This document shows, one piece after another, positions 1 to 64,000 of a DNA stretch of 64,000 nucleotides (positions within the stretch are counted from its first letter, which is position 1; each line of letters starts with the position of its first letter). The notes below the pieces were generated by a model. That model saw nothing but the letters and a program-made list of their open reading frames with translations, searched no databases and was not told the DNA's origin. Source of the stretch: a virus; IMG/VR virus record IMGVR_UViG_3300044995_000369, positions 15,196 to 79,195 of that record; one strand, written 5' to 3'. Position numbers and translations under genes: made by a program.

Positions 1-3000
1 TCTACTAGCTTCTATGAGTCTTCTGGCATCCTCGTTTTGATTTTCACGAGTAGCCATGTTAATGCTTTTGTTAAAAGACAGTGCTGCCATCCTGCTCAAG
101 TAGTTCCTTTCTATGTTCATACTCATTAGACTTGATAGGTAGGAACTCATCGCCCTGTTTATGTTGCGCATACCAGTTATTTCTATAGCGTTGAATATAG
201 CCCCTCCCTCGTAGAAGTTGTTTCCATAAACAGGTTTCGAATGTTTTGGATAAAAATCATGACCTTGAGCTACGCCTTGTCCAAACATAATGTCTAGAAA
301 CATGGACTTAGATGAGTTAACCTTATCTCCTGCGACCATGTTCACTACTTTGGTAACGTATGTTTTGCCTGGGGATTGGTCGTCTATGTATCCAAAAAAC
401 AGATCTTTGTTTTTGCTAGAACCAAGGTTCCTTTGCAAGAGAATTGCATTAATGTCCTCATTTACTTTTTTCATTGCTTCAATATTTTTGTCCCTAATCA
501 TTTCGAGGAACTTTACGGTAGCTTTTGTATGTCTCCAGTTTTCTAGTGCATTTGCAGTAAGTTTGAAACTTACTGTAGTTTCTCCACTGGATTTAACTCT
601 GCTGATTCCGAGACTAGATATGAATCTTTCTCCAGGTCTTCTATCTCTACCTAAAATAATCTTTGCGAAAAGGTCTTCTGCTGCTTCATAAAAGCTAGAT
701 CCTTTTGCCATTTGGCCGTTTATATTTATAACTGCCTGTCTTGAATCCAAATATCCGATTTGCCCTTTCATTGAATACTTGACATATTGGGAAAGATTTT
801 TGGCATCTGACAGTTCATTTTCTGCTAACTGAGACAATATCCTTCTGAATATGCCCTCATTCAACTGCAAGTTATATCCTTTACCAATTAGGAAGTCGCC
901 AGATGAAACTTGATGGATATGATTCCTTTCTATAGCTTCAGCAGCTGCTCTAGCTATTCGTACTTCTGGGTCAGAAGAAACTCTTTGAGAAAAAACATGT
1001 TCAACTAGTTCTCTAGCTCCTTGCGGAGCCATAATTTTATTAGTCGTTTTTGAGGATTCCTTTGTGACCTCCCCCAAAATATTTTTCGTATTGTAGTCTC
1101 CGGCAAATCTATATTGTACAATATTAGAGTCTCCAGTATATCTTTTTTCAAATAGCACAACGTAATGCGGAGTTTGAAGTTCCACAGAAGAACCTCTCAA
1201 CTTTTCAACTCTCATATTTTCACTAACTGGAATGTCTAAAGCTTGTGCTTCTTCCCTAGTTACCAGGATCATAGGGGATCTATTCTTTTCAGCTTCTTTC
1301 AGTTTTCTTGTAATACTTTTAAATATCCTACTACCAGATTTGCTTTCTCTTCCGGATATGTACTTTATGGAATCTTCTCTTCCTCTCCTAACTCTTCTAG
1401 AAACTGCTTCTTCAGATGCCTTATTAAAAGTTACTGTGTGATCTGCAATATATGCTATAGAGTTAGATACCTGAATTAAATCCACGTTTGGGTTATTATA
1501 TATCTCTGAAAACTTAACCCCGTATCTTCCTATAGTAATACTTTGGTCTCTTTCTACCCCTAAGACACCTGATAACTCATCTCCTATTGTAATCAGGACT
1601 CTTCTGACTCTAAAGGAAGCTTCCTCCCCTTCCATGAAGCTTCCTTTAGTAGTTGTTTTCCATTTTTGGTTTGCTATGTCGTACCTTTCCAAACCCGGCA
1701 CCATTCTATATTTGGCGAGGATCTTTTTTATTCTTTCTTTCCCCCTCTTGATACTTTGAAACCTGGGGTTGAATCTAGTCTCTTGGTCAGTTTCCATACT
1801 TTCTGCTCTGCTTTTGGCAGAACTTAACCTCATTCTGATTTTCCTAAGCCTGTCCGCCATGATTTTTCTTTCTTCGTAATAAGAAACTCTCGCACCAGTA
1901 TGGATAGCTCTTTTAACTGCAGAGTTAATGTTGAAGCCAAGAGCAAGATTAGTTCTTAGTGCTTGCTGACCTTGTGCATGTCCTCCCGCAAAAGCCACCC
2001 CACTAGGAACCGCTACTGTTTTTGCACTTTCTGCAGCTCCGGTTGATCCTGCTAATGTGGTCCTTGATTCTATATCGTATAGCTCTAGTTCCCTTCCATC
2101 AATTAGAAGATACATGGGGTTTTCAGTTATAGAAGAAAGGTACTTGAGGTTGAGTTCTCTTATTATATCTTTTACCGATTTGGATCCTCTTTTGCCAAGA
2201 TCAGATATTCCTTTTTGTTTGATATAATCCATGAGCGCAGCTTTCTCTGGATCCTCCGCCATTAGCTTAGGTCTCTCCAAAATAACGGATCCAGGAAAGA
2301 GCTCTTGTTCATGACTCTTTTCTATCACTTCAAATGCTTCTTCATCAAATTGCAGATTCCTGATAGTAGAGACAATAGTGTTAATAAGTGACAAGTTGTC
2401 TTTCTTACCTGGAACTCTTTGAAGCCTTTGTACTTGAGCAGTCAAAGCTCTTATTGTTCCATCAAATCTTCCACCTTCTCCGAAAACAGTCTGACTTGGC
2501 AATATTAGGATGTTCTTTTTTCCTTCTACTCTATACTTCACTTTGGAGACTCTTGTTTGTCCATCAATTCTAAAAGTGTTGTGAGCTATAAACGAAGAGA
2601 AAAGTTTGCCATCGAATCTGTTTTCAGAAAATCCGGCAAGCTCTATCTGCTTGCGTATCATGTCATCACCATAAAAGGCAGGCAATTCCACTTCGAACTT
2701 TGCATTCCCATAACCACTGGGAAGAGTTATTTCATACCTGTACATCCCAGGAGATCCTTTGTAAACTTTTATATTTTCAAACTCTCGAGGATTGGAGTCT
2801 ATGTTATCTATGTTTACGCCGAAGCTGTTTTTTAGGAACTTTGCTAAGATCCTAAATGCTTTTTGTCCTGAACTTGTTAGATCTTTTACTTCAAGCCTGC
2901 TTTTCATGGAATCAACTATGTGTCTCTGTTCTGCAATAATCTTTGCTGCTTCTAGTCTTCTTACAGACTCTGCAAATGACTCTCCAGATTCTGCAGACCT

Positions 3001-3501
3001 AAGCCATTCCCACTCTTGGTCTCTTGTATACATTTCTCTGTACTGAGCAACTTTTCTGTCATCCTTACTAACATAGACAGTATAAGGCTTTTCGTTTATG
3101 TCTTGAACAAGAGTCCTTATTCTTCTTTCTAATTCTTCTCTTCTTCTAGCTATATCTTCATGATCTGCATCTACAGAAGACTCTTCTGCCCTCAGTTCCT
3201 CTAATTCTTTTGCGTAATTATAGAATTCTTCATTTATCTTTGTTTCGTTGATAGTACTCTGTGCTCTAGGATTTCTTGAAAAGTGTGTACCTCTTCTTAC
3301 ATTTCTTTCGTAATTTCTGATCCTATACAAAGCATTTCTTCTTTTGTCTGCTGCCCTAGCTCTTTGTATAATCCACATAGCAGCAGGGGGTAAGCTAGTC
3401 AATAAGCCCAACTGAAATATTGATTCATTTTGATAATCTCCTTGGTTTTCTGGAGATAGGGTAGGATTGTTTAAATATATTTCTGCGTCTCTATATTTCA
3501 T
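1..3501 (-). CDS. Giant hypothetical protein, >1167 aa, 3'-truncated by the window edge; probable virion/ejection protein
   Basis: Not in the ORF track because its stop lies outside the window. The ATG at 3501 overlaps the TGA of the upstream gene (ATGA). Manual translation (MKYRDAEIYLNNPTLSP...NMATRENQNEDARRLIEASR) showed no stop down to base 1. Confidence 0.85.
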   Translation of the reverse strand, partial: MKYRDAEIYLNNPTLSPENQGDYQNESIFQLGLLTSLPPAAMWIIQRARAADKRRNALYRIRNYERNVRRGTHFSRNPRAQSTINETKINEEFYNYAKELEELRAEESSVDADHEDIARRREELERRIRTLVQDINEKPYTVYVSKDDRKVAQYREMYTRDQEWEWLRSAESGESFAESVRRLEAAKIIAEQRHIVDSMKSRLEVKDLTSSGQKAFRILAKFLKNSFGVNIDNIDSNPREFENIKVYKGSPGMYRYEITLPSGYGNAKFEVELPAFYGDDMIRKQIELAGFSENRFDGKLFSSFIAHNTFRIDGQTRVSKVKYRVEGKKNILILPSQTVFGEGGRFDGTIRALTAQVQRLQRVPGKKDNLSLINTIVSTIRNLQFDEEAFEVIEKSHEQELFPGSVILERPKLMAEDPEKAALMDYIKQKGISDLGKRGSKSVKDIIRELNLKYLSSITENPMYLLIDGRELELYDIESRTTLAGSTGAAESAKTVAVPSGVAFAGGHAQGQQALRTNLALGFNINSAVKRAIHTGARVSYYEERKIMADRLRKIRMRLSSAKSRAESMETDQETRFNPRFQSIKRGKERIKKILAKYRMVPGLERYDIANQKWKTTTKGSFMEGEEASFRVRRVLITIGDELSGVLGVERDQSITIGRYGVKFSEIYNNPNVDLIQVSNSIAYIADHTVTFNKASEEAVSRRVRRGREDSIKYISGRESKSGSRIFKSITRKLKEAEKNRSPMILVTREEAQALDIPVSENMRVEKLRGSSVELQTPHYVVLFEKRYTGDSNIVQYRFAGDYNTKNILGEVTKESSKTTNKIMAPQGARELVEHVFSQRVSSDPEVRIARAAAEAIERNHIHQVSSGDFLIGKGYNLQLNEGIFRRILSQLAENELSDAKNLSQYVKYSMKGQIGYLDSRQAVININGQMAKGSSFYEAAEDLFAKIILGRDRRPGERFISSLGISRVKSSGETTVSFKLTANALENWRHTKATVKFLEMIRDKNIEAMKKVNEDINAILLQRNLGSSKNKDLFFGYIDDQSPGKTYVTKVVNMVAGDKVNSSKSMFLDIMFGQGVAQGHDFYPKHSKPVYGNNFYEGGAIFNAIEITGMRNINRAMSSYLSSLMSMNIERNYLSRMAALSFNKSINMATRENQNEDARRLIEASR

Positions 3502-6500
3502 AGTCTGACAACCGATCCAAATTTAGGTATGAATCCTGGGTATCCTGGGTCTTCATCTAGCGTAGGAATATCCATACCTCTAACATTCTCCATATACTTT
3601 ACCCTATTAACTTGCTGGGTCCAACCAAGACCGAGTTCATGAGCATCCAAACCTCTGGTTTGGAGAGTTTTGTAGATTATGTCATCCGATCTGAACCGAA
3701 GAGGAGCTCCTTCTACTACTCTTCTGGCATCTGTTATATACTTCTGGTATATGCTAGTATCGGGGACTTCGCCTGTAGCATATGATAAAAATAGACCTCT
3801 GGTATGAGCTGGCAAGAGAGGGGCTATTTTTTCTATATCCTCCTTGTGCATATTTAGCATCATTCTTCTGACATAAGACCTTTCAGCAGGGGATAGAGAA
3901 CCAGTAACATCGTTAAAACCTGCTACTTCTCCCAGATATGCCCCTTCAGTATAAGCATAGTAAGCGGAGGATTTCTTTCTTAATGTGAATCTCCTATCTC
4001 TAGCTTCGTATTCATCTGCCAGCTCTGTTGCCTCTTTGTACTTCAGAGCGTCGGCAAGAGCCTGTACATCATCAAGTTCTTGCATCCTGCTGGCTCTTGT
4101 ATTACTAGTTAGACCAAGCAAACTAGCAGCCCCTGCAATCCCTGCACCAAGGCCAGCTCCAATAGGACCTCCAAATATAAATCCTCCTGTTGCTCCAGAC
4201 ACAGTTGCTTGAAGAGGATCTTCTTCTGCTGCTATCAAGCTTATGTTTGCAGCAATGTAGTCTTCTATCGGATTTTGCCACCTAGTAAATCCTTTACCTA
4301 ATGCAATATCTTCTCTGTACTGTTCATACATAGATTTCTTACCCATCAATTTATTGAGTATGGGATTCCTAAAGTGTGTAATGTATTCTCCAACCGCTCC
4401 AATCAACTGTTCTGGTTTCGAGTACTTTTCTGCTTCCTCTCTGAGTTTTATCGCTTCTGTTCCCATGGGGGTTTTACCCATTAACAAAGGAATAAACTTA
4501 TATTCTTGAGTTTTTCGAGATTTGAGTCTTTTGATAAATTGATCCATGATATTCCTGTACATTGCCATCTCTTTGTTTCCCAAAATACCAGCACCAATTT
4601 GCTGGTGTACAATCTTCATTTCAAGCTGGGTCTCTTTTGAGAAAGGAGCAACATTTACAAGTATTTGGAGTCTATTTAGATGAGAATATGCGGGCCATCT
4701 GTTAACGGAGTACCCTTCTTCTTGAATATCTTTAGTTATTTTGCTGGCTTGCCTTGCTGCTGACTTTGCCAGCTTCACATCATTCAGATACTTTTTCAAG
4801 TCTGCATATATAATTTGTTTACTTATATTCCCATCTTTATCCATGGCTATAAGTAAACCCTGCTTGATATCTTTTGTGTTGTTTACCAAGTATGCATTAA
4901 GTTGAGCAACTCCTCCAGGGTCCACGTAATTATCTATTATTGGAACAACTGCAATTGCTGTTTTCAAACCCTTTTCATCCTGCATTACTGCATCTACAAA
5001 AGAGTGCACGTCATTTTTCACATCATATGCTACATCTGATTCTTTAATAATCGGCATTGTTTTTTTGAGTTCTCCAATAAGCTCTTTTCTTGTTCTTTCT
5101 ACAACATGCCAGTTTCTCCTAAGAGATGCTAAGTAAGTTACGTCTCCTGCATAAAAACTGACTTGTTCCTCAAATGACTTTCCCATTACCATTGAGTCTA
5201 TAGGATATGTATAATAAACGTCGTGGGTTGCTTCATATGCTTTCCCAGGAAGTCTAACCTCTCCCATTTGGATTTTGTTGTAAGGATCTCCTGTAAGAAA
5301 GTCTATAAAGGAGTCTTTCCCAGGTAGCCATAGTGGCATAGCGTTAGCTATCCTGTTGACTCTTTCTGTGTCACCAGGAGAAGGATTTGGGAATATACGA
5401 CGAATTCCCTCACTTAATCCAACAATACCTCCAAGTTCCTTTTCCCAATAAGCTTTGCTAAAACTTGCTATATCATTTGCAGATTCTATTCTGAAACCAC
5501 CACTGAAACCGGTAGGACCTCTATCTGTGGCCATATCTATAACATTACCCAATACAAATCCACGAAGGCCAGCAACATCTAGCATGTTATCTATTGTTGT
5601 GTCTGTAGCAGCTCCAATACTGTCGGGACTTATGATCGGAAGAGAGGAGATGGAACGCCCTCCTACTATTTCTCCTCCGTAAAAAGCTCCCCTTCCGCTC
5701 GATATAGGAGTTATTGAGTTAAGTGTTCCAGAGTATTGGAGACCTGGTACTGCTCCACCAGCTAGTAATGCACTTTGACTCATTTCTTGAAGAAAGTCTT
5801 GGTGCATATACCTACTCCCCCCAACAAGTGAATTTAGTGCGGTACCAATAAGAGGAAGGTTGCTAAATTTCCCTCCTACCATTTCATATGGGCGACTAAT
5901 GTAATGTTTTTCAGCATATACTCCAGGGTCTATGTAAGACTGAACCACATCAACTAGATCATTCCCGATATAGTTATCTGCTCTTTGATACTGTTTCTTT
6001 TGTAGGGCATACAAGGAAGGTCTAAAGTAAGTTATCTTATCTCCCCAAAATGCAGAACCGGAAAGCTCCCAAAACCTGCCCTTAGATACAGCAACTTCTT
6101 TTTCTCCGCTAAGTTCTGCTATTACTTGTTCTCTGCCTTTTGCTAAATTCCAACTATCGTCAAAGAGTCCAAGAGGACCTCCCCCCAAAATCATACCTAT
6201 ACCAGCACCTATCATACCTCCTTTTATAGGACCAACCCTACCCATATTACCAATTTTCAGGCCCATTCCTATTGGTAATAACCCTCTTATTAAACCAGAT
6301 AGAGGAGAGTCTATTGAACCAGGGACTAATTCCTCCATTTTTTGAGCGAATGATGTTATTCCTGTAAAATCACTCACTGTTTGGGAAAGAACTCTTGCTC
6401 CAGCATAAGCATCCCACAATATACCAGTTACACCCCCAGCCAAGCTAGTTTCTTTCAGTAAGGGAGTTTGTTGTATAAGACTAGTTACTAGATCGTGTGC

Positions 6501-9500
6501 ACCAAATAGTAACCCTACAGGAAGAACCCTTTTTGCAAGAGTCTTTGTAATAATATCAGAGACTGTAAAAGTATTTTGTAAATCAAACCCTAGTCCAAGT
6601 ATACTTAGAGCAGAGTTCATAGTTCCCACAGCTGCCAAGTGCTCTATTTCTCTTCTATTTATTGGTACTTCTCTAACATCTACCTCTGTCCCTTTCAGAA
6701 TAAGGTTTGATTTTCTTACCCCCATTTTTTTGGATGTATCATCGAACACCAGAACAATTTTATTTTCTGCTCCTGGTGCTTCCTTAATTCTCTTTTTAGA
6801 TCCAAACGTACTTATTGCTTCTCTAAGATTTGCCCTTCCTGAACCCAAGAAAGTACCAGATAAAAACTCTATAGACTCGGCTAATTCTGATCGAGTCAGT
6901 GCATCAACGCTTTCTCCCGGAACATATTTGTTTCCAACTGTCAGCATGTGTATTGCTGCAGATATACCGTTCATATTGGTTTCACCTAGTCTAAGCTTTG
7001 CAGAAGAAACTCTACCTGCTCCATAAGAGGACACTTCCGATAGGACTCTCGCAACCGAGTCCCTGGTAAACCTATCAGAGCTTGAGATGCTTAGGAGAAA
7101 ATCAAATATTTCCTTATTGTGTTTGTCTATTCTGTCTCCGTGCCCTTTAAGACTTGCGGATAAAGCTGAGGCTCTTGTTCTATCTTTGCTGCTTAGTACA
7201 AGTTCTTGCAGTTGCCTAAGGGGTGATTCGTCAAATCCATGAACTTCTTTCAGGTAGCCTTCATGACGAGAAAAGAATTCATTGGTGTACTTTATCTTGT
7301 TTAGAACATCTATTAGGCCGTCTTTTTCATCTATAACTGCTTTCCTAATATCAAAGGCCCCAAGGACTGCTCTATCTTGAGCACTTATTCTGTTTGATTT
7401 TGCTATCACATCAAATACTTTTAATAACATACCAGTCATACTTTTAGAAGGATCTACAGCACCTTCTGCCATATCTGCTGCCCTCATGGAGGCAAAAATG
7501 CCGTTAATTATTTTTTTGGAGTAACTGTTTATCCCTTTTACTATTTCAACAGCTTCAGTGTCTCCTTTCCTTAATATGTCTTCTAACTTTTCTCTGTTCA
7601 AAGCTCCTCTTTTTAAGTCTCCAACTACTTTCCCAATGTAGGAAGGATCTTTGTACTTTCCAAAGATAGATCTCACTTTTCCGAACAAAGATTGCTCGTG
7701 ACCACTATTCCACTCTAAGAAGTCCCCTAATGTTGTAACAAACTTTGTAAAGCCAGTATTTTCAGAGTCCCTATAATACCTTTTCATCTTTATATTGGTT
7801 GTAGTTTCAATACCGCTTTCTATTTCAACTCCACTTGGGCCAGTTATAGAAGCTTTACCTCCAAGTAATCCGCCCGCGATCTGTCCAGCTCTGGTATCTC
7901 CTCTGAGAAGCTTTGCTCCTTCTATAGGAGCATCTCCGGCATGCAGTATGAAAGTTACTTTGTTTCCATCTGCCAATTTGGTATGGACTTTCACGTATCT
8001 TCCAAGAACATCCAAAATGTCTCCACTTCCGAGGTCCCACTGACCTCTAGTCATTACTCCGAATGCTATTTTATCTGCTACGAACTCTTTTACTGCTTCT
8101 TCGTCCCCTTTATCAGCACCAAATGCTCCCCATTTGCCAGTTATTCTTGCGTATTCTATTGCTTTCTCTTGTTTGGCTTTTAGATAGCTTTCTGCAACTG
8201 ACTCCTCTGCCTTAGTCATTATTTGTATCGCTCTTTTCGCAGCAGAGACTTTGCTTCCGCTCTTGTTATATTCTTCTACTAACTTTTCATCATTTCTTGC
8301 AAAAGTGTAAAGCTCAAGAGTCCTACCACCTTGAAGACCAACGACTCCCTTCCCTGGCTGAATACCATGTGTAAGTGCCTTAGTCTTAGCTGATTGCAGC
8401 CAGTGGTTACCTGCATCCAGAAAGTTTAACCAAGGCCTGTTAGCGATATTAAGAAATTGAGTAACTATTTTATCCATAGCATCTCTTATAGAATCTATAT
8501 GAAAGACTCCTATGTCATATCTTCCTCCTAGGAAATCTATTTTTGCTCTATCCTGAGTTACTTGTCTTACTACATCCGTAGTTATGATTTCAAGATTTTC
8601 AGACCTTTGGACTGGTGACTTCCTGATAACTTTAGTTCCCATATAGCCTATGTCATCTCCATAATACTTTGCACCGGCTAACTTACGAAGTCCTCTATGG
8701 ACTTCTGCGAACTTCTTGTTGAATCCTACTCTCTCCAGTTCTCTCCCCTCTCCAGTTGCAATATCCCTATATAACAACTGGCCTTTTACAGTCCTCCTAC
8801 CAGATTCTTTTTTAACAGAAGAGACTGGAGCTCTTTCATCTCCCATCAAAGTTGCGTAAGAATCGTACAAAGAAGTTTTATCTTTGAACTCTGCATCTTT
8901 TACTTTCGCATCCACTATGGACAAATCTGATCTTCTTGCTTTTCTTGCGTTCACTTGTTGAACTGATCTACCTATCGCTTTGAGTGCGGCAGTAGTAGAT
9001 CCAAACGCTTTAAAAGTCTGGTTTGCAGAGACAAATTTGGACATTGCATTATCGTAAACAGCAAACATTCCCTTTGTCATTTTGTTTAGATTATGCAAAC
9101 TTTCTGCACCAAGTTTTGCTAAGGCTTCCAAACCGAACACAGAGGATTTCTTAGAAAATGTAGCTATTCTAGCCATTTTCAATGAGCGTTTGGCAACATC
9201 AAATCCAGCACTAAACCCCAAAGACAAAGGCAAACCAGTAGTGGCATAATAGTTAAGAAAGTTTTGATCTGCAGGGATGTTTCCTTGTATTTGTTCTACC
9301 TTGTACATTACATATGTCATTGGTAGAAACTTAACTTCCCCTTTTATCGCTCCTTTTACTACTTGCCTTGCAAAGTTGCTGCGACTACCTACTTTCCTTG
9401 AAATAGTATCTATTCTCTTTTCGTATCCTTTGATTATTTTCTTCTTGAATTTCTCCACATTCGAACTAACTTCTCTGTTTATTTCTCTGAAGTTCTCTCT

Positions 9501-9713
9501 GTAGTATCTTAGGTAACTTGTCCTTAGGTCTTGGTAAGATCTGATCTTTGCGCCAGTCTTAATGACAGATAAACTTGCTCTTCCAGAGGCTTTCAGACTA
9601 GATAAAAGTTTTCCACTATTTCTGAGTGCCCAATCACCAACTTTTTGTAGACCTTCAGATAATGCGTGGCCAACAATTGGATAGGCTATAAAACTGCCAA
9701 TTGTTCCCAACAT
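3498..9713 (-). CDS. Giant tape-measure-like/ejection protein with a degenerate PD-(D/E)XK-like domain
   Basis: 2071 aa, helical and basic, with Gly/Ala-rich hydrophobic segments (GGMIGAGIGMILGGGPLG; GATGGFIFGGPIGAGLGAGIAG). Follows a chaperone-like gene pair in the tail module. Contains VHSFVDAVM...AQLNAYL. Confidence 0.6.
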   Translation of the reverse strand: MLGTIGSFIAYPIVGHALSEGLQKVGDWALRNSGKLLSSLKASGRASLSVIKTGAKIRSYQDLRTSYLRYYRENFREINREVSSNVEKFKKKIIKGYEKRIDTISRKVGSRSNFARQVVKGAIKGEVKFLPMTYVMYKVEQIQGNIPADQNFLNYYATTGLPLSLGFSAGFDVAKRSLKMARIATFSKKSSVFGLEALAKLGAESLHNLNKMTKGMFAVYDNAMSKFVSANQTFKAFGSTTAALKAIGRSVQQVNARKARRSDLSIVDAKVKDAEFKDKTSLYDSYATLMGDERAPVSSVKKESGRRTVKGQLLYRDIATGEGRELERVGFNKKFAEVHRGLRKLAGAKYYGDDIGYMGTKVIRKSPVQRSENLEIITTDVVRQVTQDRAKIDFLGGRYDIGVFHIDSIRDAMDKIVTQFLNIANRPWLNFLDAGNHWLQSAKTKALTHGIQPGKGVVGLQGGRTLELYTFARNDEKLVEEYNKSGSKVSAAKRAIQIMTKAEESVAESYLKAKQEKAIEYARITGKWGAFGADKGDEEAVKEFVADKIAFGVMTRGQWDLGSGDILDVLGRYVKVHTKLADGNKVTFILHAGDAPIEGAKLLRGDTRAGQIAGGLLGGKASITGPSGVEIESGIETTTNIKMKRYYRDSENTGFTKFVTTLGDFLEWNSGHEQSLFGKVRSIFGKYKDPSYIGKVVGDLKRGALNREKLEDILRKGDTEAVEIVKGINSYSKKIINGIFASMRAADMAEGAVDPSKSMTGMLLKVFDVIAKSNRISAQDRAVLGAFDIRKAVIDEKDGLIDVLNKIKYTNEFFSRHEGYLKEVHGFDESPLRQLQELVLSSKDRTRASALSASLKGHGDRIDKHNKEIFDFLLSISSSDRFTRDSVARVLSEVSSYGAGRVSSAKLRLGETNMNGISAAIHMLTVGNKYVPGESVDALTRSELAESIEFLSGTFLGSGRANLREAISTFGSKKRIKEAPGAENKIVLVFDDTSKKMGVRKSNLILKGTEVDVREVPINRREIEHLAAVGTMNSALSILGLGFDLQNTFTVSDIITKTLAKRVLPVGLLFGAHDLVTSLIQQTPLLKETSLAGGVTGILWDAYAGARVLSQTVSDFTGITSFAQKMEELVPGSIDSPLSGLIRGLLPIGMGLKIGNMGRVGPIKGGMIGAGIGMILGGGPLGLFDDSWNLAKGREQVIAELSGEKEVAVSKGRFWELSGSAFWGDKITYFRPSLYALQKKQYQRADNYIGNDLVDVVQSYIDPGVYAEKHYISRPYEMVGGKFSNLPLIGTALNSLVGGSRYMHQDFLQEMSQSALLAGGAVPGLQYSGTLNSITPISSGRGAFYGGEIVGGRSISSLPIISPDSIGAATDTTIDNMLDVAGLRGFVLGNVIDMATDRGPTGFSGGFRIESANDIASFSKAYWEKELGGIVGLSEGIRRIFPNPSPGDTERVNRIANAMPLWLPGKDSFIDFLTGDPYNKIQMGEVRLPGKAYEATHDVYYTYPIDSMVMGKSFEEQVSFYAGDVTYLASLRRNWHVVERTRKELIGELKKTMPIIKESDVAYDVKNDVHSFVDAVMQDEKGLKTAIAVVPIIDNYVDPGGVAQLNAYLVNNTKDIKQGLLIAMDKDGNISKQIIYADLKKYLNDVKLAKSAARQASKITKDIQEEGYSVNRWPAYSHLNRLQILVNVAPFSKETQLEMKIVHQQIGAGILGNKEMAMYRNIMDQFIKRLKSRKTQEYKFIPLLMGKTPMGTEAIKLREEAEKYSKPEQLIGAVGEYITHFRNPILNKLMGKKSMYEQYREDIALGKGFTRWQNPIEDYIAANISLIAAEEDPLQATVSGATGGFIFGGPIGAGLGAGIAGAASLLGLTSNTRASRMQELDDVQALADALKYKEATELADEYEARDRRFTLRKKSSAYYAYTEGAYLGEVAGFNDVTGSLSPAERSYVRRMMLNMHKEDIEKIAPLLPAHTRGLFLSYATGEVPDTSIYQKYITDARRVVEGAPLRFRSDDIIYKTLQTRGLDAHELGLGWTQQVNRVKYMENVRGMDIPTLDEDPGYPGFIPKFGSVVRL

Positions 9714-9738
9714 GTATAAAGTTTAACCTTTTATACCA

Positions 9739-10611
9739 CTAAGAAAGGTTTGACGGTAGTGGGACTTTTCCGGGATCAGAAGATTCCATTTCAATAAGCT
9801 CTGCATTTTCTGCAGCTGTGTTAATTCTTCTCTTAGGTCTACCGAGTGCAGCTTCTTTTTTGTCCTGTGCAATTCTTTGGCTCAGGATTTCTTTGAGCTC
9901 TCCAAAATCTGCCTCTCTGTCTTTGCCCATAACCCTTTCGAATTCTTTACCAAAGTTCTTGTCTGGAGAAAGTTTTATGGGTTTGTTTAGCTTTACTGCC
10001 AGATCGTATCTGTCTTTTAAGATTACTCCAGTACTACTTTCTAGAGCGGCAACAATGGACACTTTTTCATCAAAAGACCTAATTTGTCTAAAGTCTAGAT
10101 AATCTCTAATGGACATGTTTGCTATCACCATATTGTCCAGAAGAGAAGAAGGGCTTGCTAGTTCCATTCTTCTTTCTTCTAACATTTTAAAAAGTTTATT
10201 GATGTCTTTGTTTACTTCCTCTATGTCTGAACCTGATATTTCAAACAAAGCATCAATTATTCCCTTGACCAAAAGGGAGTAAGACATTACATACTTAAGA
10301 TCAACTCCAATTACCCTTAAGTGATTATTAAAAAGGTGGACTATTGTTGGAAGAGTATACCTTTTTGGAGAGTATAATCTGTAGTCTTTAATGTCCAAAG
10401 GAATAGCAATTACTTTGAATTCCTTGTCTTGAAGTCTTCCCTTTTTTCTAAGGCTCTCTACAAAAGAGCGAGGAACCAAAAGTCCATCGTCAAGAACTTT
10501 TGGCTTTATCTTAATTACGTTGTATAGCTTCTGCTGAGGCACTTTTACGGATAAAGCTCCTCCAATTCTTTTTCGTCGTAGGCTTCGACATTTGTTTCTA
10601 TGTCTGACCAA
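9739..10611 (-). CDS. Hypothetical protein, putative tail assembly chaperone (second of pair); real start may be the GTG near 10542
   Basis: Lies directly upstream of the tape-measure-like gene and overlaps the preceding ORF in the -1 frame. Function is inferred from position only. Confidence 0.45.
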   Translation of the reverse strand: MVRHRNKCRSLRRKRIGGALSVKVPQQKLYNVIKIKPKVLDDGLLVPRSFVESLRKKGRLQDKEFKVIAIPLDIKDYRLYSPKRYTLPTIVHLFNNHLRVIGVDLKYVMSYSLLVKGIIDALFEISGSDIEEVNKDINKLFKMLEERRMELASPSSLLDNMVIANMSIRDYLDFRQIRSFDEKVSIVAALESSTGVILKDRYDLAVKLNKPIKLSPDKNFGKEFERVMGKDREADFGELKEILSQRIAQDKKEAALGRPKRRINTAAENAELIEMESSDPGKVPLPSNLS

Positions 10612-11207
10612 CCACTATGTACCTGAATAGAGGAGGCAATCAGGACAAGGTCTCCGTATGGCACTTTTCTTTCCAGTACCTTCTTGGAATGGTTTTCCGG
10701 AAAGACAACTCCCATCATATTAACTACTATTTCGTTTACTCTTTTACCGATATTGTTTGCATTCTGCTCTACCCAGTTTTCTACAAACAACTCTAGCTTC
10801 TCCAGTTCATCTTTGGGAAGGTCTTCTTCTGACTTGAAGTTCTTGCCCTCTTTCCTTTGCAGGGCAAACCACTCTCTTTTTCCAGACTCTCTTGCCTCCC
10901 TTATTTCCTCTTCTTCTACTGTTCTCATTGCATCTTCTACCTTTTGCATGTCTGACATTGTTATAGCTCTGAGGATATAGACCCTATTTTTGCCAGGTGC
11001 GACACCTTTAAGGATCAATGGCTGGAGCAAGTCATCTGGGTATTTCTTTTCATATTCTGCGAGTTTAGCTTGAATCTGTTCTTTCGTGAGATTAATGTTA
11101 TCAGGAATGTTCTTCTTTTCCTGATCGGCAGATGCTGCTTCATCTGGTTTTCTACTCTTTTCCTTTTCTGATTCCCAAATCATTTTACTCTCCATTTTTA
11201 ACTCCAT
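10545..11207 (-). CDS. Acidic hypothetical protein, putative tail assembly chaperone
   Basis: 220 aa, Glu-rich, with YILRAITMSD and a C-terminal SIQVHSGW; sits upstream of the tape-measure-like gene. Confidence 0.5.
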   Translation of the reverse strand: MELKMESKMIWESEKEKSRKPDEAASADQEKKNIPDNINLTKEQIQAKLAEYEKKYPDDLLQPLILKGVAPGKNRVYILRAITMSDMQKVEDAMRTVEEEEIREARESGKREWFALQRKEGKNFKSEEDLPKDELEKLELFVENWVEQNANNIGKRVNEIVVNMMGVVFPENHSKKVLERKVPYGDLVLIASSIQVHSGWSDIETNVEAYDEKELEELYP

Positions 11208-13036
11208 TAGCTGAGTGTAACTACTATACCATTATGATCTGAAATATAGGATTTGTCAATAGTATGTAGCTTTTTCCAGTATTTATTTCTATAGGACTCC
11301 TCGTTCATGTTAAAACCTCCAGGTTCATGAACTTCGATGCATTCATATACTTCCCCTTTGTAAACAATTTTGAATCCTGTATTGTATTTGGATACAGAAG
11401 GAGACCAAAACGGATAAACTTGCTCCCAGTCTGATTTTATAAAATTAGCTTTTGGCTTTTGCTCAATAGAACCTTCTATATCTGTTCTTTTTATCTCCCA
11501 AGTGAATTCTTTATCAGGGAACAATTCCTTAATAGTTCCTCTTTTTTCATTCTTAGTTCCTTCCAATAAGATGACTTTACACTTGCCATTTAGGGATCCA
11601 AGATGATTCTCACCTGGCTTTGTTGCTACTTTGGTAAGAATTGCATATCTGAATTCTTTGTTTTCTTGGGAATCTATTTTTACAGTTACATCGAGACTTT
11701 TAATTAAAGAACCTTCTCTAACATATCCGGCACTATATCCTTTAGAAGAAGAATTCTTTCTGCACAAAAATAGTGCAGATCCATTCTCTTTGTTGCCAGA
11801 AACATCTCCAGGAACTACATAATACTTACCCTGTTCATAGAACTGTATTTCATTAGGTTTATATTCCTCATATTTTATGGTGTTTTCCGGAGAGTATATG
11901 TCTATAACCTTGAACGAGCTCTGGTTGAGACTCTGCGAAAAGCTACCTTCTATATCTGACCAGAGTATATGGTCAATGTCAAGAGATTTACTTTGATCAT
12001 ATGCATTAGGAAAGCTTACATAGTCTCCTGTTATAGTTTTCATAGGGGGGTTTAAAACGGAAGTAAAGAAACTTAGAGAAGCATCTCCCACGAACTCCGG
12101 AGCTGTTAAGTTCCTTTTCCTTGTTGTGTTAAAATCTCCTCCGACTACGAATCCATAACTCGAAGAACCAGCCTCTTGAAATTGTTTCCTTTTTGATTCA
12201 ATAAACCCTGCTGCGACAGAACAGGTCATTTCTCTTAGTGTTTTATTCCATGCTTGAAGGACAGTTAAAACAGAAGAGTCTACAGAATTAAGACCTAGGG
12301 CTTTAGGAGATGGTAGATTTGATTTCAAGTGCACATTCAAAACCCAGATCCTTGATCCTTGGTGCAAAATCCGGGCAGCCAATATTGGGCGGATACTCCT
12401 GTTGAATTCAAAGTTTACTAATAACTTTCCCCAAGCTGGCTGTCCTGCGACAGCTTGTTGTAGCTCTGTTCTGGTATTTTCTACATAGTTTATAAGTTTG
12501 ATTGTTTCTAATTCGTTGGCAGGACCAAGTGAATCAGTTCTAGGTCTTTTATGAGCGTCAAAGTATTCAAAGACATTTATACGTTCAACTTCTTCTATGG
12601 GACTTTTAGATACAATACACAACTTTTGAGATTGATTTACAACTGCCTGGTCATTGATGGTGGATACAAGATATGGATAGCATATTTTATCTCTATCTGA
12701 CTGATCCACACTTTCTGTGCTCAAGTAAGAATTGTACCTCGCTATTACTGATGCCAGGTAGTTAACGGAAACCACTTCTTGAAAGAGCATTACGTCTGGA
12801 GCATCCTTACTTGTAGGAAAGTTTGTTTTGAGGATTTCAAACAACTTTGATACTCTTTCAAAGTCCACCAGTTTACCTTTGTCTAGTGGAGTTTTTGTAG
12901 TATCTGCATCTTGTAACTCTTTTTCGTTAGCAAGAAATGCTGCAGAGTCCATGTAGTTAATGTCTTCATCTAGTAGGACAGCCCCACCTACTGCGGGGAA
13001 GAATTTAAGGTTCCATGAAAGAACTTTCAGATCCAT
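11207..13036 (-). CDS. Endonuclease/exonuclease/phosphatase (EEP, DNase I-like) family protein with inserted carbohydrate-binding-like module(s)
   Basis: EEP motifs in order: VLSWNL, PDVMLFQEV, NVHLKS, VGGDFN, IDHIL and terminal SDH. A CBM5/12-like segment WSPSVSKYNTGFKIVYKGEVYEC...YWKK lies before SDH. Confidence 0.85.
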   Translation of the reverse strand: MDLKVLSWNLKFFPAVGGAVLLDEDINYMDSAAFLANEKELQDADTTKTPLDKGKLVDFERVSKLFEILKTNFPTSKDAPDVMLFQEVVSVNYLASVIARYNSYLSTESVDQSDRDKICYPYLVSTINDQAVVNQSQKLCIVSKSPIEEVERINVFEYFDAHKRPRTDSLGPANELETIKLINYVENTRTELQQAVAGQPAWGKLLVNFEFNRSIRPILAARILHQGSRIWVLNVHLKSNLPSPKALGLNSVDSSVLTVLQAWNKTLREMTCSVAAGFIESKRKQFQEAGSSSYGFVVGGDFNTTRKRNLTAPEFVGDASLSFFTSVLNPPMKTITGDYVSFPNAYDQSKSLDIDHILWSDIEGSFSQSLNQSSFKVIDIYSPENTIKYEEYKPNEIQFYEQGKYYVVPGDVSGNKENGSALFLCRKNSSSKGYSAGYVREGSLIKSLDVTVKIDSQENKEFRYAILTKVATKPGENHLGSLNGKCKVILLEGTKNEKRGTIKELFPDKEFTWEIKRTDIEGSIEQKPKANFIKSDWEQVYPFWSPSVSKYNTGFKIVYKGEVYECIEVHEPGGFNMNEESYRNKYWKKLHTIDKSYISDHNGIVVTLS

Positions 13037-16000
13037 TATGCACTAACTCCGATTCTGTCAAAAGTTATAATTCTAACCCCGTTAGTGTTTGCGTTAACTT
13101 TGGCAATTTGTTTAAATCCTGTCCCAAGCTTCTTAGCATTATCTGGCAATGCCAAGTCTGTTTCGGACAATGGACTGGATTTCTTAAATCCTACGCTTAC
13201 TTGCTCCCACTGTAGCTTCAAGGAGCTACCACCTCCCACTGTAGTAGACTTGAACCTTATTATGTAATTACCATTTCCTTCTTTTCTTTCAAATATGTCA
13301 TAAGAATCAATATCCGAGTATATCCTAAGCATATTAGGTCCTAAAGGACTTATGCTTGGTTTAACTCTTCCTAGCTCTCCAATTTCTATTTGTGCTTGTT
13401 CAAATTCTTCGTCTGAGAGTTCTACTCCTATGTTGTCTACACCAATAAACATTTTTGCAGCAAATAGTGACCATAAAGCTGCTATAACTTTCTTATCAAA
13501 CTTCTCGACGTCCTTGTCTATTTCGATACTTGTATACGCACTATTTTTTAGGCCCCCAAGAGAAACTCCTAAAATTGACAATGGTTCTCCGGTTGCATAA
13601 ATGTCATAATATTTTGAGGTTCCATCATTCTTTCCGAAAGTATGTCCTGTTGCAACCATAAACTTTTTACTGTCGAATGTTTTGGTGATTGCTAGCCTCT
13701 TGCTATCTTCCACTCCCAGCAAATCAGCAAAGGAACAATACTTTTCATCCTTTCCAGGTCCGGAAAATAAAGACTTAAGCTTCCCTCCAATTTCTTTTAC
13801 AAAGTACTCTCCTGGTACATATGTTAACTCATTTAGTGTCAAATCTGATAGTCTAACACTATCTGACTTGTAAGTCTTTATTGCAGGGTCATTGTATCTG
13901 TCTTTTAGGTACCTTAATTTAAGCTCTGCTTTTGCAAGTAATATTCTGTTGACACCTGGAAGGTAAGAAAAGTGTATATCTGACTTTTCTGTAACAAGTA
14001 AATTGTTTGGTTTATTTTCATTGCCGGGAGAGTTTGTTTTCAGTACTGGGCTCCTTTTAGGGATAAAAGAAGGGACTTCTTCCAAGCTAGAAGACAGCAA
14101 GTTGGACTCTGATTCTGGATCTCCACACAGCGTTAAGCCTTCTCCAAAAGACCTTGTGCATGTTAAACCGTTTATATTTTTACCTATGCCAACACTCACA
14201 TTAGTTACAGCGACATGTATTTTTTTGTTGTCAAGAGTTGAAGACGGTCCAATATATACTTTTGATGCAATCGCAAATAGCTGTTCGACTTTTGTCTCAT
14301 TTTTTCCTTCCTTTAGAACGGAAAGTCTGACAGGAAGGCTACTTGGCGAGGAGGGCATTTTTGCCCCAGAAACTAGAGAATAGAGATCTATTTCATTTAC
14401 TGCATCTATGTCGGACTCACAACTAGAGCCATCCATATATTCAAAAATGCCACCAGCCTCTGACAATAGATCAAACAAAAACTGTAACATATCGATATTT
14501 CTCTTATTTCCGGAATTCTTGTCCGACTTCTTAATTGTTATGACATTTTTTAAGTACGATAGTATCGCAACTGTATAGTAGACTACTCCACCAGAGGCAT
14601 CAAAGAAATACGCTCTATTATTCTTTCTGTTGTCTTCTTCATTCTTTAATATATCAAGTGCTCGGCTAAACTCTTTTATAGACCCTTGATCAATTTCTAG
14701 CTTGATGACTACCGACGATAAAGAATTCTCTGAGATATACTTTTCTATTTCTTCGACCCTGGTAATGTTGGAAGGAAAAACCTCCCCAGATGATATGCTA
14801 AGGAAGATTGCAGTATTTGAGCTATCATCTCCTCCATTGTTACTACTGTATAACTTTGATGCTTTGGCTGCTTCATAATACTTTTTTAACAGATTGGAAG
14901 CAAGTACAACATTTTCACTATTATAGGAACTTAAATCACCTGATTGTGAGGTGTCTGAAGGTATAAGTATAGTTGGTTTTTGCCCTTTTTCAACATATTC
15001 CCCACCGAGATACGATCCTACCCCAAAAAAGGAAAATAGGGACTTTTCGGAGATGTTTTCATCTATATTGGTAACTCCTGTGAGATAGGAAGAAAAGACT
15101 GTCTTGATATCTTCCCCTATGTTTCCAAAGTCCGGAATTACAACTACTGAAATATAGGAAGGTGAAACTGGTTTCCCATCTTTTAAAAACCCTTTCCTTC
15201 CGGATTGCCTTAAGATGCCTACATCTTCTTGGGAAAAAGATAGCTCACCAGGACTCTTTACATATATACCAGCATAAGGGTTTACTGCGTTTGGATCTTT
15301 GTAAAACTTGTAAGAAGTCAGCAGCTTGGAAAGCACTGCAAAGCCATACAGAACGGCTCTTCTTTTAGAAAGGCCTATATTTGTCATTGAAGTCAAAAAG
15401 GATAAAGGGTGGAAGTCTACAATGCTCTCATGATCCGATCCACCTTCTAAGAGAGAGTTGTAGTCATCAAATGTCCCATTTAGTATACCTTCCAAGGTTC
15501 TAAATTTTGTTCCCCTTGGAAGGTATGGATACATGCCATTTCTAAGGAGGAAGTCTGTATAAGTCTTTCCCGTTACTGTTAGCTCAGAGTTTTTTATAAA
15601 ACCAACATCTCTGAGTTTATCTGAGTTAATCATCTCTACTATCTTGTTTTTCTTATCCTGGTAGGAGTGGTTGTTTCCAATTTCTCTAGTAAGTTCTTCC
15701 GCGTCTGATTTCTGATAGGCAGCAGGAACCCCAAAAGCAGCAGTGAAATAGATATCTCTTTCAATGCCAGGAACTTTGGTGTCAGAGAAGTTTCTTAAAA
15801 CAAAAGAAAGTCTTCTTGACCCTTCGTTAGATGAATCTGCATATAAAGAGGTACTTAATATTTGCAGAAGCTGAGCCGGGAGCCAATTTAGATGTTTTAG
15901 GGATTGGTCGTTTTTTTGTGCCAATTTTTTGGTTATATTAAGAGCAGTTTCGAGATTACTTTCTATTCTCTTGTTTTGTACAGCACCTTCTGTGAGAGCT

Positions 16001-19000
16001 ACTGAAAAGTTTACCGGATTGTTTGGATAAAAGTTAATCTTGTCAGAAACTGATTTCGCTATAAACTGCACTTCTCCTGAGTACTTTGGGGCCTTTATGT
16101 TTATTACCTGAGCAAAGACTGGTCTTGAAGACAAGTAGCCAAACTCTATGTCAAGTATTGCTGTTTTGCTCAAACCATTGATTCTTGGATTGTCAAACTT
16201 AGACAGATAACTGGGAGGAACCTCCATACCAAAAATTGATGTCCCTATAACAGTTTTTGGATCGTCTTTGATCTTTTCTGTCCATTCAGAAGATTTGACA
16301 ATTTTGCTCCATATATCCTTTCCCACTGCTTGCTGCAACATTCTATCTGAGAAGATAGAAGCTTGATCAAGCTTCCATTTGCCATGAAAGGCAAATCTTT
16401 TATTTTCTACTAAGGATCTCGCAAAACTATCAAAGTTTTTGATTACGCATCTGTAACCGAGTCCCTTAACAATATCTGGAAAACCATATCCGGGTCTAAG
16501 GAATATACAAGCCATCCTGTTGGTAGTGGGATCTTCCATGAAGGATAAATCGATAGATGTCTTTCCAACCAAAGAAGACAATGTTATCCCATTTTTCAAG
16601 TCTTCTGACTTCAAGTCTTTCAGAACTACAGGATACATTTTTGTAAATTTAATCCCTGCTGAAGAGTCTTTAGAGACTTTCAACATGTTAGTAAAATCCT
16701 TCAGGGGAACTATGTACTCCGTATCCTCATTTGATGAAGAACCAAAGAAAGAAGATTTGTCTTTCGAATAGATTGAAGAAGCTATAATTTTATCTCTCAT
16801 TATCTTTTTTAGGTCTTCTTCACTTGTTCCTTTTTCTATTGGTTCAAATGTATTTACTATTCTTGAGTTTTCTATAACTGCTTGACCAACAACTCCCATC
16901 ATGTCCAAGAGTTGCAAGGTAAATGCACAGTGGGTAGCTATTGTTCTTACAGGGTCTAAATTACCATCTAGCCATTTTGGTTTAACTACCTTAAACAAAA
17001 ATACCCACTTTCCCTCTTCTATGTTTCTTACAAACTGTTCGTATGTATATGACTTTGTATGATCTATGAAAGAATACTCGTCTGTACCTTCTATACTTTC
17101 CACCAAGCACACTGGGATTTTTATTGAGGCATCCCCTGGCACTATGTTTTTTTCGCCTTTAGGGTAAGTCCACGAGGAAAGGAAGAACTTAGAAACTGAA
17201 AATGCACTAGCCAGGCTAGCTCCATTGTCATTAGTCTTTCCTTCTAGTACAGAATTAGAAAGCTCTTTTAAGAATTCTAGTAGCGGTGTTGCACTTCTTA
17301 CTTCATACTCCGGAACTATAGAAGCATCCTCTGAAGAAAGCTTTGATGCATACAAATAGTACTGATCAACTCCATCCTTCAGTAGCTTTCTTAACTTTTC
17401 ATTTCTTAGGATGGTATCTAGGATAATTCCTGCTATGCAAAAAACAGCTACAACTAGCGCCTCTTTTTCCCTTTGCGACCCATTGTATTCTACTCCTACA
17501 GCGTCCCCTATGGAAATAAGTTCCGGAATTGAGAAGATAGAAGAATTGCTAAGCAGATTATATTTTGTAGCTATGGAATTTATGAGCTCTGCATTTATAG
17601 AATCTGCATCTTCTATTGAGGAACCCAGTGGGTAGAGTATTTGCATTCCGATAACAGAGGATCCTCCCCAAAAACTTGAAATCATATTAGGCTTACTAAG
17701 TAGGAACAATAGGGGACTTTTAATGGATGACAGCAAAAGATCGTTAAAGCTGCTTGAGATAACATCCACAAGAGAAGAGGAAAGTCCGAATTCATTGATC
17801 ATTTTTCCTCTTACCCAGGATAGGTTTGATCCCTGTGCAACAAAGTTTTCGAAGGCCTCTTTGTTGCTCAAGGCCAAGCCGAGAAACTGTTTAGCAGGAT
17901 TACCTTCTCCCGTGGAAAAGTTTAGCTGAGAAAGAATACTATTTATTAGTACAGGTACAGAACTATAAGAATAATTTATGTTGTTTACAAACATCCCAAC
18001 AAACTCTTTGGGATCCCTAATTTCAAACTTTTTATAGTGTTCAGATCCTTCTTCAACTTTCCCGTCACCAGAAAGGAATCCATTCCACGGAATGAAGCTC
18101 ACGTTATTGGGAACGTAGTTGTAGTCTAAAGCAGGCGAAGAGCTTGAGGGATTTGGATTGAAATTCAAACCATTACCAGATACAGTAAAGTATTCCTTAA
18201 CTGTATCTGAAAATATACTTGAATCAGTAGACGGTATGACAAACTTTTTGATAGAAGCAATCTCTGAAAGAGAGTACTTCTTCTTTCCTAATATATTTGA
18301 TGGGTTAGTTTGGTCAACTACTTCTATTGTGATAGTCTCAATATCTCCTGACTCTTCAGAGATTACTCTTCCTCTTACCTTTTGTGAGGTTTTGGTTACT
18401 ATTTCTACCATTTCTCCACTTCTGTCCTCCCTGGTAAAGGCTATTCCAAGCAAGCCAGCTATGGATTTTTTGAAGTCTTCTACCAGTTCCACATAAAAGT
18501 GGTCTGATGTTATACAAGAGTACATAAAGTCTCCAAAAATGCCACCATTGGAGACATAGAAAGGTCCAGCAGAGTTGGTTATTTTGTCCGGATAGAAAGA
18601 AGGAAGCAAATCTCCTAATTCTATCCTTGAACTCGGAAGAGTTTCTAAGGAAGACCTTCCGAAAAGAATCCTTTTAGCAACTGAAAAAGAGAAGGCTATA
18701 TCTTTTAGTTTTGTTTGTTGTACTGGTCTTGTACTTATGTTCTCTTTCGAGGGTTCTGACTCTGGTTTTATGCTTGCTGTAACATTTGGGGAGACAAAAG
18801 ACGAAACTACTTCTATAATACCTGGTCTAGCTTTAAACTCTGGACTTAGCAAGGAAGCTTCATCTATACAACTTCCTGGAACAAAGGGGTCAGTTGTATA
18901 TCTTACGCTCTGGTCTTCGCTGTATATTACTTCTCCTGGCTGAATGTCTATTACAAACGAGTTGTCCTCCGGATTGTAAAGAGACGTTTGTTTTACAGAC

Positions 19001-21225
19001 GCATCTATAAAGATTTCGGAGGTGCTAGCATTGGCAGAGACAGCTGCTTTGTTTATTTCTTTTCCTATGTGTATTTTGCATTCCTTCAAGGAGCCCAAGA
19101 TAAGCTTTCCTATGGCTTTCAGCCTTGTGAAAGATATAGTGTTATCAGATCTTACAATGTATAGACTCGAATCAGAGTTTATTGTCATATTATCTGTTGC
19201 TACAAGTAGCAAATCGTTTAGGGAGCAAGAAAGAAATTCGCGAGATGCTGATCTTTGCAACAGTGAGTTGTATGCTCCTTCTGACAAGTTGTCTGATACA
19301 TTGGAAGATAAGTCAGAGTTTAAAGCACCAAATGAACCAGCAATCCTTCTTAGTATGTCTTTGTATATATCAAAATTTGATGTACCAATTTTGTAGTTTT
19401 TGTCATAGATTTTTGAAATCCCAGACAAGGACACATTTCTAAGAAGGGAGCTTATAGGAATTGAATATTTTTCTTCATCGTAGCCACCAAGTCCATAAGT
19501 CAGTATTTCTGCATCTAAAAAAGGAGCTATGTTTTCTTTGAAGACGCTTGGATCTTCTGGGGAGTAAACTCCAGGACTATCCCATCTTTTCCTTTCTGCT
19601 CCGAAAACAAGATGGGCATAAGGTGGGGTTTCATAATAAAGTATTTGCAGCTCATTAAAGTAGTTGTCTTCTGAAGGTTCTGCGTAGCCATATACAAAAG
19701 AACCATCGGATTCTTTTCCCATATAAGAAACAAACGGAGTCCAGTAGAAGAAAGAAGGCAAGTCAGAGTAAGCCTTGATGTTAGAGCCTGACTTTATTCC
19801 TCCTTTCCACCTCGGAGAGTTCAACAGCTTCGAACTAATTACATCCTGCCAGTCTTTTTCTTTGATATACTCTCTAACTTTCAGGGCAGAAAACTGATCC
19901 AAAGTTTTTGGAGAACCATCATCTGCTTCTGCTGGTTTATTTCCTGTTTTACTTACCTGATTTATAGCAGCTCTACCCAGTATTGGAGAAGTTATCTTGT
20001 CCTTGACTTCAGAAATAGACTTATCCAAATCACTAATTGTAAGGTTCTTTGTTCCATGTTTTACGATGGTATTTGGTACAAGATCTGTTTTTGAATATTG
20101 GGGAGTCTCTTCTACGTCATAAAATAAATCCCCAGACCAGATTGCTCTTTTCCAGTCCTCATCTAACTCGACTTGGGTAGATCCTTCTGTAACTGGCTTT
20201 TCCAGCCTAGTATCAATGTAGGAGACATAGTCTTTATTTCCTTTTTCAGTGTAAAAAAGAGGAACATTGACAATGTTAGCGAAGTCAGCCAGAATAGGAA
20301 GACTCGCTAGAGCAGAGTTTTCACTTTCATCTATTTTTGTTGGCAGCACCATTCTTGCAGCTGCAAGTGCAGAGGTGCTTTTGAGTTTTGTTCCTATAAC
20401 AGAGCTTTTTGAAATGATGACTTTTTTGGCTTCTGTAAACCATTTACCAAAAATACCACCATATGCTACTCCAGCTTTTACCGGAATAAACAAAGGTCTT
20501 GTGATTTTGCCTAGATAAAGACCACCCTTTACCATTGGTTTTTGAGGACAATTGTACATTTCCCTTCCAACTTCCACTTCTATAGAAAGAGGAAATGCTT
20601 TGTCTTCCACCAGCCCTTTTGATGCTAGTTGGGAGTCTATTGTCATAACGTCAGAAGCGTTCAAAGATTTAATCAAATCTTTAGCTCCTTCTTTGGGAAC
20701 TCTTAGCGTCCAAGGAATATTAAACTGGTCAATGTATTTGTATTCTGGAGGAACCTCGTCTCCGAACTTGTTGATGGAGTCTTTTGGCATTGATACTTGA
20801 TTTTTAATCGAAATTCTGGCAGCTTCTTCGAACGCTTTTTGTGCTTTGTTTTTTTGGTCAGCTATGAACTCTTGAGCTTTCTTGATTACTTCAGAAATGT
20901 CCCCAAAAGCGATATGCCTAAAAATGGAAGCAGCATGAGTTAAAGCAGTTGGGGTTATAAAATATCTGACATCATAGCCACAAATCATCTCCAGATGATT
21001 CAGCCTGTTATATACATTGTACTCTTTTGAAGGAGAAGATGCTTCTATAGAAGCATCCGTTGTATCCTTCGGAGCTAGTGGTTGATTTTTTAACCTACCA
21101 ACATCCCCTTTTCCAGGAGAAGTACCATCAGTAAAAAGTGTCTTAGTAGAATCTGTGATAGCAGGAGGATTTGCACCAATTCTCCTTGCTGCCAGTTCCT
21201 TGTCTCTGAGGTTTATTTCTGCCAT
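13036..21225 (-). CDS. Giant hypothetical protein (2729 aa), probable baseplate/tail-associated
   Basis: Long open ORF, tightly coupled to its neighbours in the tail module. No catalytic motif recognised. Confidence 0.5.
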   Translation of the reverse strand: MAEINLRDKELAARRIGANPPAITDSTKTLFTDGTSPGKGDVGRLKNQPLAPKDTTDASIEASSPSKEYNVYNRLNHLEMICGYDVRYFITPTALTHAASIFRHIAFGDISEVIKKAQEFIADQKNKAQKAFEEAARISIKNQVSMPKDSINKFGDEVPPEYKYIDQFNIPWTLRVPKEGAKDLIKSLNASDVMTIDSQLASKGLVEDKAFPLSIEVEVGREMYNCPQKPMVKGGLYLGKITRPLFIPVKAGVAYGGIFGKWFTEAKKVIISKSSVIGTKLKSTSALAAARMVLPTKIDESENSALASLPILADFANIVNVPLFYTEKGNKDYVSYIDTRLEKPVTEGSTQVELDEDWKRAIWSGDLFYDVEETPQYSKTDLVPNTIVKHGTKNLTISDLDKSISEVKDKITSPILGRAAINQVSKTGNKPAEADDGSPKTLDQFSALKVREYIKEKDWQDVISSKLLNSPRWKGGIKSGSNIKAYSDLPSFFYWTPFVSYMGKESDGSFVYGYAEPSEDNYFNELQILYYETPPYAHLVFGAERKRWDSPGVYSPEDPSVFKENIAPFLDAEILTYGLGGYDEEKYSIPISSLLRNVSLSGISKIYDKNYKIGTSNFDIYKDILRRIAGSFGALNSDLSSNVSDNLSEGAYNSLLQRSASREFLSCSLNDLLLVATDNMTINSDSSLYIVRSDNTISFTRLKAIGKLILGSLKECKIHIGKEINKAAVSANASTSEIFIDASVKQTSLYNPEDNSFVIDIQPGEVIYSEDQSVRYTTDPFVPGSCIDEASLLSPEFKARPGIIEVVSSFVSPNVTASIKPESEPSKENISTRPVQQTKLKDIAFSFSVAKRILFGRSSLETLPSSRIELGDLLPSFYPDKITNSAGPFYVSNGGIFGDFMYSCITSDHFYVELVEDFKKSIAGLLGIAFTREDRSGEMVEIVTKTSQKVRGRVISEESGDIETITIEVVDQTNPSNILGKKKYSLSEIASIKKFVIPSTDSSIFSDTVKEYFTVSGNGLNFNPNPSSSSPALDYNYVPNNVSFIPWNGFLSGDGKVEEGSEHYKKFEIRDPKEFVGMFVNNINYSYSSVPVLINSILSQLNFSTGEGNPAKQFLGLALSNKEAFENFVAQGSNLSWVRGKMINEFGLSSSLVDVISSSFNDLLLSSIKSPLLFLLSKPNMISSFWGGSSVIGMQILYPLGSSIEDADSINAELINSIATKYNLLSNSSIFSIPELISIGDAVGVEYNGSQREKEALVVAVFCIAGIILDTILRNEKLRKLLKDGVDQYYLYASKLSSEDASIVPEYEVRSATPLLEFLKELSNSVLEGKTNDNGASLASAFSVSKFFLSSWTYPKGEKNIVPGDASIKIPVCLVESIEGTDEYSFIDHTKSYTYEQFVRNIEEGKWVFLFKVVKPKWLDGNLDPVRTIATHCAFTLQLLDMMGVVGQAVIENSRIVNTFEPIEKGTSEEDLKKIMRDKIIASSIYSKDKSSFFGSSSNEDTEYIVPLKDFTNMLKVSKDSSAGIKFTKMYPVVLKDLKSEDLKNGITLSSLVGKTSIDLSFMEDPTTNRMACIFLRPGYGFPDIVKGLGYRCVIKNFDSFARSLVENKRFAFHGKWKLDQASIFSDRMLQQAVGKDIWSKIVKSSEWTEKIKDDPKTVIGTSIFGMEVPPSYLSKFDNPRINGLSKTAILDIEFGYLSSRPVFAQVINIKAPKYSGEVQFIAKSVSDKINFYPNNPVNFSVALTEGAVQNKRIESNLETALNITKKLAQKNDQSLKHLNWLPAQLLQILSTSLYADSSNEGSRRLSFVLRNFSDTKVPGIERDIYFTAAFGVPAAYQKSDAEELTREIGNNHSYQDKKNKIVEMINSDKLRDVGFIKNSELTVTGKTYTDFLLRNGMYPYLPRGTKFRTLEGILNGTFDDYNSLLEGGSDHESIVDFHPLSFLTSMTNIGLSKRRAVLYGFAVLSKLLTSYKFYKDPNAVNPYAGIYVKSPGELSFSQEDVGILRQSGRKGFLKDGKPVSPSYISVVVIPDFGNIGEDIKTVFSSYLTGVTNIDENISEKSLFSFFGVGSYLGGEYVEKGQKPTILIPSDTSQSGDLSSYNSENVVLASNLLKKYYEAAKASKLYSSNNGGDDSSNTAIFLSISSGEVFPSNITRVEEIEKYISENSLSSVVIKLEIDQGSIKEFSRALDILKNEEDNRKNNRAYFFDASGGVVYYTVAILSYLKNVITIKKSDKNSGNKRNIDMLQFLFDLLSEAGGIFEYMDGSSCESDIDAVNEIDLYSLVSGAKMPSSPSSLPVRLSVLKEGKNETKVEQLFAIASKVYIGPSSTLDNKKIHVAVTNVSVGIGKNINGLTCTRSFGEGLTLCGDPESESNLLSSSLEEVPSFIPKRSPVLKTNSPGNENKPNNLLVTEKSDIHFSYLPGVNRILLAKAELKLRYLKDRYNDPAIKTYKSDSVRLSDLTLNELTYVPGEYFVKEIGGKLKSLFSGPGKDEKYCSFADLLGVEDSKRLAITKTFDSKKFMVATGHTFGKNDGTSKYYDIYATGEPLSILGVSLGGLKNSAYTSIEIDKDVEKFDKKVIAALWSLFAAKMFIGVDNIGVELSDEEFEQAQIEIGELGRVKPSISPLGPNMLRIYSDIDSYDIFERKEGNGNYIIRFKSTTVGGGSSLKLQWEQVSVGFKKSSPLSETDLALPDNAKKLGTGFKQIAKVNANTNGVRIITFDRIGVSA

Positions 21226-21226
21226 A

Positions 21227-24200
21227 TTAGAATATTATCCCTCTAGGATTTGGATCCTGTCCTCTGTAAGCATTTGGATCTTTAACTGCTTCATCCAAAA
21301 CAAACATAGAAGGTCTTGGTGCTTTCCTAGTCAGCAAGAAAACCTCTGAAGTTTTACTGCCTGCGTTGGAAAGGAGCGGTTCTCCTGTTTCACTAGTTAT
21401 TCCTCCGACCAGTTTGTCCAAATCTTCCCCATAAATGTAATCAACAGACCACTCTGGAGATTTAAAATATCTGTTGAAGCCATCTACAAGCTGAGTGTCT
21501 ACTCTATTATATACTGCTCCACCTACCGAAGTTCCTCCGTTAGCTAACACCTCATCACCTTCATATTCATCTGGATTTGCACTGATGATTTCTTTGACGT
21601 CGTTGTAAATTATTCTAGAAAGGTATTCAGCTAGTCTGTCTTTAAAAACTATGTATCTTTCTCCATTGTTATAAACTGATATGTTTTTAAGAGCAGTAGA
21701 AGGGACTGGAGTTTCCCCACCAGTTCTTGAGCTTCTGACAATGGTTGTATCTTGGAATATTGTAGTTAAGTCTAAGCCAATGGAATCTAAGATGTTAACT
21801 GCTTCATTTATAATAGGAACGTGAATAGCCAGGTTCCAAATTCCTTCTGCAGTGTCAAGTGCAGCACTCCCGAAAATACCGATAGTTTTTGCTGCAAGTC
21901 CAATGCCGGAAGCAGCAAGGCCAATTCCTCCTAAGGTAAGGGCAGTTCCCCCTCCTTGTATTATATTGAAAGTAAGAGCTTGCCAAACACCATCATGTTT
22001 TAGCGCCCTTAAGGATCCTGCAAATAGTCTGATTGCGATGTCTGTTTCTCTCCTATAGAAGTTTAGTCCTGCATTCGCAGAAACATTTGCTAGAGTTGTA
22101 AAAATATCCTTTGGCCATCTTTCATCGAATGTGAAATATGATCTATCACATCTTATAAAAGAGGTATATACCACTTTGGAGGAGGGCATAGTGGTTGCCG
22201 CTGATACATAGTCATTACGGCCAATTACTTGAGTAAATCTGCCACCTAAATCTCTGACTCTGTCAGAAACTATTCTTACAAGCATGCCTGGAAGTTTTTT
22301 ATCTCTAAGCAATCTTGCGATAGTATCTTTGTTCCAAGTTGCTGAAAAGTTAAGGACTTTATTAAATCCAGTCTCATTAAATCCAACGATGCTGTATATA
22401 TAGTCTATCTCTTCGTTTGATACGCACTCACAACCATCGAGCAAAGATGCCGCAATTGCCCTGTTTACTTTTGCGTGAGAACCAAAAGCTAGACTTAGCT
22501 CTCCGATAGTGCTATTTGCAATAAGTTCATCCAGTCCTAGGGGAAATACTTGGACTATTACAGAATCAACTGCAAATCCATAGGCAACTTTTCCAAAGTC
22601 GTCTTGAAGATCTATTTCGTAATTTACAACTTTATCACTATTGCTAAGAATTCCTAACGTCACCGTTTCAAAGACGTTAGACAAAAAGGAGCTAGCACCA
22701 AAAATAATATCCAATGGGCCAAGAGGAGTCAGAAGGTACCAAGCTTCTGCTTCGTACTTTGAGACTAAATCTATGGGAGATACTTTGCTTGCGGTAGGAG
22801 TTGCGGACTTAGCCACCTTGACGTAGGATCCATCAAAAGTCTGCTTTAGTGGTACTAGCGAACTATACTCATCTGGAAGAGATATCCTGTTTTCAATAAT
22901 AGACAAAAAGTCACCTTGCTGAATAAGAGGATAGTCTTCTATAAGAACCCTTTTTGTTTTATCATCCAAGTCTTCTGTTTTAATGGTAGGTATAGGCATA
23001 TAGAACATCGACCTAACAGGTGCCCTTATGAAGCCCCCTGTTCTTTCATCGTAATCTCTATACATAGCAACCGTCATAAAAGCTGCCATGAGAGTAGAAC
23101 CAGTGACAGAGTGAGTATCTTCTTCCTGGAAAGTATAATCCCCAGAATTTTTAATACGGGCAGGAAGAAGTGGATCTTGTCCAAAAGAATCACCTACCGT
23201 ACCAGGCATTGCAGGTACAGGTATAAGCCAAGAGTAAGATAAAGCTCTGTGAGTAGGAAGAGCTCTACTGATAAACGGTGTATTTGCAATTAGGAAATCA
23301 GGATCGGGAAATAGATTCTTCCATACTCCCCTCAGAGTTGTGCGAGTAGGAATTTCTCCACGTTTATACTCCCTATACTGATATGGCTTATTTTCTTTTA
23401 TAATGTTTTCAGCAGTTTCTGCTGGGGAATCGATTTCATAATAAACAGTATTGTATTGAAGAGGGATAATGTCAGGTACACCATATTGTTCAACTTTTAC
23501 TGGGGTAAGACATAATTCTGGTCCCCAACCAGCAATAGCTGGAGGAAGTGATCCTATAAATCCTATGTTGTTAGGATTTAAAGCTACTGGTATACTTACA
23601 TCTTTGATTAGAACTTTCATATTGCTTTTAAGAAAGTTCATAAAAGAATCCATAAAGTTTCTAACAGTCGCATCGAAGTCTATTCTCTTCTTACCCAACA
23701 ATGAACCGGTTTCTGGGTTGTCTCTGATTGGCCTTCTTCTACCAAACCAGCTAATGACTCTTATTTGTGTAGCACCATCCGCAAGTATTGCCTTACTGGA
23801 TGTGTCAAAGGTTACATCTTCAAAGACATCTATTGCTGGCTCTGGGTCTGTTATATCGCCAGATACGATTATCAGCTTCGGTAAGTCCCAGTCTCTCCCA
23901 GTAATAATTTCTGTGTTTATCCTTTTCAGACTCTGATCCACAATTCTAGCTGCTTCTGTAGGACCATATTTGCTGAGTAGCCTTACATTTATGTCTGCTG
24001 CTAAGAGATTATTTCTTTGAGAAACGATATCCTTTATCAGCTCTCTTTGGTAGTTTTCTTTAGCCAACAAAGTTTTATACTTTGCAATTGTTGCAAGAAG
24101 TTCATTTGTTTTAGTTTCGAAGACATATAGGTTACCCCTAACTATATACTTACCCTCAAGAATGTCATCAAAGTATTGTGAGGCATAGTGGTAAACTGGG

Positions 24201-24436
24201 GTCTTACTGTTTTCTTCTCTGTGTTCAATGCCTACTATTTCAGATATCCAGATTGGACCAAAGAATACACTGCACCTAACGGAAGATTTATGGTTGGACT
24301 TGTAGGGATCATAAAAAGTGGGGTCTTTAGACTGCTGAGTAGTGTCGGCTATACCAAACTCATCAGTCCTAGTGACAGCCTTTATTGATGCCCTGGTAGC
24401 ATCTAGTTTGTCTTGGAATTGTCTAGTATCTGCCAA
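21227..24436 (-). CDS. Virion structural protein with N-terminal tail-tube-fold domain (tube initiator/baseplate hub-like)
   Basis: The N-terminal EIVGIEHREENSKTPVYHYASQYFDDILEGKYIVRGNL parallels LSGLATSLTREKVPVYTFGSANARSISRGKRACAGSM of the tube protein. TTG start with a GAAGGG SD. Confidence 0.6.
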   Translation of the reverse strand: MADTRQFQDKLDATRASIKAVTRTDEFGIADTTQQSKDPTFYDPYKSNHKSSVRCSVFFGPIWISEIVGIEHREENSKTPVYHYASQYFDDILEGKYIVRGNLYVFETKTNELLATIAKYKTLLAKENYQRELIKDIVSQRNNLLAADINVRLLSKYGPTEAARIVDQSLKRINTEIITGRDWDLPKLIIVSGDITDPEPAIDVFEDVTFDTSSKAILADGATQIRVISWFGRRRPIRDNPETGSLLGKKRIDFDATVRNFMDSFMNFLKSNMKVLIKDVSIPVALNPNNIGFIGSLPPAIAGWGPELCLTPVKVEQYGVPDIIPLQYNTVYYEIDSPAETAENIIKENKPYQYREYKRGEIPTRTTLRGVWKNLFPDPDFLIANTPFISRALPTHRALSYSWLIPVPAMPGTVGDSFGQDPLLPARIKNSGDYTFQEEDTHSVTGSTLMAAFMTVAMYRDYDERTGGFIRAPVRSMFYMPIPTIKTEDLDDKTKRVLIEDYPLIQQGDFLSIIENRISLPDEYSSLVPLKQTFDGSYVKVAKSATPTASKVSPIDLVSKYEAEAWYLLTPLGPLDIIFGASSFLSNVFETVTLGILSNSDKVVNYEIDLQDDFGKVAYGFAVDSVIVQVFPLGLDELIANSTIGELSLAFGSHAKVNRAIAASLLDGCECVSNEEIDYIYSIVGFNETGFNKVLNFSATWNKDTIARLLRDKKLPGMLVRIVSDRVRDLGGRFTQVIGRNDYVSAATTMPSSKVVYTSFIRCDRSYFTFDERWPKDIFTTLANVSANAGLNFYRRETDIAIRLFAGSLRALKHDGVWQALTFNIIQGGGTALTLGGIGLAASGIGLAAKTIGIFGSAALDTAEGIWNLAIHVPIINEAVNILDSIGLDLTTIFQDTTIVRSSRTGGETPVPSTALKNISVYNNGERYIVFKDRLAEYLSRIIYNDVKEIISANPDEYEGDEVLANGGTSVGGAVYNRVDTQLVDGFNRYFKSPEWSVDYIYGEDLDKLVGGITSETGEPLLSNAGSKTSEVFLLTRKAPRPSMFVLDEAVKDPNAYRGQDPNPRGIIF

Positions 24437-24613
24437 CTTAGTACCCTTCAGCTACTTGTTAAGTATATCTGATCTATCTTGTCTAAAAGCATTTTGGATA
24501 GAGGTACCTCATATAGCTTGTTTGCTTAGATGTTTAGCACACATTTAGTGCTTGTCAACACAGGTGGGCGTAAGACACAGACACCGACTACCCAATAAGG
24601 AGATGAAGTAAAG

Positions 24614-26776
24614 ATGTCAAAGATTTTAAAACAGGAAAACCAAGTATCTAAAGTAGACCCAGAAAAGCTAAAACAACTAGATGGAGCCTTGCTTTCCATA
24701 GAAAAAGCATTTGGCAAGGGAGCAATAAGACGTCTAGGGGACACAAAAATAGAGCCAATTGAATGTATTTCGACTGGCTCTATGAGTTTGGACTTAGCTC
24801 TGGGAATTGGAGGAGTTCCAAGGGGCCGTATAGTGGAGATATACGGTCCAGAATCTTCTGGTAAAACTACTATCACTCTCTCGATTATTGCAGAGGCACA
24901 GAAACTCGGAGGTACTGCAGCCTTTATAGATGCTGAACATGCACTTGACCCAAAGTATGCAAAGAAGCTAGGAGTAAATATAGACGAACTTCTAGTTTCA
25001 CAACCAGACAGTGGGGAACAGGCACTGGAAATTACAGAATCTTTAGTAAGATCCAATGCGCTTGACGTAATCGTGATTGACTCAGTAGCTGCTCTGGTAC
25101 CAAAGTCGGAGCTAGAGGGGGACATGGGTCAAGCTTCGATGGGCGTGCAGGCGAGGCTTATGAGCCAGGCTTTAAGAAAACTCACTGCTGCGATCCACAA
25201 GTCAAACACGATTGTCATATTTATTAACCAAATTAGAATGAAAATTGGTGTCATGTATGGCTGTTTCCACTATGATACCCTAGTTAACTTTGCTGATGGT
25301 AGAAGTATACCTATAGGTAAGGTTGTAGACGAGAAGATAGAAGGTGAAGTATATACTTTCAATGAGGAAACTAATGAAATAGAAACTAAGCCAATTATAG
25401 ATTGGCATGATAATGGAAAAGTAGAATCCAAAGAAGACTTTCTCCATATTCAAACAGAATCTATAGATGGTAAAGGTCGATTTGGTTTTACCTGTACCCC
25501 AAATCATAAAATACTAACTTCAGTAGGATGGAAAGAGGCAAAAGATCTGTCTTATACTGATAAACTAATTTCTAAATATGTTTTAACTGTCAATGGCACA
25601 TATGGAGAATTCCTCAATGGATGCTTAATTGGAGATAGTCATATATCTATTAGAGATAAGAATACTGGATCACTTCGATTTCAAGATAATGAAAACGCTG
25701 AATACCTTAATTGGAAACTGGATAAACTCCAACCAATTCTAGGTAGCATAACTAAAAGAAGTACCAAACAGGGAATTAGATTTGAAAGTGGTTATACGTA
25801 TGAGTTTTCAAAGATTAAAAGAGAACTAGGAAAAAGGGATCCTGTATATATGCTTAAGAACTTTAGTGATTTGTCTTTTGCAATATGGTTAATGGATGAT
25901 GGAGTATATGATGGTTCAAACGGCCATAGTAGATATTCCATATCAGTAAAGAGATTCAGAAATAATAAGCAAAAACTAGATGAAATTGTAGATATATTAT
26001 CTACAAAAGGATTACCTTGCTCTTACAATCTTAACGAAGGTTCCATCTACTTTGACACTAAAACGAGTGAAATTATAGCTCAGAGAATATGTAAGTATGT
26101 TCCAGGACCAATGCAGTACAAGCTTCCTGAGTCCTACAGAAATAAGTATGAGGATTTCACTCTGTCTAATTCACCTAAGTTAGTTACAGAAGAAGTTAAA
26201 ATCAAGCTGATTAGGAAAGCCTCTGACAGACAATACAGATGTAGAAGAAAATTCGATATATCTGTAAAAGATAATCACAACTACATGGTGGGAGGTAAAC
26301 ACAACGGGGTTATTGTACATAACTCGCCCGAGACAACAACCGGAGGAAACGCCCTTAAGTTTTATGCTTCTGTGAGAATGGATGTAAGAAGAGTAGAAAC
26401 AATTACTAAAGGAGAAGAAGCAATTGGCGCAAGAATTAGAGTAAAAGTGGTAAAAAATAAAGTAGCTCCTCCATTCAGAAAAGCCGAATTTGACTTGTAC
26501 TTTGATGAGAGAGGCTTAGACAAAGCATCCCAAATTTTAGATTCTGCGGTAGCAATGAATCTCATAAAGAAATCAGGTGCTTGGTTTTCTTATGGAGATA
26601 ACAGAATTGGCCAAGGAAGAGAAAGTACTGCTGCTTATATCAGAGAAAACCCAAAGTTCATGGATGAACTTGAAAGCAAGATAAGAAAAGCCCTTGCTAG
26701 TGGCGAGTCAGTAAAGGAAGTGATACCACCAGAAGACAACGCAGAAAACAAAACTACTAAGGAAAAGGTTGAATAA
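24614..26776 (+). CDS. recA: RecA recombinase containing an intein (about 366 aa after splicing)
   Basis: [16 protein letters not shown] (Walker A), [53 protein letters not shown] and [10 protein letters not shown]; AAGGAG SD upstream. Confidence 0.99.
25262..26323 (+). mobile_element. Full-length class 1 intein (354 aa) with LAGLIDADG homing endonuclease at the RecA-b site
   Basis: GVMYG|CFHYDT...TCTPNH...IVHN|SPETTTGG; endonuclease motifs LNGCLIGDS and AIWLMDDG. Same insertion site as the mycobacterial RecA-b inteins. Confidence 0.95.
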
Positions 26777-26778
26777 AG

Positions 26779-27477
26779 ATGGATAAACTAAATCAGATCA
26801 AATTTTTGGACAAAGTAAGAGAAATAAAGAACTCCGGGTGCCAAAGGTGCCCGGATTTGGCAGCCATAAGAACTAACATTGTAGTAGGTAAGGGAAACCA
26901 AAATGCCGATACTCTCATTATTGCACAAGGTCCTGGTACACAAGAAGACCAAGAAGGAATACCATTTGTCGGTCCTGCAGGGAAGCTCCTTCATTCTATC
27001 ATTTCTGCCGCAGGCTATAACCCTGAGAGTGATTTCTATTTCAGCAATGTTACTTATTGCCATACTCCTGGCAACTCGAAACCAACGTCAGTCCACTTGC
27101 AGAACTGCTCTAGCTACGTCAGAACAATTACAGCACCTTTTAAGAAAATAGTTGCACTTGGCGCATCTGCAGTGGAAGGAATTCTAGCAATTTGGGGAAG
27201 AGAACACTTAGCCAAAGCTTCTTTATCAATGAAAGATATACTAACAAGGGGGACTCCGCTAGAGCTTTCCAGTGGAAAGCTTTTGTTTATATGCTATCAT
27301 CCAAGTTTTCTGCTAAGGAACCAAATGACAGGTCCACAATTTAGTGAGTATAACTTACTTCTGAATGAGATAAAACAAGCGAAATCTTATAATAAAGATC
27401 TAGTAAATAAAAATGCTAGAGTAGAGAACTCAGCATTTAGGTTATTCGCCTCTGGAGAAAATGTAAGCTTGTTCTAG
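26779..27477 (+). CDS. Uracil-DNA glycosylase family 4 (Fe-S), SPO1 polymerase-related type
   Basis: CQRC, VVGKGN, AQGPG..ED..G.PFVGPAG, SNVTYC, NC and YHPSFLLR. Confidence 0.9.
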   Translation: MDKLNQIKFLDKVREIKNSGCQRCPDLAAIRTNIVVGKGNQNADTLIIAQGPGTQEDQEGIPFVGPAGKLLHSIISAAGYNPESDFYFSNVTYCHTPGNSKPTSVHLQNCSSYVRTITAPFKKIVALGASAVEGILAIWGREHLAKASLSMKDILTRGTPLELSSGKLLFICYHPSFLLRNQMTGPQFSEYNLLLNEIKQAKSYNKDLVNKNARVENSAFRLFASGENVSLF

Positions 27478-27478
27478 C

Positions 27479-28180
27479 ATGGCAGTAAAGAAATCTTTGG
27501 AAAAGAAACCATTAGACGTCAGGCCGAGTTACACCTCATTGGAAGAACTATGCAAGAAGTATTCCCATGAAGCTTATGTTCCTAGCGGTACTTCTGGAGA
27601 CAAAGTATTCAGAGTGAATACAATGATGAAAATACTTAGGGAATTTTGTAGTCTCCATAACTACACATACAGTATAATTCCGAGATTTATAGATGTTTCA
27701 AATGCAGTTAGGACAGTTGCAGTATCTGTAGAAGTGAGGGACTCAGAAGGCACAACAATATGGGAAACGTTTGGAGTTGCAAGTAGGTATACCTATACCC
27801 TTAGCAGCAAAATTAAGGATGCTGCTATAGAGGTAGCACAAACAGTAGCCACTGGTAAAGCACTGGTAATGCTAGGGATAACTCCTGTAGATAATTTTGT
27901 TACTTATAGTATGGAAGAGTTAGAACTACATAACTCAATAAAACAAAAAGTAGACCCACAAATACTAAGAGCAAAAGCTGCAGAGTTGATAGCTCAGCTT
28001 CCAGAAGAATTTAAGAAGAGAGCAAGATACGCAAATATAGGTATTGACACTGTACTTGATCTTATAGATGTTGAAAAAGACAGTGTTGATGTGCTTGCTG
28101 AAAGACTCGGAAACTATCTTGAAACGGGGAAATCAGGTAGGTTGAACAATGTTGAAACCTCTCCTGATAAGGCGACTTGA
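27479..28180 (+). CDS. Putative single-strand annealing protein (Rad52/Sak-like)
   Basis: Beta strands followed by AIEVAQTVATGKALVMLGI, resembling the E.A.T.A.GRAL..LGI motif; adjacent to an exonuclease and recA. Confidence 0.55.
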   Translation: MAVKKSLEKKPLDVRPSYTSLEELCKKYSHEAYVPSGTSGDKVFRVNTMMKILREFCSLHNYTYSIIPRFIDVSNAVRTVAVSVEVRDSEGTTIWETFGVASRYTYTLSSKIKDAAIEVAQTVATGKALVMLGITPVDNFVTYSMEELELHNSIKQKVDPQILRAKAAELIAQLPEEFKKRARYANIGIDTVLDLIDVEKDSVDVLAERLGNYLETGKSGRLNNVETSPDKAT

Positions 28181-29003
28181 AAATGAAGAAAAGGTAATTA
28201 CTTATTCTCCAAGAAGGCTGGCAAAAGCATTCTATTGTGGAAAGTCTGCATATCATGACAGGTTTTCTCCTGGAAGTCCATTAACAAAAGGAATAGAATA
28301 CGGGTCTGCAATAGACTCAGAAATATCAAAATTAGTATCTGGAAAAGAGTATAAGTACTCTAAAGAGATAGAGTTTTATGTTCTAAATACTCCTAGCTTG
28401 ACAGATGATGTCAAGCCTTCTCAGGAGTCAAAATCTAACATAGAGTTAACTGTTTTTGGGGAGAAGGTAACTGTACTATTGGAGGGTCTTTGTGATGTTC
28501 TCTATCCCAATCTAGTGGTAGAAGTGAAAACCGGAAAGCAGAAAAAGTGGCATGAAATTCAAGCATTGTGTTATGCTGTTGCCTTCAAGAGAATATGCCA
28601 AGTCATATACGTAACAAGAGGTTATTCTATTTTTGTAGAACCAGACGAGGAAAAGCTAAAGGAAATACTGCTGAAAGCAATAGACAATGAGGTGATAGAA
28701 CAAACATCCAGGAATGAGTTTTGTGAGCATTGTGTTTTGAAAAAGGGATGTTTTGAATGGGATACTAGAAGTGGTTACATAAAGGCAATGGGAATGCTGA
28801 AACAGTACTTAACCACAGAGAACTTGGATAAACAAGAAGAAAAAGATGTAAAAGAGTGCATAGCGAAGCTTTCCAAATATGCTCACAAGTACATAAATGC
28901 TGGAGAAAGCTATAGAGTAGAGAACGTAATTGTACTTCCAAACAAGGATAAAGAAACTGGGCAAGTCAGAGGAGTTATTCTTAAAAGTTCAACTGACTCT
29001 TGA
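28149..29003 (+). CDS. Cas4/RecB-like PD-(D/E)XK exonuclease with 4-Cys cluster
   Basis: N-terminal YC, GLCD, VEVKTG, QALCY and C-terminal FCEHCVLKKGC. Confidence 0.85.
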   Translation: MLKPLLIRRLENEEKVITYSPRRLAKAFYCGKSAYHDRFSPGSPLTKGIEYGSAIDSEISKLVSGKEYKYSKEIEFYVLNTPSLTDDVKPSQESKSNIELTVFGEKVTVLLEGLCDVLYPNLVVEVKTGKQKKWHEIQALCYAVAFKRICQVIYVTRGYSIFVEPDEEKLKEILLKAIDNEVIEQTSRNEFCEHCVLKKGCFEWDTRSGYIKAMGMLKQYLTTENLDKQEEKDVKECIAKLSKYAHKYINAGESYRVENVIVLPNKDKETGQVRGVILKSSTDS

Positions 29004-30168
29004 TGTTATCGATAGTATTAAGGTAAACACTCTCAAAATTTTGCCCTGCTACATCTCTCATCAGAGCTAGTCTTCTTTTCTTTTCATAGAGAGTTGCTCC
29101 TTGAGCGGTAGGCTCAAATGGATTAACTTCTCCCCCAAACCCTTTTTTGACAGGCACTATTGGGTCTATAGCTACTGCTTTGTATTGATAAGCTACCTCG
29201 TTCTCAAGCTGCCTGGTTGTTATAGAACCACCATCATCAGTAAACGTTATTCCCCAAATATTCATTGCACTAGAAGCACCATACTCATTATGGAAAACAA
29301 TTGTAAGGTCAAAGCTTGGCATTTCTGTAGATTCGAGTTCTTCGAATGAAGTAAGTCCACTAGAAGGAGCTATAGGACTATTTCCATGAAAATACTCAAG
29401 GGGAGACACTGCTCTTATTGGATCCTCGTCAAACAAGGCAAATATCATGGTTCCAGCATATGTTTTTGCTCCTGGGGTAAATTTTTTTGGACTGTCTTGG
29501 TACGTTGCCCTATCTGAGTTCTTATCCTTATGTCTAGACCAGGAAATACCGGTAAGTCCTTTAACCTCTGCTAAAAAGTTTCCAGCAAACACTGCCATAG
29601 CTTTTATATCTACAGAGGTGTATGTAGATCCAAACCTATTCACATTTGTAACTCTATCTGTTAGTCTTATGATTCCACTTAATGGAAAACCAAGTGCTGA
29701 GTTGATGGCTTGGGTTTTTTGTTCATCTAAACTAGTAGTGAATTCACCAGTATCTAGGTCTATTTCTTGTACATTTATATCGGTATCCAAACTGACAATT
29801 TGATTTTCAACTAGCGTAGCCAGCTGTTTCGCAGCATTAATAAATAGTTCTCTGTTTCCAAGAGTTGTAGTCGAGCTTACTGGAGGAAAAGGCTGGTAAT
29901 TACCTGTAAGCCTGTTATAGTATCTATTTGAGGTTCTTTGTTGGGCAGCGGACAACCTGGCCGATAGTATCCCAACTTCCCTTCTCAGCTGCTCGATATA
30001 TTGTCTGTTCCTAACAACGGCTCCTAAATCTGCATTATTCGGAGCAACTATTCTCTCTTGATTTCTACCAAATATGTCATTTGTAGTTTGCCTTGTAATG
30101 TTAGTAGGGATAGGTTGAATACCTGCTATTCTTAGAATATCACCTACCTTTTTACCACCAGGTCTCAT
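28981..30168 (-). CDS. Tail-tube paralog with N-terminal extension
   Basis: STYTSVDI, GAKTYAGTMIFALFDED, FDLTIVFHNEYG and DDGGSI align by eye with the neighbouring tube protein. Confidence 0.7.
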   Translation of the reverse strand: MRPGGKKVGDILRIAGIQPIPTNITRQTTNDIFGRNQERIVAPNNADLGAVVRNRQYIEQLRREVGILSARLSAAQQRTSNRYYNRLTGNYQPFPPVSSTTTLGNRELFINAAKQLATLVENQIVSLDTDINVQEIDLDTGEFTTSLDEQKTQAINSALGFPLSGIIRLTDRVTNVNRFGSTYTSVDIKAMAVFAGNFLAEVKGLTGISWSRHKDKNSDRATYQDSPKKFTPGAKTYAGTMIFALFDEDPIRAVSPLEYFHGNSPIAPSSGLTSFEELESTEMPSFDLTIVFHNEYGASSAMNIWGITFTDDGGSITTRQLENEVAYQYKAVAIDPIVPVKKGFGGEVNPFEPTAQGATLYEKKRRLALMRDVAGQNFESVYLNTIDNIKSQLNF

Positions 30169-30176
30169 CCTGAGCT

Positions 30177-30205
30177 ATTATACCCACTAAAACTAACTAT
30201 GTCTA
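30177..30205 (-). promoter_or_regulatory. Sigma70-like promoter TAGACA-N17-TATAAT, 8 nt upstream of the ATG (probably leaderless)
   Basis: Direct sequence reading; located just after the terminator. Confidence 0.65.
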
Positions 30206-30210
30206 TAAAC

Positions 30211-30236
30211 AAAAAGAGGTCTTTTAGACCTCTTTT
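30211..30236 (-). terminator. Intrinsic terminator after the tail tube gene (potentially bidirectional)
   Basis: aaaaa-gaggtct-ttt-agacctc-tttt stem-loop flanked by A/T tracts. Confidence 0.8.
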
Positions 30237-30257
30237 CATCTTGGTATGTTATTCAGC

Positions 30258-31115
30258 TTAAGGAGCTGCTGCTATTTGGTTAAATAGCGGATCTGGAGAA
30301 GCCAGGTTTTGGTTAGGATTGGTAATTTGTCTAATCCTACCAATAAGGGTTTCTGCAGGATCGTCTCCTGTTGTAATAGGTACCCAAGGAGTTTTAGTGA
30401 TAGCTATGTATGTCATTTGCTGTTCATTGGTAATATCGTCGACAGACACACCACCACCCTCATTGATGATTTCTACGCCAATAACTGCACAAGAGGAAGC
30501 TCTACCATACTCATTCTGGGCTGCCATGGTAATGTCAAAAGGATAAACTTGGTCAGCATGTTGAGGTGCTCTTCTGACAGACAAAGCACCGGCAACACCA
30601 TTTGCAGCATTTGCACCAGCCACGCCAAAAGATTGACCAGCTCTGTTATCAACAGAATTTCTATTTTGGGGTCCAGCTGCAGTAAACTGAGTATCTCTTG
30701 CTCCACCTACCAATGTGTCCCCACCGGACAGACCAGTAGCTCCAGCAAAATTGTTTGCGGCATTAGCAGGAAAGAACGTACCAATAAATGCGGCAATGTT
30801 AATTGGATTTGTCAGGTAATTTACTTCATCAGCATGCGCATAGTAGAAGTGAGACTCATCCATGAACATATTGTAGAATGAGTCTCTATCAAACAGAGTA
30901 AATTGCATTGAACCTGCACATGCTCTTTTGCCCCTTGAGATTGACCTTGCATTCGCAGAACCAAATGTATATACTGGAACTTTTTCCCTTGTAAGAGAGG
31001 TTGCGAGTCCGGACAACGTTGCCATTACTAGGTTATCAAAAATCGCAGTAATGTCTATGCCAGAAAATGTAGTATATGTTGAAACTACCCTTGAAGCTAG
31101 GCTGTTAGATGCCAT
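30258..31115 (-). CDS. Tail tube protein
   Basis: Immediately follows the sheath gene, has a GGAGG SD and is followed by a terminator. TFSGIDI...REKVPVYTFG...SRGKRACAGS...PFDI...NEYG pattern. Confidence 0.75.
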   Translation of the reverse strand: MASNSLASRVVSTYTTFSGIDITAIFDNLVMATLSGLATSLTREKVPVYTFGSANARSISRGKRACAGSMQFTLFDRDSFYNMFMDESHFYYAHADEVNYLTNPINIAAFIGTFFPANAANNFAGATGLSGGDTLVGGARDTQFTAAGPQNRNSVDNRAGQSFGVAGANAANGVAGALSVRRAPQHADQVYPFDITMAAQNEYGRASSCAVIGVEIINEGGGVSVDDITNEQQMTYIAITKTPWVPITTGDDPAETLIGRIRQITNPNQNLASPDPLFNQIAAAP

Positions 31116-31168
31116 ATTTTATTGCCTCCATCTTTACTATCATATCATGTTACTGGAGAGAGAATCCA

Positions 31169-33613
31169 TTATAGATTCTCTCCTCCCAGTTTAATAGTTG
31201 TTTCAAAGAAAACCCTGCGGATTTCGACAGAAGTTTCTATGAAGAGTCTCAACTTAGTCTCCCCGCTAATATGGCCACCAGGTACAGGCACCACTTCAGC
31301 TTTGAAAATACTTATGTATTGTGGAACTAATGCATTTATAACATCTCTGTTAATCCTAGATTGCATCAAGTTCAGGATAGTTGAATCTCTTCTAAGACCA
31401 ATATAGCTAGAAGCAATATCTCTTGCAAGTCGAACTGCCAAGTAGACAGTATCTCTAACAAGCTGTCTTGCCATGTTACTACCTACTTGAGCAGCAGTAG
31501 GAGCATCTGCTACCCTGATTTCGTTTTGAGGACTCAAAACAAGAGTAGTGTATCTAGCAGAGTTAAGTCTACCTACAATTGCCCCAGAGGGGAAAGTTAC
31601 CAGTAGCCTTTTTACGAATGCAGGTACGTTTTGACGAATCAAAGACTCAGATAATCTACCATCTAGCTGCATACCGCAAATTACGTATGCAGGGTTTTCT
31701 ATGTACTGAGCCCCTCCCTGCAAGAGAATGTCACTTGCATAGAAGACTCCCAAAGCAACATCTATATGGTAAGAAGACAAACTTGCCATTATAGAAGCTG
31801 CGCTGAATGGATTAGAAAAGTCATCTAGCAGGTAGTTATACCAAGAGTTTATGGCGGTTTCTCCTTTGTTAATCTCTTGTAAAGAAAGAGGTTTAACACC
31901 GATAACCGTGCTGCACTCCCCAGAAACTTTAGACTTGAACTCTAATTTGGTCTTAAGCAAGGCTGCCCAGTTAATCGATACTTTTCCTGGTAGACCGGTT
32001 TCTTCATCAATACCATCTACCACTTCATCCAAATATGCTCCAGCAACAATTACTCTCCTAAAGGGAACAAGCATTGTTTCATCAAGGGCTTGTTCAACAA
32101 GTTCTTTGTATCTTTGACGAGTAATAAATGAGCCGGAAGTTCCACCCTTAAGTGCGGACTCTTGGATATAGGTAGGTGTGGGTGTAGAACCAGTAAGAAT
32201 GGTAGAAGTTGGAGCCGGTAGCTCAGGAAGATACTCAAAATCAATATAGACAGTTGCTCCCGTTGAAGGTGCAGTGTCCGGATTTATGAATTGGATTTTG
32301 ATGTTATTCCTATCTGCAATGTTGAGATCAGATGGCGCAAATACTTTCACTGCGTCATAAGTGACTGTTAATTCCAATGTTTGAGCAGCACCGAATGTAA
32401 TGTTATTTCCTGCAACAAAATAGGAATTCTCGTTACCAATAACAAGCTCACTTCTTGTATTTGCCTCAGTAAGGTTTGCGCCAAAACTGTAGGAAACCAG
32501 AATCTGGTCGCCAATTTGCATTGGAGGAATGTTATTGATTGTAATATCTGGTCCAGAGAAAGAGAAAGTTGCAGGAGAAGGCAGCAGCTCAGTTGTTGCC
32601 CCACCTCTGACTCTTTTAATTGAACTAACAATTATTGTACCAATGTTCCCATTCCATGCCAATGCAGGAGAGGATATGCTGAGGGTTTTCGTTACAGAAG
32701 TCTGACCGATATTCGCAGAAGTTGCTTTGATAACTTGCTCATCTTTAACTTTCCTGCGGAAGGAAGTAATAGTTGCAGTAAAAGGATCTGAGTCTTTGTT
32801 AGGAGCGTATTTGAGTCTGCTAACAGTCCTACCAACCTCAAGAGTTTCAGTATGAGTTACTTGCTCTTTAACGCTTATGATATTGAGAAGTTTATCCCCC
32901 CATGATTCATTAAGACCGATTGGATTAACTTCAATGTATGGAAGACCATCGTTTTGTACTGTTACCGGATAGTTTGACTTGAGCAGCCTTGTAAAGCGGA
33001 CGTCAAGAACTGAAGAAATATTTTCATCTGCAAGAATCTGATTAGTTAATTCTTGAACGTTTTTAGCAACACCTGGCCTTACACCATAAGGGTCTACACT
33101 AAAAACCCTACGATAACCATTCGGCAGTTCTACAGTCACAGAAGACGGAATACCAGACTCTCCTCTAACAGTGACTCTTGTGTTGTTAGCAGCTTCATCT
33201 TCTTCCAAAGATTCGAAAATCATGCATACTATTGGCTTACCTTCATCATCGAAACTAAAGCTGAGGTCGCCAACGTCCTGAATCTGCATTTCGTAGAGAC
33301 TCAACCTTGCCTTACTAGAATCACCTACTTTGTAGATGTACATGTCCTTATCTCTGTTTGCAGTAGAAGCTTGAATAGCTATAGCTGCATGGACGGCATT
33401 AGTCTCCCAGTCACTTGCTCCAAGAGCAGGTGCTTCTCCGTATTGGCTAATAACGTCACCGTATGTGACTTTTCTAAGTACTTTGGTGCGACCTTTTCTT
33501 GCTGTACCTATTATCAAGGTAGCATTAGAGGTGTTAGTGCTAGAAGGTATGTCAAAAACTTCTTCCAGTATGTTAGACTCAACATAATTAAGGCCCTCAA
33601 TCAAACCAGCCAT
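31169..33613 (-). CDS. Contractile tail sheath protein with large beta-rich insertion
   Basis: N-terminal LIIGTARKG...ISQYG, LKGG, and a C-terminal sheath-like domain (RLNSARYT...YIGLR...EIRRVFFE); GGAGG SD. Confidence 0.8.
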   Translation of the reverse strand: MAGLIEGLNYVESNILEEVFDIPSSTNTSNATLIIGTARKGRTKVLRKVTYGDVISQYGEAPALGASDWETNAVHAAIAIQASTANRDKDMYIYKVGDSSKARLSLYEMQIQDVGDLSFSFDDEGKPIVCMIFESLEEDEAANNTRVTVRGESGIPSSVTVELPNGYRRVFSVDPYGVRPGVAKNVQELTNQILADENISSVLDVRFTRLLKSNYPVTVQNDGLPYIEVNPIGLNESWGDKLLNIISVKEQVTHTETLEVGRTVSRLKYAPNKDSDPFTATITSFRRKVKDEQVIKATSANIGQTSVTKTLSISSPALAWNGNIGTIIVSSIKRVRGGATTELLPSPATFSFSGPDITINNIPPMQIGDQILVSYSFGANLTEANTRSELVIGNENSYFVAGNNITFGAAQTLELTVTYDAVKVFAPSDLNIADRNNIKIQFINPDTAPSTGATVYIDFEYLPELPAPTSTILTGSTPTPTYIQESALKGGTSGSFITRQRYKELVEQALDETMLVPFRRVIVAGAYLDEVVDGIDEETGLPGKVSINWAALLKTKLEFKSKVSGECSTVIGVKPLSLQEINKGETAINSWYNYLLDDFSNPFSAASIMASLSSYHIDVALGVFYASDILLQGGAQYIENPAYVICGMQLDGRLSESLIRQNVPAFVKRLLVTFPSGAIVGRLNSARYTTLVLSPQNEIRVADAPTAAQVGSNMARQLVRDTVYLAVRLARDIASSYIGLRRDSTILNLMQSRINRDVINALVPQYISIFKAEVVPVPGGHISGETKLRLFIETSVEIRRVFFETTIKLGGENL

Positions 33614-33682
33614 ATAACTTCCTCCAAATTGCAGTCTTTACTCAAGGAGTTTATAAACTATTGTAACACACTTATTTATTTT

Positions 33683-34471
33683 TTAAGGAGTTATTTCAGA
33701 ATCTCCTATGGAAGGAATGGTACCTCCGTTTAATGGAATCCACTCCATAGAAACTTTTTTGATTGGAGAGCCTTCTTTACCCAAATACCAGTCTTCCAAT
33801 CTTAAGTATAGCCTTAGAGCCTTACCATACATTCCGGTTCTTTGATCTACTTCAGTTTTGCTATTTGATAGATCCACAAAAAACTTTTGGGCTCCAAGGT
33901 CGTAAAGGATCTCTTGCCTTGTCTGAAACCATTTATTTAAGGCTTCTTTTATTATCATTGATTCTTTAGATGTATGACCATAGCACTTGAACTCCAGTAG
34001 ATACTCTTTTCTTTGAGCATAGAGTGGGAGTATTTTATCATTCACATTTATGTATAACCTAAGTCTTGGAGTAAGTTCCTTTCTTCCACCCCAAGGAACC
34101 CTTGTCAAAGAAGCCCCAGCATCTTTAATCACATCAAAGGTTATAACTCCAGGAAGGTTGTTCCATGGAGCATCTTTGTTATAACTTTGAAAATCTTCCC
34201 ACTTTCTATTTATATCTGCTTCAAAAGGATATACTTCAATTGGGACTTTATAGTAGTATTGAGTTCCTGATAAGTTTTCTATAAAGTAACCCTTCAGTCT
34301 TGTTTCCCATTCTTCTTTTATTTTAGAAGCAAGCTCTTCCATGTACTTGACAATACCTATAGGCTTGCCGTTTGTTTGGAAATATAGTTCTGTAGATGCT
34401 TCATATAATACATCTAGTGTAATTGGTTCTGGAACTGGCTTATTGAGGTAAATGATGTTTGGATATGGCAT
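33683..34471 (-). CDS. Putative tail completion/terminator protein
   Basis: Directly precedes the sheath gene; YLLEFKCYG..SKES pattern. Confidence 0.5.
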   Translation of the reverse strand: MPYPNIIYLNKPVPEPITLDVLYEASTELYFQTNGKPIGIVKYMEELASKIKEEWETRLKGYFIENLSGTQYYYKVPIEVYPFEADINRKWEDFQSYNKDAPWNNLPGVITFDVIKDAGASLTRVPWGGRKELTPRLRLYINVNDKILPLYAQRKEYLLEFKCYGHTSKESMIIKEALNKWFQTRQEILYDLGAQKFFVDLSNSKTEVDQRTGMYGKALRLYLRLEDWYLGKEGSPIKKVSMEWIPLNGGTIPSIGDSEITP

Positions 34472-34980
34472 TAAAGCCTCCTGCTATCTTTGTAAGCCCA
34501 GCATAAATAGTACTTTTGTTTGTTGTCATCTACCCTGATATGTTCTACATGTTGAATCCTGAATGGAGTAGCAACATTAACTTTTGCATATTCTATGAAT
34601 ACATTTGGGTCATCTACTATTGGACAGTTTTCGTATTCTAGTATCACATCCTGTTCCTTTGGCCTTCTGCATTTTTCAAAGATATACAATCTTTGAACAT
34701 TATCTACTTGGCCAGGAAATCCTCCACTTGGGGGAGTTAATGCTCCTAAAGGACCCACTCCTCCCGTACCAATCGAAAGTACTTGATAAGAAGTTTTTAC
34801 AGGGATATCCCAATATTTCCACTTAGGGCCAGAAATAGCAACTCCAGCTTTGGGATCCCAAAACTTGCTGTATTCTCCTATTCTATACCATCTCAGAAGA
34901 ACCCAGTGGCCCTGAGGTTTAGTAATAGAGTCTCCATACAAGACTCCTTTAATATCGCTAGTTAAAGTTATCCAGTTCAA
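34471..34980 (-). CDS. Putative neck/head-closure protein
   Basis: Positioned between head and tail genes; TTG start with GAGGAG SD, overlapping the upstream stop. Confidence 0.5.
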   Translation of the reverse strand: MNWITLTSDIKGVLYGDSITKPQGHWVLLRWYRIGEYSKFWDPKAGVAISGPKWKYWDIPVKTSYQVLSIGTGGVGPLGALTPPSGGFPGQVDNVQRLYIFEKCRRPKEQDVILEYENCPIVDDPNVFIEYAKVNVATPFRIQHVEHIRVDDNKQKYYLCWAYKDSRRL

Positions 34981-36401
34981 AGTCTTCTCCTCACCGGAAT
35001 ACTCATACTGGTGTCATACAAACTTTTTGTACCAGTAGAGATTGACATGGGGCCCTTATCTTGAACTCTTTCTTGTTTCGGCTTGTTCTTTTCTATACAT
35101 TCTAGCAGTCTTTTAAGCGACTCTTTGCCAGGGCTTCCTGCAGTACCATTTTTTGAATTACCATCAGACAGTTCTCCGTATTCTATAGTAACTCCTGGCA
35201 ATTGTCTCTTTCTAACAAACAAACTCGAATTACTTCCCATGCCTGTGCCCGGATTTGCTTCTGTTCCCGACGTGAGCATATCCAAAGCAGTAGAACAGCA
35301 AACATACCTAGAAAAGGATTCTATTTGATCTTGGGTAAGCTTAGTAAAGTCCAAATGAGGACTCATCTTGATGTAGTGCAGAGTATACATATGAATAAGT
35401 TTGGAATATTCATAGTAGTCTTTTGCACTAAATTGTTCCATCCACAACCCAGCATTTGCCCTTGCGATATCTACTGTACACATCATAGGATCTAAAACTC
35501 CAAGAAAATGAAACCTCTCGAGTACATTTTTCTTGCTGGAGTCTAGGTTCCTTATCTTAAGTGGGTTTAAAACTAAAGTAAACTCATGGTTTGTTATATC
35601 AGAGGGCAAGCCAGATGTTTGTATGATTAATTGATTTTGAATCGCTGTTACTGTAATATCAACAGTTGTTTTAACAAAAGGGTTCATTGGATATGTCAAA
35701 ACTTGATATGTTAAAGTAGCTACACCAGCTGGATCGTCTATGTAAATATTTTCCGGCCAATAGATGGTAATTACTGAAAGGTCAGTAAGTCCTATGGAGT
35801 AGTTTTCAGGATCCGAACCTACTGGCTTAAGGATGCTAGATACTTCTACTGGAGAAGTAATTCCGCTACCAGGTATGAAAATAGTTCCAGATTCCCCATT
35901 AAGAAAAGCTTCCAGCTCTTCCGGAGGACATGGCGTATAAGGTAAGATATTCCCCTGAGGTCTGGTATCTGGTATTAAAACTGTTACATTATCGTTGACT
36001 GGAGCAGAAACTATATCATGTCTATCTAATATAGTTACTGGGTCTGGAGGAGGAGTTGTTACTGGTTTTAGACTTTCTTTTGTTCTAAAAGGGATGACTA
36101 TGTTCGAAGCAAGCTCTTCATTTGTGCTAGATTTTATACCAGAAGGTCCAGAAACTATGACAATTTCATATGACCTATTCTGTAAAAATATTCCAGGAGA
36201 TGGAGCAATTATAAGATTCTTTCCATCTACCTGTCTTGATATACTGAATGGGTTGTAGTCTGGTAGTAAAAAGAGAAATACAGTTGATTCTGTAACTGTC
36301 GCCAGGTTTAAATCTTGGTTGAATTCCAGTACAATAGAGCCATCCAAATATGCATTATTTGCGTCTGCATAAATGGATGTTTTAACTAAAGATAAAGCCA
36401 T
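34977..36401 (-). CDS. Ig-like (Big_5-type) domain virion protein, possible head-tail adaptor; start revised to MALSLV
   Basis: IVLEFNQDLNLATV...LIIAP...YEIVI...GIKS...IPFRT Ig-like pattern; a -10 box overlaps the ORF-track start. Confidence 0.6.
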   Translation of the reverse strand: MALSLVKTSIYADANNAYLDGSIVLEFNQDLNLATVTESTVFLFLLPDYNPFSISRQVDGKNLIIAPSPGIFLQNRSYEIVIVSGPSGIKSSTNEELASNIVIPFRTKESLKPVTTPPPDPVTILDRHDIVSAPVNDNVTVLIPDTRPQGNILPYTPCPPEELEAFLNGESGTIFIPGSGITSPVEVSSILKPVGSDPENYSIGLTDLSVITIYWPENIYIDDPAGVATLTYQVLTYPMNPFVKTTVDITVTAIQNQLIIQTSGLPSDITNHEFTLVLNPLKIRNLDSSKKNVLERFHFLGVLDPMMCTVDIARANAGLWMEQFSAKDYYEYSKLIHMYTLHYIKMSPHLDFTKLTQDQIESFSRYVCCSTALDMLTSGTEANPGTGMGSNSSLFVRKRQLPGVTIEYGELSDGNSKNGTAGSPGKESLKRLLECIEKNKPKQERVQDKGPMSISTGTKSLYDTSMSIPVRRRL

Positions 36402-36438
36402 ATAACATGATAACATGTCATATAGCTTTTTCTTGTAT

Positions 36439-36464
36439 AGTCCTACAACTGCAGTTGTAGGACT
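36439..36464. repeat. Perfect 26-bp palindrome resembling an IS200/IS605 end hairpin
   Basis: agtcctacaactgcagttgtaggact; its core matches the TnpB element hairpin at 63024-63043. Confidence 0.8.
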
Positions 36465-36508
36465 TTAGAGTTGGTAGCTTTTGTTGATCTGTCTATTATA
36501 AGGGTAGA

Positions 36509-37066
36509 TTATATGTACTTTTCTATAAGCTCAATATAATCTTCTCTTGCAGGGCCTGATTTTTCTTCAGCCAGCAAGTTTCTAAAGAAATCAGAACCCT
36601 TCTTCCCTTCCTTCTTTATAGCTTCGAGAGCTACCTTGAGACCGGATATTTCTTTCGAGAGTAGCTCATCGTATACAACCAATTCCTCAACCATAGCTGG
36701 TGAATTAGTTTCTACTACTGGAACTGTAGTAATAGCTTTAATTTGCTCTTCTGAAAGGTCAGAAGTAAGCAAGATAATCCCACTTTCAATTGCTTTATGA
36801 ATCGACTCGTAAAGAGTAGGAACTGCATTTTCCGGAACGACTTTTCTAATTGAACTAAGATTTCCATCTTCGTCTGGAATTGCGGAAAGGGAAAATATGG
36901 AACCAAAACTCCAAAGATTCGTTCTGCCAGAAAGTATTACTTCTTTGCCAGAATACTTCTTTGCAAAATCTATCTTTTTTTCAGAACTTGTAGTTGCTTT
37001 TTCTTTTTTAGCAGAAGGTTCTGCAGCAGTAGCTTCTGTTTTTGTTTCTTTTGACTCTTGTGACAT
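36509..37066 (-). CDS. Hypothetical acidic head-module protein (likely start MSQES)
   Basis: Open ORF after the capsid gene; GAGG SD before the ATG. Confidence 0.7.
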   Translation of the reverse strand: MSQESKETKTEATAAEPSAKKEKATTSSEKKIDFAKKYSGKEVILSGRTNLWSFGSIFSLSAIPDEDGNLSSIRKVVPENAVPTLYESIHKAIESGIILLTSDLSEEQIKAITTVPVVETNSPAMVEELVVYDELLSKEISGLKVALEAIKKEGKKGSDFFRNLLAEEKSGPAREDYIELIEKYI

Positions 37067-37126
37067 AGTACCTCTCACTCAAAAACTAGATATGTATTAT
37101 TAACATACCAAAACTACACCGTCAAC

Positions 37127-37151
37127 AAAAAAAAGGCCCCTGAAAGGGGCC
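37127..37151 (-). terminator. Rho-independent terminator after the major capsid gene
   Basis: GGCCCCT-TTC-AGGGGCC followed by T8 on the minus strand. Confidence 0.9.
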
Positions 37152-37177
37152 CTTTACCAGGATGCTCACTTTAACCA

Positions 37178-38626
37178 TTAAGGTACAATCGCACTAGTAC
37201 CAGGTTCACTCAGAGCACCAACGTTGTAGTAAGCTTGGAAGTTTTTGTAGTTTTTATCAATTACCACGTCTTTGATAACATAAACACCGCGGCCTTGATT
37301 TAGAGGAATGGTCGCAAACTTTTCACGGAATGCCATGAAAGTAACCTCTTTTTCAATATCTTCCCATTCAAGAACACCAGGAGCCTGTTCTTGGAGAATA
37401 GCAACTGGTTTCTTATTGGATACGAGATAAATGTTGGTAACGAATACATCCCTACCGCTTATTGTTACTCTCCTAATGGGGACCTGGGGAGTTACAACCA
37501 CAGTCAATGAAGCACCAGGAAGCTGGGCTCTCATTGCCATGTATGCTTGGGTAGTATTAAGACCCGCAGAGTAAGGATCAACACCATTTACTCCTGTGGA
37601 ACCAACCACTTGACCCCAATTGAATATTGAACCAGGATTGCCAACATTGTCAGCACCATAGGTTCTCATTCTAATTGTCAATTCTTCTCCAAGAGGATGA
37701 TTCCAACCCGCATCAAATGGAGTAGATGGGAGTCTACCGACCATGTTTGCTGTTCCAAGAATTGTACGGAGCTCTGAATCACCAAACATTTCAAAGAGAA
37801 CAAACGGATGGATCATCATTACACCGATATCTTGGCCTCTCATTGAAGCATAGGACATAACTCTCAAGATATCTTCAAGAGTTACGGTACCATTATGAGC
37901 ACCATTGATTGCTCTACCTGAAGTAGTTACCTTGAAAACACTATTTGCAGGGTTTGAGTTATTGTACATAATCTTACCCATGCTGTTAACAAGGCGAATG
38001 ACTTCTTCTTCTTTGCGATAGCGGAAGCCATCTGCAATAGAAGTAATTAGGAAGCCCAGGACTCCAAACTCGTCAGAGTTCATTAGATCCTTGTCTACTT
38101 CAACTTTCACACCATAAGTCTTAACATCAAACGCAATTTGGTTCGCATAGTCATTAAGACTTGGCTGTACTGTAGGATAGCTACCATAGCGGGGTACTTC
38201 TCCAACCTTAGTCATACCAAATCCGCGAACCATTGCAATCATGGTTCTATTCAAGGTAGGACCTACCGGAATAGTAGTTGCAAGGTAGTTTGTAGCAATC
38301 AACTGCGGTTTAATGTAGTTCATCATGAATACTTCAACTGCAGTTGAGAAAATGCTACCAAACGTTCCTTCATTCAGCACGTTTTTGACCAAACCGCGAA
38401 TTGTGGTATCTGGTCTAGTTTCACCGTTCAATGCTCTTAGAAGAGCATTAGCAGACTGTTCTAGATTGCTGATCACCTGATTCTTAGCGGCAACGTCAAG
38501 GTCTTTGAATTTGACCTTTGTACCGTCCTCAAGAGAAACTTCCATTGTTGCAAGTTCCTCTTTTACGGGAACTGTGGTTTCTTCCAATCTGAACCAGTTC
38601 TTTTCTCTGTTAATTATCCCTTTCAT
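37178..38626 (-). CDS. Major capsid protein (HK97 fold); start revised to MKGII
   Basis: Follows the protease and head protein, has an AGGAG SD and a strong terminator. GEVPRYGSYP and VKTYGVKVEVDKDLMNSDEFG...FRYRKE are HK97-like motifs. Confidence 0.8.
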   Translation of the reverse strand: MKGIINREKNWFRLEETTVPVKEELATMEVSLEDGTKVKFKDLDVAAKNQVISNLEQSANALLRALNGETRPDTTIRGLVKNVLNEGTFGSIFSTAVEVFMMNYIKPQLIATNYLATTIPVGPTLNRTMIAMVRGFGMTKVGEVPRYGSYPTVQPSLNDYANQIAFDVKTYGVKVEVDKDLMNSDEFGVLGFLITSIADGFRYRKEEEVIRLVNSMGKIMYNNSNPANSVFKVTTSGRAINGAHNGTVTLEDILRVMSYASMRGQDIGVMMIHPFVLFEMFGDSELRTILGTANMVGRLPSTPFDAGWNHPLGEELTIRMRTYGADNVGNPGSIFNWGQVVGSTGVNGVDPYSAGLNTTQAYMAMRAQLPGASLTVVVTPQVPIRRVTISGRDVFVTNIYLVSNKKPVAILQEQAPGVLEWEDIEKEVTFMAFREKFATIPLNQGRGVYVIKDVVIDKNYKNFQAYYNVGALSEPGTSAIVP

Positions 38627-38650
38627 TTTCCTACTCCTATACCCTGCCAA

Positions 38651-39862
38651 TTATTCAACCTCATAGCGGATCGTAGCCCAACCGTACCATCTAGCACTAT
38701 CTGATCCAATAATTAGATCTCTTAGTTGCTGAACGGTAAGGGTTGAATTTTCAATCTTTTTAGCAAGTGCCCAAATTGCATAATCAATACCACCGGTTTG
38801 ATTACTTGCAACCTCAATACCAGGATAGTGCATAGTTTCATTACCCATTGGCATTCTGACTGCAAAGTCAAAACCAGTGAGAGTAAACTTTGCACCAAGG
38901 GGAACAGTGTCTACATAACCGGCAGCAGTAGTGATAATTGGATTTCCCCACTTGTCTACTCTAATTTTTGCACCAGTTACAAGAGATGCAGGACCATCAA
39001 CTATAAGGGCTGCTTGATCCTTAGTAGCTGTGAATTGTACATGTCCAATTCCATCTGCTCCAATGTAATCACCATGTGTACTGACTGCACCAGCAGTCTG
39101 AATGCTACCAAAAGCAGAGTGATTTGTGCTAGCAATTACAAAGGGAATCCTATAGTAGCCCTCTTTCGCAACAGTTATAGCACCTATTTTACGTTGATAC
39201 TGATAAGAGTTATTTCTTGTTTCTCTAATAGTATCTTCCATGCAGACGCCAGCAACTTTTGCTGTACTACCAGGAGCACCAAGGCCGTTTCTCAACGTAG
39301 CTGCCAAACCGCTAGCAATGTTGGTATCATTGATGTCCAATCCAGTTACTGGGTCGATAATCCCAAAAAGTGTGTCTAGAGTACCAAAGTACTCCTGAAC
39401 ATTAACATCAGTACCATTTGCTTCAGCAAGGAAGCCTTGGATATCCTCGCTATAGCCCCAATAAGGACTATTGAAAGGAGACTTTTGAAGTGAACCGTCG
39501 GCTCTTTTGAAGGCAAAGAATTCACCAGCCAAGTCATTGGGTGGGTTATCTACAGTGTTCTTAACACCAAGCTTCTTTGGGTCATTTTGATATGACCAAG
39601 TAGTTCCATTGTAAATCCTTGCATCATAGGTCATGAGGATTTTACCTTGGCTAAATACAAAGCCCTCAAAATCATCACGATTACCTCTCCTGTATCTTAC
39701 AGGAAGATTTCTGATGGGGCGATAGACACCACGAGTTCTAGACGCATTTTCGACCACATTGTAGCCGAAATACGGCTTGATGGTCAGGTCATTACGTCTG
39801 CGAAGCTCTGCTTGATCCCATGCCCCTGTTTCTTGAAACAGCAGTTCATTGTCTTGAGACAT
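38651..39862 (-). CDS. Head structural/decoration protein
   Basis: Lies between protease and capsid genes; AGGAGG SD; Gly/Thr/Ala-rich. Confidence 0.6.
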   Translation of the reverse strand: MSQDNELLFQETGAWDQAELRRRNDLTIKPYFGYNVVENASRTRGVYRPIRNLPVRYRRGNRDDFEGFVFSQGKILMTYDARIYNGTTWSYQNDPKKLGVKNTVDNPPNDLAGEFFAFKRADGSLQKSPFNSPYWGYSEDIQGFLAEANGTDVNVQEYFGTLDTLFGIIDPVTGLDINDTNIASGLAATLRNGLGAPGSTAKVAGVCMEDTIRETRNNSYQYQRKIGAITVAKEGYYRIPFVIASTNHSAFGSIQTAGAVSTHGDYIGADGIGHVQFTATKDQAALIVDGPASLVTGAKIRVDKWGNPIITTAAGYVDTVPLGAKFTLTGFDFAVRMPMGNETMHYPGIEVASNQTGGIDYAIWALAKKIENSTLTVQQLRDLIIGSDSARWYGWATIRYEVE

Positions 39863-39887
39863 TGGTTTTCCTCCTAAATTCTACAGC

Positions 39888-41612
39888 TTACAGCTGACCG
39901 TTAAGTGTTTTGGCAAGATTGGTAACTATAACCTTTTTCTTGCCAGCCCCATCTTTAGATTTATTATTGGCTTCCAACTGAGCCGCATTTGATACAGCTT
40001 CAGTTGAAGTAGCAGCCTCTCTAACAGAGTTAGTCTCTGTTTGAGTAGCAGCTTTTTCTTGAGCAGTAGTCTCTGTCGACGTAGATTCTACATTTTCAGA
40101 AACCTGCTTGTTAGCTTCTAACTTTTCTAAGATGGCTTTGTTTTGCTCGACTAAAGCTTTAACAACAGCAAGTAAATCTTGAATTTGCTCCTTAGCCGGA
40201 TCGTTTTCCTTCGGCGAAGTAGACACAGAATTAGCTTCAGTAGTTTGGTTATTAGTAGTAGAGTTACCTGCTTTCAACGAAGCAGCAACTTCGCCAAATA
40301 CCTTGTTTTGTTCAGCCATTTGGGCTGAAAGAGAATTTAAAACTTCCAAAAGTTTCTCCATATCAGGTCCTTCCTGTATTGCAGATTCTTGATTAATTGT
40401 ATCACATATATTTTGATTTTCGACATTTTGAGATGAACTATTTTCTTCCTCAAATGCCTCAGTAATCTTATTACAGATTCCTACAAGTTTTGTATCACCT
40501 TGACTTGCTGCCCTTTGTTTTGCAGCTTTAACACCACTCAGCATTGCCTTTCCAGAAGAGTTGATAAATGGGTACTTAAGTTGCCCATCCTCTACTTTTA
40601 GAAAGCCGTCTTTCCAGGTTTTGGCATTAGCGGCATCAAGAGCCTCAAAACGTGCAGTTTGACTAGAAGGAGCATTCCATTTACCATCCCTATTGGGGTT
40701 CTTTCTAATCAATTCTATGACAGAAGAAGTATTGTTATTATAAACTTCTCCTTCTTCTGGAACCTTGTATTTTTTTCTCCAATCTTCTATTTTAGAATTT
40801 TCCTCAGTAGAGGAAGATGTTTCCGGAGATTCTGAGTGCTGAGATTTATCGAAATTGACAACTTCTTGTATCTTTTTATTGTAAAAAGTTACCGCCCTGA
40901 ACTCGGGGATTGGTTGTCTTATAGAGTTTTGCTCCATAGCAACAACTCTAGCATTTCTATAAGCCGGTACCAAAACAAAGGATAACTCTGCAGCATAGTT
41001 CGGTATAACTGTAAAAACAACCCTCCTCTCTTTACCATTTTTATCTTTTATGACTTGTCCTGGATAATGAGGACAATCTTCTGATGTACCATCTGAACCA
41101 CATTCCTCGCAAATGTAGCCTTTTGGCATGTAGCTAATTGATTGAGTGTAGTCAATCATATCTTGGATTCTTTCAATGGACTCTTTATTTACTATCATTT
41201 GCCCAGCAAATATGCTTGGGACTTTAAAAATACCTTCCGCTACTGCTACGCTTAAAACCCTACCAGCAACTTCTGGTTTTCCACTGAATGAACTGAGAGG
41301 TTCTAGACCATCATTATGGTTATAGATAACAGGTATGGGTTGAGGCGAAGTGAAAGTTTTCAGAAACCTCTTGGCTTCGGAATCGTAGTTTACTCTTTTG
41401 TAATTCTCACTTGGTAAATCAAAAGGCATCACTTCGGAGGCGATATACAGAGCACCAGCCTTGTTCATGTATTTTTTAGCATCATTAATGACTTTTTGAT
41501 ATATGGGAGGTGCTTTAATGGCACCTTCATCCGCTGCATTTGAATCAAACTTAATTATGGGAACTGAAACCAGCTCTTTATCAGTTTTAAGACTTTCTTT
41601 AATAGCATCCAT
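39888..41612 (-). CDS. Prohead protease with C-terminal scaffold region
   Basis: PVIYNH, AGRV, QSISY, CEECG...CPHYPG and ELSFVLVPAYRNA (caudoviral maturation protease motifs), followed by a low-complexity coiled-coil tail. Confidence 0.85.
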   Translation of the reverse strand: MDAIKESLKTDKELVSVPIIKFDSNAADEGAIKAPPIYQKVINDAKKYMNKAGALYIASEVMPFDLPSENYKRVNYDSEAKRFLKTFTSPQPIPVIYNHNDGLEPLSSFSGKPEVAGRVLSVAVAEGIFKVPSIFAGQMIVNKESIERIQDMIDYTQSISYMPKGYICEECGSDGTSEDCPHYPGQVIKDKNGKERRVVFTVIPNYAAELSFVLVPAYRNARVVAMEQNSIRQPIPEFRAVTFYNKKIQEVVNFDKSQHSESPETSSSTEENSKIEDWRKKYKVPEEGEVYNNNTSSVIELIRKNPNRDGKWNAPSSQTARFEALDAANAKTWKDGFLKVEDGQLKYPFINSSGKAMLSGVKAAKQRAASQGDTKLVGICNKITEAFEEENSSSQNVENQNICDTINQESAIQEGPDMEKLLEVLNSLSAQMAEQNKVFGEVAASLKAGNSTTNNQTTEANSVSTSPKENDPAKEQIQDLLAVVKALVEQNKAILEKLEANKQVSENVESTSTETTAQEKAATQTETNSVREAATSTEAVSNAAQLEANNKSKDGAGKKKVIVTNLAKTLNGQL

Positions 41613-41635
41613 AGTGATAATTTTACCATATAATT

Positions 41636-42349
41636 TTATTTGTTTCTGCCTGTTCCCTCACTTCTAGGACCCATAAAGCTAACGAGAGAAAGATATATTA
41701 CAGAGCATGCTGTAGGAACGCTGTATTTATCTGCATAGTCATACAGCATTGATGTCATATCTGAGATTTCTTTTGCTCCCCAGGTGAAGTAGAAGGTAGA
41801 TAATAGTAAGTGGGTAAATTCTTTACTAAACCTCAACTTTTGAAACTTGTCTTCTCTACTTTTAAATCCACATACATAAGTATTTATAAACTCATACAGA
41901 GTATTATTCCAATTCATTGCCCCATCTTCTTTAGACTTTTCGAGTATACTGACTATTTCGTCTTTGTACTCTTTTCCATATCTATACTCCAGGACTCTGC
42001 AAGACTTATGGTATATTTTTTTACCCAACCACCCCAACCCAACATGATGTTGAGCATACAACTCCAGACAAGAAAGGATCCATTCATAAGTCGGAATGGG
42101 AAATAGTCTGGAACTATCATATATAAAGTTATCTTTTTGAGTAGGTACTAAGATAGCTAGCTTTTTGTTGTATCTCCTACCTATTTTACACATGTAATTG
42201 TTGACCGTGCTCTGGACTGTCTTTTCTCCTCTGGGAATCTGGTTTGGTCCCTTAAGAATTATATTTACTATACATTCTCCTACTCCAAATGGAAGAAATG
42301 AAGGTTCTTCCCTCGTCGCTTCTTCGAATTTGCTAAGCATTTCTTGCAT
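41636..42349 (-). CDS. Hypothetical protein
   Basis: 237-aa ORF with AGGAG SD, located between portal and protease. Confidence 0.7.
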   Translation of the reverse strand: MQEMLSKFEEATREEPSFLPFGVGECIVNIILKGPNQIPRGEKTVQSTVNNYMCKIGRRYNKKLAILVPTQKDNFIYDSSRLFPIPTYEWILSCLELYAQHHVGLGWLGKKIYHKSCRVLEYRYGKEYKDEIVSILEKSKEDGAMNWNNTLYEFINTYVCGFKSREDKFQKLRFSKEFTHLLLSTFYFTWGAKEISDMTSMLYDYADKYSVPTACSVIYLSLVSFMGPRSEGTGRNK

Positions 42350-42357
42350 AGGACTCC

Positions 42358-44010
42358 TTAGTCCAACTTACTTCCAGGTGTTTGCTCACCATACTGGTTT
42401 GAAGGATTTACAGATCTGTAGGAGGAATCTCTACCCTTTGAAAGAATAAACTCTTTGATTTCCTTTTTCTCTTCTTCTGTTAGAGGCTTTTCACCTATTC
42501 TGTCTAACAAACGACTGGGAGGTATAACGTAGGCATTCACGAGATTGGTTAGCTGGTTTACGTAAGCAATATATTTCGTTCTATCTATTTCTACCAACCT
42601 CACTTTGAGAGGCATCTCTTCAAAATAGCTACCTCCCATACCAACCCAAATGTCCCTTAGTATTTCCTCCTCTAGCTTCTCAGCAACCAAATTACAGGTC
42701 ATCCATATAATATCGTTAGAGGAAGCTTCGATTGCTTCCCCTGCTTGTCTTCCAGCAGAACCTCCATCTCCTAACAATAGCGCAGCAGTGTCCATACTCC
42801 TGGTGATTCTTTGAGATAAGTAATCAACGAACTTGTCCAAAGGGATATTTGATCCATTAGGATATTTCAGCTCTATCTTTAGTCTATTACTACCCACGAT
42901 AAATCCAATTGATTCCATGTTATCTATCGCGGTACGAGTTCTTTCTATCTCAGCATCTGCTTCTTCTTGGGAAAGGTTTTCACAATCAACAGTAGCTACT
43001 AAAATAGGATGTCCATACTGCCATCCCAAAAATACTAGGTTTTCTTCAAGAATTCTCATATCTTCTATGTCGTTTATGGAAGGCATAGAAGGAGGCATTG
43101 ATATTGGAGCATTCTTCTCTATGAAATATCTGAAATGAACTACATCTTTAGTGTCCAATTCCTCCCATGGGACAGGTTGTCCTATACCTCTGCCATAGTA
43201 TCCGAGATACTGGAGATAAGTTCTTCCCATTTTATCTGAGGAAAGGAGGGAAGGGTAAAGACCAAGGTGTCTGTTCATGTTGTTGTAGGTGTCCTCAGAC
43301 CAGGCTCTTGGGCGCAATCTCGGCTGTCTTATGTACTTTTCTATAGCATGAGTCTTGGGATCTACGATTACCCTATAAAAGAGAGGATCATCTGAAAGAA
43401 TCCTAACTAGTTTCCCAGAAGAGTTTCTATATTTCCTTACAAAGCTATTACCATAGGAATACACTTCCTTAAGTATGGTCTGAACGAGAGAAAGCCAAGT
43501 GATATTGGATTCTTTAAGCACAAGTCTAACTGCATTTTTAAACTGCTCAGATTTGTCTTGAGAACCTTTAGCTGCTTTATATCTAGAGTTCTCTACAAGA
43601 GTCATTTCACTTCTCATTGCCCTTGCAGTTGCCGTAACTACAAACTTCCTGAGAAGCCCCTCCTTTTCGTAGAACCTTTCTACCTTTGCTAAGTCATAGT
43701 CAGAAATTAGAGTGTACCTTTTAGTATCTGGCCTTGAAAGATTTGAACCAAGAATACTCTTCCTGACTAGGTGTTGAGTGCCACTTTTAGGGGAATAAGT
43801 AATATATGCGTGAGGACCTTTCCTTTCTATTTCAGGTGAGGAGTTTTTGACAATATGTTTAGCTAACTCCAGTATGTACTCCCTAGTATCCTCAGCGGAA
43901 AGTGGAAAAGAGTCTAATTCAGTGCCCGGGTCTTTGGCTTTTGTTGTATTTCTGCTACTTGTTAACTTGTTTCTGGAGAACAAGTTACTTATTGTATCCT
44001 TTAGCCCCAT
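42358..44010 (-). CDS. Portal protein
   Basis: 550 aa in terminase-portal-protease order; YSYGNSFVRK, DVVHFR and LLLGDGGSAGR portal-like motifs. Confidence 0.8.
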   Translation of the reverse strand: MGLKDTISNLFSRNKLTSSRNTTKAKDPGTELDSFPLSAEDTREYILELAKHIVKNSSPEIERKGPHAYITYSPKSGTQHLVRKSILGSNLSRPDTKRYTLISDYDLAKVERFYEKEGLLRKFVVTATARAMRSEMTLVENSRYKAAKGSQDKSEQFKNAVRLVLKESNITWLSLVQTILKEVYSYGNSFVRKYRNSSGKLVRILSDDPLFYRVIVDPKTHAIEKYIRQPRLRPRAWSEDTYNNMNRHLGLYPSLLSSDKMGRTYLQYLGYYGRGIGQPVPWEELDTKDVVHFRYFIEKNAPISMPPSMPSINDIEDMRILEENLVFLGWQYGHPILVATVDCENLSQEEADAEIERTRTAIDNMESIGFIVGSNRLKIELKYPNGSNIPLDKFVDYLSQRITRSMDTAALLLGDGGSAGRQAGEAIEASSNDIIWMTCNLVAEKLEEEILRDIWVGMGGSYFEEMPLKVRLVEIDRTKYIAYVNQLTNLVNAYVIPPSRLLDRIGEKPLTEEEKKEIKEFILSKGRDSSYRSVNPSNQYGEQTPGSKLD

Positions 44011-44032
44011 ATATTATGATACCCCATAGTTG

Positions 44033-46666
44033 CTATTTGAAACTCTTAAGATTCTCGACCATATTTAGAACACCTGAAAGTATTTCCTCTCTGCTTTTTG
44101 AAACATCTATTCTATTTACCGGATCAGAACCAGCAGAAAAGAACTCATCAACGGGGGCATCTGCTGGAACTAAGTTCAAACCATTTCTCTTCTCAATTAG
44201 CTGAATGAAGCCAATTTTGATTGCTTCTGAAAATATTGGAAAACTGTTGGTTGTATCTCCACCATTTACTGCACTTTTGTAATCTTCTATAACTTCTTTC
44301 CTGGTGTCTGGGAAAACTTCATTTCCATTGACATCAACCACTCTATTGCCTATTAGTTCCAGATCAGGGGTAGGAAAACTAGAAACACCAGAGCCTGCTT
44401 TGGGAGGAATTACCCCAACTGTGAGAGTCTGAGGAGCAGGTCCTTGTTCTTGATCTTCTAGCTTATCCATGATTGCTTTAGCGACATTTTCTGGGGGATA
44501 GCAATCTCCAATTCCTGTTAATAAATCAATCAAAAGCCTTATAAGTTCCTGGAGCTTCAGTAAAAAGGCCATTTTGAATCCAGATATCCTGAAATTGCCA
44601 AGTAGTTCTACATTCCTCGCAGTATATGGAATTATTTCCATACTCCACTTTTTGATAAGATCATATATCCATTTAATCCCACAATGAATCATCCCTAGAA
44701 AATCAGCTACGCCAAAGCAATTATCGTTCAGTAATGCTTTCAGTCTAGGTTGATTTTCTAGCTCCGTTAATGCATTGTCTATTGGGGCTAGTGCTATTGC
44801 TAAAAGAGTAACTAAGGACTGAGCTATACCTTTTTTCAGCAGTTCGAGCATTGTACCTAGCGGAAGGCCAAGTCCAGTAAACTCTATGCCCAGAGCTACC
44901 TCTGCATTGAGAGCCTCGATAAGCTTTTCCAGAAGTTTAAGGAACTCTAATATTTTTTGCACATCTTTGTTGCTACCAAATTCTTGAGCATAATCAAATA
45001 GCTCTGCAATATCTTTGTCCGGGCAGGCTTTCTTGTATTTGATTAAGTTTCCTACAATGACTATTGTATAAACAACGCAGCAAAATGTTTTATCTGATGA
45101 TAGACCAGATAACATTTTTGCGCTGACCACTGTCTTCCTAAACTCGTTAAGTAGCAAACCAACATTATCGTCTATTGTTTTTACAACTTTGTATATAGAT
45201 TTAAATGGTTCCATTTCTGGTTCTTCTGAACCATCAAAATCTATGGTTGTTTCTTTGGCTTCTATTTTCCTAAGTTCATCTGTAAAGCTTGTATCTATGT
45301 TGTTCTTAAATGCGTTTAAAATATCATCCTGTGTAAGATTACCATAATTACTAAGCTTAGAGAATGGATTAGCTCCCTCTATATCTAAGCCACACTTTTT
45401 TCCTCTACTATTGAGTGTGAATGTTGCAGTATATTCATAGTTTTCATTAAAGGAGGACTTAAGGGTAGTAATACTAGTTCTGACCGATCTGGACACATTT
45501 ATTGCATCTGCTGCTTTTCCGGCATTATAGAAAGGAATATTAGAAGACCTATTTTCACTCAGAGTATCTGTTAGTGCTTGGTTTCTTACGAGAAGATACT
45601 GCATTAATGTGTTAGCTGCTTCTCTTTCTCTCGCGCTAAATTCAGAAGTCTCACAAGCAGAACAAGGCTTCCTTGTTCTATCCTTTCTTGGACTGTCTTC
45701 AAATGAATTTAAAATGTCGTTTACTCCTTGTTTGAAGCAGTCACCAAACCTAGGTATCGAGAAAGAAGCTTCAGCATCCTCTCCTGACGACCCACAGCTT
45801 TCCCAATTTGGTTGGCAACAAGGAAGTATAGAAAACTGACTTTCAGTAGGGGTTTGTCCTGGTTTAAAACATTCGCCAGAAGTGCCGGTTCTGCAAGGAA
45901 ACCCCAACGCAGATTTTAGGATCCTTTCTAACTCCCCTATAGGCTTGGCTATTTTGATCCCAAGGTTTACTCTGAATGGGCCTATCTTTATTTTTAGTTT
46001 ATTTCTTAGATAGCAGCAAAGAAAACCTAAGGATGCATGGACAGCAAAAGCAACTATGAATCTGACCATAAAGAAAAACAACCAAAGGCCAGTTACTTTT
46101 GGACCGATATTCTTAGTTCTATTTTCAAAATCTCTTATCGGATTTCCATTAGTTGCTTCTTCTTTAGCTTTTTTGTATTCTGTATCTAAGTCGTTTACCT
46201 CTCCGTATAAACCAGCAAGTGTTGCTATACAATTAGCTTCACACTCTGTTAAGGATGTTCTACCTCTAGCTTCACCTAGTGCAGCACCTCTGTCTTCATC
46301 TGGTGCAACGTTAGTGAACTCTTCTGGAGTTTCTATAAGGTTATTCGCTATTTCTATGATATAGGTAGGAGCGCCTATTAGACTAAGGTCCATTTGGGAA
46401 ATGATCTTTTTTTGTAGAGCTATTGCTTCTGTTTCTACTACTATTGATCTATTAATGGCCCTATCAAGTATTTCATTTACCCATATAGAAAAGGGATCAA
46501 CTCCTTGGACTGGTTCAGCAGCTTGAGCGCTTGGAGCTATTGTCGTAGGAACCTCTGCTTGTAAATTTTCTTGAGGGCTTGTTCCCGAAAGATTAGGTCT
46601 TTCTATTTGATTATCTCTGATTATCGGAGATATTTCTGGTTTAACAAATATCTTACCCTTTGGCAT
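44033..46666 (-). CDS. Cys-rich hypothetical protein with hydrophobic segments
   Basis: 877 aa between terL and portal; several CC doublets; a TM-like GLWLFFFMVRFIVAFAVHASLGFLCC segment. Confidence 0.7.
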   Translation of the reverse strand: MPKGKIFVKPEISPIIRDNQIERPNLSGTSPQENLQAEVPTTIAPSAQAAEPVQGVDPFSIWVNEILDRAINRSIVVETEAIALQKKIISQMDLSLIGAPTYIIEIANNLIETPEEFTNVAPDEDRGAALGEARGRTSLTECEANCIATLAGLYGEVNDLDTEYKKAKEEATNGNPIRDFENRTKNIGPKVTGLWLFFFMVRFIVAFAVHASLGFLCCYLRNKLKIKIGPFRVNLGIKIAKPIGELERILKSALGFPCRTGTSGECFKPGQTPTESQFSILPCCQPNWESCGSSGEDAEASFSIPRFGDCFKQGVNDILNSFEDSPRKDRTRKPCSACETSEFSAREREAANTLMQYLLVRNQALTDTLSENRSSNIPFYNAGKAADAINVSRSVRTSITTLKSSFNENYEYTATFTLNSRGKKCGLDIEGANPFSKLSNYGNLTQDDILNAFKNNIDTSFTDELRKIEAKETTIDFDGSEEPEMEPFKSIYKVVKTIDDNVGLLLNEFRKTVVSAKMLSGLSSDKTFCCVVYTIVIVGNLIKYKKACPDKDIAELFDYAQEFGSNKDVQKILEFLKLLEKLIEALNAEVALGIEFTGLGLPLGTMLELLKKGIAQSLVTLLAIALAPIDNALTELENQPRLKALLNDNCFGVADFLGMIHCGIKWIYDLIKKWSMEIIPYTARNVELLGNFRISGFKMAFLLKLQELIRLLIDLLTGIGDCYPPENVAKAIMDKLEDQEQGPAPQTLTVGVIPPKAGSGVSSFPTPDLELIGNRVVDVNGNEVFPDTRKEVIEDYKSAVNGGDTTNSFPIFSEAIKIGFIQLIEKRNGLNLVPADAPVDEFFSAGSDPVNRIDVSKSREEILSGVLNMVENLKSFK

Positions 46667-49197
46667 CAGATTTTTCTCCGACTTGGTACTCTTGACCTGC
46701 TTGCCCAGCCTATACCAAAGGATCTCGGTCTAGAAGAATCATGTCCGCTAACGTGGACTGGCAGTGTTACCATTCCCATTTGTTTCATTTCTTGCTTTAG
46801 CAACTTAGATTTATTTTCTTTGTCGTTATCCATGGTGGAAAGGAGTGTCCTTTTTGTCAATACTTTTTGTTTAAGAATATCGGCATTAGTAGGAGTCCAT
46901 AAATCAACAGCTGATTTATAAATGTCTACAGGGCCTTCTAAATTCTTTCTTATCACTTTTTTGTTATCTTCTTTGACTATATGATAATTTCCTGATTTGA
47001 GGAAGTATACATACACAGCTAGCATTGCTGAAGCAAATTTGTGCAAATTGACTTTACTGTAGACTGGATATCCATTACTAGATATCCTTTCTATCTTGAC
47101 TGACTTAAGTTCGTTAATTAAAAGCTTTCTTTCTTTTTCAATATCTACTGGAGGAAGAGCTATTTTTTCAGACAACATTAGTCTTGTCATTACAGAGACC
47201 ATAAAAACTTTAAGAGGAAGTTTAACCATTTCTTCAGTGGTGTTGTCTTTTTTCTTCACAGTTTCTATTTCATAGTTAAGATTGATGCTTTCTCCGAAGA
47301 ATTCTGCAACTGGTATATATAAGATTTCTCCAAAATTAACTACCTCAAACCTGCCATTGAGCCATTTATATCTTTCCTGCTCTAATTTACTAGAAATGAT
47401 TTCCAAAGATAAAGCACCATATCCTTTATCCAATCCAATACCTACTGGCTGATATTTTTCGCAAAGTTCGAACAGCTTATCTACTGCTGTCATTTGAGTG
47501 TAAACAGGGTGTTCTATACTTATCACATCTTGGTAGATAATCCTTCCTGAAAGACCCGCGGGTTCCTTCCATATTGTTATTTTGGTGCCATTTGCTGCTA
47601 TATTCCAATCAACACCTATGTAAGTATTTCCCGGCATTTGCTCAATTTGTTCTGAAGAAAGATACCTTTTACCTTGGTATAGAATTTGACCCTTTTCAAA
47701 TAGAGCAACATCTCTTGCAACATCAACAGTTTCATCCGTAAATGCAGATGAACCAGCACTGACAAATTTTGCTTTGTATTCCCTGTCAAAAGAAGCTTCA
47801 TCTGGAGCAAGCAACCTTGCCAGTTTTTCTTTTTCCGGAGTCCAGGTAGGGGACTCCATGGAAGTATGATGGGAATGTATTTCTGCGTTCTGGCAGAACT
47901 CATAAAACCAACCTTCTGCGCCTAAGGGAGTGGATTGTGCCCATATAAACAAATTATTTGCAGAAGTGAGTAGACCAGACAGAGCAGTGAATGCTTGTGG
48001 GGCTATGAACGCAGTTTCATCAAAAAATAGCTTATCGCCTTTGGTACCACGAATTTGCTCCCAAGACTTCTTAGTTTGGGTGTGGAAGAACTTAATAGAA
48101 CTCCCATTTATAAGTTCTATTTTGGGGATAGCATCCTTACCCTTGAGGCCTCCGATGGCACTTTTTTGTGATCTATCTTCCTTTTTGACCATCGAAAGAA
48201 GTTCTTTATTTGTTTTAAGCATCCTTTCTACATAGTCGAATATGTCATTTAGATGCTTTTTTGTTGGAGCGTATACGACAACACTCAGGTTTTCTTCTGT
48301 AAATATCTCCCACAATAACCTTCCTGACAAAACAACCGTGTTATGAGTGACCGTAAAACCATCTGTTATATAAGTATGGGATTGGTTGTTTACAGTGATA
48401 CATCTAGATTGCTCTCTCCCAACTAACTTAACTGACACCAAAGATTTGAACTTTTTTGGATTTAGCACTATGCGGTAAATAGAGGATCCTTCAGAAGCAG
48501 TGGTATGGATTCCTAGACTCCTAAAGTGACCTACCATAAAATAAAACTCACTTTTGTCTTTTGCAAATAAGACATCTTCTTTATCAAAAGAAGAGAAGTC
48601 AAAGTCGTAATGAAACTCTATTTCAAGCATCCTGTTAACTATAGGAGTTCCCCTGTACATATGCACGGGTTTACATAGAGGAATCTTTACGTCTTTTCTA
48701 GAGATGAAATCTCTTAAAGGAAGTACTTCAGTTATATTTCCTTCTTCATCCGATAAAGCCCAAAGGTGTTCCAAACCACACCTTACTTTTGTATCGTCAT
48801 CAAAAGTAAGCTCATAAACATCCTTTACACCCTGCTCAAATATTTGTGAAACTTGGGCTGGCTTTCCATCCATCCCATATACGGTGTCCCCAACTTTGAG
48901 ACTCCCCATTTGAACAAACCCAGTAGGGGTTAGTACTCTAGAACTGTATGGTTGTTCTTTTCCTATTTGCCTTCCCCATCGTAATGCAACACTTTTTGCT
49001 TCTTGCAAAACTTCTATCTGGTATGGTCTTAATTTTATTGGCTTATCTGGATCATCTACGTCTGCAAGGTTGGCCTCTATCCACATAGAAGGAGTTCCTT
49101 CTATTATTATGTTTGCAGCAACCTCTTCTGTGATCTGGCCAAGTTCTACCATCTTCCTAAGGCCAGCTATCTCTTCTTTGCTTATGAACTTTCCCAT
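46666..49197 (-). CDS. terL: Terminase large subunit with intein
   Basis: LRPYQ Q-motif, Walker A GRQIGK|T split by the intein, YAPT, IRG, Walker B LFFDETAF, QSTP coupling motif, and nuclease motifs YIGVDW and GLDKGYG. Confidence 0.93.
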   Translation of the reverse strand: MGKFISKEEIAGLRKMVELGQITEEVAANIIIEGTPSMWIEANLADVDDPDKPIKLRPYQIEVLQEAKSVALRWGRQIGKEQPYSSRVLTPTGFVQMGSLKVGDTVYGMDGKPAQVSQIFEQGVKDVYELTFDDDTKVRCGLEHLWALSDEEGNITEVLPLRDFISRKDVKIPLCKPVHMYRGTPIVNRMLEIEFHYDFDFSSFDKEDVLFAKDKSEFYFMVGHFRSLGIHTTASEGSSIYRIVLNPKKFKSLVSVKLVGREQSRCITVNNQSHTYITDGFTVTHNTVVLSGRLLWEIFTEENLSVVVYAPTKKHLNDIFDYVERMLKTNKELLSMVKKEDRSQKSAIGGLKGKDAIPKIELINGSSIKFFHTQTKKSWEQIRGTKGDKLFFDETAFIAPQAFTALSGLLTSANNLFIWAQSTPLGAEGWFYEFCQNAEIHSHHTSMESPTWTPEKEKLARLLAPDEASFDREYKAKFVSAGSSAFTDETVDVARDVALFEKGQILYQGKRYLSSEQIEQMPGNTYIGVDWNIAANGTKITIWKEPAGLSGRIIYQDVISIEHPVYTQMTAVDKLFELCEKYQPVGIGLDKGYGALSLEIISSKLEQERYKWLNGRFEVVNFGEILYIPVAEFFGESINLNYEIETVKKKDNTTEEMVKLPLKVFMVSVMTRLMLSEKIALPPVDIEKERKLLINELKSVKIERISSNGYPVYSKVNLHKFASAMLAVYVYFLKSGNYHIVKEDNKKVIRKNLEGPVDIYKSAVDLWTPTNADILKQKVLTKRTLLSTMDNDKENKSKLLKQEMKQMGMVTLPVHVSGHDSSRPRSFGIGWASRSRVPSRRKI
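48340..48957 (-). mobile_element. 206-aa class 3-type mini-intein in the terminase P-loop
   Basis: GK|EQPYSSRVLTPTGF...CGLEHLW...RCITV...TVTHN|T. No N-terminal Cys/Ser; the W-C-T signature is present. Confidence 0.9.
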
Positions 49198-49264
49198 AAC
49201 TCTTTAAGGAATTATATAGTATCATATAGGTGTGTATAAGAAAAGCTAAAAATTGGAGAATACT

Positions 49265-49711
49265 ATGCTTACAAAGCAACCTAATCTTCGAGAATTAGAG
49301 AAACTTTCGTTGTACGCCTACAGAACTAGTATGTCTTTGAAAGGTATAAATCCAAATAAAGAAGTTCAAAAGATTAGAGTAAGTATGCCGTTTTCGGTGT
49401 CGAACCCGAGATTGAATAATATCGGTTCAGCATCCAAGGCTCTTTTATCTAAAATTCCATCTTGGGAAACTACAAAATCATTAGGAAGATCTTTTGGGAA
49501 AGGTGGCTTGGTCGGGGCAGCAATAGGAACACCAATTCTTTTCGGAATAGTGTCTGCGATAAGCTCAAAGGCAGACTCTTTGAGAAGACCTCCAGTAATA
49601 CATACAAGTAGAATAAGAAGCACTGGTCAAACAAATCAGTACTACAATTTGGGAGTTGATCCATTTGCAGGAGTGAGATTTGCTGGAAGGAAAAGAAACT
49701 TCATGGTTTAA
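49265..49711 (+). CDS. Small basic hypothetical protein with a Gly-rich hydrophobic segment
   Basis: GGAG SD before the ATG at 49265; GGLVGAAIGTPILFGIV. Confidence 0.65.
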   Translation: MLTKQPNLRELEKLSLYAYRTSMSLKGINPNKEVQKIRVSMPFSVSNPRLNNIGSASKALLSKIPSWETTKSLGRSFGKGGLVGAAIGTPILFGIVSAISSKADSLRRPPVIHTSRIRSTGQTNQYYNLGVDPFAGVRFAGRKRNFMV

Positions 49712-49717
49712 CAGCAA

Positions 49718-51157
49718 ATGCCCTTACCTATAATACAAGCCCAAAACCAAGAGTTTGCCCAGCAGCTAGCAGCATACAGGAATGCTAGACTGATGGCAAC
49801 ACAAAATCCGCAACTTTTGGAAGTCAGCCAACCTTGGGAAGAATTCAAGGATTCTGCATTCGAGGAATATCTAAAAAATCAATTAGATAATGTTGCCACC
49901 GTATTTTCGGCTGGAGTTAGAGAGAGATTCCTTTCAACTTTGGGCATAGGTTCCAACTTAGGAAAAGCAAATCCAACGCCTCTTGTAGCTAGAGTAGGAA
50001 AAGCAACAGCAGATATATTATCAGACACTGCGGGTTACATATATCAGGGTAACGCATTCGGTGGAAAGAAGTATTCAGATGCAATGAATGCAGTAAGGTG
50101 GTTTGTACCAATTGCACAAGACCCTTCAACTACTACGAGAATAGGTAGACTTGCAAATTCACTTTTAGGGAGAAATGCGGGCAGAATTGGAGCAGGTCTC
50201 AGAAGCTATCTAGGCTGGAACTGGATGCTTGGTAATCCACAGGACATGTCTTTTGGAGAGCATGTTTGGAGTTTAACCAAGCACATGGCACTCTCTTATG
50301 GAATGGATATTGTGCTAGGAAAAATGATGCGGAACCCAGGAAAGATTCTGGAACATTTGACAAGTTTTTCAGAGCAGAGCTTCTTTTCAACATACATAAA
50401 AAGTGATCCTATCAAAGAAGTAGAACAGTACTTCAGTAGAGGCCTAAAAAGAAACTTGGATAGCTTCCGGAAAAGCAAGTTTAGGGGAAAGTCAAACAGA
50501 AACATTAGATACAGAAGATTAGTTAGCAGGCTCAGCAAAGAGATTAATGACCTTCCTTTTACAGCAAAAGAAACCCTTTACAGATATACGAAAGACCAGA
50601 TGGCTAACATACTTGCAAAATCTGGCCAAGGTCCTATGGAAAGAGTTGCTAACATTGCAAGAAACGTTATAAGCAACTCAAAGTTCTCACATACTGGTGC
50701 TGCAAGGCAATCCGGAAGATTTTTAGACATGTTTGCTGGTGGAGCAAGAAGTAACACAGTACATAAGAGTTTACTTGAAACTGCAAGCACTGCTATAAAA
50801 TCTACTTCATCGTTCATGATAGGAAGAACAAGTGGAGAAGTAGCAGCAAGGGATATTGGTGCTTTAACAAGCAGGTTGACAAAAAGTGCGCTAAACCTCG
50901 GGGGAGCAGCACTTAGGGTTGCCAATATTACATCCGGTGTAATAGGAGCAGCGAACTTGGCAGTTGAGACTTCGAGATATAGGGACAAGCTAAGAGTAGA
51001 GTACATTAAAAATATGATGTCAGATTCTATGGCATATTCTTATATGCCAGAAATGGGAATGTCTGGAACTGAAAGAACAAGGGCGATTGAAGCAATACAA
51101 AACTCTGCTATGGGTCTCAGAAACTTTCTGGGAAACGAAGGGCTAATGATGCACTAA
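49718..51157 (+). CDS. Basic Ala/Gly-rich hypothetical protein (possible internal virion protein)
   Basis: 479-aa ORF with composition similar to the giant ejection-like proteins. Confidence 0.7.
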   Translation: MPLPIIQAQNQEFAQQLAAYRNARLMATQNPQLLEVSQPWEEFKDSAFEEYLKNQLDNVATVFSAGVRERFLSTLGIGSNLGKANPTPLVARVGKATADILSDTAGYIYQGNAFGGKKYSDAMNAVRWFVPIAQDPSTTTRIGRLANSLLGRNAGRIGAGLRSYLGWNWMLGNPQDMSFGEHVWSLTKHMALSYGMDIVLGKMMRNPGKILEHLTSFSEQSFFSTYIKSDPIKEVEQYFSRGLKRNLDSFRKSKFRGKSNRNIRYRRLVSRLSKEINDLPFTAKETLYRYTKDQMANILAKSGQGPMERVANIARNVISNSKFSHTGAARQSGRFLDMFAGGARSNTVHKSLLETASTAIKSTSSFMIGRTSGEVAARDIGALTSRLTKSALNLGGAALRVANITSGVIGAANLAVETSRYRDKLRVEYIKNMMSDSMAYSYMPEMGMSGTERTRAIEAIQNSAMGLRNFLGNEGLMMH

Positions 51158-54100
51158 TACCTTAGTGCAAGACTATTAATATAATTCATAACTTGGGAAG
51201 TAGTTGGAGGATAATTACCAGCTGTTTGAAATCCCCCTTTCCCACTGAGCATAATGTTTGCATCTTCTATATAGTCGTTAGGGTCAAGCCTTTTGGGCTG
51301 TCTTATGATTGGTCTAACAATCTGATCAATACCTTTGTCTTTGGAATGGATAGGAGCCAAAAATTGTGGTTTTTTTGAAGAGTTAACAAGTACTGGTTTG
51401 TTATCTAGTAAGGACTCAGGTACCCCTATTATTGTAGTATTTGGTACTCTCTCTCTGCTCATTTTAGCCAAGAGTAAAGAACCATTACTTATACTTTTTC
51501 CAGTAGAACTGGCGTCAGATTTCATCAATGTACCATCATAATCGTGATAACTCTTCAACTCAAATCCACCACGATTGAAGCTTATGAACCTGTCATATTT
51601 GGATAAGCTTTTCCTATTTGCCATGATGGAAGAAAGATAGCTTTGGTCTTTTATGAAACCTGTAGGTTCTATCTTAATTTCCTGGTTGTACGGAAGAAGA
51701 ATAGGTTCCTCAAAAATGGCTGCTGACTTGTAGGTTTTTTTGGAAAGATGAGTCCTACCAATCCAATAGGGGCTAAAAGAAGGTTTATCAAAAGAGTATA
51801 CTTTCGGGATCCTTGTTGCTATATAAGATTCATCTGCAGCCAAAATACCAATGTTTTGTCTCATGAAGCTGAAAACATTACTCTGGTCTATATATACATC
51901 CCTTCCCGCCCTAGGAAAAGTCAAACCAAAAGTTTTAACTTTGTCAGAAGGTCCTGAACTCCCAATGAAGAATCCTTTAGAAACCTGATATCTGATAGGG
52001 TTTTTAGAAGTATAGGCCTTATCTAAAGATATTTTGAGATCGTTCCATACAGATAGCCTGTCTGACCTAACTAGTTCTTGAAGTTTCCTGTTTAAAGTAG
52101 GAGAACTTAACCTATTCCTAATAGTTCTATCTAAGATCAGCTTTTCAACCCTAGGAGTGGTTTTGTTCAAAACAGAAGAATACTGTTCTATTTCAAGTAG
52201 CTCCTGAATTGCTCTTTTTTCTGAAGAAATAACTGCCGGCATCAGGGCTCTTTTTTCCATACCTTGGATGAACTTATCTGAAAGGCTAAACCTAGAAAAA
52301 TCAGAGGGCTTTAATTTTATTCTTTTCAGTATTGCTTCAGCAAACTTCCCAACTACTCCCAAACTTATAGCACTGTTAAAAGGAGTAGTTAACACTCTTC
52401 TGGCAACGGTTTCCATAGAGTTGTGTTCACCAGTTTCAATAGAAGCTCCTGGTGAATCTTCAGCGTTATTCCTCACCAACCATAAGAATCCAGCTAGTGC
52501 AGCAACTCTTGAGATTGCTGGGGAAGTTAAAGCTTTAGCAAGGAGCCCGGGATTCTTAGTAGAAAACTTTGATAACCTTTCCATTTGAGAAACATATTGA
52601 GCAGAGGACGAATTGAAATCAGCATCCATCTTTTTTATCAACAAGGACTCCAACTCTTTTTTAAAGGTATTTCTAAATTCGGACTCTAATTTTCCAGAAG
52701 TTTCGGCTTCAGGGGCTTCTTTAACAAGACTCTTTTTTAAATTCGAGTACAATTTTCCCAAAACATTTACTCCCTTTTTGGAGAAGCCAGCCTTTTTATT
52801 GTTTATTATGTTAAAAATATCTTCTATACTTGACTGCTGGGCAATGTAATCAGTAGCTATTTTTAGCTGAATTTTCCTGGCAACTGTTGCAGATAAGTCT
52901 ACTAATCCATAAGGACTTTCTGTAACAGTCCTAAGGTTAGTCCCTTTTATCTTCTGAACTGTTTTGGATCTATAGTGATTTGAACCTGAGAAGATACTTT
53001 CTAGAATTAAGCGAACGTGGTTCAAGTCTCTTGCGTCTAGTGCTCCAGTGTGAAACTCCTTTGCCCCTGGGTCTAGCAGTATTTGATAAAGGTTTTCCAA
53101 TGACAGCCCCTTACCTCTGTCACCTATGAAAGAGCCTACAGTAGACTCTTGAAGGTTTCTCAATACACTTATAGGGACAAACTTTTCAAGGATGCGAGTT
53201 ACCCCCGTAGATGTATCTGAAAGGTTTGCTTTTATGTTAGGAAGTAGTCTATCAAACAAGGTTTCTGTTACACTTTTTATGTCTACTAATTTACTTTTTG
53301 CATTTTTAAGTAATATGAGGGACTCTTCCAAGTCCTTAATAGTCTCTTTATTTGCACCTCTTGCTTTGGCAGCTTTTAGCTCACTTTCAAGAGCATTGAT
53401 CTTGATATTAAATGCTCCTGTTTCTGCTGAGGAGTAAATGCTTACTTGTTTTGCCTCCATTCGGTTCACTGCTTCCGTCACAGAACCCATAAGATTGTTC
53501 GTTATTTTGGTCTCTTCATAATAAGTCTGCCTTCCTCTTTTTTCGTCCAGTTGTCTTTGTACAACTCCAAGATATACTTCTCCATAAATCATGTGACTGC
53601 TTTGGCGAGACGCCAGGTCTTTGTTTCTTTTGCTTGCTTTATCATCAGCTTCTTCCTTTAGAAAAACTAAGAAGTCCTTTAACTTGTTTTTATCTGTTTC
53701 CTTTTCTTGAAATGCGTTCTCGAACGCCCTTATAAAGTCTTTTATGTGTTTCTCTCCTTGTTCCACAACTGTAGTTCCAAGATCTAGTGGTTTGATCTCT
53801 TTGATTTTTTTGGCAATACTACCCAGTTTTGCTATTGCCCTTTGCCTGCTCTTTTCAAACCACTTTTTTTGATTTTCGTTCATCCAAGCAGGAGCAAAAC
53901 TTTCCCCAGAAACATAAGCTCTTATAGCATCATACATCAGAGCTATGTTTTTCTTACCATACTTGTTTCTTTCGGAAATACCTTTATCTGCATATTCAAT
54001 CATCATATTGATATCAAAGTAGGTAGTAAGTTTGTCTTTATAAGAACGAATATTTTTAAGTCTACCCCGAGAAAGAACACCGTCGTACTCAGGTAGAGTA

Positions 54101-54666
54101 TATATAGTTTCTACCGTTTCTGTAATGCCGGCAGAGTATATGTTTTCAAAGGATATTCTCTTTTGGACATCATCTATGTGCGATTCAAAATCTAAAGATA
54201 CAACCCTTCTTGTTACCTTCTCAGCTTGTTCAACAAGGATTTGATTAAGAGCTTTACCTTTGAGATGTTCTGCCTTATTGAGTTCACTTATAAGTTCTGC
54301 TTTTTCAGTTGAACCTAGCTTTTCTGACCTTATGTCTGTTTTTATCCCTTCTTTCAGGTAGGTTAAAGTTTCCCTAGCCAAGGATGTGGCAATTCTTTTA
54401 TTAGCAATAACTTCTATACCGTTAACAATTCTTACGGTTACTTTTTTCTTTCCATCAAAAAACCTAATATCTGCAGGGTAAGACTGATGGGTTCTTATAT
54501 TTAGGAGAGTATTAATTCCCCTAAACTCGTAAACACCGGTCGCTGCCGGGTCATTCTCTACTTTGAGTTCGAATGGTATTCCTTCCCTTATTAAGGGATT
54601 GTCCCTGAGGAATTCTTGAACCCCGTTGTATACCCCTGTCTTTTCAGAAGCTTGACCAGAAAACAT
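51154..54666 (-). CDS. Large protein with dispersed DEDDh (DnaQ-like) exonuclease motifs
   Basis: ExoI-like VVSLDFES and ExoIII-like GLSLENLY...FHTGALDARD; ExoII is not clearly seen. Confidence 0.6.
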   Translation of the reverse strand: MFSGQASEKTGVYNGVQEFLRDNPLIREGIPFELKVENDPAATGVYEFRGINTLLNIRTHQSYPADIRFFDGKKKVTVRIVNGIEVIANKRIATSLARETLTYLKEGIKTDIRSEKLGSTEKAELISELNKAEHLKGKALNQILVEQAEKVTRRVVSLDFESHIDDVQKRISFENIYSAGITETVETIYTLPEYDGVLSRGRLKNIRSYKDKLTTYFDINMMIEYADKGISERNKYGKKNIALMYDAIRAYVSGESFAPAWMNENQKKWFEKSRQRAIAKLGSIAKKIKEIKPLDLGTTVVEQGEKHIKDFIRAFENAFQEKETDKNKLKDFLVFLKEEADDKASKRNKDLASRQSSHMIYGEVYLGVVQRQLDEKRGRQTYYEETKITNNLMGSVTEAVNRMEAKQVSIYSSAETGAFNIKINALESELKAAKARGANKETIKDLEESLILLKNAKSKLVDIKSVTETLFDRLLPNIKANLSDTSTGVTRILEKFVPISVLRNLQESTVGSFIGDRGKGLSLENLYQILLDPGAKEFHTGALDARDLNHVRLILESIFSGSNHYRSKTVQKIKGTNLRTVTESPYGLVDLSATVARKIQLKIATDYIAQQSSIEDIFNIINNKKAGFSKKGVNVLGKLYSNLKKSLVKEAPEAETSGKLESEFRNTFKKELESLLIKKMDADFNSSSAQYVSQMERLSKFSTKNPGLLAKALTSPAISRVAALAGFLWLVRNNAEDSPGASIETGEHNSMETVARRVLTTPFNSAISLGVVGKFAEAILKRIKLKPSDFSRFSLSDKFIQGMEKRALMPAVISSEKRAIQELLEIEQYSSVLNKTTPRVEKLILDRTIRNRLSSPTLNRKLQELVRSDRLSVWNDLKISLDKAYTSKNPIRYQVSKGFFIGSSGPSDKVKTFGLTFPRAGRDVYIDQSNVFSFMRQNIGILAADESYIATRIPKVYSFDKPSFSPYWIGRTHLSKKTYKSAAIFEEPILLPYNQEIKIEPTGFIKDQSYLSSIMANRKSLSKYDRFISFNRGGFELKSYHDYDGTLMKSDASSTGKSISNGSLLLAKMSRERVPNTTIIGVPESLLDNKPVLVNSSKKPQFLAPIHSKDKGIDQIVRPIIRQPKRLDPNDYIEDANIMLSGKGGFQTAGNYPPTTSQVMNYINSLALRY

Positions 54667-54684
54667 CCTTCTATAGATAATAAA

Positions 54685-55497
54685 CTACTTGGATGCTTCC
54701 GTCGCAGTATCTGCTTCATCTATAACTATCTCTGAAGAAGTTGCAATCCTTCTTGCCTGATCCAGTATGCTCTTTTTTTGCTCTGTTATAGTGGGTGCCC
54801 TTTGTAGATTTTTAATTCTCTGAACCATTTCCGGAGTGGCAAGAAGCTGACGAAGGATTTTATCTCTTCTGTTATTTAGCTCTCTTTTAAGTTTACTTGC
54901 AACAGATTCTTGAAGTACAAATTCTGTACCAGTTTCTGTTGCAAATGCAGGTACCAACATAGTCAACCCAACATCAGCTATCAAGGCATTTGCTCTAAAT
55001 GACATTATTTCAATTTCAACAACTTGCGATATAAGGGAAAGTATAACTGGGTCCTTTTCTATATCTTCTATCGACCTGATTGTGTGTATTTTTTGGGTTA
55101 CCGCTTCTTTATAGTCAGTAATGAGCCTTTCATAAAGATCAATTTCTACGGGGCAAGCTCTCCCTAATGGAGCTTTTTTTATGATAGCTAAAGGGCACCT
55201 ATTCCACGATTCACAAGTATCTTGACAGGTTCTAATTATGTTAGAACCAATCCCCATAGAATTGATTTTGATAGTGTCTTTTAGTTTTGCGTACTGGTCT
55301 GGAGTAAGACCTTTCTCCAATACTTCAAGACTATTTATACCCGCAAGGTACTTGATTACTTCCTGATCCGCATTTTGAACGGTTATCAAAGAAGTATTTT
55401 TGGAATCTTCTTCAGAATCTCTGTAGTCCTCAACAATATAATCTTCCTCTTTTTCAGAGAGATCTTTTTCTGGTTTTGACTTCTTTCTTATGGACAT
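54685..55497 (-). CDS. Cys-cluster protein, candidate terminase small subunit
   Basis: CQDTCESWNRCP...GRACPVE followed by a helical hairpin and LRQLLATPE; heads the virion block. Function is inferred only. Confidence 0.4.
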   Translation of the reverse strand: MSIRKKSKPEKDLSEKEEDYIVEDYRDSEEDSKNTSLITVQNADQEVIKYLAGINSLEVLEKGLTPDQYAKLKDTIKINSMGIGSNIIRTCQDTCESWNRCPLAIIKKAPLGRACPVEIDLYERLITDYKEAVTQKIHTIRSIEDIEKDPVILSLISQVVEIEIMSFRANALIADVGLTMLVPAFATETGTEFVLQESVASKLKRELNNRRDKILRQLLATPEMVQRIKNLQRAPTITEQKKSILDQARRIATSSEIVIDEADTATEASK

Positions 55498-55503
55498 AGA
55501 AAG

Positions 55504-55749
55504 TTAGATCTTTTCCATGAGATTGACCTGTTCATCGAACCACTTAACTCCGCCCAATCTGTATATCTCTTTGAGTATCTCCGAATCTTCCTTATTTACT
55601 ATTTTCAAGTTGTTATTTTTCATTTTTTCCATGAGGATTATCAAGGATTCCCTGCTAATTTGTCTTTCTATGGGCTCTTTGTTACTTCCCCTAACAAGAC
55701 TTATTATAGCTGTCTCGTAATCGCTATTATAATCTAACATTCTTAGCAT
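55504..55749 (-). CDS. Small hypothetical protein (start revised to MLRMLDY)
   Basis: AAGGAG SD upstream of the ATG at 55749; the longer ORF-track version overlaps the divergent gene. Confidence 0.6.
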   Translation of the reverse strand: MLRMLDYNSDYETAIISLVRGSNKEPIERQISRESLIILMEKMKNNNLKIVNKEDSEILKEIYRLGGVKWFDEQVNLMEKI

Positions 55750-55756
55750 AATATTG

Positions 55757-55784
55757 TTGACTCCTTGTTCCTTTAAGATATAAT
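55757..55784 (+). promoter_or_regulatory. Sigma70-type promoter TTGACT-N16-TATAAT for the DNA polymerase operon
   Basis: Near-consensus hexamers, 21 nt upstream of the ATG at 55806. Confidence 0.7.
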
Positions 55785-55805
55785 ATCTTACCAAAAAGTT
55801 ATAAC

Positions 55806-56831
55806 ATGTCAAGTAATAAAGAAAAGACAAAAAATCAAAAAACATTTTTTAGGTCAGTGGAAGACATAAGGACTTCTGCACTATCTTCTTATACTACTGT
55901 ACTATCTAGGGCTATACATTTATTTCAACTGACAGAGTCTCAAGGAATGCCACTCCACCAAGCAAGTTCTATAGTATTTGACTTCATAAGAAACTACACA
56001 ATTTATTCACTTCCGATAGAGCTGTTAAAGAACACAACTACAGACATGGATCAATTTAAACATGACTGTTTTGTCCTTACCAAGGAAACTATAGATTCCT
56101 GTAGCGTATCAGGTAGGGAAAAAGAAACACTAGGTCTGATCTTGAAAGAGATATTTTATGACTTCCCTGCAAGAACTTACAATAACTTGGAATTAATGCC
56201 ATACATTACTTACTTAACAAATGGGATATCCTTTGAAAACAGGGAATCAGATAGTGAAGAAGTCCTGGTATTCAAAACATTATGTTACCCCCTTATAATC
56301 TTCTATGCACACAAATATCCACTACTAGAACCTGCAAGCAAAGAAGAAATAGAAAGGGATATAGACAAATTTCTGACTGCTTCTATAAATGCATACGCAC
56401 AAATGTGTTTATACGATAAGATAGTACATGCACAGACTTTAACTCCAGTACAAGCAGCGATACACTTGCTGAGCTACTGTCTAGATGTTTTAAATAGAAT
56501 ACTCGAGCAGAATGCTTTTGAGTATTCTGTAGAAACTTTGTTTGCAGGGTATAAGATACTTGTAGAAGTATCTGAGGACAAAAAGGATCCAGATCTGAAT
56601 AAACTTCTAAAAGTATTTGACAAATATAGGGGACAGTCAGTCAAACAGCAAAAAACTACTGAAACAAAAAAAGATAGAGGAGACATAGATGAGCAGGAAA
56701 GCAAAACAAAAAGAAAAATCAACACCAATACTACAGTTCCCAGGACAGCCACCAAAGGAAAAAACAGAAGAAACAAAGATAAGTTTTCTAACAATATTCA
56801 GCCTTCTCGCAAGAAGAAACCTAGTATTTAG
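55806..56831 (+). CDS. Hypothetical helical protein
   Basis: 341-aa ORF; its Lys-rich tail overlaps the next gene. Confidence 0.7.
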   Translation: MSSNKEKTKNQKTFFRSVEDIRTSALSSYTTVLSRAIHLFQLTESQGMPLHQASSIVFDFIRNYTIYSLPIELLKNTTTDMDQFKHDCFVLTKETIDSCSVSGREKETLGLILKEIFYDFPARTYNNLELMPYITYLTNGISFENRESDSEEVLVFKTLCYPLIIFYAHKYPLLEPASKEEIERDIDKFLTASINAYAQMCLYDKIVHAQTLTPVQAAIHLLSYCLDVLNRILEQNAFEYSVETLFAGYKILVEVSEDKKDPDLNKLLKVFDKYRGQSVKQQKTTETKKDRGDIDEQESKTKRKINTNTTVPRTATKGKNRRNKDKFSNNIQPSRKKKPSI

Positions 56832-57882
56832 CACTATTACAGACCTACTTTCAACTCTCGGAGGAGAAAAGAGCCAAGATAAAGCATTGACTCTTGCGGA
56901 CTTAACTTTTCTCTGTGAATACACACTAAGTAACTTTACAACAATGCAAACAACCCTGAATAGAGCTCAGGACACTTACTTCAATATAGATGAAAAAGCA
57001 CTGGGTAGGGCAGTTGCACCTAATGACCTCCATGAACCTATAAAAAGAACAGTTGCTTTGTTTTATTTGGTTTTGAAAGAATCTGGTATTCCAAAGACGG
57101 TTTATGAAAACTTTTTGACAAACGAAGAAGAACACAGATCAAAAATACTTTACCCTGCTTGTAGGTTCATGGCGGATACGTATGCTCATGCAATGAGGGC
57201 AACACAAGCAATCGGTTCTTTAATTGATCCGTTAAGCATATCTTCTGAAGCAGAAAGATACATGGAGGAAGAAGAACTAACCAGCTTTGCAAAAGCAGTT
57301 GGACCAATGGTTCCTACTGTTTTTGTTGGAAATATTTTGAAGCCAGAAGAAGAAATGACACTATTAACAGATGAAATTATCACTAAGTACTTGTTGAAGA
57401 TAGCTATTCTTTCTCATGTATGCAATTCAGTAAGTATCATATTGAAAGACATAGCATCCAGGAACCAAGAAATCGCAGCCATGTTAAACTTGATTCATTG
57501 TTCGACCACTTCTTTGTCACTACTTGCAACTGAGGAAGCAACAAGCAGCGTAGAGAAGTCATTCAAAGAGGCTTATATTGAACTGATTGCAGAAATAGTT
57601 AACACCTTCAGCATACTATTTCAGAAAAAAGAATCAAAGGAAACTGAAGATAAGTACTTTGTAGAGAACAAACTAGTCGATGATTTTTACAACACTACAA
57701 GAGTTATTTTTAACAACATGGCAGAGCAAGCCAATAAATCAGGGGAAGAAGCCAGAAAGGATAGTGATAAAGAATTTAGGAAGATCAAGTTGATATCAGA
57801 TTCAGATGTTGAAGAAATGAAAGCTGAAACTAAAAGAATCATAATTGAACACTTGGAGAAAACAAGACAGCACCAATCTTGA
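56689..57882 (+). CDS. Hypothetical helical protein
   Basis: 397-aa ORF with GAGGAG SD. Confidence 0.75.
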   Translation: MSRKAKQKEKSTPILQFPGQPPKEKTEETKISFLTIFSLLARRNLVFSTITDLLSTLGGEKSQDKALTLADLTFLCEYTLSNFTTMQTTLNRAQDTYFNIDEKALGRAVAPNDLHEPIKRTVALFYLVLKESGIPKTVYENFLTNEEEHRSKILYPACRFMADTYAHAMRATQAIGSLIDPLSISSEAERYMEEEELTSFAKAVGPMVPTVFVGNILKPEEEMTLLTDEIITKYLLKIAILSHVCNSVSIILKDIASRNQEIAAMLNLIHCSTTSLSLLATEEATSSVEKSFKEAYIELIAEIVNTFSILFQKKESKETEDKYFVENKLVDDFYNTTRVIFNNMAEQANKSGEEARKDSDKEFRKIKLISDSDVEEMKAETKRIIIEHLEKTRQHQS

Positions 57883-57889
57883 TAGCTAA

Positions 57890-60655
57890 ATGCTTTATTT
57901 TGCTCAGCATACCAGAGAGGATAAAGTATTTGTCACTTCCGATAAGTTCAGTGGGGAAATTGACTTTTCTCCATATGGATTTTGGGGAGTTGTTGAATCT
58001 GGAAATGATGACGACTCTTTAAAATTTGTAGGAGATGTTTCCCCAAGAAAGGGTTTCAAACTACAAAAATTTGAATCTCCCTATCCACCAAAAGGGCCAG
58101 ACGGTAAGCAGTTAGATTGCAAGATATGGCCGATATATGAGCAACTCTCATACTTCATGGATGAAAAGACCTATAAGCAATTATTCGGGGATTTGAATTT
58201 AAAGCCAAATGTCCTGTTTTTTGACATAGAAGTGCTCAATAAAAAGGGAGAAGCACTAGAGATAGGTAAATATCCAATATGCATGATTGGAGTTATGCAT
58301 AATGGAAAGGTCACTATAATAGACAGGGAAGATGAAAGAGACACAATATTAGACTTCCTAAGGATGATATGGAAACTTGATCCTCATATTGTCTGCGGAT
58401 ATTTTTCAAAGTCGTTTGATATTCCATACATTTTGGAAAGAATGAAAATACTAGGTATAGAGTTTCCATTTCACCTTCACAGAATGGATCCCGAGGAAAT
58501 CCCTGTAAAGTATTTGCCAGCAAATCATGAAAGGAGAATAAATGCAACAAAAGAAAAGTATCTAAGACTAAATAAAGAGAGCATATCAACTGAGACTGCC
58601 ATAGAATATGCAAAGAAAGAAATAAATGAGTGGAGATCGAAGCAAGAAGAAGGTTGGCTGCCATATGAACTTTCTTTTGGATTTGGCAGAGTCCACTATG
58701 ACTTATATGAATCAGTAAAGCTGGATACTAAAGCAATCAACAAAATCAAGAACAAAAGAATGAAGACTGTTTCTGAATTTTATGGATCCAAAACGATTGT
58801 TGATTTGACAGACGAAGAAAAAGCCGACATGAGCACTCTATATAAAACAAATAAGCAAAGAATGATCACATATCTAAACTCAGATATGCTCCAAACTGAA
58901 TATTTGTTCAATATATACTACCCACTGTATGCATCTCAATCAATAATGGCAAATACTACTTTTAACTATATCGTACAAGGTACAAGCAGAGCACCATTTT
59001 CCAAACTTTTTATAGGTAGGATATTTTGCAAGAACAATATTTATCCGTACATGAAGAACTCTTCAAGAAATGCTAATATGTTCAGAGAGTTAACAGATGG
59101 AGGGAAGTTCAGAGGAGCATATACTGGAATAAAGAAACTTGGAAGATTTAGATCGGTGAGCAAAGTAGATGTCAATTCAATGTATCCCAACATAATCATT
59201 ACATTTAACATAAGTCCTGAAACGGTAAGCTACTTAGGCTATGAGAACTTAAGACAAGTTGGGGAAGAAGAAGTAAGCACAACAATAGACAAATATGTTA
59301 TTAGGAACGGGTATTATCCTATTTTACTTGAGCAAAGAACTGATGATTATATCCAGATACTGATCCCAGATGACAAGGTATCCAAGTACATAAGATTTAG
59401 AATAGACATGTCAAAAAAAGGCATAATATCGAGTGAGATAGACAAGCTATTACAAGAGAGAAAATCTGTCAGAAGCAAAATGAAGGACTTAAAAGAGGAT
59501 TCTGCAGAGTATAAGATCTTAGACTCAATACAGAACAATATCAAGATTTCAGCAAACGCCGTCTTTGGAATAATGGGAAACCCGCATTTTGATGTCGGTG
59601 ATCTATCTTGTGCAATGTTGATTACAGCGTTTGGTAGAGAACTGAGTCACTATATGACTACTTATCTAGGGGAAGGAGTAATTGAAATAGATACAGATGG
59701 AATCTATGTAGATGGGAAAGTAGATGTCGATAAGCTGAACGAGGATATTACGAAAGCACTAGAAGAGAAGTACAAAAAGTTTTTGATTAAGCAAGCAATG
59801 AAACTTGATCTTGAACTACAAGACGCAGTCGGTATGTTCTTAGGAATGAAAAACTATGTTCTTAAGAAGCCAGATGGTTCAATAGAAACAAAAGGTTCTT
59901 CTTTAAGGGGAAGCTCAAAGGCACCATACATAGAAAAGATTATTAGAGAAGCAGCGATTAAATTAATAGATTACAAAGATACTATCCAAGCGAGGAAAGA
60001 AGTAAACGACTTAATGTATAGTACAGAATGGAAACCCGAAGACTTTAAGCAAACGTTGGCTATAACTAAGGACGAAGATGAATACAAAATAGATGGCGGA
60101 TTCAGTGCTGTTCTTTCTGATTTGTTCGAAACATTGTCAATATCTGATCCAGAGCAAATTTACAAAAGACTAAGAACGCTTGTGGAGAGAGAAGTATACA
60201 CAGCAATACAAATACAGGGGAAGGATATATTTGACAATGTTAAGTTGAAAGAGGAAGATGTATATGTTCCCCAGCCAATTGCAAGCTTTGTAAATAACTC
60301 CAATAAGGTCCTAAAAGAATACCGCAAAGGAGCCATAACAAAAGAAAAGTGTGGAGAACAGTTGTTGTTTTTTGCTGAGAGCTCTATCACTTTAGCAAGG
60401 CCAAAGAAAGAAAAGGGGAAAATGGGTATTCCACTACGTCTGATGAAGAGTGCAAAAGCTCAGGGTGTCTTGATATTGAAAGGAGAAACTTTAGAGTATT
60501 ATCAAGCGATAGGAGAAGAACCTTTGAGACTATTCACTTCTGAAAACTTGAAAAAGTATCCCATAAATGTCTCAGCTTACAGGAAACTAGTGGATAACAC
60601 AATCACTTCTATGTTTGAGTATATATCAGAACAAGAAACAGCAAGTTTGTTTTGA
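57890..60655 (+). CDS. polB: Family B DNA polymerase with 3'-5' exonuclease
   Basis: ExoI FFDIE, ExoII FDIPY, ExoIII YLNSD; polymerase motifs DVNSMYP, KISANAVFG, DTDG and KNY. Confidence 0.95.
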   Translation: MLYFAQHTREDKVFVTSDKFSGEIDFSPYGFWGVVESGNDDDSLKFVGDVSPRKGFKLQKFESPYPPKGPDGKQLDCKIWPIYEQLSYFMDEKTYKQLFGDLNLKPNVLFFDIEVLNKKGEALEIGKYPICMIGVMHNGKVTIIDREDERDTILDFLRMIWKLDPHIVCGYFSKSFDIPYILERMKILGIEFPFHLHRMDPEEIPVKYLPANHERRINATKEKYLRLNKESISTETAIEYAKKEINEWRSKQEEGWLPYELSFGFGRVHYDLYESVKLDTKAINKIKNKRMKTVSEFYGSKTIVDLTDEEKADMSTLYKTNKQRMITYLNSDMLQTEYLFNIYYPLYASQSIMANTTFNYIVQGTSRAPFSKLFIGRIFCKNNIYPYMKNSSRNANMFRELTDGGKFRGAYTGIKKLGRFRSVSKVDVNSMYPNIIITFNISPETVSYLGYENLRQVGEEEVSTTIDKYVIRNGYYPILLEQRTDDYIQILIPDDKVSKYIRFRIDMSKKGIISSEIDKLLQERKSVRSKMKDLKEDSAEYKILDSIQNNIKISANAVFGIMGNPHFDVGDLSCAMLITAFGRELSHYMTTYLGEGVIEIDTDGIYVDGKVDVDKLNEDITKALEEKYKKFLIKQAMKLDLELQDAVGMFLGMKNYVLKKPDGSIETKGSSLRGSSKAPYIEKIIREAAIKLIDYKDTIQARKEVNDLMYSTEWKPEDFKQTLAITKDEDEYKIDGGFSAVLSDLFETLSISDPEQIYKRLRTLVEREVYTAIQIQGKDIFDNVKLKEEDVYVPQPIASFVNNSNKVLKEYRKGAITKEKCGEQLLFFAESSITLARPKKEKGKMGIPLRLMKSAKAQGVLILKGETLEYYQAIGEEPLRLFTSENLKKYPINVSAYRKLVDNTITSMFEYISEQETASLF

Positions 60656-60711
60656 GCTTTCCACCTGACAAACGAAGACTTTAAATAACCAGACCAAAAA
60701 AGGAGGAACTT

Positions 60712-61353
60712 ATGAAGTTTAATAATGATATGGCAAAACAGAGTCCAAGCAATGCTTGGTTCAATTGGAGAGGACAATTCAAGTCTGATGAGGAAGCACT
60801 TGTATCCCTACTTAGGGTTATAAACTCTAGGATAAAAAATCAGAGAATAACAAAAAACGGATGGTTTACTAGGAGATATAACAACCAGAAGGTTATAAAG
60901 AAGGGTTACAGAACAAAAGAGCACGCTTTGCTCCTTTTGGAAAGCAAAGGGTTTTTGAGTGCCTGCTACCCAGAACAAATAATCCCAATGTACACATGCA
61001 ACTTTTGCTATTCAGGTTGTATACTATGCGACGGTAGGAAATATGTATACAACAAAATACTGTACAAGAAAATATTCCATATCGGAGGAAAAGTCTATAG
61101 TTTTCATTCTATCCTTAAACCAGCAGATGAAACAAAGTTACTTAATAAGACACAGGCAGTAACAACTTGTGAATTTGAAGATGTTGATCAAAGAAACTTC
61201 GATGTAAAGCTGGCTTGCAGATCCCTAGAAGCTGCAGTAAGAATACTAGGAGGACAATATTTTGAAGCTCCGCTTTCCCTGAAAAGATTGTTTATGGATA
61301 ATAGGGAATCCTTCGAACTACTTTCTCGCGCTAAACAAGAGCTGTCTTTTTAG
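60712..61353 (+). CDS. Hypothetical protein with CxxC..CxxC zinc motif
   Basis: AGGAGG SD; CNFCYSGCILC. Confidence 0.75.
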   Translation: MKFNNDMAKQSPSNAWFNWRGQFKSDEEALVSLLRVINSRIKNQRITKNGWFTRRYNNQKVIKKGYRTKEHALLLLESKGFLSACYPEQIIPMYTCNFCYSGCILCDGRKYVYNKILYKKIFHIGGKVYSFHSILKPADETKLLNKTQAVTTCEFEDVDQRNFDVKLACRSLEAAVRILGGQYFEAPLSLKRLFMDNRESFELLSRAKQELSF

Positions 61354-61722
61354 TTCCTTGAGAGTCATTGGTTTCGAATAAATCATGTCTCTCTCTTTTT
61401 TGATAGTTTGTCCTTCTTTGGAAACATTAGAAGTAGTATATAGATCTACTTCTATGTTTCCATCTGGGAACACAAAGATACTGTAAATTCTTTTTGCCTT
61501 CCTTGCTAGAACGTCGAACCTGATAGCAGATATACTAGGATCTATAGATACATTAGTTTCTATAAGCATAAGATCTGCTAATTCTTTTGATATCTCTTTA
61601 CAAACAGTTATTTGCTCTTCTGTTGGTACAAACTGTTGCTGTTTTTCTGGTTCTAAGATGTCCTCTGAGACGAATGACCTTTCTACTCTATCATTTGCTT
61701 TTTCTTCTTGCTGTTCTTCCAT
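61318..61722 (-). CDS. Hypothetical protein (likely start MEEQQ)
   Basis: Open ORF with plausible composition, convergent with 60712..61353. Confidence 0.6.
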   Translation of the reverse strand: MEEQQEEKANDRVERSFVSEDILEPEKQQQFVPTEEQITVCKEISKELADLMLIETNVSIDPSISAIRFDVLARKAKRIYSIFVFPDGNIEVDLYTTSNVSKEGQTIKKERDMIYSKPMTLKELKRQLLFSARK

Positions 61723-61776
61723 TTTGGAAAGAAACCATAATCTACACAAAAAGTCAATACAGATTCTTGTTAAAGT

Positions 61777-62379
61777 ATGCTGGAAACGACACTCCCATTC
61801 AGAAACTACAACTTCTTTGTAATTAATTTAATAAGCAGGCTAACAAAGGCTTTGCAAGATGGGTTAACTCCTGTGTTTCTTACAGTAGGAGGCATTAATC
61901 CTGACGAAAACGGTAATGGACCCGTGAGGATGAATATATTGGAGCAAGAGGATTTAGAAAGGTACAAAGAAAACACAAAAGAATACACTGCAATAATTAC
62001 GAACTTCATAGCGAACGCAAAGGGAAATTTGCAAGGATACAAGTACAAGTTTGTGTGCTACATTACAGATGTACGCGAAGTCGATTTGGAAGAACTTCCT
62101 GAGGAACTCGCAGAAGAAGCGAGAAACGGTGCGCAGGTAGAGATAGAATACCCTACAGATGTAGATTCTTTGCCGAAAATGAATGGAAGGAAATATATCC
62201 AGATTTACATAAGAGATAATACATCTCCAGAAAACATATGGAAGACTACCATACCTTCTACAATTGAATCAACAGACGAAAATACGATTGCTAAGTTCCA
62301 CTTCAAAGATATCAAAACGGAATTCATTGACATTGTAAAGTCTGACGTTCTTGATGCACTGACAAATGGGACTCTATAA
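61777..62379 (+). CDS. Hypothetical acidic protein
   Basis: 200-aa ORF. Confidence 0.7.
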   Translation: MLETTLPFRNYNFFVINLISRLTKALQDGLTPVFLTVGGINPDENGNGPVRMNILEQEDLERYKENTKEYTAIITNFIANAKGNLQGYKYKFVCYITDVREVDLEELPEELAEEARNGAQVEIEYPTDVDSLPKMNGRKYIQIYIRDNTSPENIWKTTIPSTIESTDENTIAKFHFKDIKTEFIDIVKSDVLDALTNGTL

Positions 62380-62632
62380 GAGAATATACACCTGGAGAGA
62401 AGCAGGGTCAAAAGAGTGCGACGGAAAGTACAGGAGGCTGTACAACCAAGAGAAGCAAAGAAATTTTTGGGATAGTGCTTCCTTTAGCGACGCTGGTAAT
62501 ACTAATCTAAACAATTGCCCTAGTGAAAGCAACAGGAAAGAGAGGTCTGAAAAGACAAAACTAAAGAGAAGTAGAAAAGGCAGCACGGCACTTGAGCAGC
62601 ATAGATCAAAAGAGCTTAACCAAAACTACTAA
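62366..62632 (+). CDS. Small hypothetical protein
   Basis: Fills the gap between plus-strand genes; weak support. Confidence 0.35.
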   Translation: MGLYKRIYTWREAGSKECDGKYRRLYNQEKQRNFWDSASFSDAGNTNLNNCPSESNRKERSEKTKLKRSRKGSTALEQHRSKELNQNY

Positions 62633-62960
62633 CAGAGTAAGGCAGAAAATGGTCAACACCAAACCAAGAACTGCACCATACTTCAGTGCTTTTATTACGT
62701 CCATGATTGATTATAACAAGCTAAGCATACACTCCAAGAAAAACAAAGGCAATGAGATAAGGAGATACAGGTTTTTGTACACTGATGTTAGCATACTTAT
62801 GGTGCCCTCATTTGAGGCAAACATACTGAAATTGTCACAAATACACCATTCCAAAGTGTATGGTGGGATACTGCTTTCAACCATGGCTATGTACGAGAGT
62901 GATGTACAAAGATCTTCTCAGATAGTAGACTTTCTGAAGGAAGATGCCTCACAAAATTAG
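62592..62960 (+). CDS. Hypothetical protein
   Basis: 122-aa ORF; start uncertain. Confidence 0.55.
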   Translation: MSSIDQKSLTKTTNRVRQKMVNTKPRTAPYFSAFITSMIDYNKLSIHSKKNKGNEIRRYRFLYTDVSILMVPSFEANILKLSQIHHSKVYGGILLSTMAMYESDVQRSSQIVDFLKEDASQN

Positions 62961-63013
62961 CATCAACTATTTCTACATAGAAATCAAAAGAACTTCCGCC
63001 GACAAGATTTGCA
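62944..63013 (+). pseudogene. Probable 5' fragment of a gene interrupted by the TnpB element
   Basis: GAAGGAAG-ATG at 62944 reads MPHKISINYFYIEIKRTSADKIC straight into the element's right end. Confidence 0.4.
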
Positions 63014-63200
63014 CTGACATACTCCTACGACTAAAGTCGTAGGGTTCTGAGGTTTGAGTCGTTCTGCTCAAGAGCCTCTTTGGGCAAAGTCAGATTGCCC
63101 TCAATACTATCTCTGTCTAGTATTGATTGAAATATGCCTAGATGTCTCAACCCAATCACGAACGAAGCATTGACATCAGCATTTTCAACGTGGCCACAGT
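62994..63200 (-). ncRNA. Predicted omegaRNA/reRNA of TnpB (scaffold over the tnpB 3' end plus flanking guide); 5' boundary approximate
   Basis: Established TnpB biology; the predicted guide starts around TGCAAATCTTGTCGGCGG just beyond the right end. Confidence 0.5.
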
Positions 63201-64000
63201 GTGGACACTTAAATAGTTTTCCTTTCCTTTCTCCCAAAAGTCCACATTTACTACATTGTTGACTTGTGTAACGTGGATCAATTTGGGTTACTCTAACACC
63301 ATTCAGCTTGGCCTTATACTGAATAAAGGTTTTCAGTTGATAGAACAGCCAACTGTGCAAGGTGTAGTTGAAGGATTTCCTGTGCTTTTTGTTATTCCTT
63401 ATCCCTTTCAAATCTTCTAGTACAATCTCTGCATTTTGTTCCTTTGCCTCCTTGACTATTTTAGAAGAGATTTTGTGGTTCAAGTCCTTAATTATTCTAG
63501 ACTCCTTGTTTGCTAACGACTTAATCTTTTTGAACTTCCTTTTCTTTTGCATTTGCTTCCGTATGTTTTTATATTTGTTCCTGACATGGGAAGCTTTCTT
63601 TCCTAGTTTCCAAACTTTTCCTGTGCTAGGATTAGTCATTACTGCTATGTGCTTTGTTGCATTAAGATCTATAGCCAAAACAGATGTTGGAGATGATTCT
63701 TCTTGCTCAGGAACTGTGCATGAAACATAAGCGAAGTCTTCGTCCATTTCTATCTGATTAATTTTAACCACTTGTTTTTCAAGATTTAAAACAGCTTTCA
63801 AGCACGGGATAGTGATAGTATTATTCTTGAATTTGATTGCTTGACTAGGTATTGTCAATTTGACTGACTTAACAGACTTTATGTTTCTGTTAGAAGAATA
63901 CTTTTTCAAGATTTGATTGGAAATAGCAGACTTTAGACCAAAATGTTTGACATCTTTAGAGGATCTCGACTTAGTTCTAACAGCAAATTCAGCAATTTGT
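63014..64000 (-). mobile_element. IS200/IS605-family (IS1341-like) element, right end and tnpB; left end outside the window
   Basis: Right-end hairpin CCTACGAC-TTTA-GTCGTAGG followed by AGTATGTCA(G), overlapping the tnpB stop codon. Confidence 0.85.
63031..64000 (-). CDS. tnpB: TnpB RNA-guided endonuclease (5'-truncated by the window edge)
   Basis: RuvC I AIDLN, RuvC II VLEDL, Zn finger CSKC/CPHC and RuvC III NADVNA. The frame stays open upstream of 63909 (QIAEFAVRTKSRSSKDVKHFGLKSAISNQI). Confidence 0.93.
   Translation of the reverse strand, partial: QIAEFAVRTKSRSSKDVKHFGLKSAISNQILKKYSSNRNIKSVKSVKLTIPSQAIKFKNNTITIPCLKAVLNLEKQVVKINQIEMDEDFAYVSCTVPEQEESSPTSVLAIDLNATKHIAVMTNPSTGKVWKLGKKASHVRNKYKNIRKQMQKKRKFKKIKSLANKESRIIKDLNHKISSKIVKEAKEQNAEIVLEDLKGIRNNKKHRKSFNYTLHSWLFYQLKTFIQYKAKLNGVRVTQIDPRYTSQQCSKCGLLGERKGKLFKCPHCGHVENADVNASFVIGLRHLGIFQSILDRDSIEGNLTLPKEALEQNDSNLRTLRL

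Follow-up and report, generated by a model that had tools for sequence, protein, structure and literature searches.

Nuclease-superfamily domains in three proteins of an uncultured jumbo myophage, two of them plausible candidates for delivery with the genome

Three proteins encoded by an uncultured jumbo myophage carry nuclease-type folds: a Cas4/RecB-fold PD-(D/E)XK domain without its catalytic lysine, a stretched DEDDh exonuclease domain, and an EEP phosphodiesterase domain with a complete catalytic set. In the account that we favor, and to which we give an even chance, these are real, independently acquired nuclease-superfamily domains, of which the Cas4-like and DEDDh domains plausibly belong to a protein set delivered into the host and the EEP protein stands outside it. 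The window—the whole stretch of DNA analyzed, 64 kb long—lies within a 79-kb fragment (~33% complete) from a phage whose origin is in metagenomes of hot-spring or microbial-mat type. Bacillus phage 0305phi8-36 is a distant relative, and the window phage belongs to the wider 0305phi8-36 lineage. Feature coordinates are collected in Table 1.

Table 1. Features of the window, with coordinates, strand, and the basis of each assignment
Feature	Position	Strand	Basis
N-terminal 1167 aa of 2676-aa protein, tape-measure position	1..3501	-	Genome ORF; position equivalent to gp146; basic, Cys-free
2071-aa gp145-like protein	3498..9713	-	pI 9.3, no Cys; tblastn, hhalign, synteny
Second Gly-rich hydrophobic segment, aa 1838-1868	4110..4202	-	Translation; invariant Gly columns
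Cas4/RecB-fold PD-(D/E)XK domain, aa 1499-1664 of 2071-aa protein	4722..5219	-	AF2, Foldseek, VIA, motif columns
Conserved core, aa 1190-1500	5214..6146	-	Part common to gp145, Edson, and ME3; BLAST and invariant columns
Gly-rich hydrophobic segment flanking the core, aa 1140-1185	6159..6296	-	Translation; run of invariant Gly
Small gene pair at tail-chaperonin position, 220 aa (acidic) and 290 aa (basic)	9739..11207	-	Position as gp143/gp144 and ME3 gp033/gp034 (PMC2147016)
609-aa EEP phosphodiesterase (predicted), complete catalytic set	11207..13036	-	PF03372, invariant motifs, ORF boundaries
EEP insertion, ~235-240 aa, between D-x-D-H and S-D-H motifs	11255..11953	-	Alignment; weak CBM5/12-like stretch
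2729-aa acidic protein, 15 Cys	13036..21225	-	Between gp142-like gene and chaperonin pair; no Pfam/PHROG match
Two basic Cys-free ORFs, 152 aa (pI 11.1) and 479 aa (pI 10.0)	49253..51157	+	No family match
1170-aa basic Cys-free protein with DEDDh domain	51154..54666	-	Family of 15 representatives
Near-invariant block, aa 739-765, P-G-A-S-I-E-T-G-E-H-N ... A-R-R ... T-T-P-F-N-S	52372..52452	-	Alignment; follows hydrophobic helix
DEDDh 3'-5' exonuclease fold, aa 149-564, helical inserts	52975..54222	-	AF2, VIA, motifs
DEDDh motifs	ExoI 54181-54198, ExoII 53917-53958, ExoIII 53023-53109	-	Alignment

By homology and synteny, the 2071-aa protein is best identified with gp145 of 0305phi8-36; in that phage's record, gp145 is annotated as a virion protein identified by mass spectrometry. 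A direct comparison with gp145 gave an hhalign probability of 100 (E 6.4e-45), and tblastn matches comprised 0305phi8-36 ORF145, Edson, WH1, KLEB27-3, Moorella phage MTATph1, and Acinetobacter phage ME3 gp035. Homology to gp145 spans the C-terminal half and includes the family core W..LGG / MP.WLPG / GDPY.K / GE.RLPG..YE; the N-terminal halves show no sequence relationship. Like gp145, the protein is Cys-free, and its gene directly follows two tail-chaperonin genes and precedes a giant at the tape-measure position. This arrangement belongs to a gene order common to 0305phi8-36 and ME3: sheath, tube, tube paralogue, gp142-like gene, chaperonins, gp145-like gene, tape-measure position, and hub (PMC2147016). 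The 2071-aa product is not clearly a tape measure protein, and "gp145-like" replaces that label here: in 0305phi8-36 the tape measure is assigned to gp146, the gene next to gp145, and gp145 is itself described as "one gene removed" (PMC2147016). AF2 left the fold of the conserved core unpredicted (pLDDT <50). Inteins in homologues interrupt this core region, at ~aa 1184, 1430, and 1455-1480; inteins have also been reported in tape-measure proteins (10.1101/2025.01.02.630785). The chaperonin-position pair overlaps by 67 nt, with the second gene in the -1 frame; sequence homology between the pair and the 0305phi8-36/ME3 genes at that position was not detected.

Downstream of the core, residues 1499-1664 form a Cas4/RecB-type domain. 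The AF2 model is confident here (pLDDT 74-93), and its top structural matches were Cas4 SSO0001 (4ic1), ACE1, MGME1, lambda exonuclease, RecE, and AdnAB. Foldseek matched 4ic1 at E 6.4e-5 (probability 1.0), and VIA aligned 152 residues at Z 10.8 and recovered the restriction-endonuclease-like core fold. The fold is shared over ~150 residues, at Z 8-10.8, with Cas4/RecB nucleases (4ic1, Pcal_0546 4r5q, lambda exonuclease, RecE, MGME1, and AdnAB). As in these enzymes, two aspartates 10 residues apart—D1564 and D1574, both invariant—are followed ~30 residues on by a Q-x3-Y helix, in which the Gln is confined to closer relatives; an LNA[YF] motif is also conserved.

Unlike those nucleases, the window domain has no catalytic Lys, Fe-S cysteines, or Pfam match, and it is embedded between hydrophobic Gly-rich segments of a 2071-aa protein. 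Not one of the 18 aligned relatives has a complete motif III, (D/E)-x-K. With the motif II/III register inferred from spacing rather than residue-level superposition, the Lys is missing in either register (D1574-A-V or A-I-A-V-V) from the window protein and its closer relatives; where distant members carry a Lys in the motif III strand, as some do, it has no acidic partner. None of the four Cys that ligate the Cas4 Fe-S cluster is present, the entire protein being Cys-free, and a PF12705 search of the full record returned nothing at E<=10. The first-pass annotation had called this domain degenerate, correctly so because the motif III Lys is missing in 18 of 18 relatives. Judging from alignment columns, a non-canonical Lys could rescue catalysis: K1550 is invariant, K1557 is invariant in the 18 aligned sequences, and K1586 occurs in closer relatives only. 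An HMM of the domain detected neither gp145 nor ME3 gp035, and the Edson homologue apparently has no such domain; at the corresponding site, 0305phi8-36 gp145 carries an insert of ~435 aa with RecB-like motifs, including D-I-K-T and Q-x3-Y.

The second fold lies in the 1170-aa protein. With its AF2 model, the top 44 VIA rows were all DEDD domains (Z 8.1-12.0, 120-196 residues aligned, residues 151-564), led by Pol epsilon exo (Z 12.0, 178 residues), 3'hExo (10.1), ExoI (9.9), and Pol III epsilon (9.4); small-substrate exonucleases of the Cap18 and diDNase type were also among the structural matches. The fold is thus shared with DnaQ-like DEDDh exonucleases (Pol III epsilon, 3'hExo/ERI-1, ExoI, ExoX, RNase T, and TREX1, together with PolB proofreading domains) at Z 8-12, as are the ExoI D-x-E, an acidic ExoII residue, and an ExoIII H-x4-D after S-L-x-x-L. 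Among 14 sequences with identities as low as 17%, D159-x-E161 and H539-x4-D544 are nearly invariant. Position 246, assigned to ExoII from sequence, is D or E in 11 of 13 covering rows; one row has Q and one is not cleanly aligned. The S-L-x-x-L ... H-x4-D stretch resembles the DnaQ ExoIII region.

This domain departs from DnaQ-like exonucleases in extent and context. Its fold is spread over ~415 residues, against ~180 in those enzymes, because of helical inserts, in line with the earlier description of a stretched DEDDh. It also lies between an N-terminal beta domain and ~600 C-terminal residues of one basic, Cys-free protein. That C-terminal half is poorly ordered in the model and contains a hydrophobic helix; the near-invariant block at aa 739-765 occurs only once in the genome. 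Searches against the RNase_T model and the phage collection found no counterpart: nothing in the full 79-kb record matched PF00929 (RNase_T) at E<=10, although 13 of 14 control genomes did; sub-fragments of the protein drew no Pfam RNase_T match; and tblastn and blastn returned zero matches in the phage collection.

Could these two calls be artefacts of low-confidence models and chance motifs? Mean pLDDT is only ~55 in both models, Foldseek against PDB gave nothing significant for the 1170-aa model, and sequence searches of Pfam, NCBIfam, and PDB were empty. Neither Pfam, PHROGs, nor NCBIfam matched the 2071-, 1170-, 2729-, 1069-, 2676-, or >=3545-aa proteins, whole or in pieces, and PDB searches by single sequence and profile gave noise only. 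A protein atlas search yielded no usable match, and BFVD returned only tape-measure-like long-helix matches (TM 0.05-0.09, rmsd >35), which we treated as meaningless. Against this, the nuclease domains are precisely where the two models are confident (pLDDT 70-93); their top structural rows are uniformly DEDD for the 1170-aa protein and Cas4/RecB-type for the 2071-aa protein; the columns conserved down to 17% identity are the catalytic ones; and the S-L-x-x-L ... H-x4-D resemblance falls in place with them. We consider an artefact highly improbable.

The third fold, that of the 609-aa EEP protein, is identified directly by Pfam: the PF03372 match, at 29.5 bits (E 7.7e-7), lies above the cut-off of 24.5, and the same model is present in all six homologues. 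All catalytic residues of the EEP superfamily (DNase I, ExoIII/APE1, sphingomyelinase C, inositol 5-phosphatases, and CCR4) are shared: N9, E87, H236, D301/N303, D353/D355/H356, and S599-D600-H601 are invariant in seven EEP sequences at 57-90% identity. The protein differs from its PF03372 relatives in a ~235-aa insert before the final S-D-H, with a CBM5/12-like stretch below cut-off (PF02839, E 0.061), and in being encoded within a phage tail operon. No NCBIfam or PDB sequence match places it as a nuclease or as a lipid/sugar phosphodiesterase or phosphatase. It could act as a DNase; nothing in it points specifically to nucleic acid. At both ends the gene overlaps its neighbors, through its start and stop codons; it is co-translated with tail genes, and the protein has a pI of 6.0 and five to six conserved Cys. 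In the related locus L003, the syntenic site lacks both the EEP gene and the adjoining 2729-aa gene; L003 and one 4.8-kb fragment were all that IMG/VR and metagenome scans for related loci recovered. By this comparison the two genes are most simply a joint lineage-specific insert.

Three nuclease-type folds are therefore present, as the first-pass annotation had proposed: EEP by Pfam, and DEDDh and PD-(D/E)XK by AF2 models, which give DEDD and Cas4/RecB folds in their confident domains, together with conserved motifs. Those motifs are kept in homologues of all three families, the Cas4-like Lys excepted. Of the three, the 2071-aa gene does belong to the structural module, as does the EEP gene to judge by its operon position; the 1170-aa gene instead forms a separate unit with one other gene, flanked by the PolB and terminase blocks.

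A new observation here is that five proteins of this genome share a basic, Cys-free make-up: the 2071-, 2676-, 1170-, 479-, and 152-aa proteins contain zero Cys and have pI values of 9.3-11.1. At a background of 0.73% Cys, the probability of zero Cys is 2.7e-7 for 2071 aa, 3.2e-9 for 2676 aa, and 1.9e-4 for 1170 aa. We checked conservation of this property for two families. In the 1170-aa family, none of 13 homologues (17-64% identity) has a Cys; in the gp145-like family, all intein-free homologues are Cys-free, as are gp145, ME3 gp035, and Edson 0930 along with their tape-measure-position neighbors. The 490-aa capsid protein and the 395-aa tube paralogue are also Cys-free. This make-up is compatible, as circumstantial evidence, with proteins that travel with DNA. 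Two stretches that had been singled out as basic, Gly/Ala-rich unknowns fall within this class. The one at 1-3501 is part of the 2676-aa protein; it is indeed basic (pI 9.5), without being Gly/Ala-rich (13.6% G+A). The other, at 49265-51157, is likewise basic and consists of the 152-aa and 479-aa ORFs on the plus strand (14.5% and 18.2% G+A), which run toward the 1170-aa gene and away from terL.

The same annotation had joined the three folds and the basic proteins into one coordinated, packaged and ejected set acting in genome entry or against host defense. Several results agree with that idea: the folds are real and their motifs conserved, the gp145 homologue is a virion protein per mass-spectrometry annotation, the basic Cys-free class links five proteins, and the tape-measure-position protein carries a D-F-D-G-D motif (aa 1972, beyond the window) like that of two-barrel RNA polymerases, for which P23-45 gives a precedent (PMC10770324). 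Co-occurrence can be read both ways. The longest contigs are identical in size for all three gene families (117,695 and 103,927 bp) and for pairs of them (77,690, 60,119, and 70,749 bp); these equal sizes suggest that the 2071-, 609-, and 1170-aa genes share contigs in close relatives. Such co-occurrence within one closely related clade is, however, expected from common descent alone, and the complete genomes of 0305phi8-36, ME3, and Edson contain no member of the EEP family or of the 1170-aa family. Co-occurrence thus seems to hold in close relatives and fails in these three phages. Moreover, the genes lie in three separate blocks and transcription contexts, the Cas4-like domain is Lys-less, and the EEP protein is acidic, Cys-containing, and lineage-specific, outside the basic class. 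The evidence does not support a single system of three nucleases, which we regard as quite unlikely.

A narrower alternative confines virion residence to the gp145-like protein. The 1170-aa protein would then be an intracellular exonuclease—in replication, recombination, host-DNA breakdown, or signaling-nucleotide degradation—the Cas4-like domain an inert structural relic, and the EEP protein a tail-assembly or surface-depolymerase enzyme. Intact catalytic residues in the 1170-aa protein agree with this, as do the Cap18 and diDNase-type enzymes among its structural matches and the missing homologue in three related complete genomes, including mass-spectrometry-annotated 0305phi8-36. The 1170-aa unit and the PolB operon also run in opposite directions from a pair of back-to-back sigma-70-like matches (55757-55812, scores 11/12 and 10/12). 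A promoter scan found such matches at late genes of this genome too, so promoter class fails to separate early from late genes and is uninformative here. High pI, zero Cys in 13 diverged homologues, and a poorly ordered ~600-aa C-terminal half with a hydrophobic helix would be unusual for a soluble replication exonuclease. We rate this alternative as possible though somewhat unlikely. (The head-gene stretch gave zero blastn/tblastn matches in the phage collection.)

In the favored account, with the Cas4-like and DEDDh proteins plausibly delivered and the EEP outside, the gp145-like protein would leave the tail together with the tape-measure-position protein, and its Lys-less Cas4-fold domain may hold or cap a DNA end instead of cutting it. 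The 1170-aa protein is probably an active DEDDh 3'-5' exonuclease, its predicted fold split by ~270 aa of helical inserts, and may be carried in the particle or act at DNA entry. The EEP protein would serve as a tail-associated phosphodiesterase on host surface or matrix material, not on the phage genome. In a bolder version, which we think unlikely, an entry kit of basic Cys-free giants would follow the DNA into the cell: the Cas4 fold gripping the leading DNA end, a two-barrel RNA-polymerase center (D-F-D-G-D) in the tape-measure-position protein, an active DEDDh, and two small basic partners, with Cys absence as the signature of delivery.

Delivery of proteins along with the genome is known in phages; pilot proteins and virion RNA polymerases are examples. 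We know of no Cas4-fold or DEDDh domain described in P23-45 gp96 or in the N4, SPN3US/phiKZ, or podovirus ejection proteins, and a literature search found no paper on nuclease-fold domains in tape-measure, tail-lumen, or virion giants. P23-45 gp96 is a tape-measure-fused virion RNA polymerase (PMC10770324), and its likeness to the window phage lies in the D-F-D-G-D motif of the tape-measure-position gene. Other delivered virion proteins include the N4 vRNAP and ejection proteins (PMC13434306), those of SPN3US/phiKZ (PMC5694885), and those of podoviruses (PMC8954989); all are large, are carried in the virion, and enter the cell with the DNA, as is proposed here for the 2071- and 1170-aa proteins.

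The 1170-aa and gp145-like families are invisible to routine annotation because no Pfam or PHROG model covers them, and the three fold assignments, together with the Cys-free signature, give straightforward means of recognizing such genes in uncultured jumbo phages. The gp145 part is directly testable in the cultured relatives 0305phi8-36, ME3, and Edson. If the Lys-less Cas4 fold holds the genome end and the DEDDh protein is co-delivered, the phage would have a novel means of protecting or processing incoming DNA, with a bearing on how phages escape RecBCD-type and other end-sensing defenses.

The first-pass annotation's observation of nuclease folds across the late genes of this phage is essentially right, whereas its reading of them as one ejected nuclease system is only partly supported. 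New here are the lysine-less state of a Cas4-like domain, a DEDDh family, and a cysteine census. The 79,195-bp IMG/VR record to which the window belongs (bases 15196–79195; GC content, 38%) has an estimated completeness of 33%, so the genome should measure ~240 kb. Sequencing runs containing the window's DNA come from hot-spring and microbial-mat metagenomes, some of which are probably the source of the phage. Even the closest relatives in culture are remote, with 23% identity between the capsid proteins of this phage and Acinetobacter phage ME3.

Features of the window and of the adjoining part of its record (window positions unless prefixed G000:C1, which marks coordinates of the whole record)
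Feature	Position	Strand	Content
Late block		−	terL (apparent intein), 877-aa gene, portal, protease/scaffold-like genes, capsid (PF25209), sheath, two tube paralogs
terL	46666–49197		
Tube paralogs	28981–31115	−	285 and 395 aa
Island after tube paralogs, splitting tail block	24614–29003	+	recA, family-4 UDG, unassigned 233-aa ORF, 284-aa ORF
Giant-gene run after island			1069, 2729, 609, 220, 290, 2071 aa
1069-aa gene	21227–24436	−	
EEP gene	11207–13036	−	609 aa
220-/290-aa overlap	10545–10611		
gp145-like gene	3498–9713	−	2071 aa
Genes past the window's edge			2676 and at least 3545 aa
D-F-D-G-D motif	G000:C1:12769–12783		2676-aa protein
Hub-position N-terminus	G000:C1:10207–10419		PF00565 match
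DEDDh gene	51154–54666	−	1170 aa
Promoter matches	55757–55812	+ and −	
TnpB-like gene	63031–63909	−	
Five Cys-free basic proteins	1–9713; 49253–54666; G000:C1:10669–18696		

Within the plus-strand island, recA carries a LAGLIDADG intein (PF00154, PF14890, PF03161), the uracil-DNA glycosylase is assigned by TIGR00758 (1e-30), and the 284-aa protein has only a faint Cas4/Csa1 match (E 0.059). The large terminase looks split by a mini-intein, judging from PHROG matches that span residues 66–156 and restart near 286. The TnpB-like gene (PF07282, 1.2e-24; PF01385) lies at the window's end. Both tube paralogs match phrog_9206, whose label "major head protein" is misleading because they correspond to tail tube gp140 of Bacillus phage 0305phi8-36 and its paralog gp141. 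In the gp142 position, the 1069-aa gene adds a third module related to the tube; residues 42–105 resemble a tube-like gene from Edson, another phage, and the IMG/VR relative L003 has a 1160-aa homolog. The second of the two chaperonin-position genes lies in the −1 frame and shares 67 nt with the first; an A-run (C-G-A-A-A-A-A-G) within this overlap may mark a G/GT-type frameshift, whereas their 0305phi8-36 counterparts are two separate genes. Between the PolB operon and the 270-aa/1170-aa unit stand two sigma-70-type promoter matches, back to back and close to consensus (11/12 on the plus strand; 10/12 with TG on the minus strand).

The 2071-aa protein matched 0305phi8-36 ORF145, Edson, WH1, KLEB27-3, MTATph1, and ME3 gp035 by tblastn, and hhalign against gp145 gave probability 100 (E 6.4e-45). 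This phage, 0305phi8-36, and ME3 share a gene order of sheath, tube, tube paralog, gp142-like gene, two chaperonins, gp145-like gene, tape-measure-position giant, and hub. Because the 0305phi8-36 record annotates gp145 as found in virions by mass spectrometry, and Hardies et al. placed the tape measure one gene further on, at gp146 (PMC2147016), we call the 2071-aa protein gp145-like rather than the tape measure. The lineage-wide common part of gp145-like proteins is residues 1200–1500, and the Cas4-like domain occupies a variable site. The domain seems to be missing from Edson, and gp145 has a larger, different insert there, with G-G-F-F-D, D-I-K-T, and Q-x3-Y motifs, to which a domain HMM of the Cas4-like region showed no link.

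In a model of residues 1190–1835, confidence is confined to residues 1499–1664, which structure searches match to Cas4, ACE1, MGME1, lambda exonuclease, RecE, and AdnAB. D1564 and D1574, 10 residues apart, are invariant, and L-N-A-[Y/F] follows ~30 residues further on; in spacing, though not by superposition, these fit motifs II, III, and IV of RecB and Cas4. Where the lysine would stand, 18/18 sequences have V, I, T, L, or M, and cysteine is absent from the protein, so the original description of a degenerate PD-(D/E)XK domain is correct. Metal binding may survive. Among the 26 homologs, P0020, P0032–P0034, P0036–P0038, and P0040 carry inteins (PF14890, PF14528) at no fewer than four sites (about residues 1184, 1430, 1455–1480, and 1690–1780 in window numbering), whereas the copy in the window is free of inteins.

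The EEP assignment of the 609-aa protein also holds: it scores above the Pfam gathering threshold for PF03372, the domain is present in 6/6 homologs (57–90% identity), and all catalytic positions are invariant in their alignment. An insert of ~235 residues, with only a sub-threshold CBM5/12 match (E 0.061), pushes the final S-D-H motif downstream.

Family, PDB, and protein-atlas searches with the 1170-aa protein returned no match. A full HMMER search yielded 15 representatives of its family. In an alignment extending down to 17% identity, near-invariant columns include D159, E161, G520, S522, E524, H539, and D544, and of the 13 rows that span position 246, 11 have D or E there. The AF2 model is confident at about residues 150–690, and with it Foldseek found no match, while the matches listed by an exhaustive VIA search included 44 DEDD exonuclease domains (Z 8–12; residues 151–564). 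Model, VIA matches, and conserved columns together establish a real DEDDh fold with an intact catalytic set, extended by helical inserts to ~415 residues. In the C-terminal half, which is poorly modeled, there is a hydrophobic helix, and residues 739–765 form a near-invariant block. A 123-aa piece of the family (P0057, in the cluster of P0002; TXG79144.1, hypothetical protein) lies on a 9.5-kb contig of a Spirochaetota MAG; it either hints at the host or reflects a binning artifact.

The neighboring tape-measure-position protein (2676 aa), the N-terminal part of which is encoded by window positions 1–3501, carries D-R-D-F-D-G-D at residues 1970–1976, outside the window, in the context D-R-D-F-D-G-D-R-G-K. 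Its D-F-D-G-D core (residues 1972–1976) is similar to a two-barrel RNA polymerase catalytic loop and may be the center of such an enzyme, as in P23-45 gp96; in phage P23-45 such a polymerase is fused to the tape measure (PMC10770324). At comparable sites Edson has A-D-H-D-G-D and ME3 G-D-H-D-Q-D; a motif of this type was not found in gp146, and a PDB sequence search with the 2676-aa protein gave no match. The N-terminus of the hub-position protein (at least 3545 aa), weakly matched by the staphylococcal-nuclease family PF00565 (E 0.03–0.08, below cut-off), may represent a fourth fold of nuclease type among the tail giants; further along this protein, residues 2666–2703 contain a strong hydrophobic-helix pair.

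Motif conservation in homologs, one of two points named beforehand on which the proposal could fail, was found for the EEP and DEDDh catalytic positions and for D1564/D1574. In the close clade, longest-contig sizes are equal for all three families (117,695 and 103,927 bp), which suggests that the genes share these contigs, as is expected from shared descent. Searched with PF03372 and the 1170-aa profile, three complete genomes (0305phi8-36, ME3, and Edson) gave no match.

Cysteine is absent (background 0.73%) from the 2071-, 2676-, 1170-, 479-, and 152-aa proteins, all of pI 9.3–11.1. It is likewise absent from 13/13 homologs of the 1170-aa family, from every gp145-like homolog without an intein, and from gp145, ME3 gp035, Edson 0930, and the neighboring tape-measure-position proteins. 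Cysteines occur in the EEP protein (5–6; pI 6.0), the 2729-aa protein (15), and the hub-position giant (9). Delivery with the DNA would fit the Cys-free, basic DEDDh and gp145-like proteins, but not the cysteine-containing EEP protein, whose gene, with the 2729-aa gene, is missing at the syntenic site of L003. Circumstantially, the Cys-free signature sets the EEP protein apart and allies the DEDDh protein to the virion giants, and we infer that cysteine avoidance would suit passage through the tail and the cell envelope in an unfolded state.
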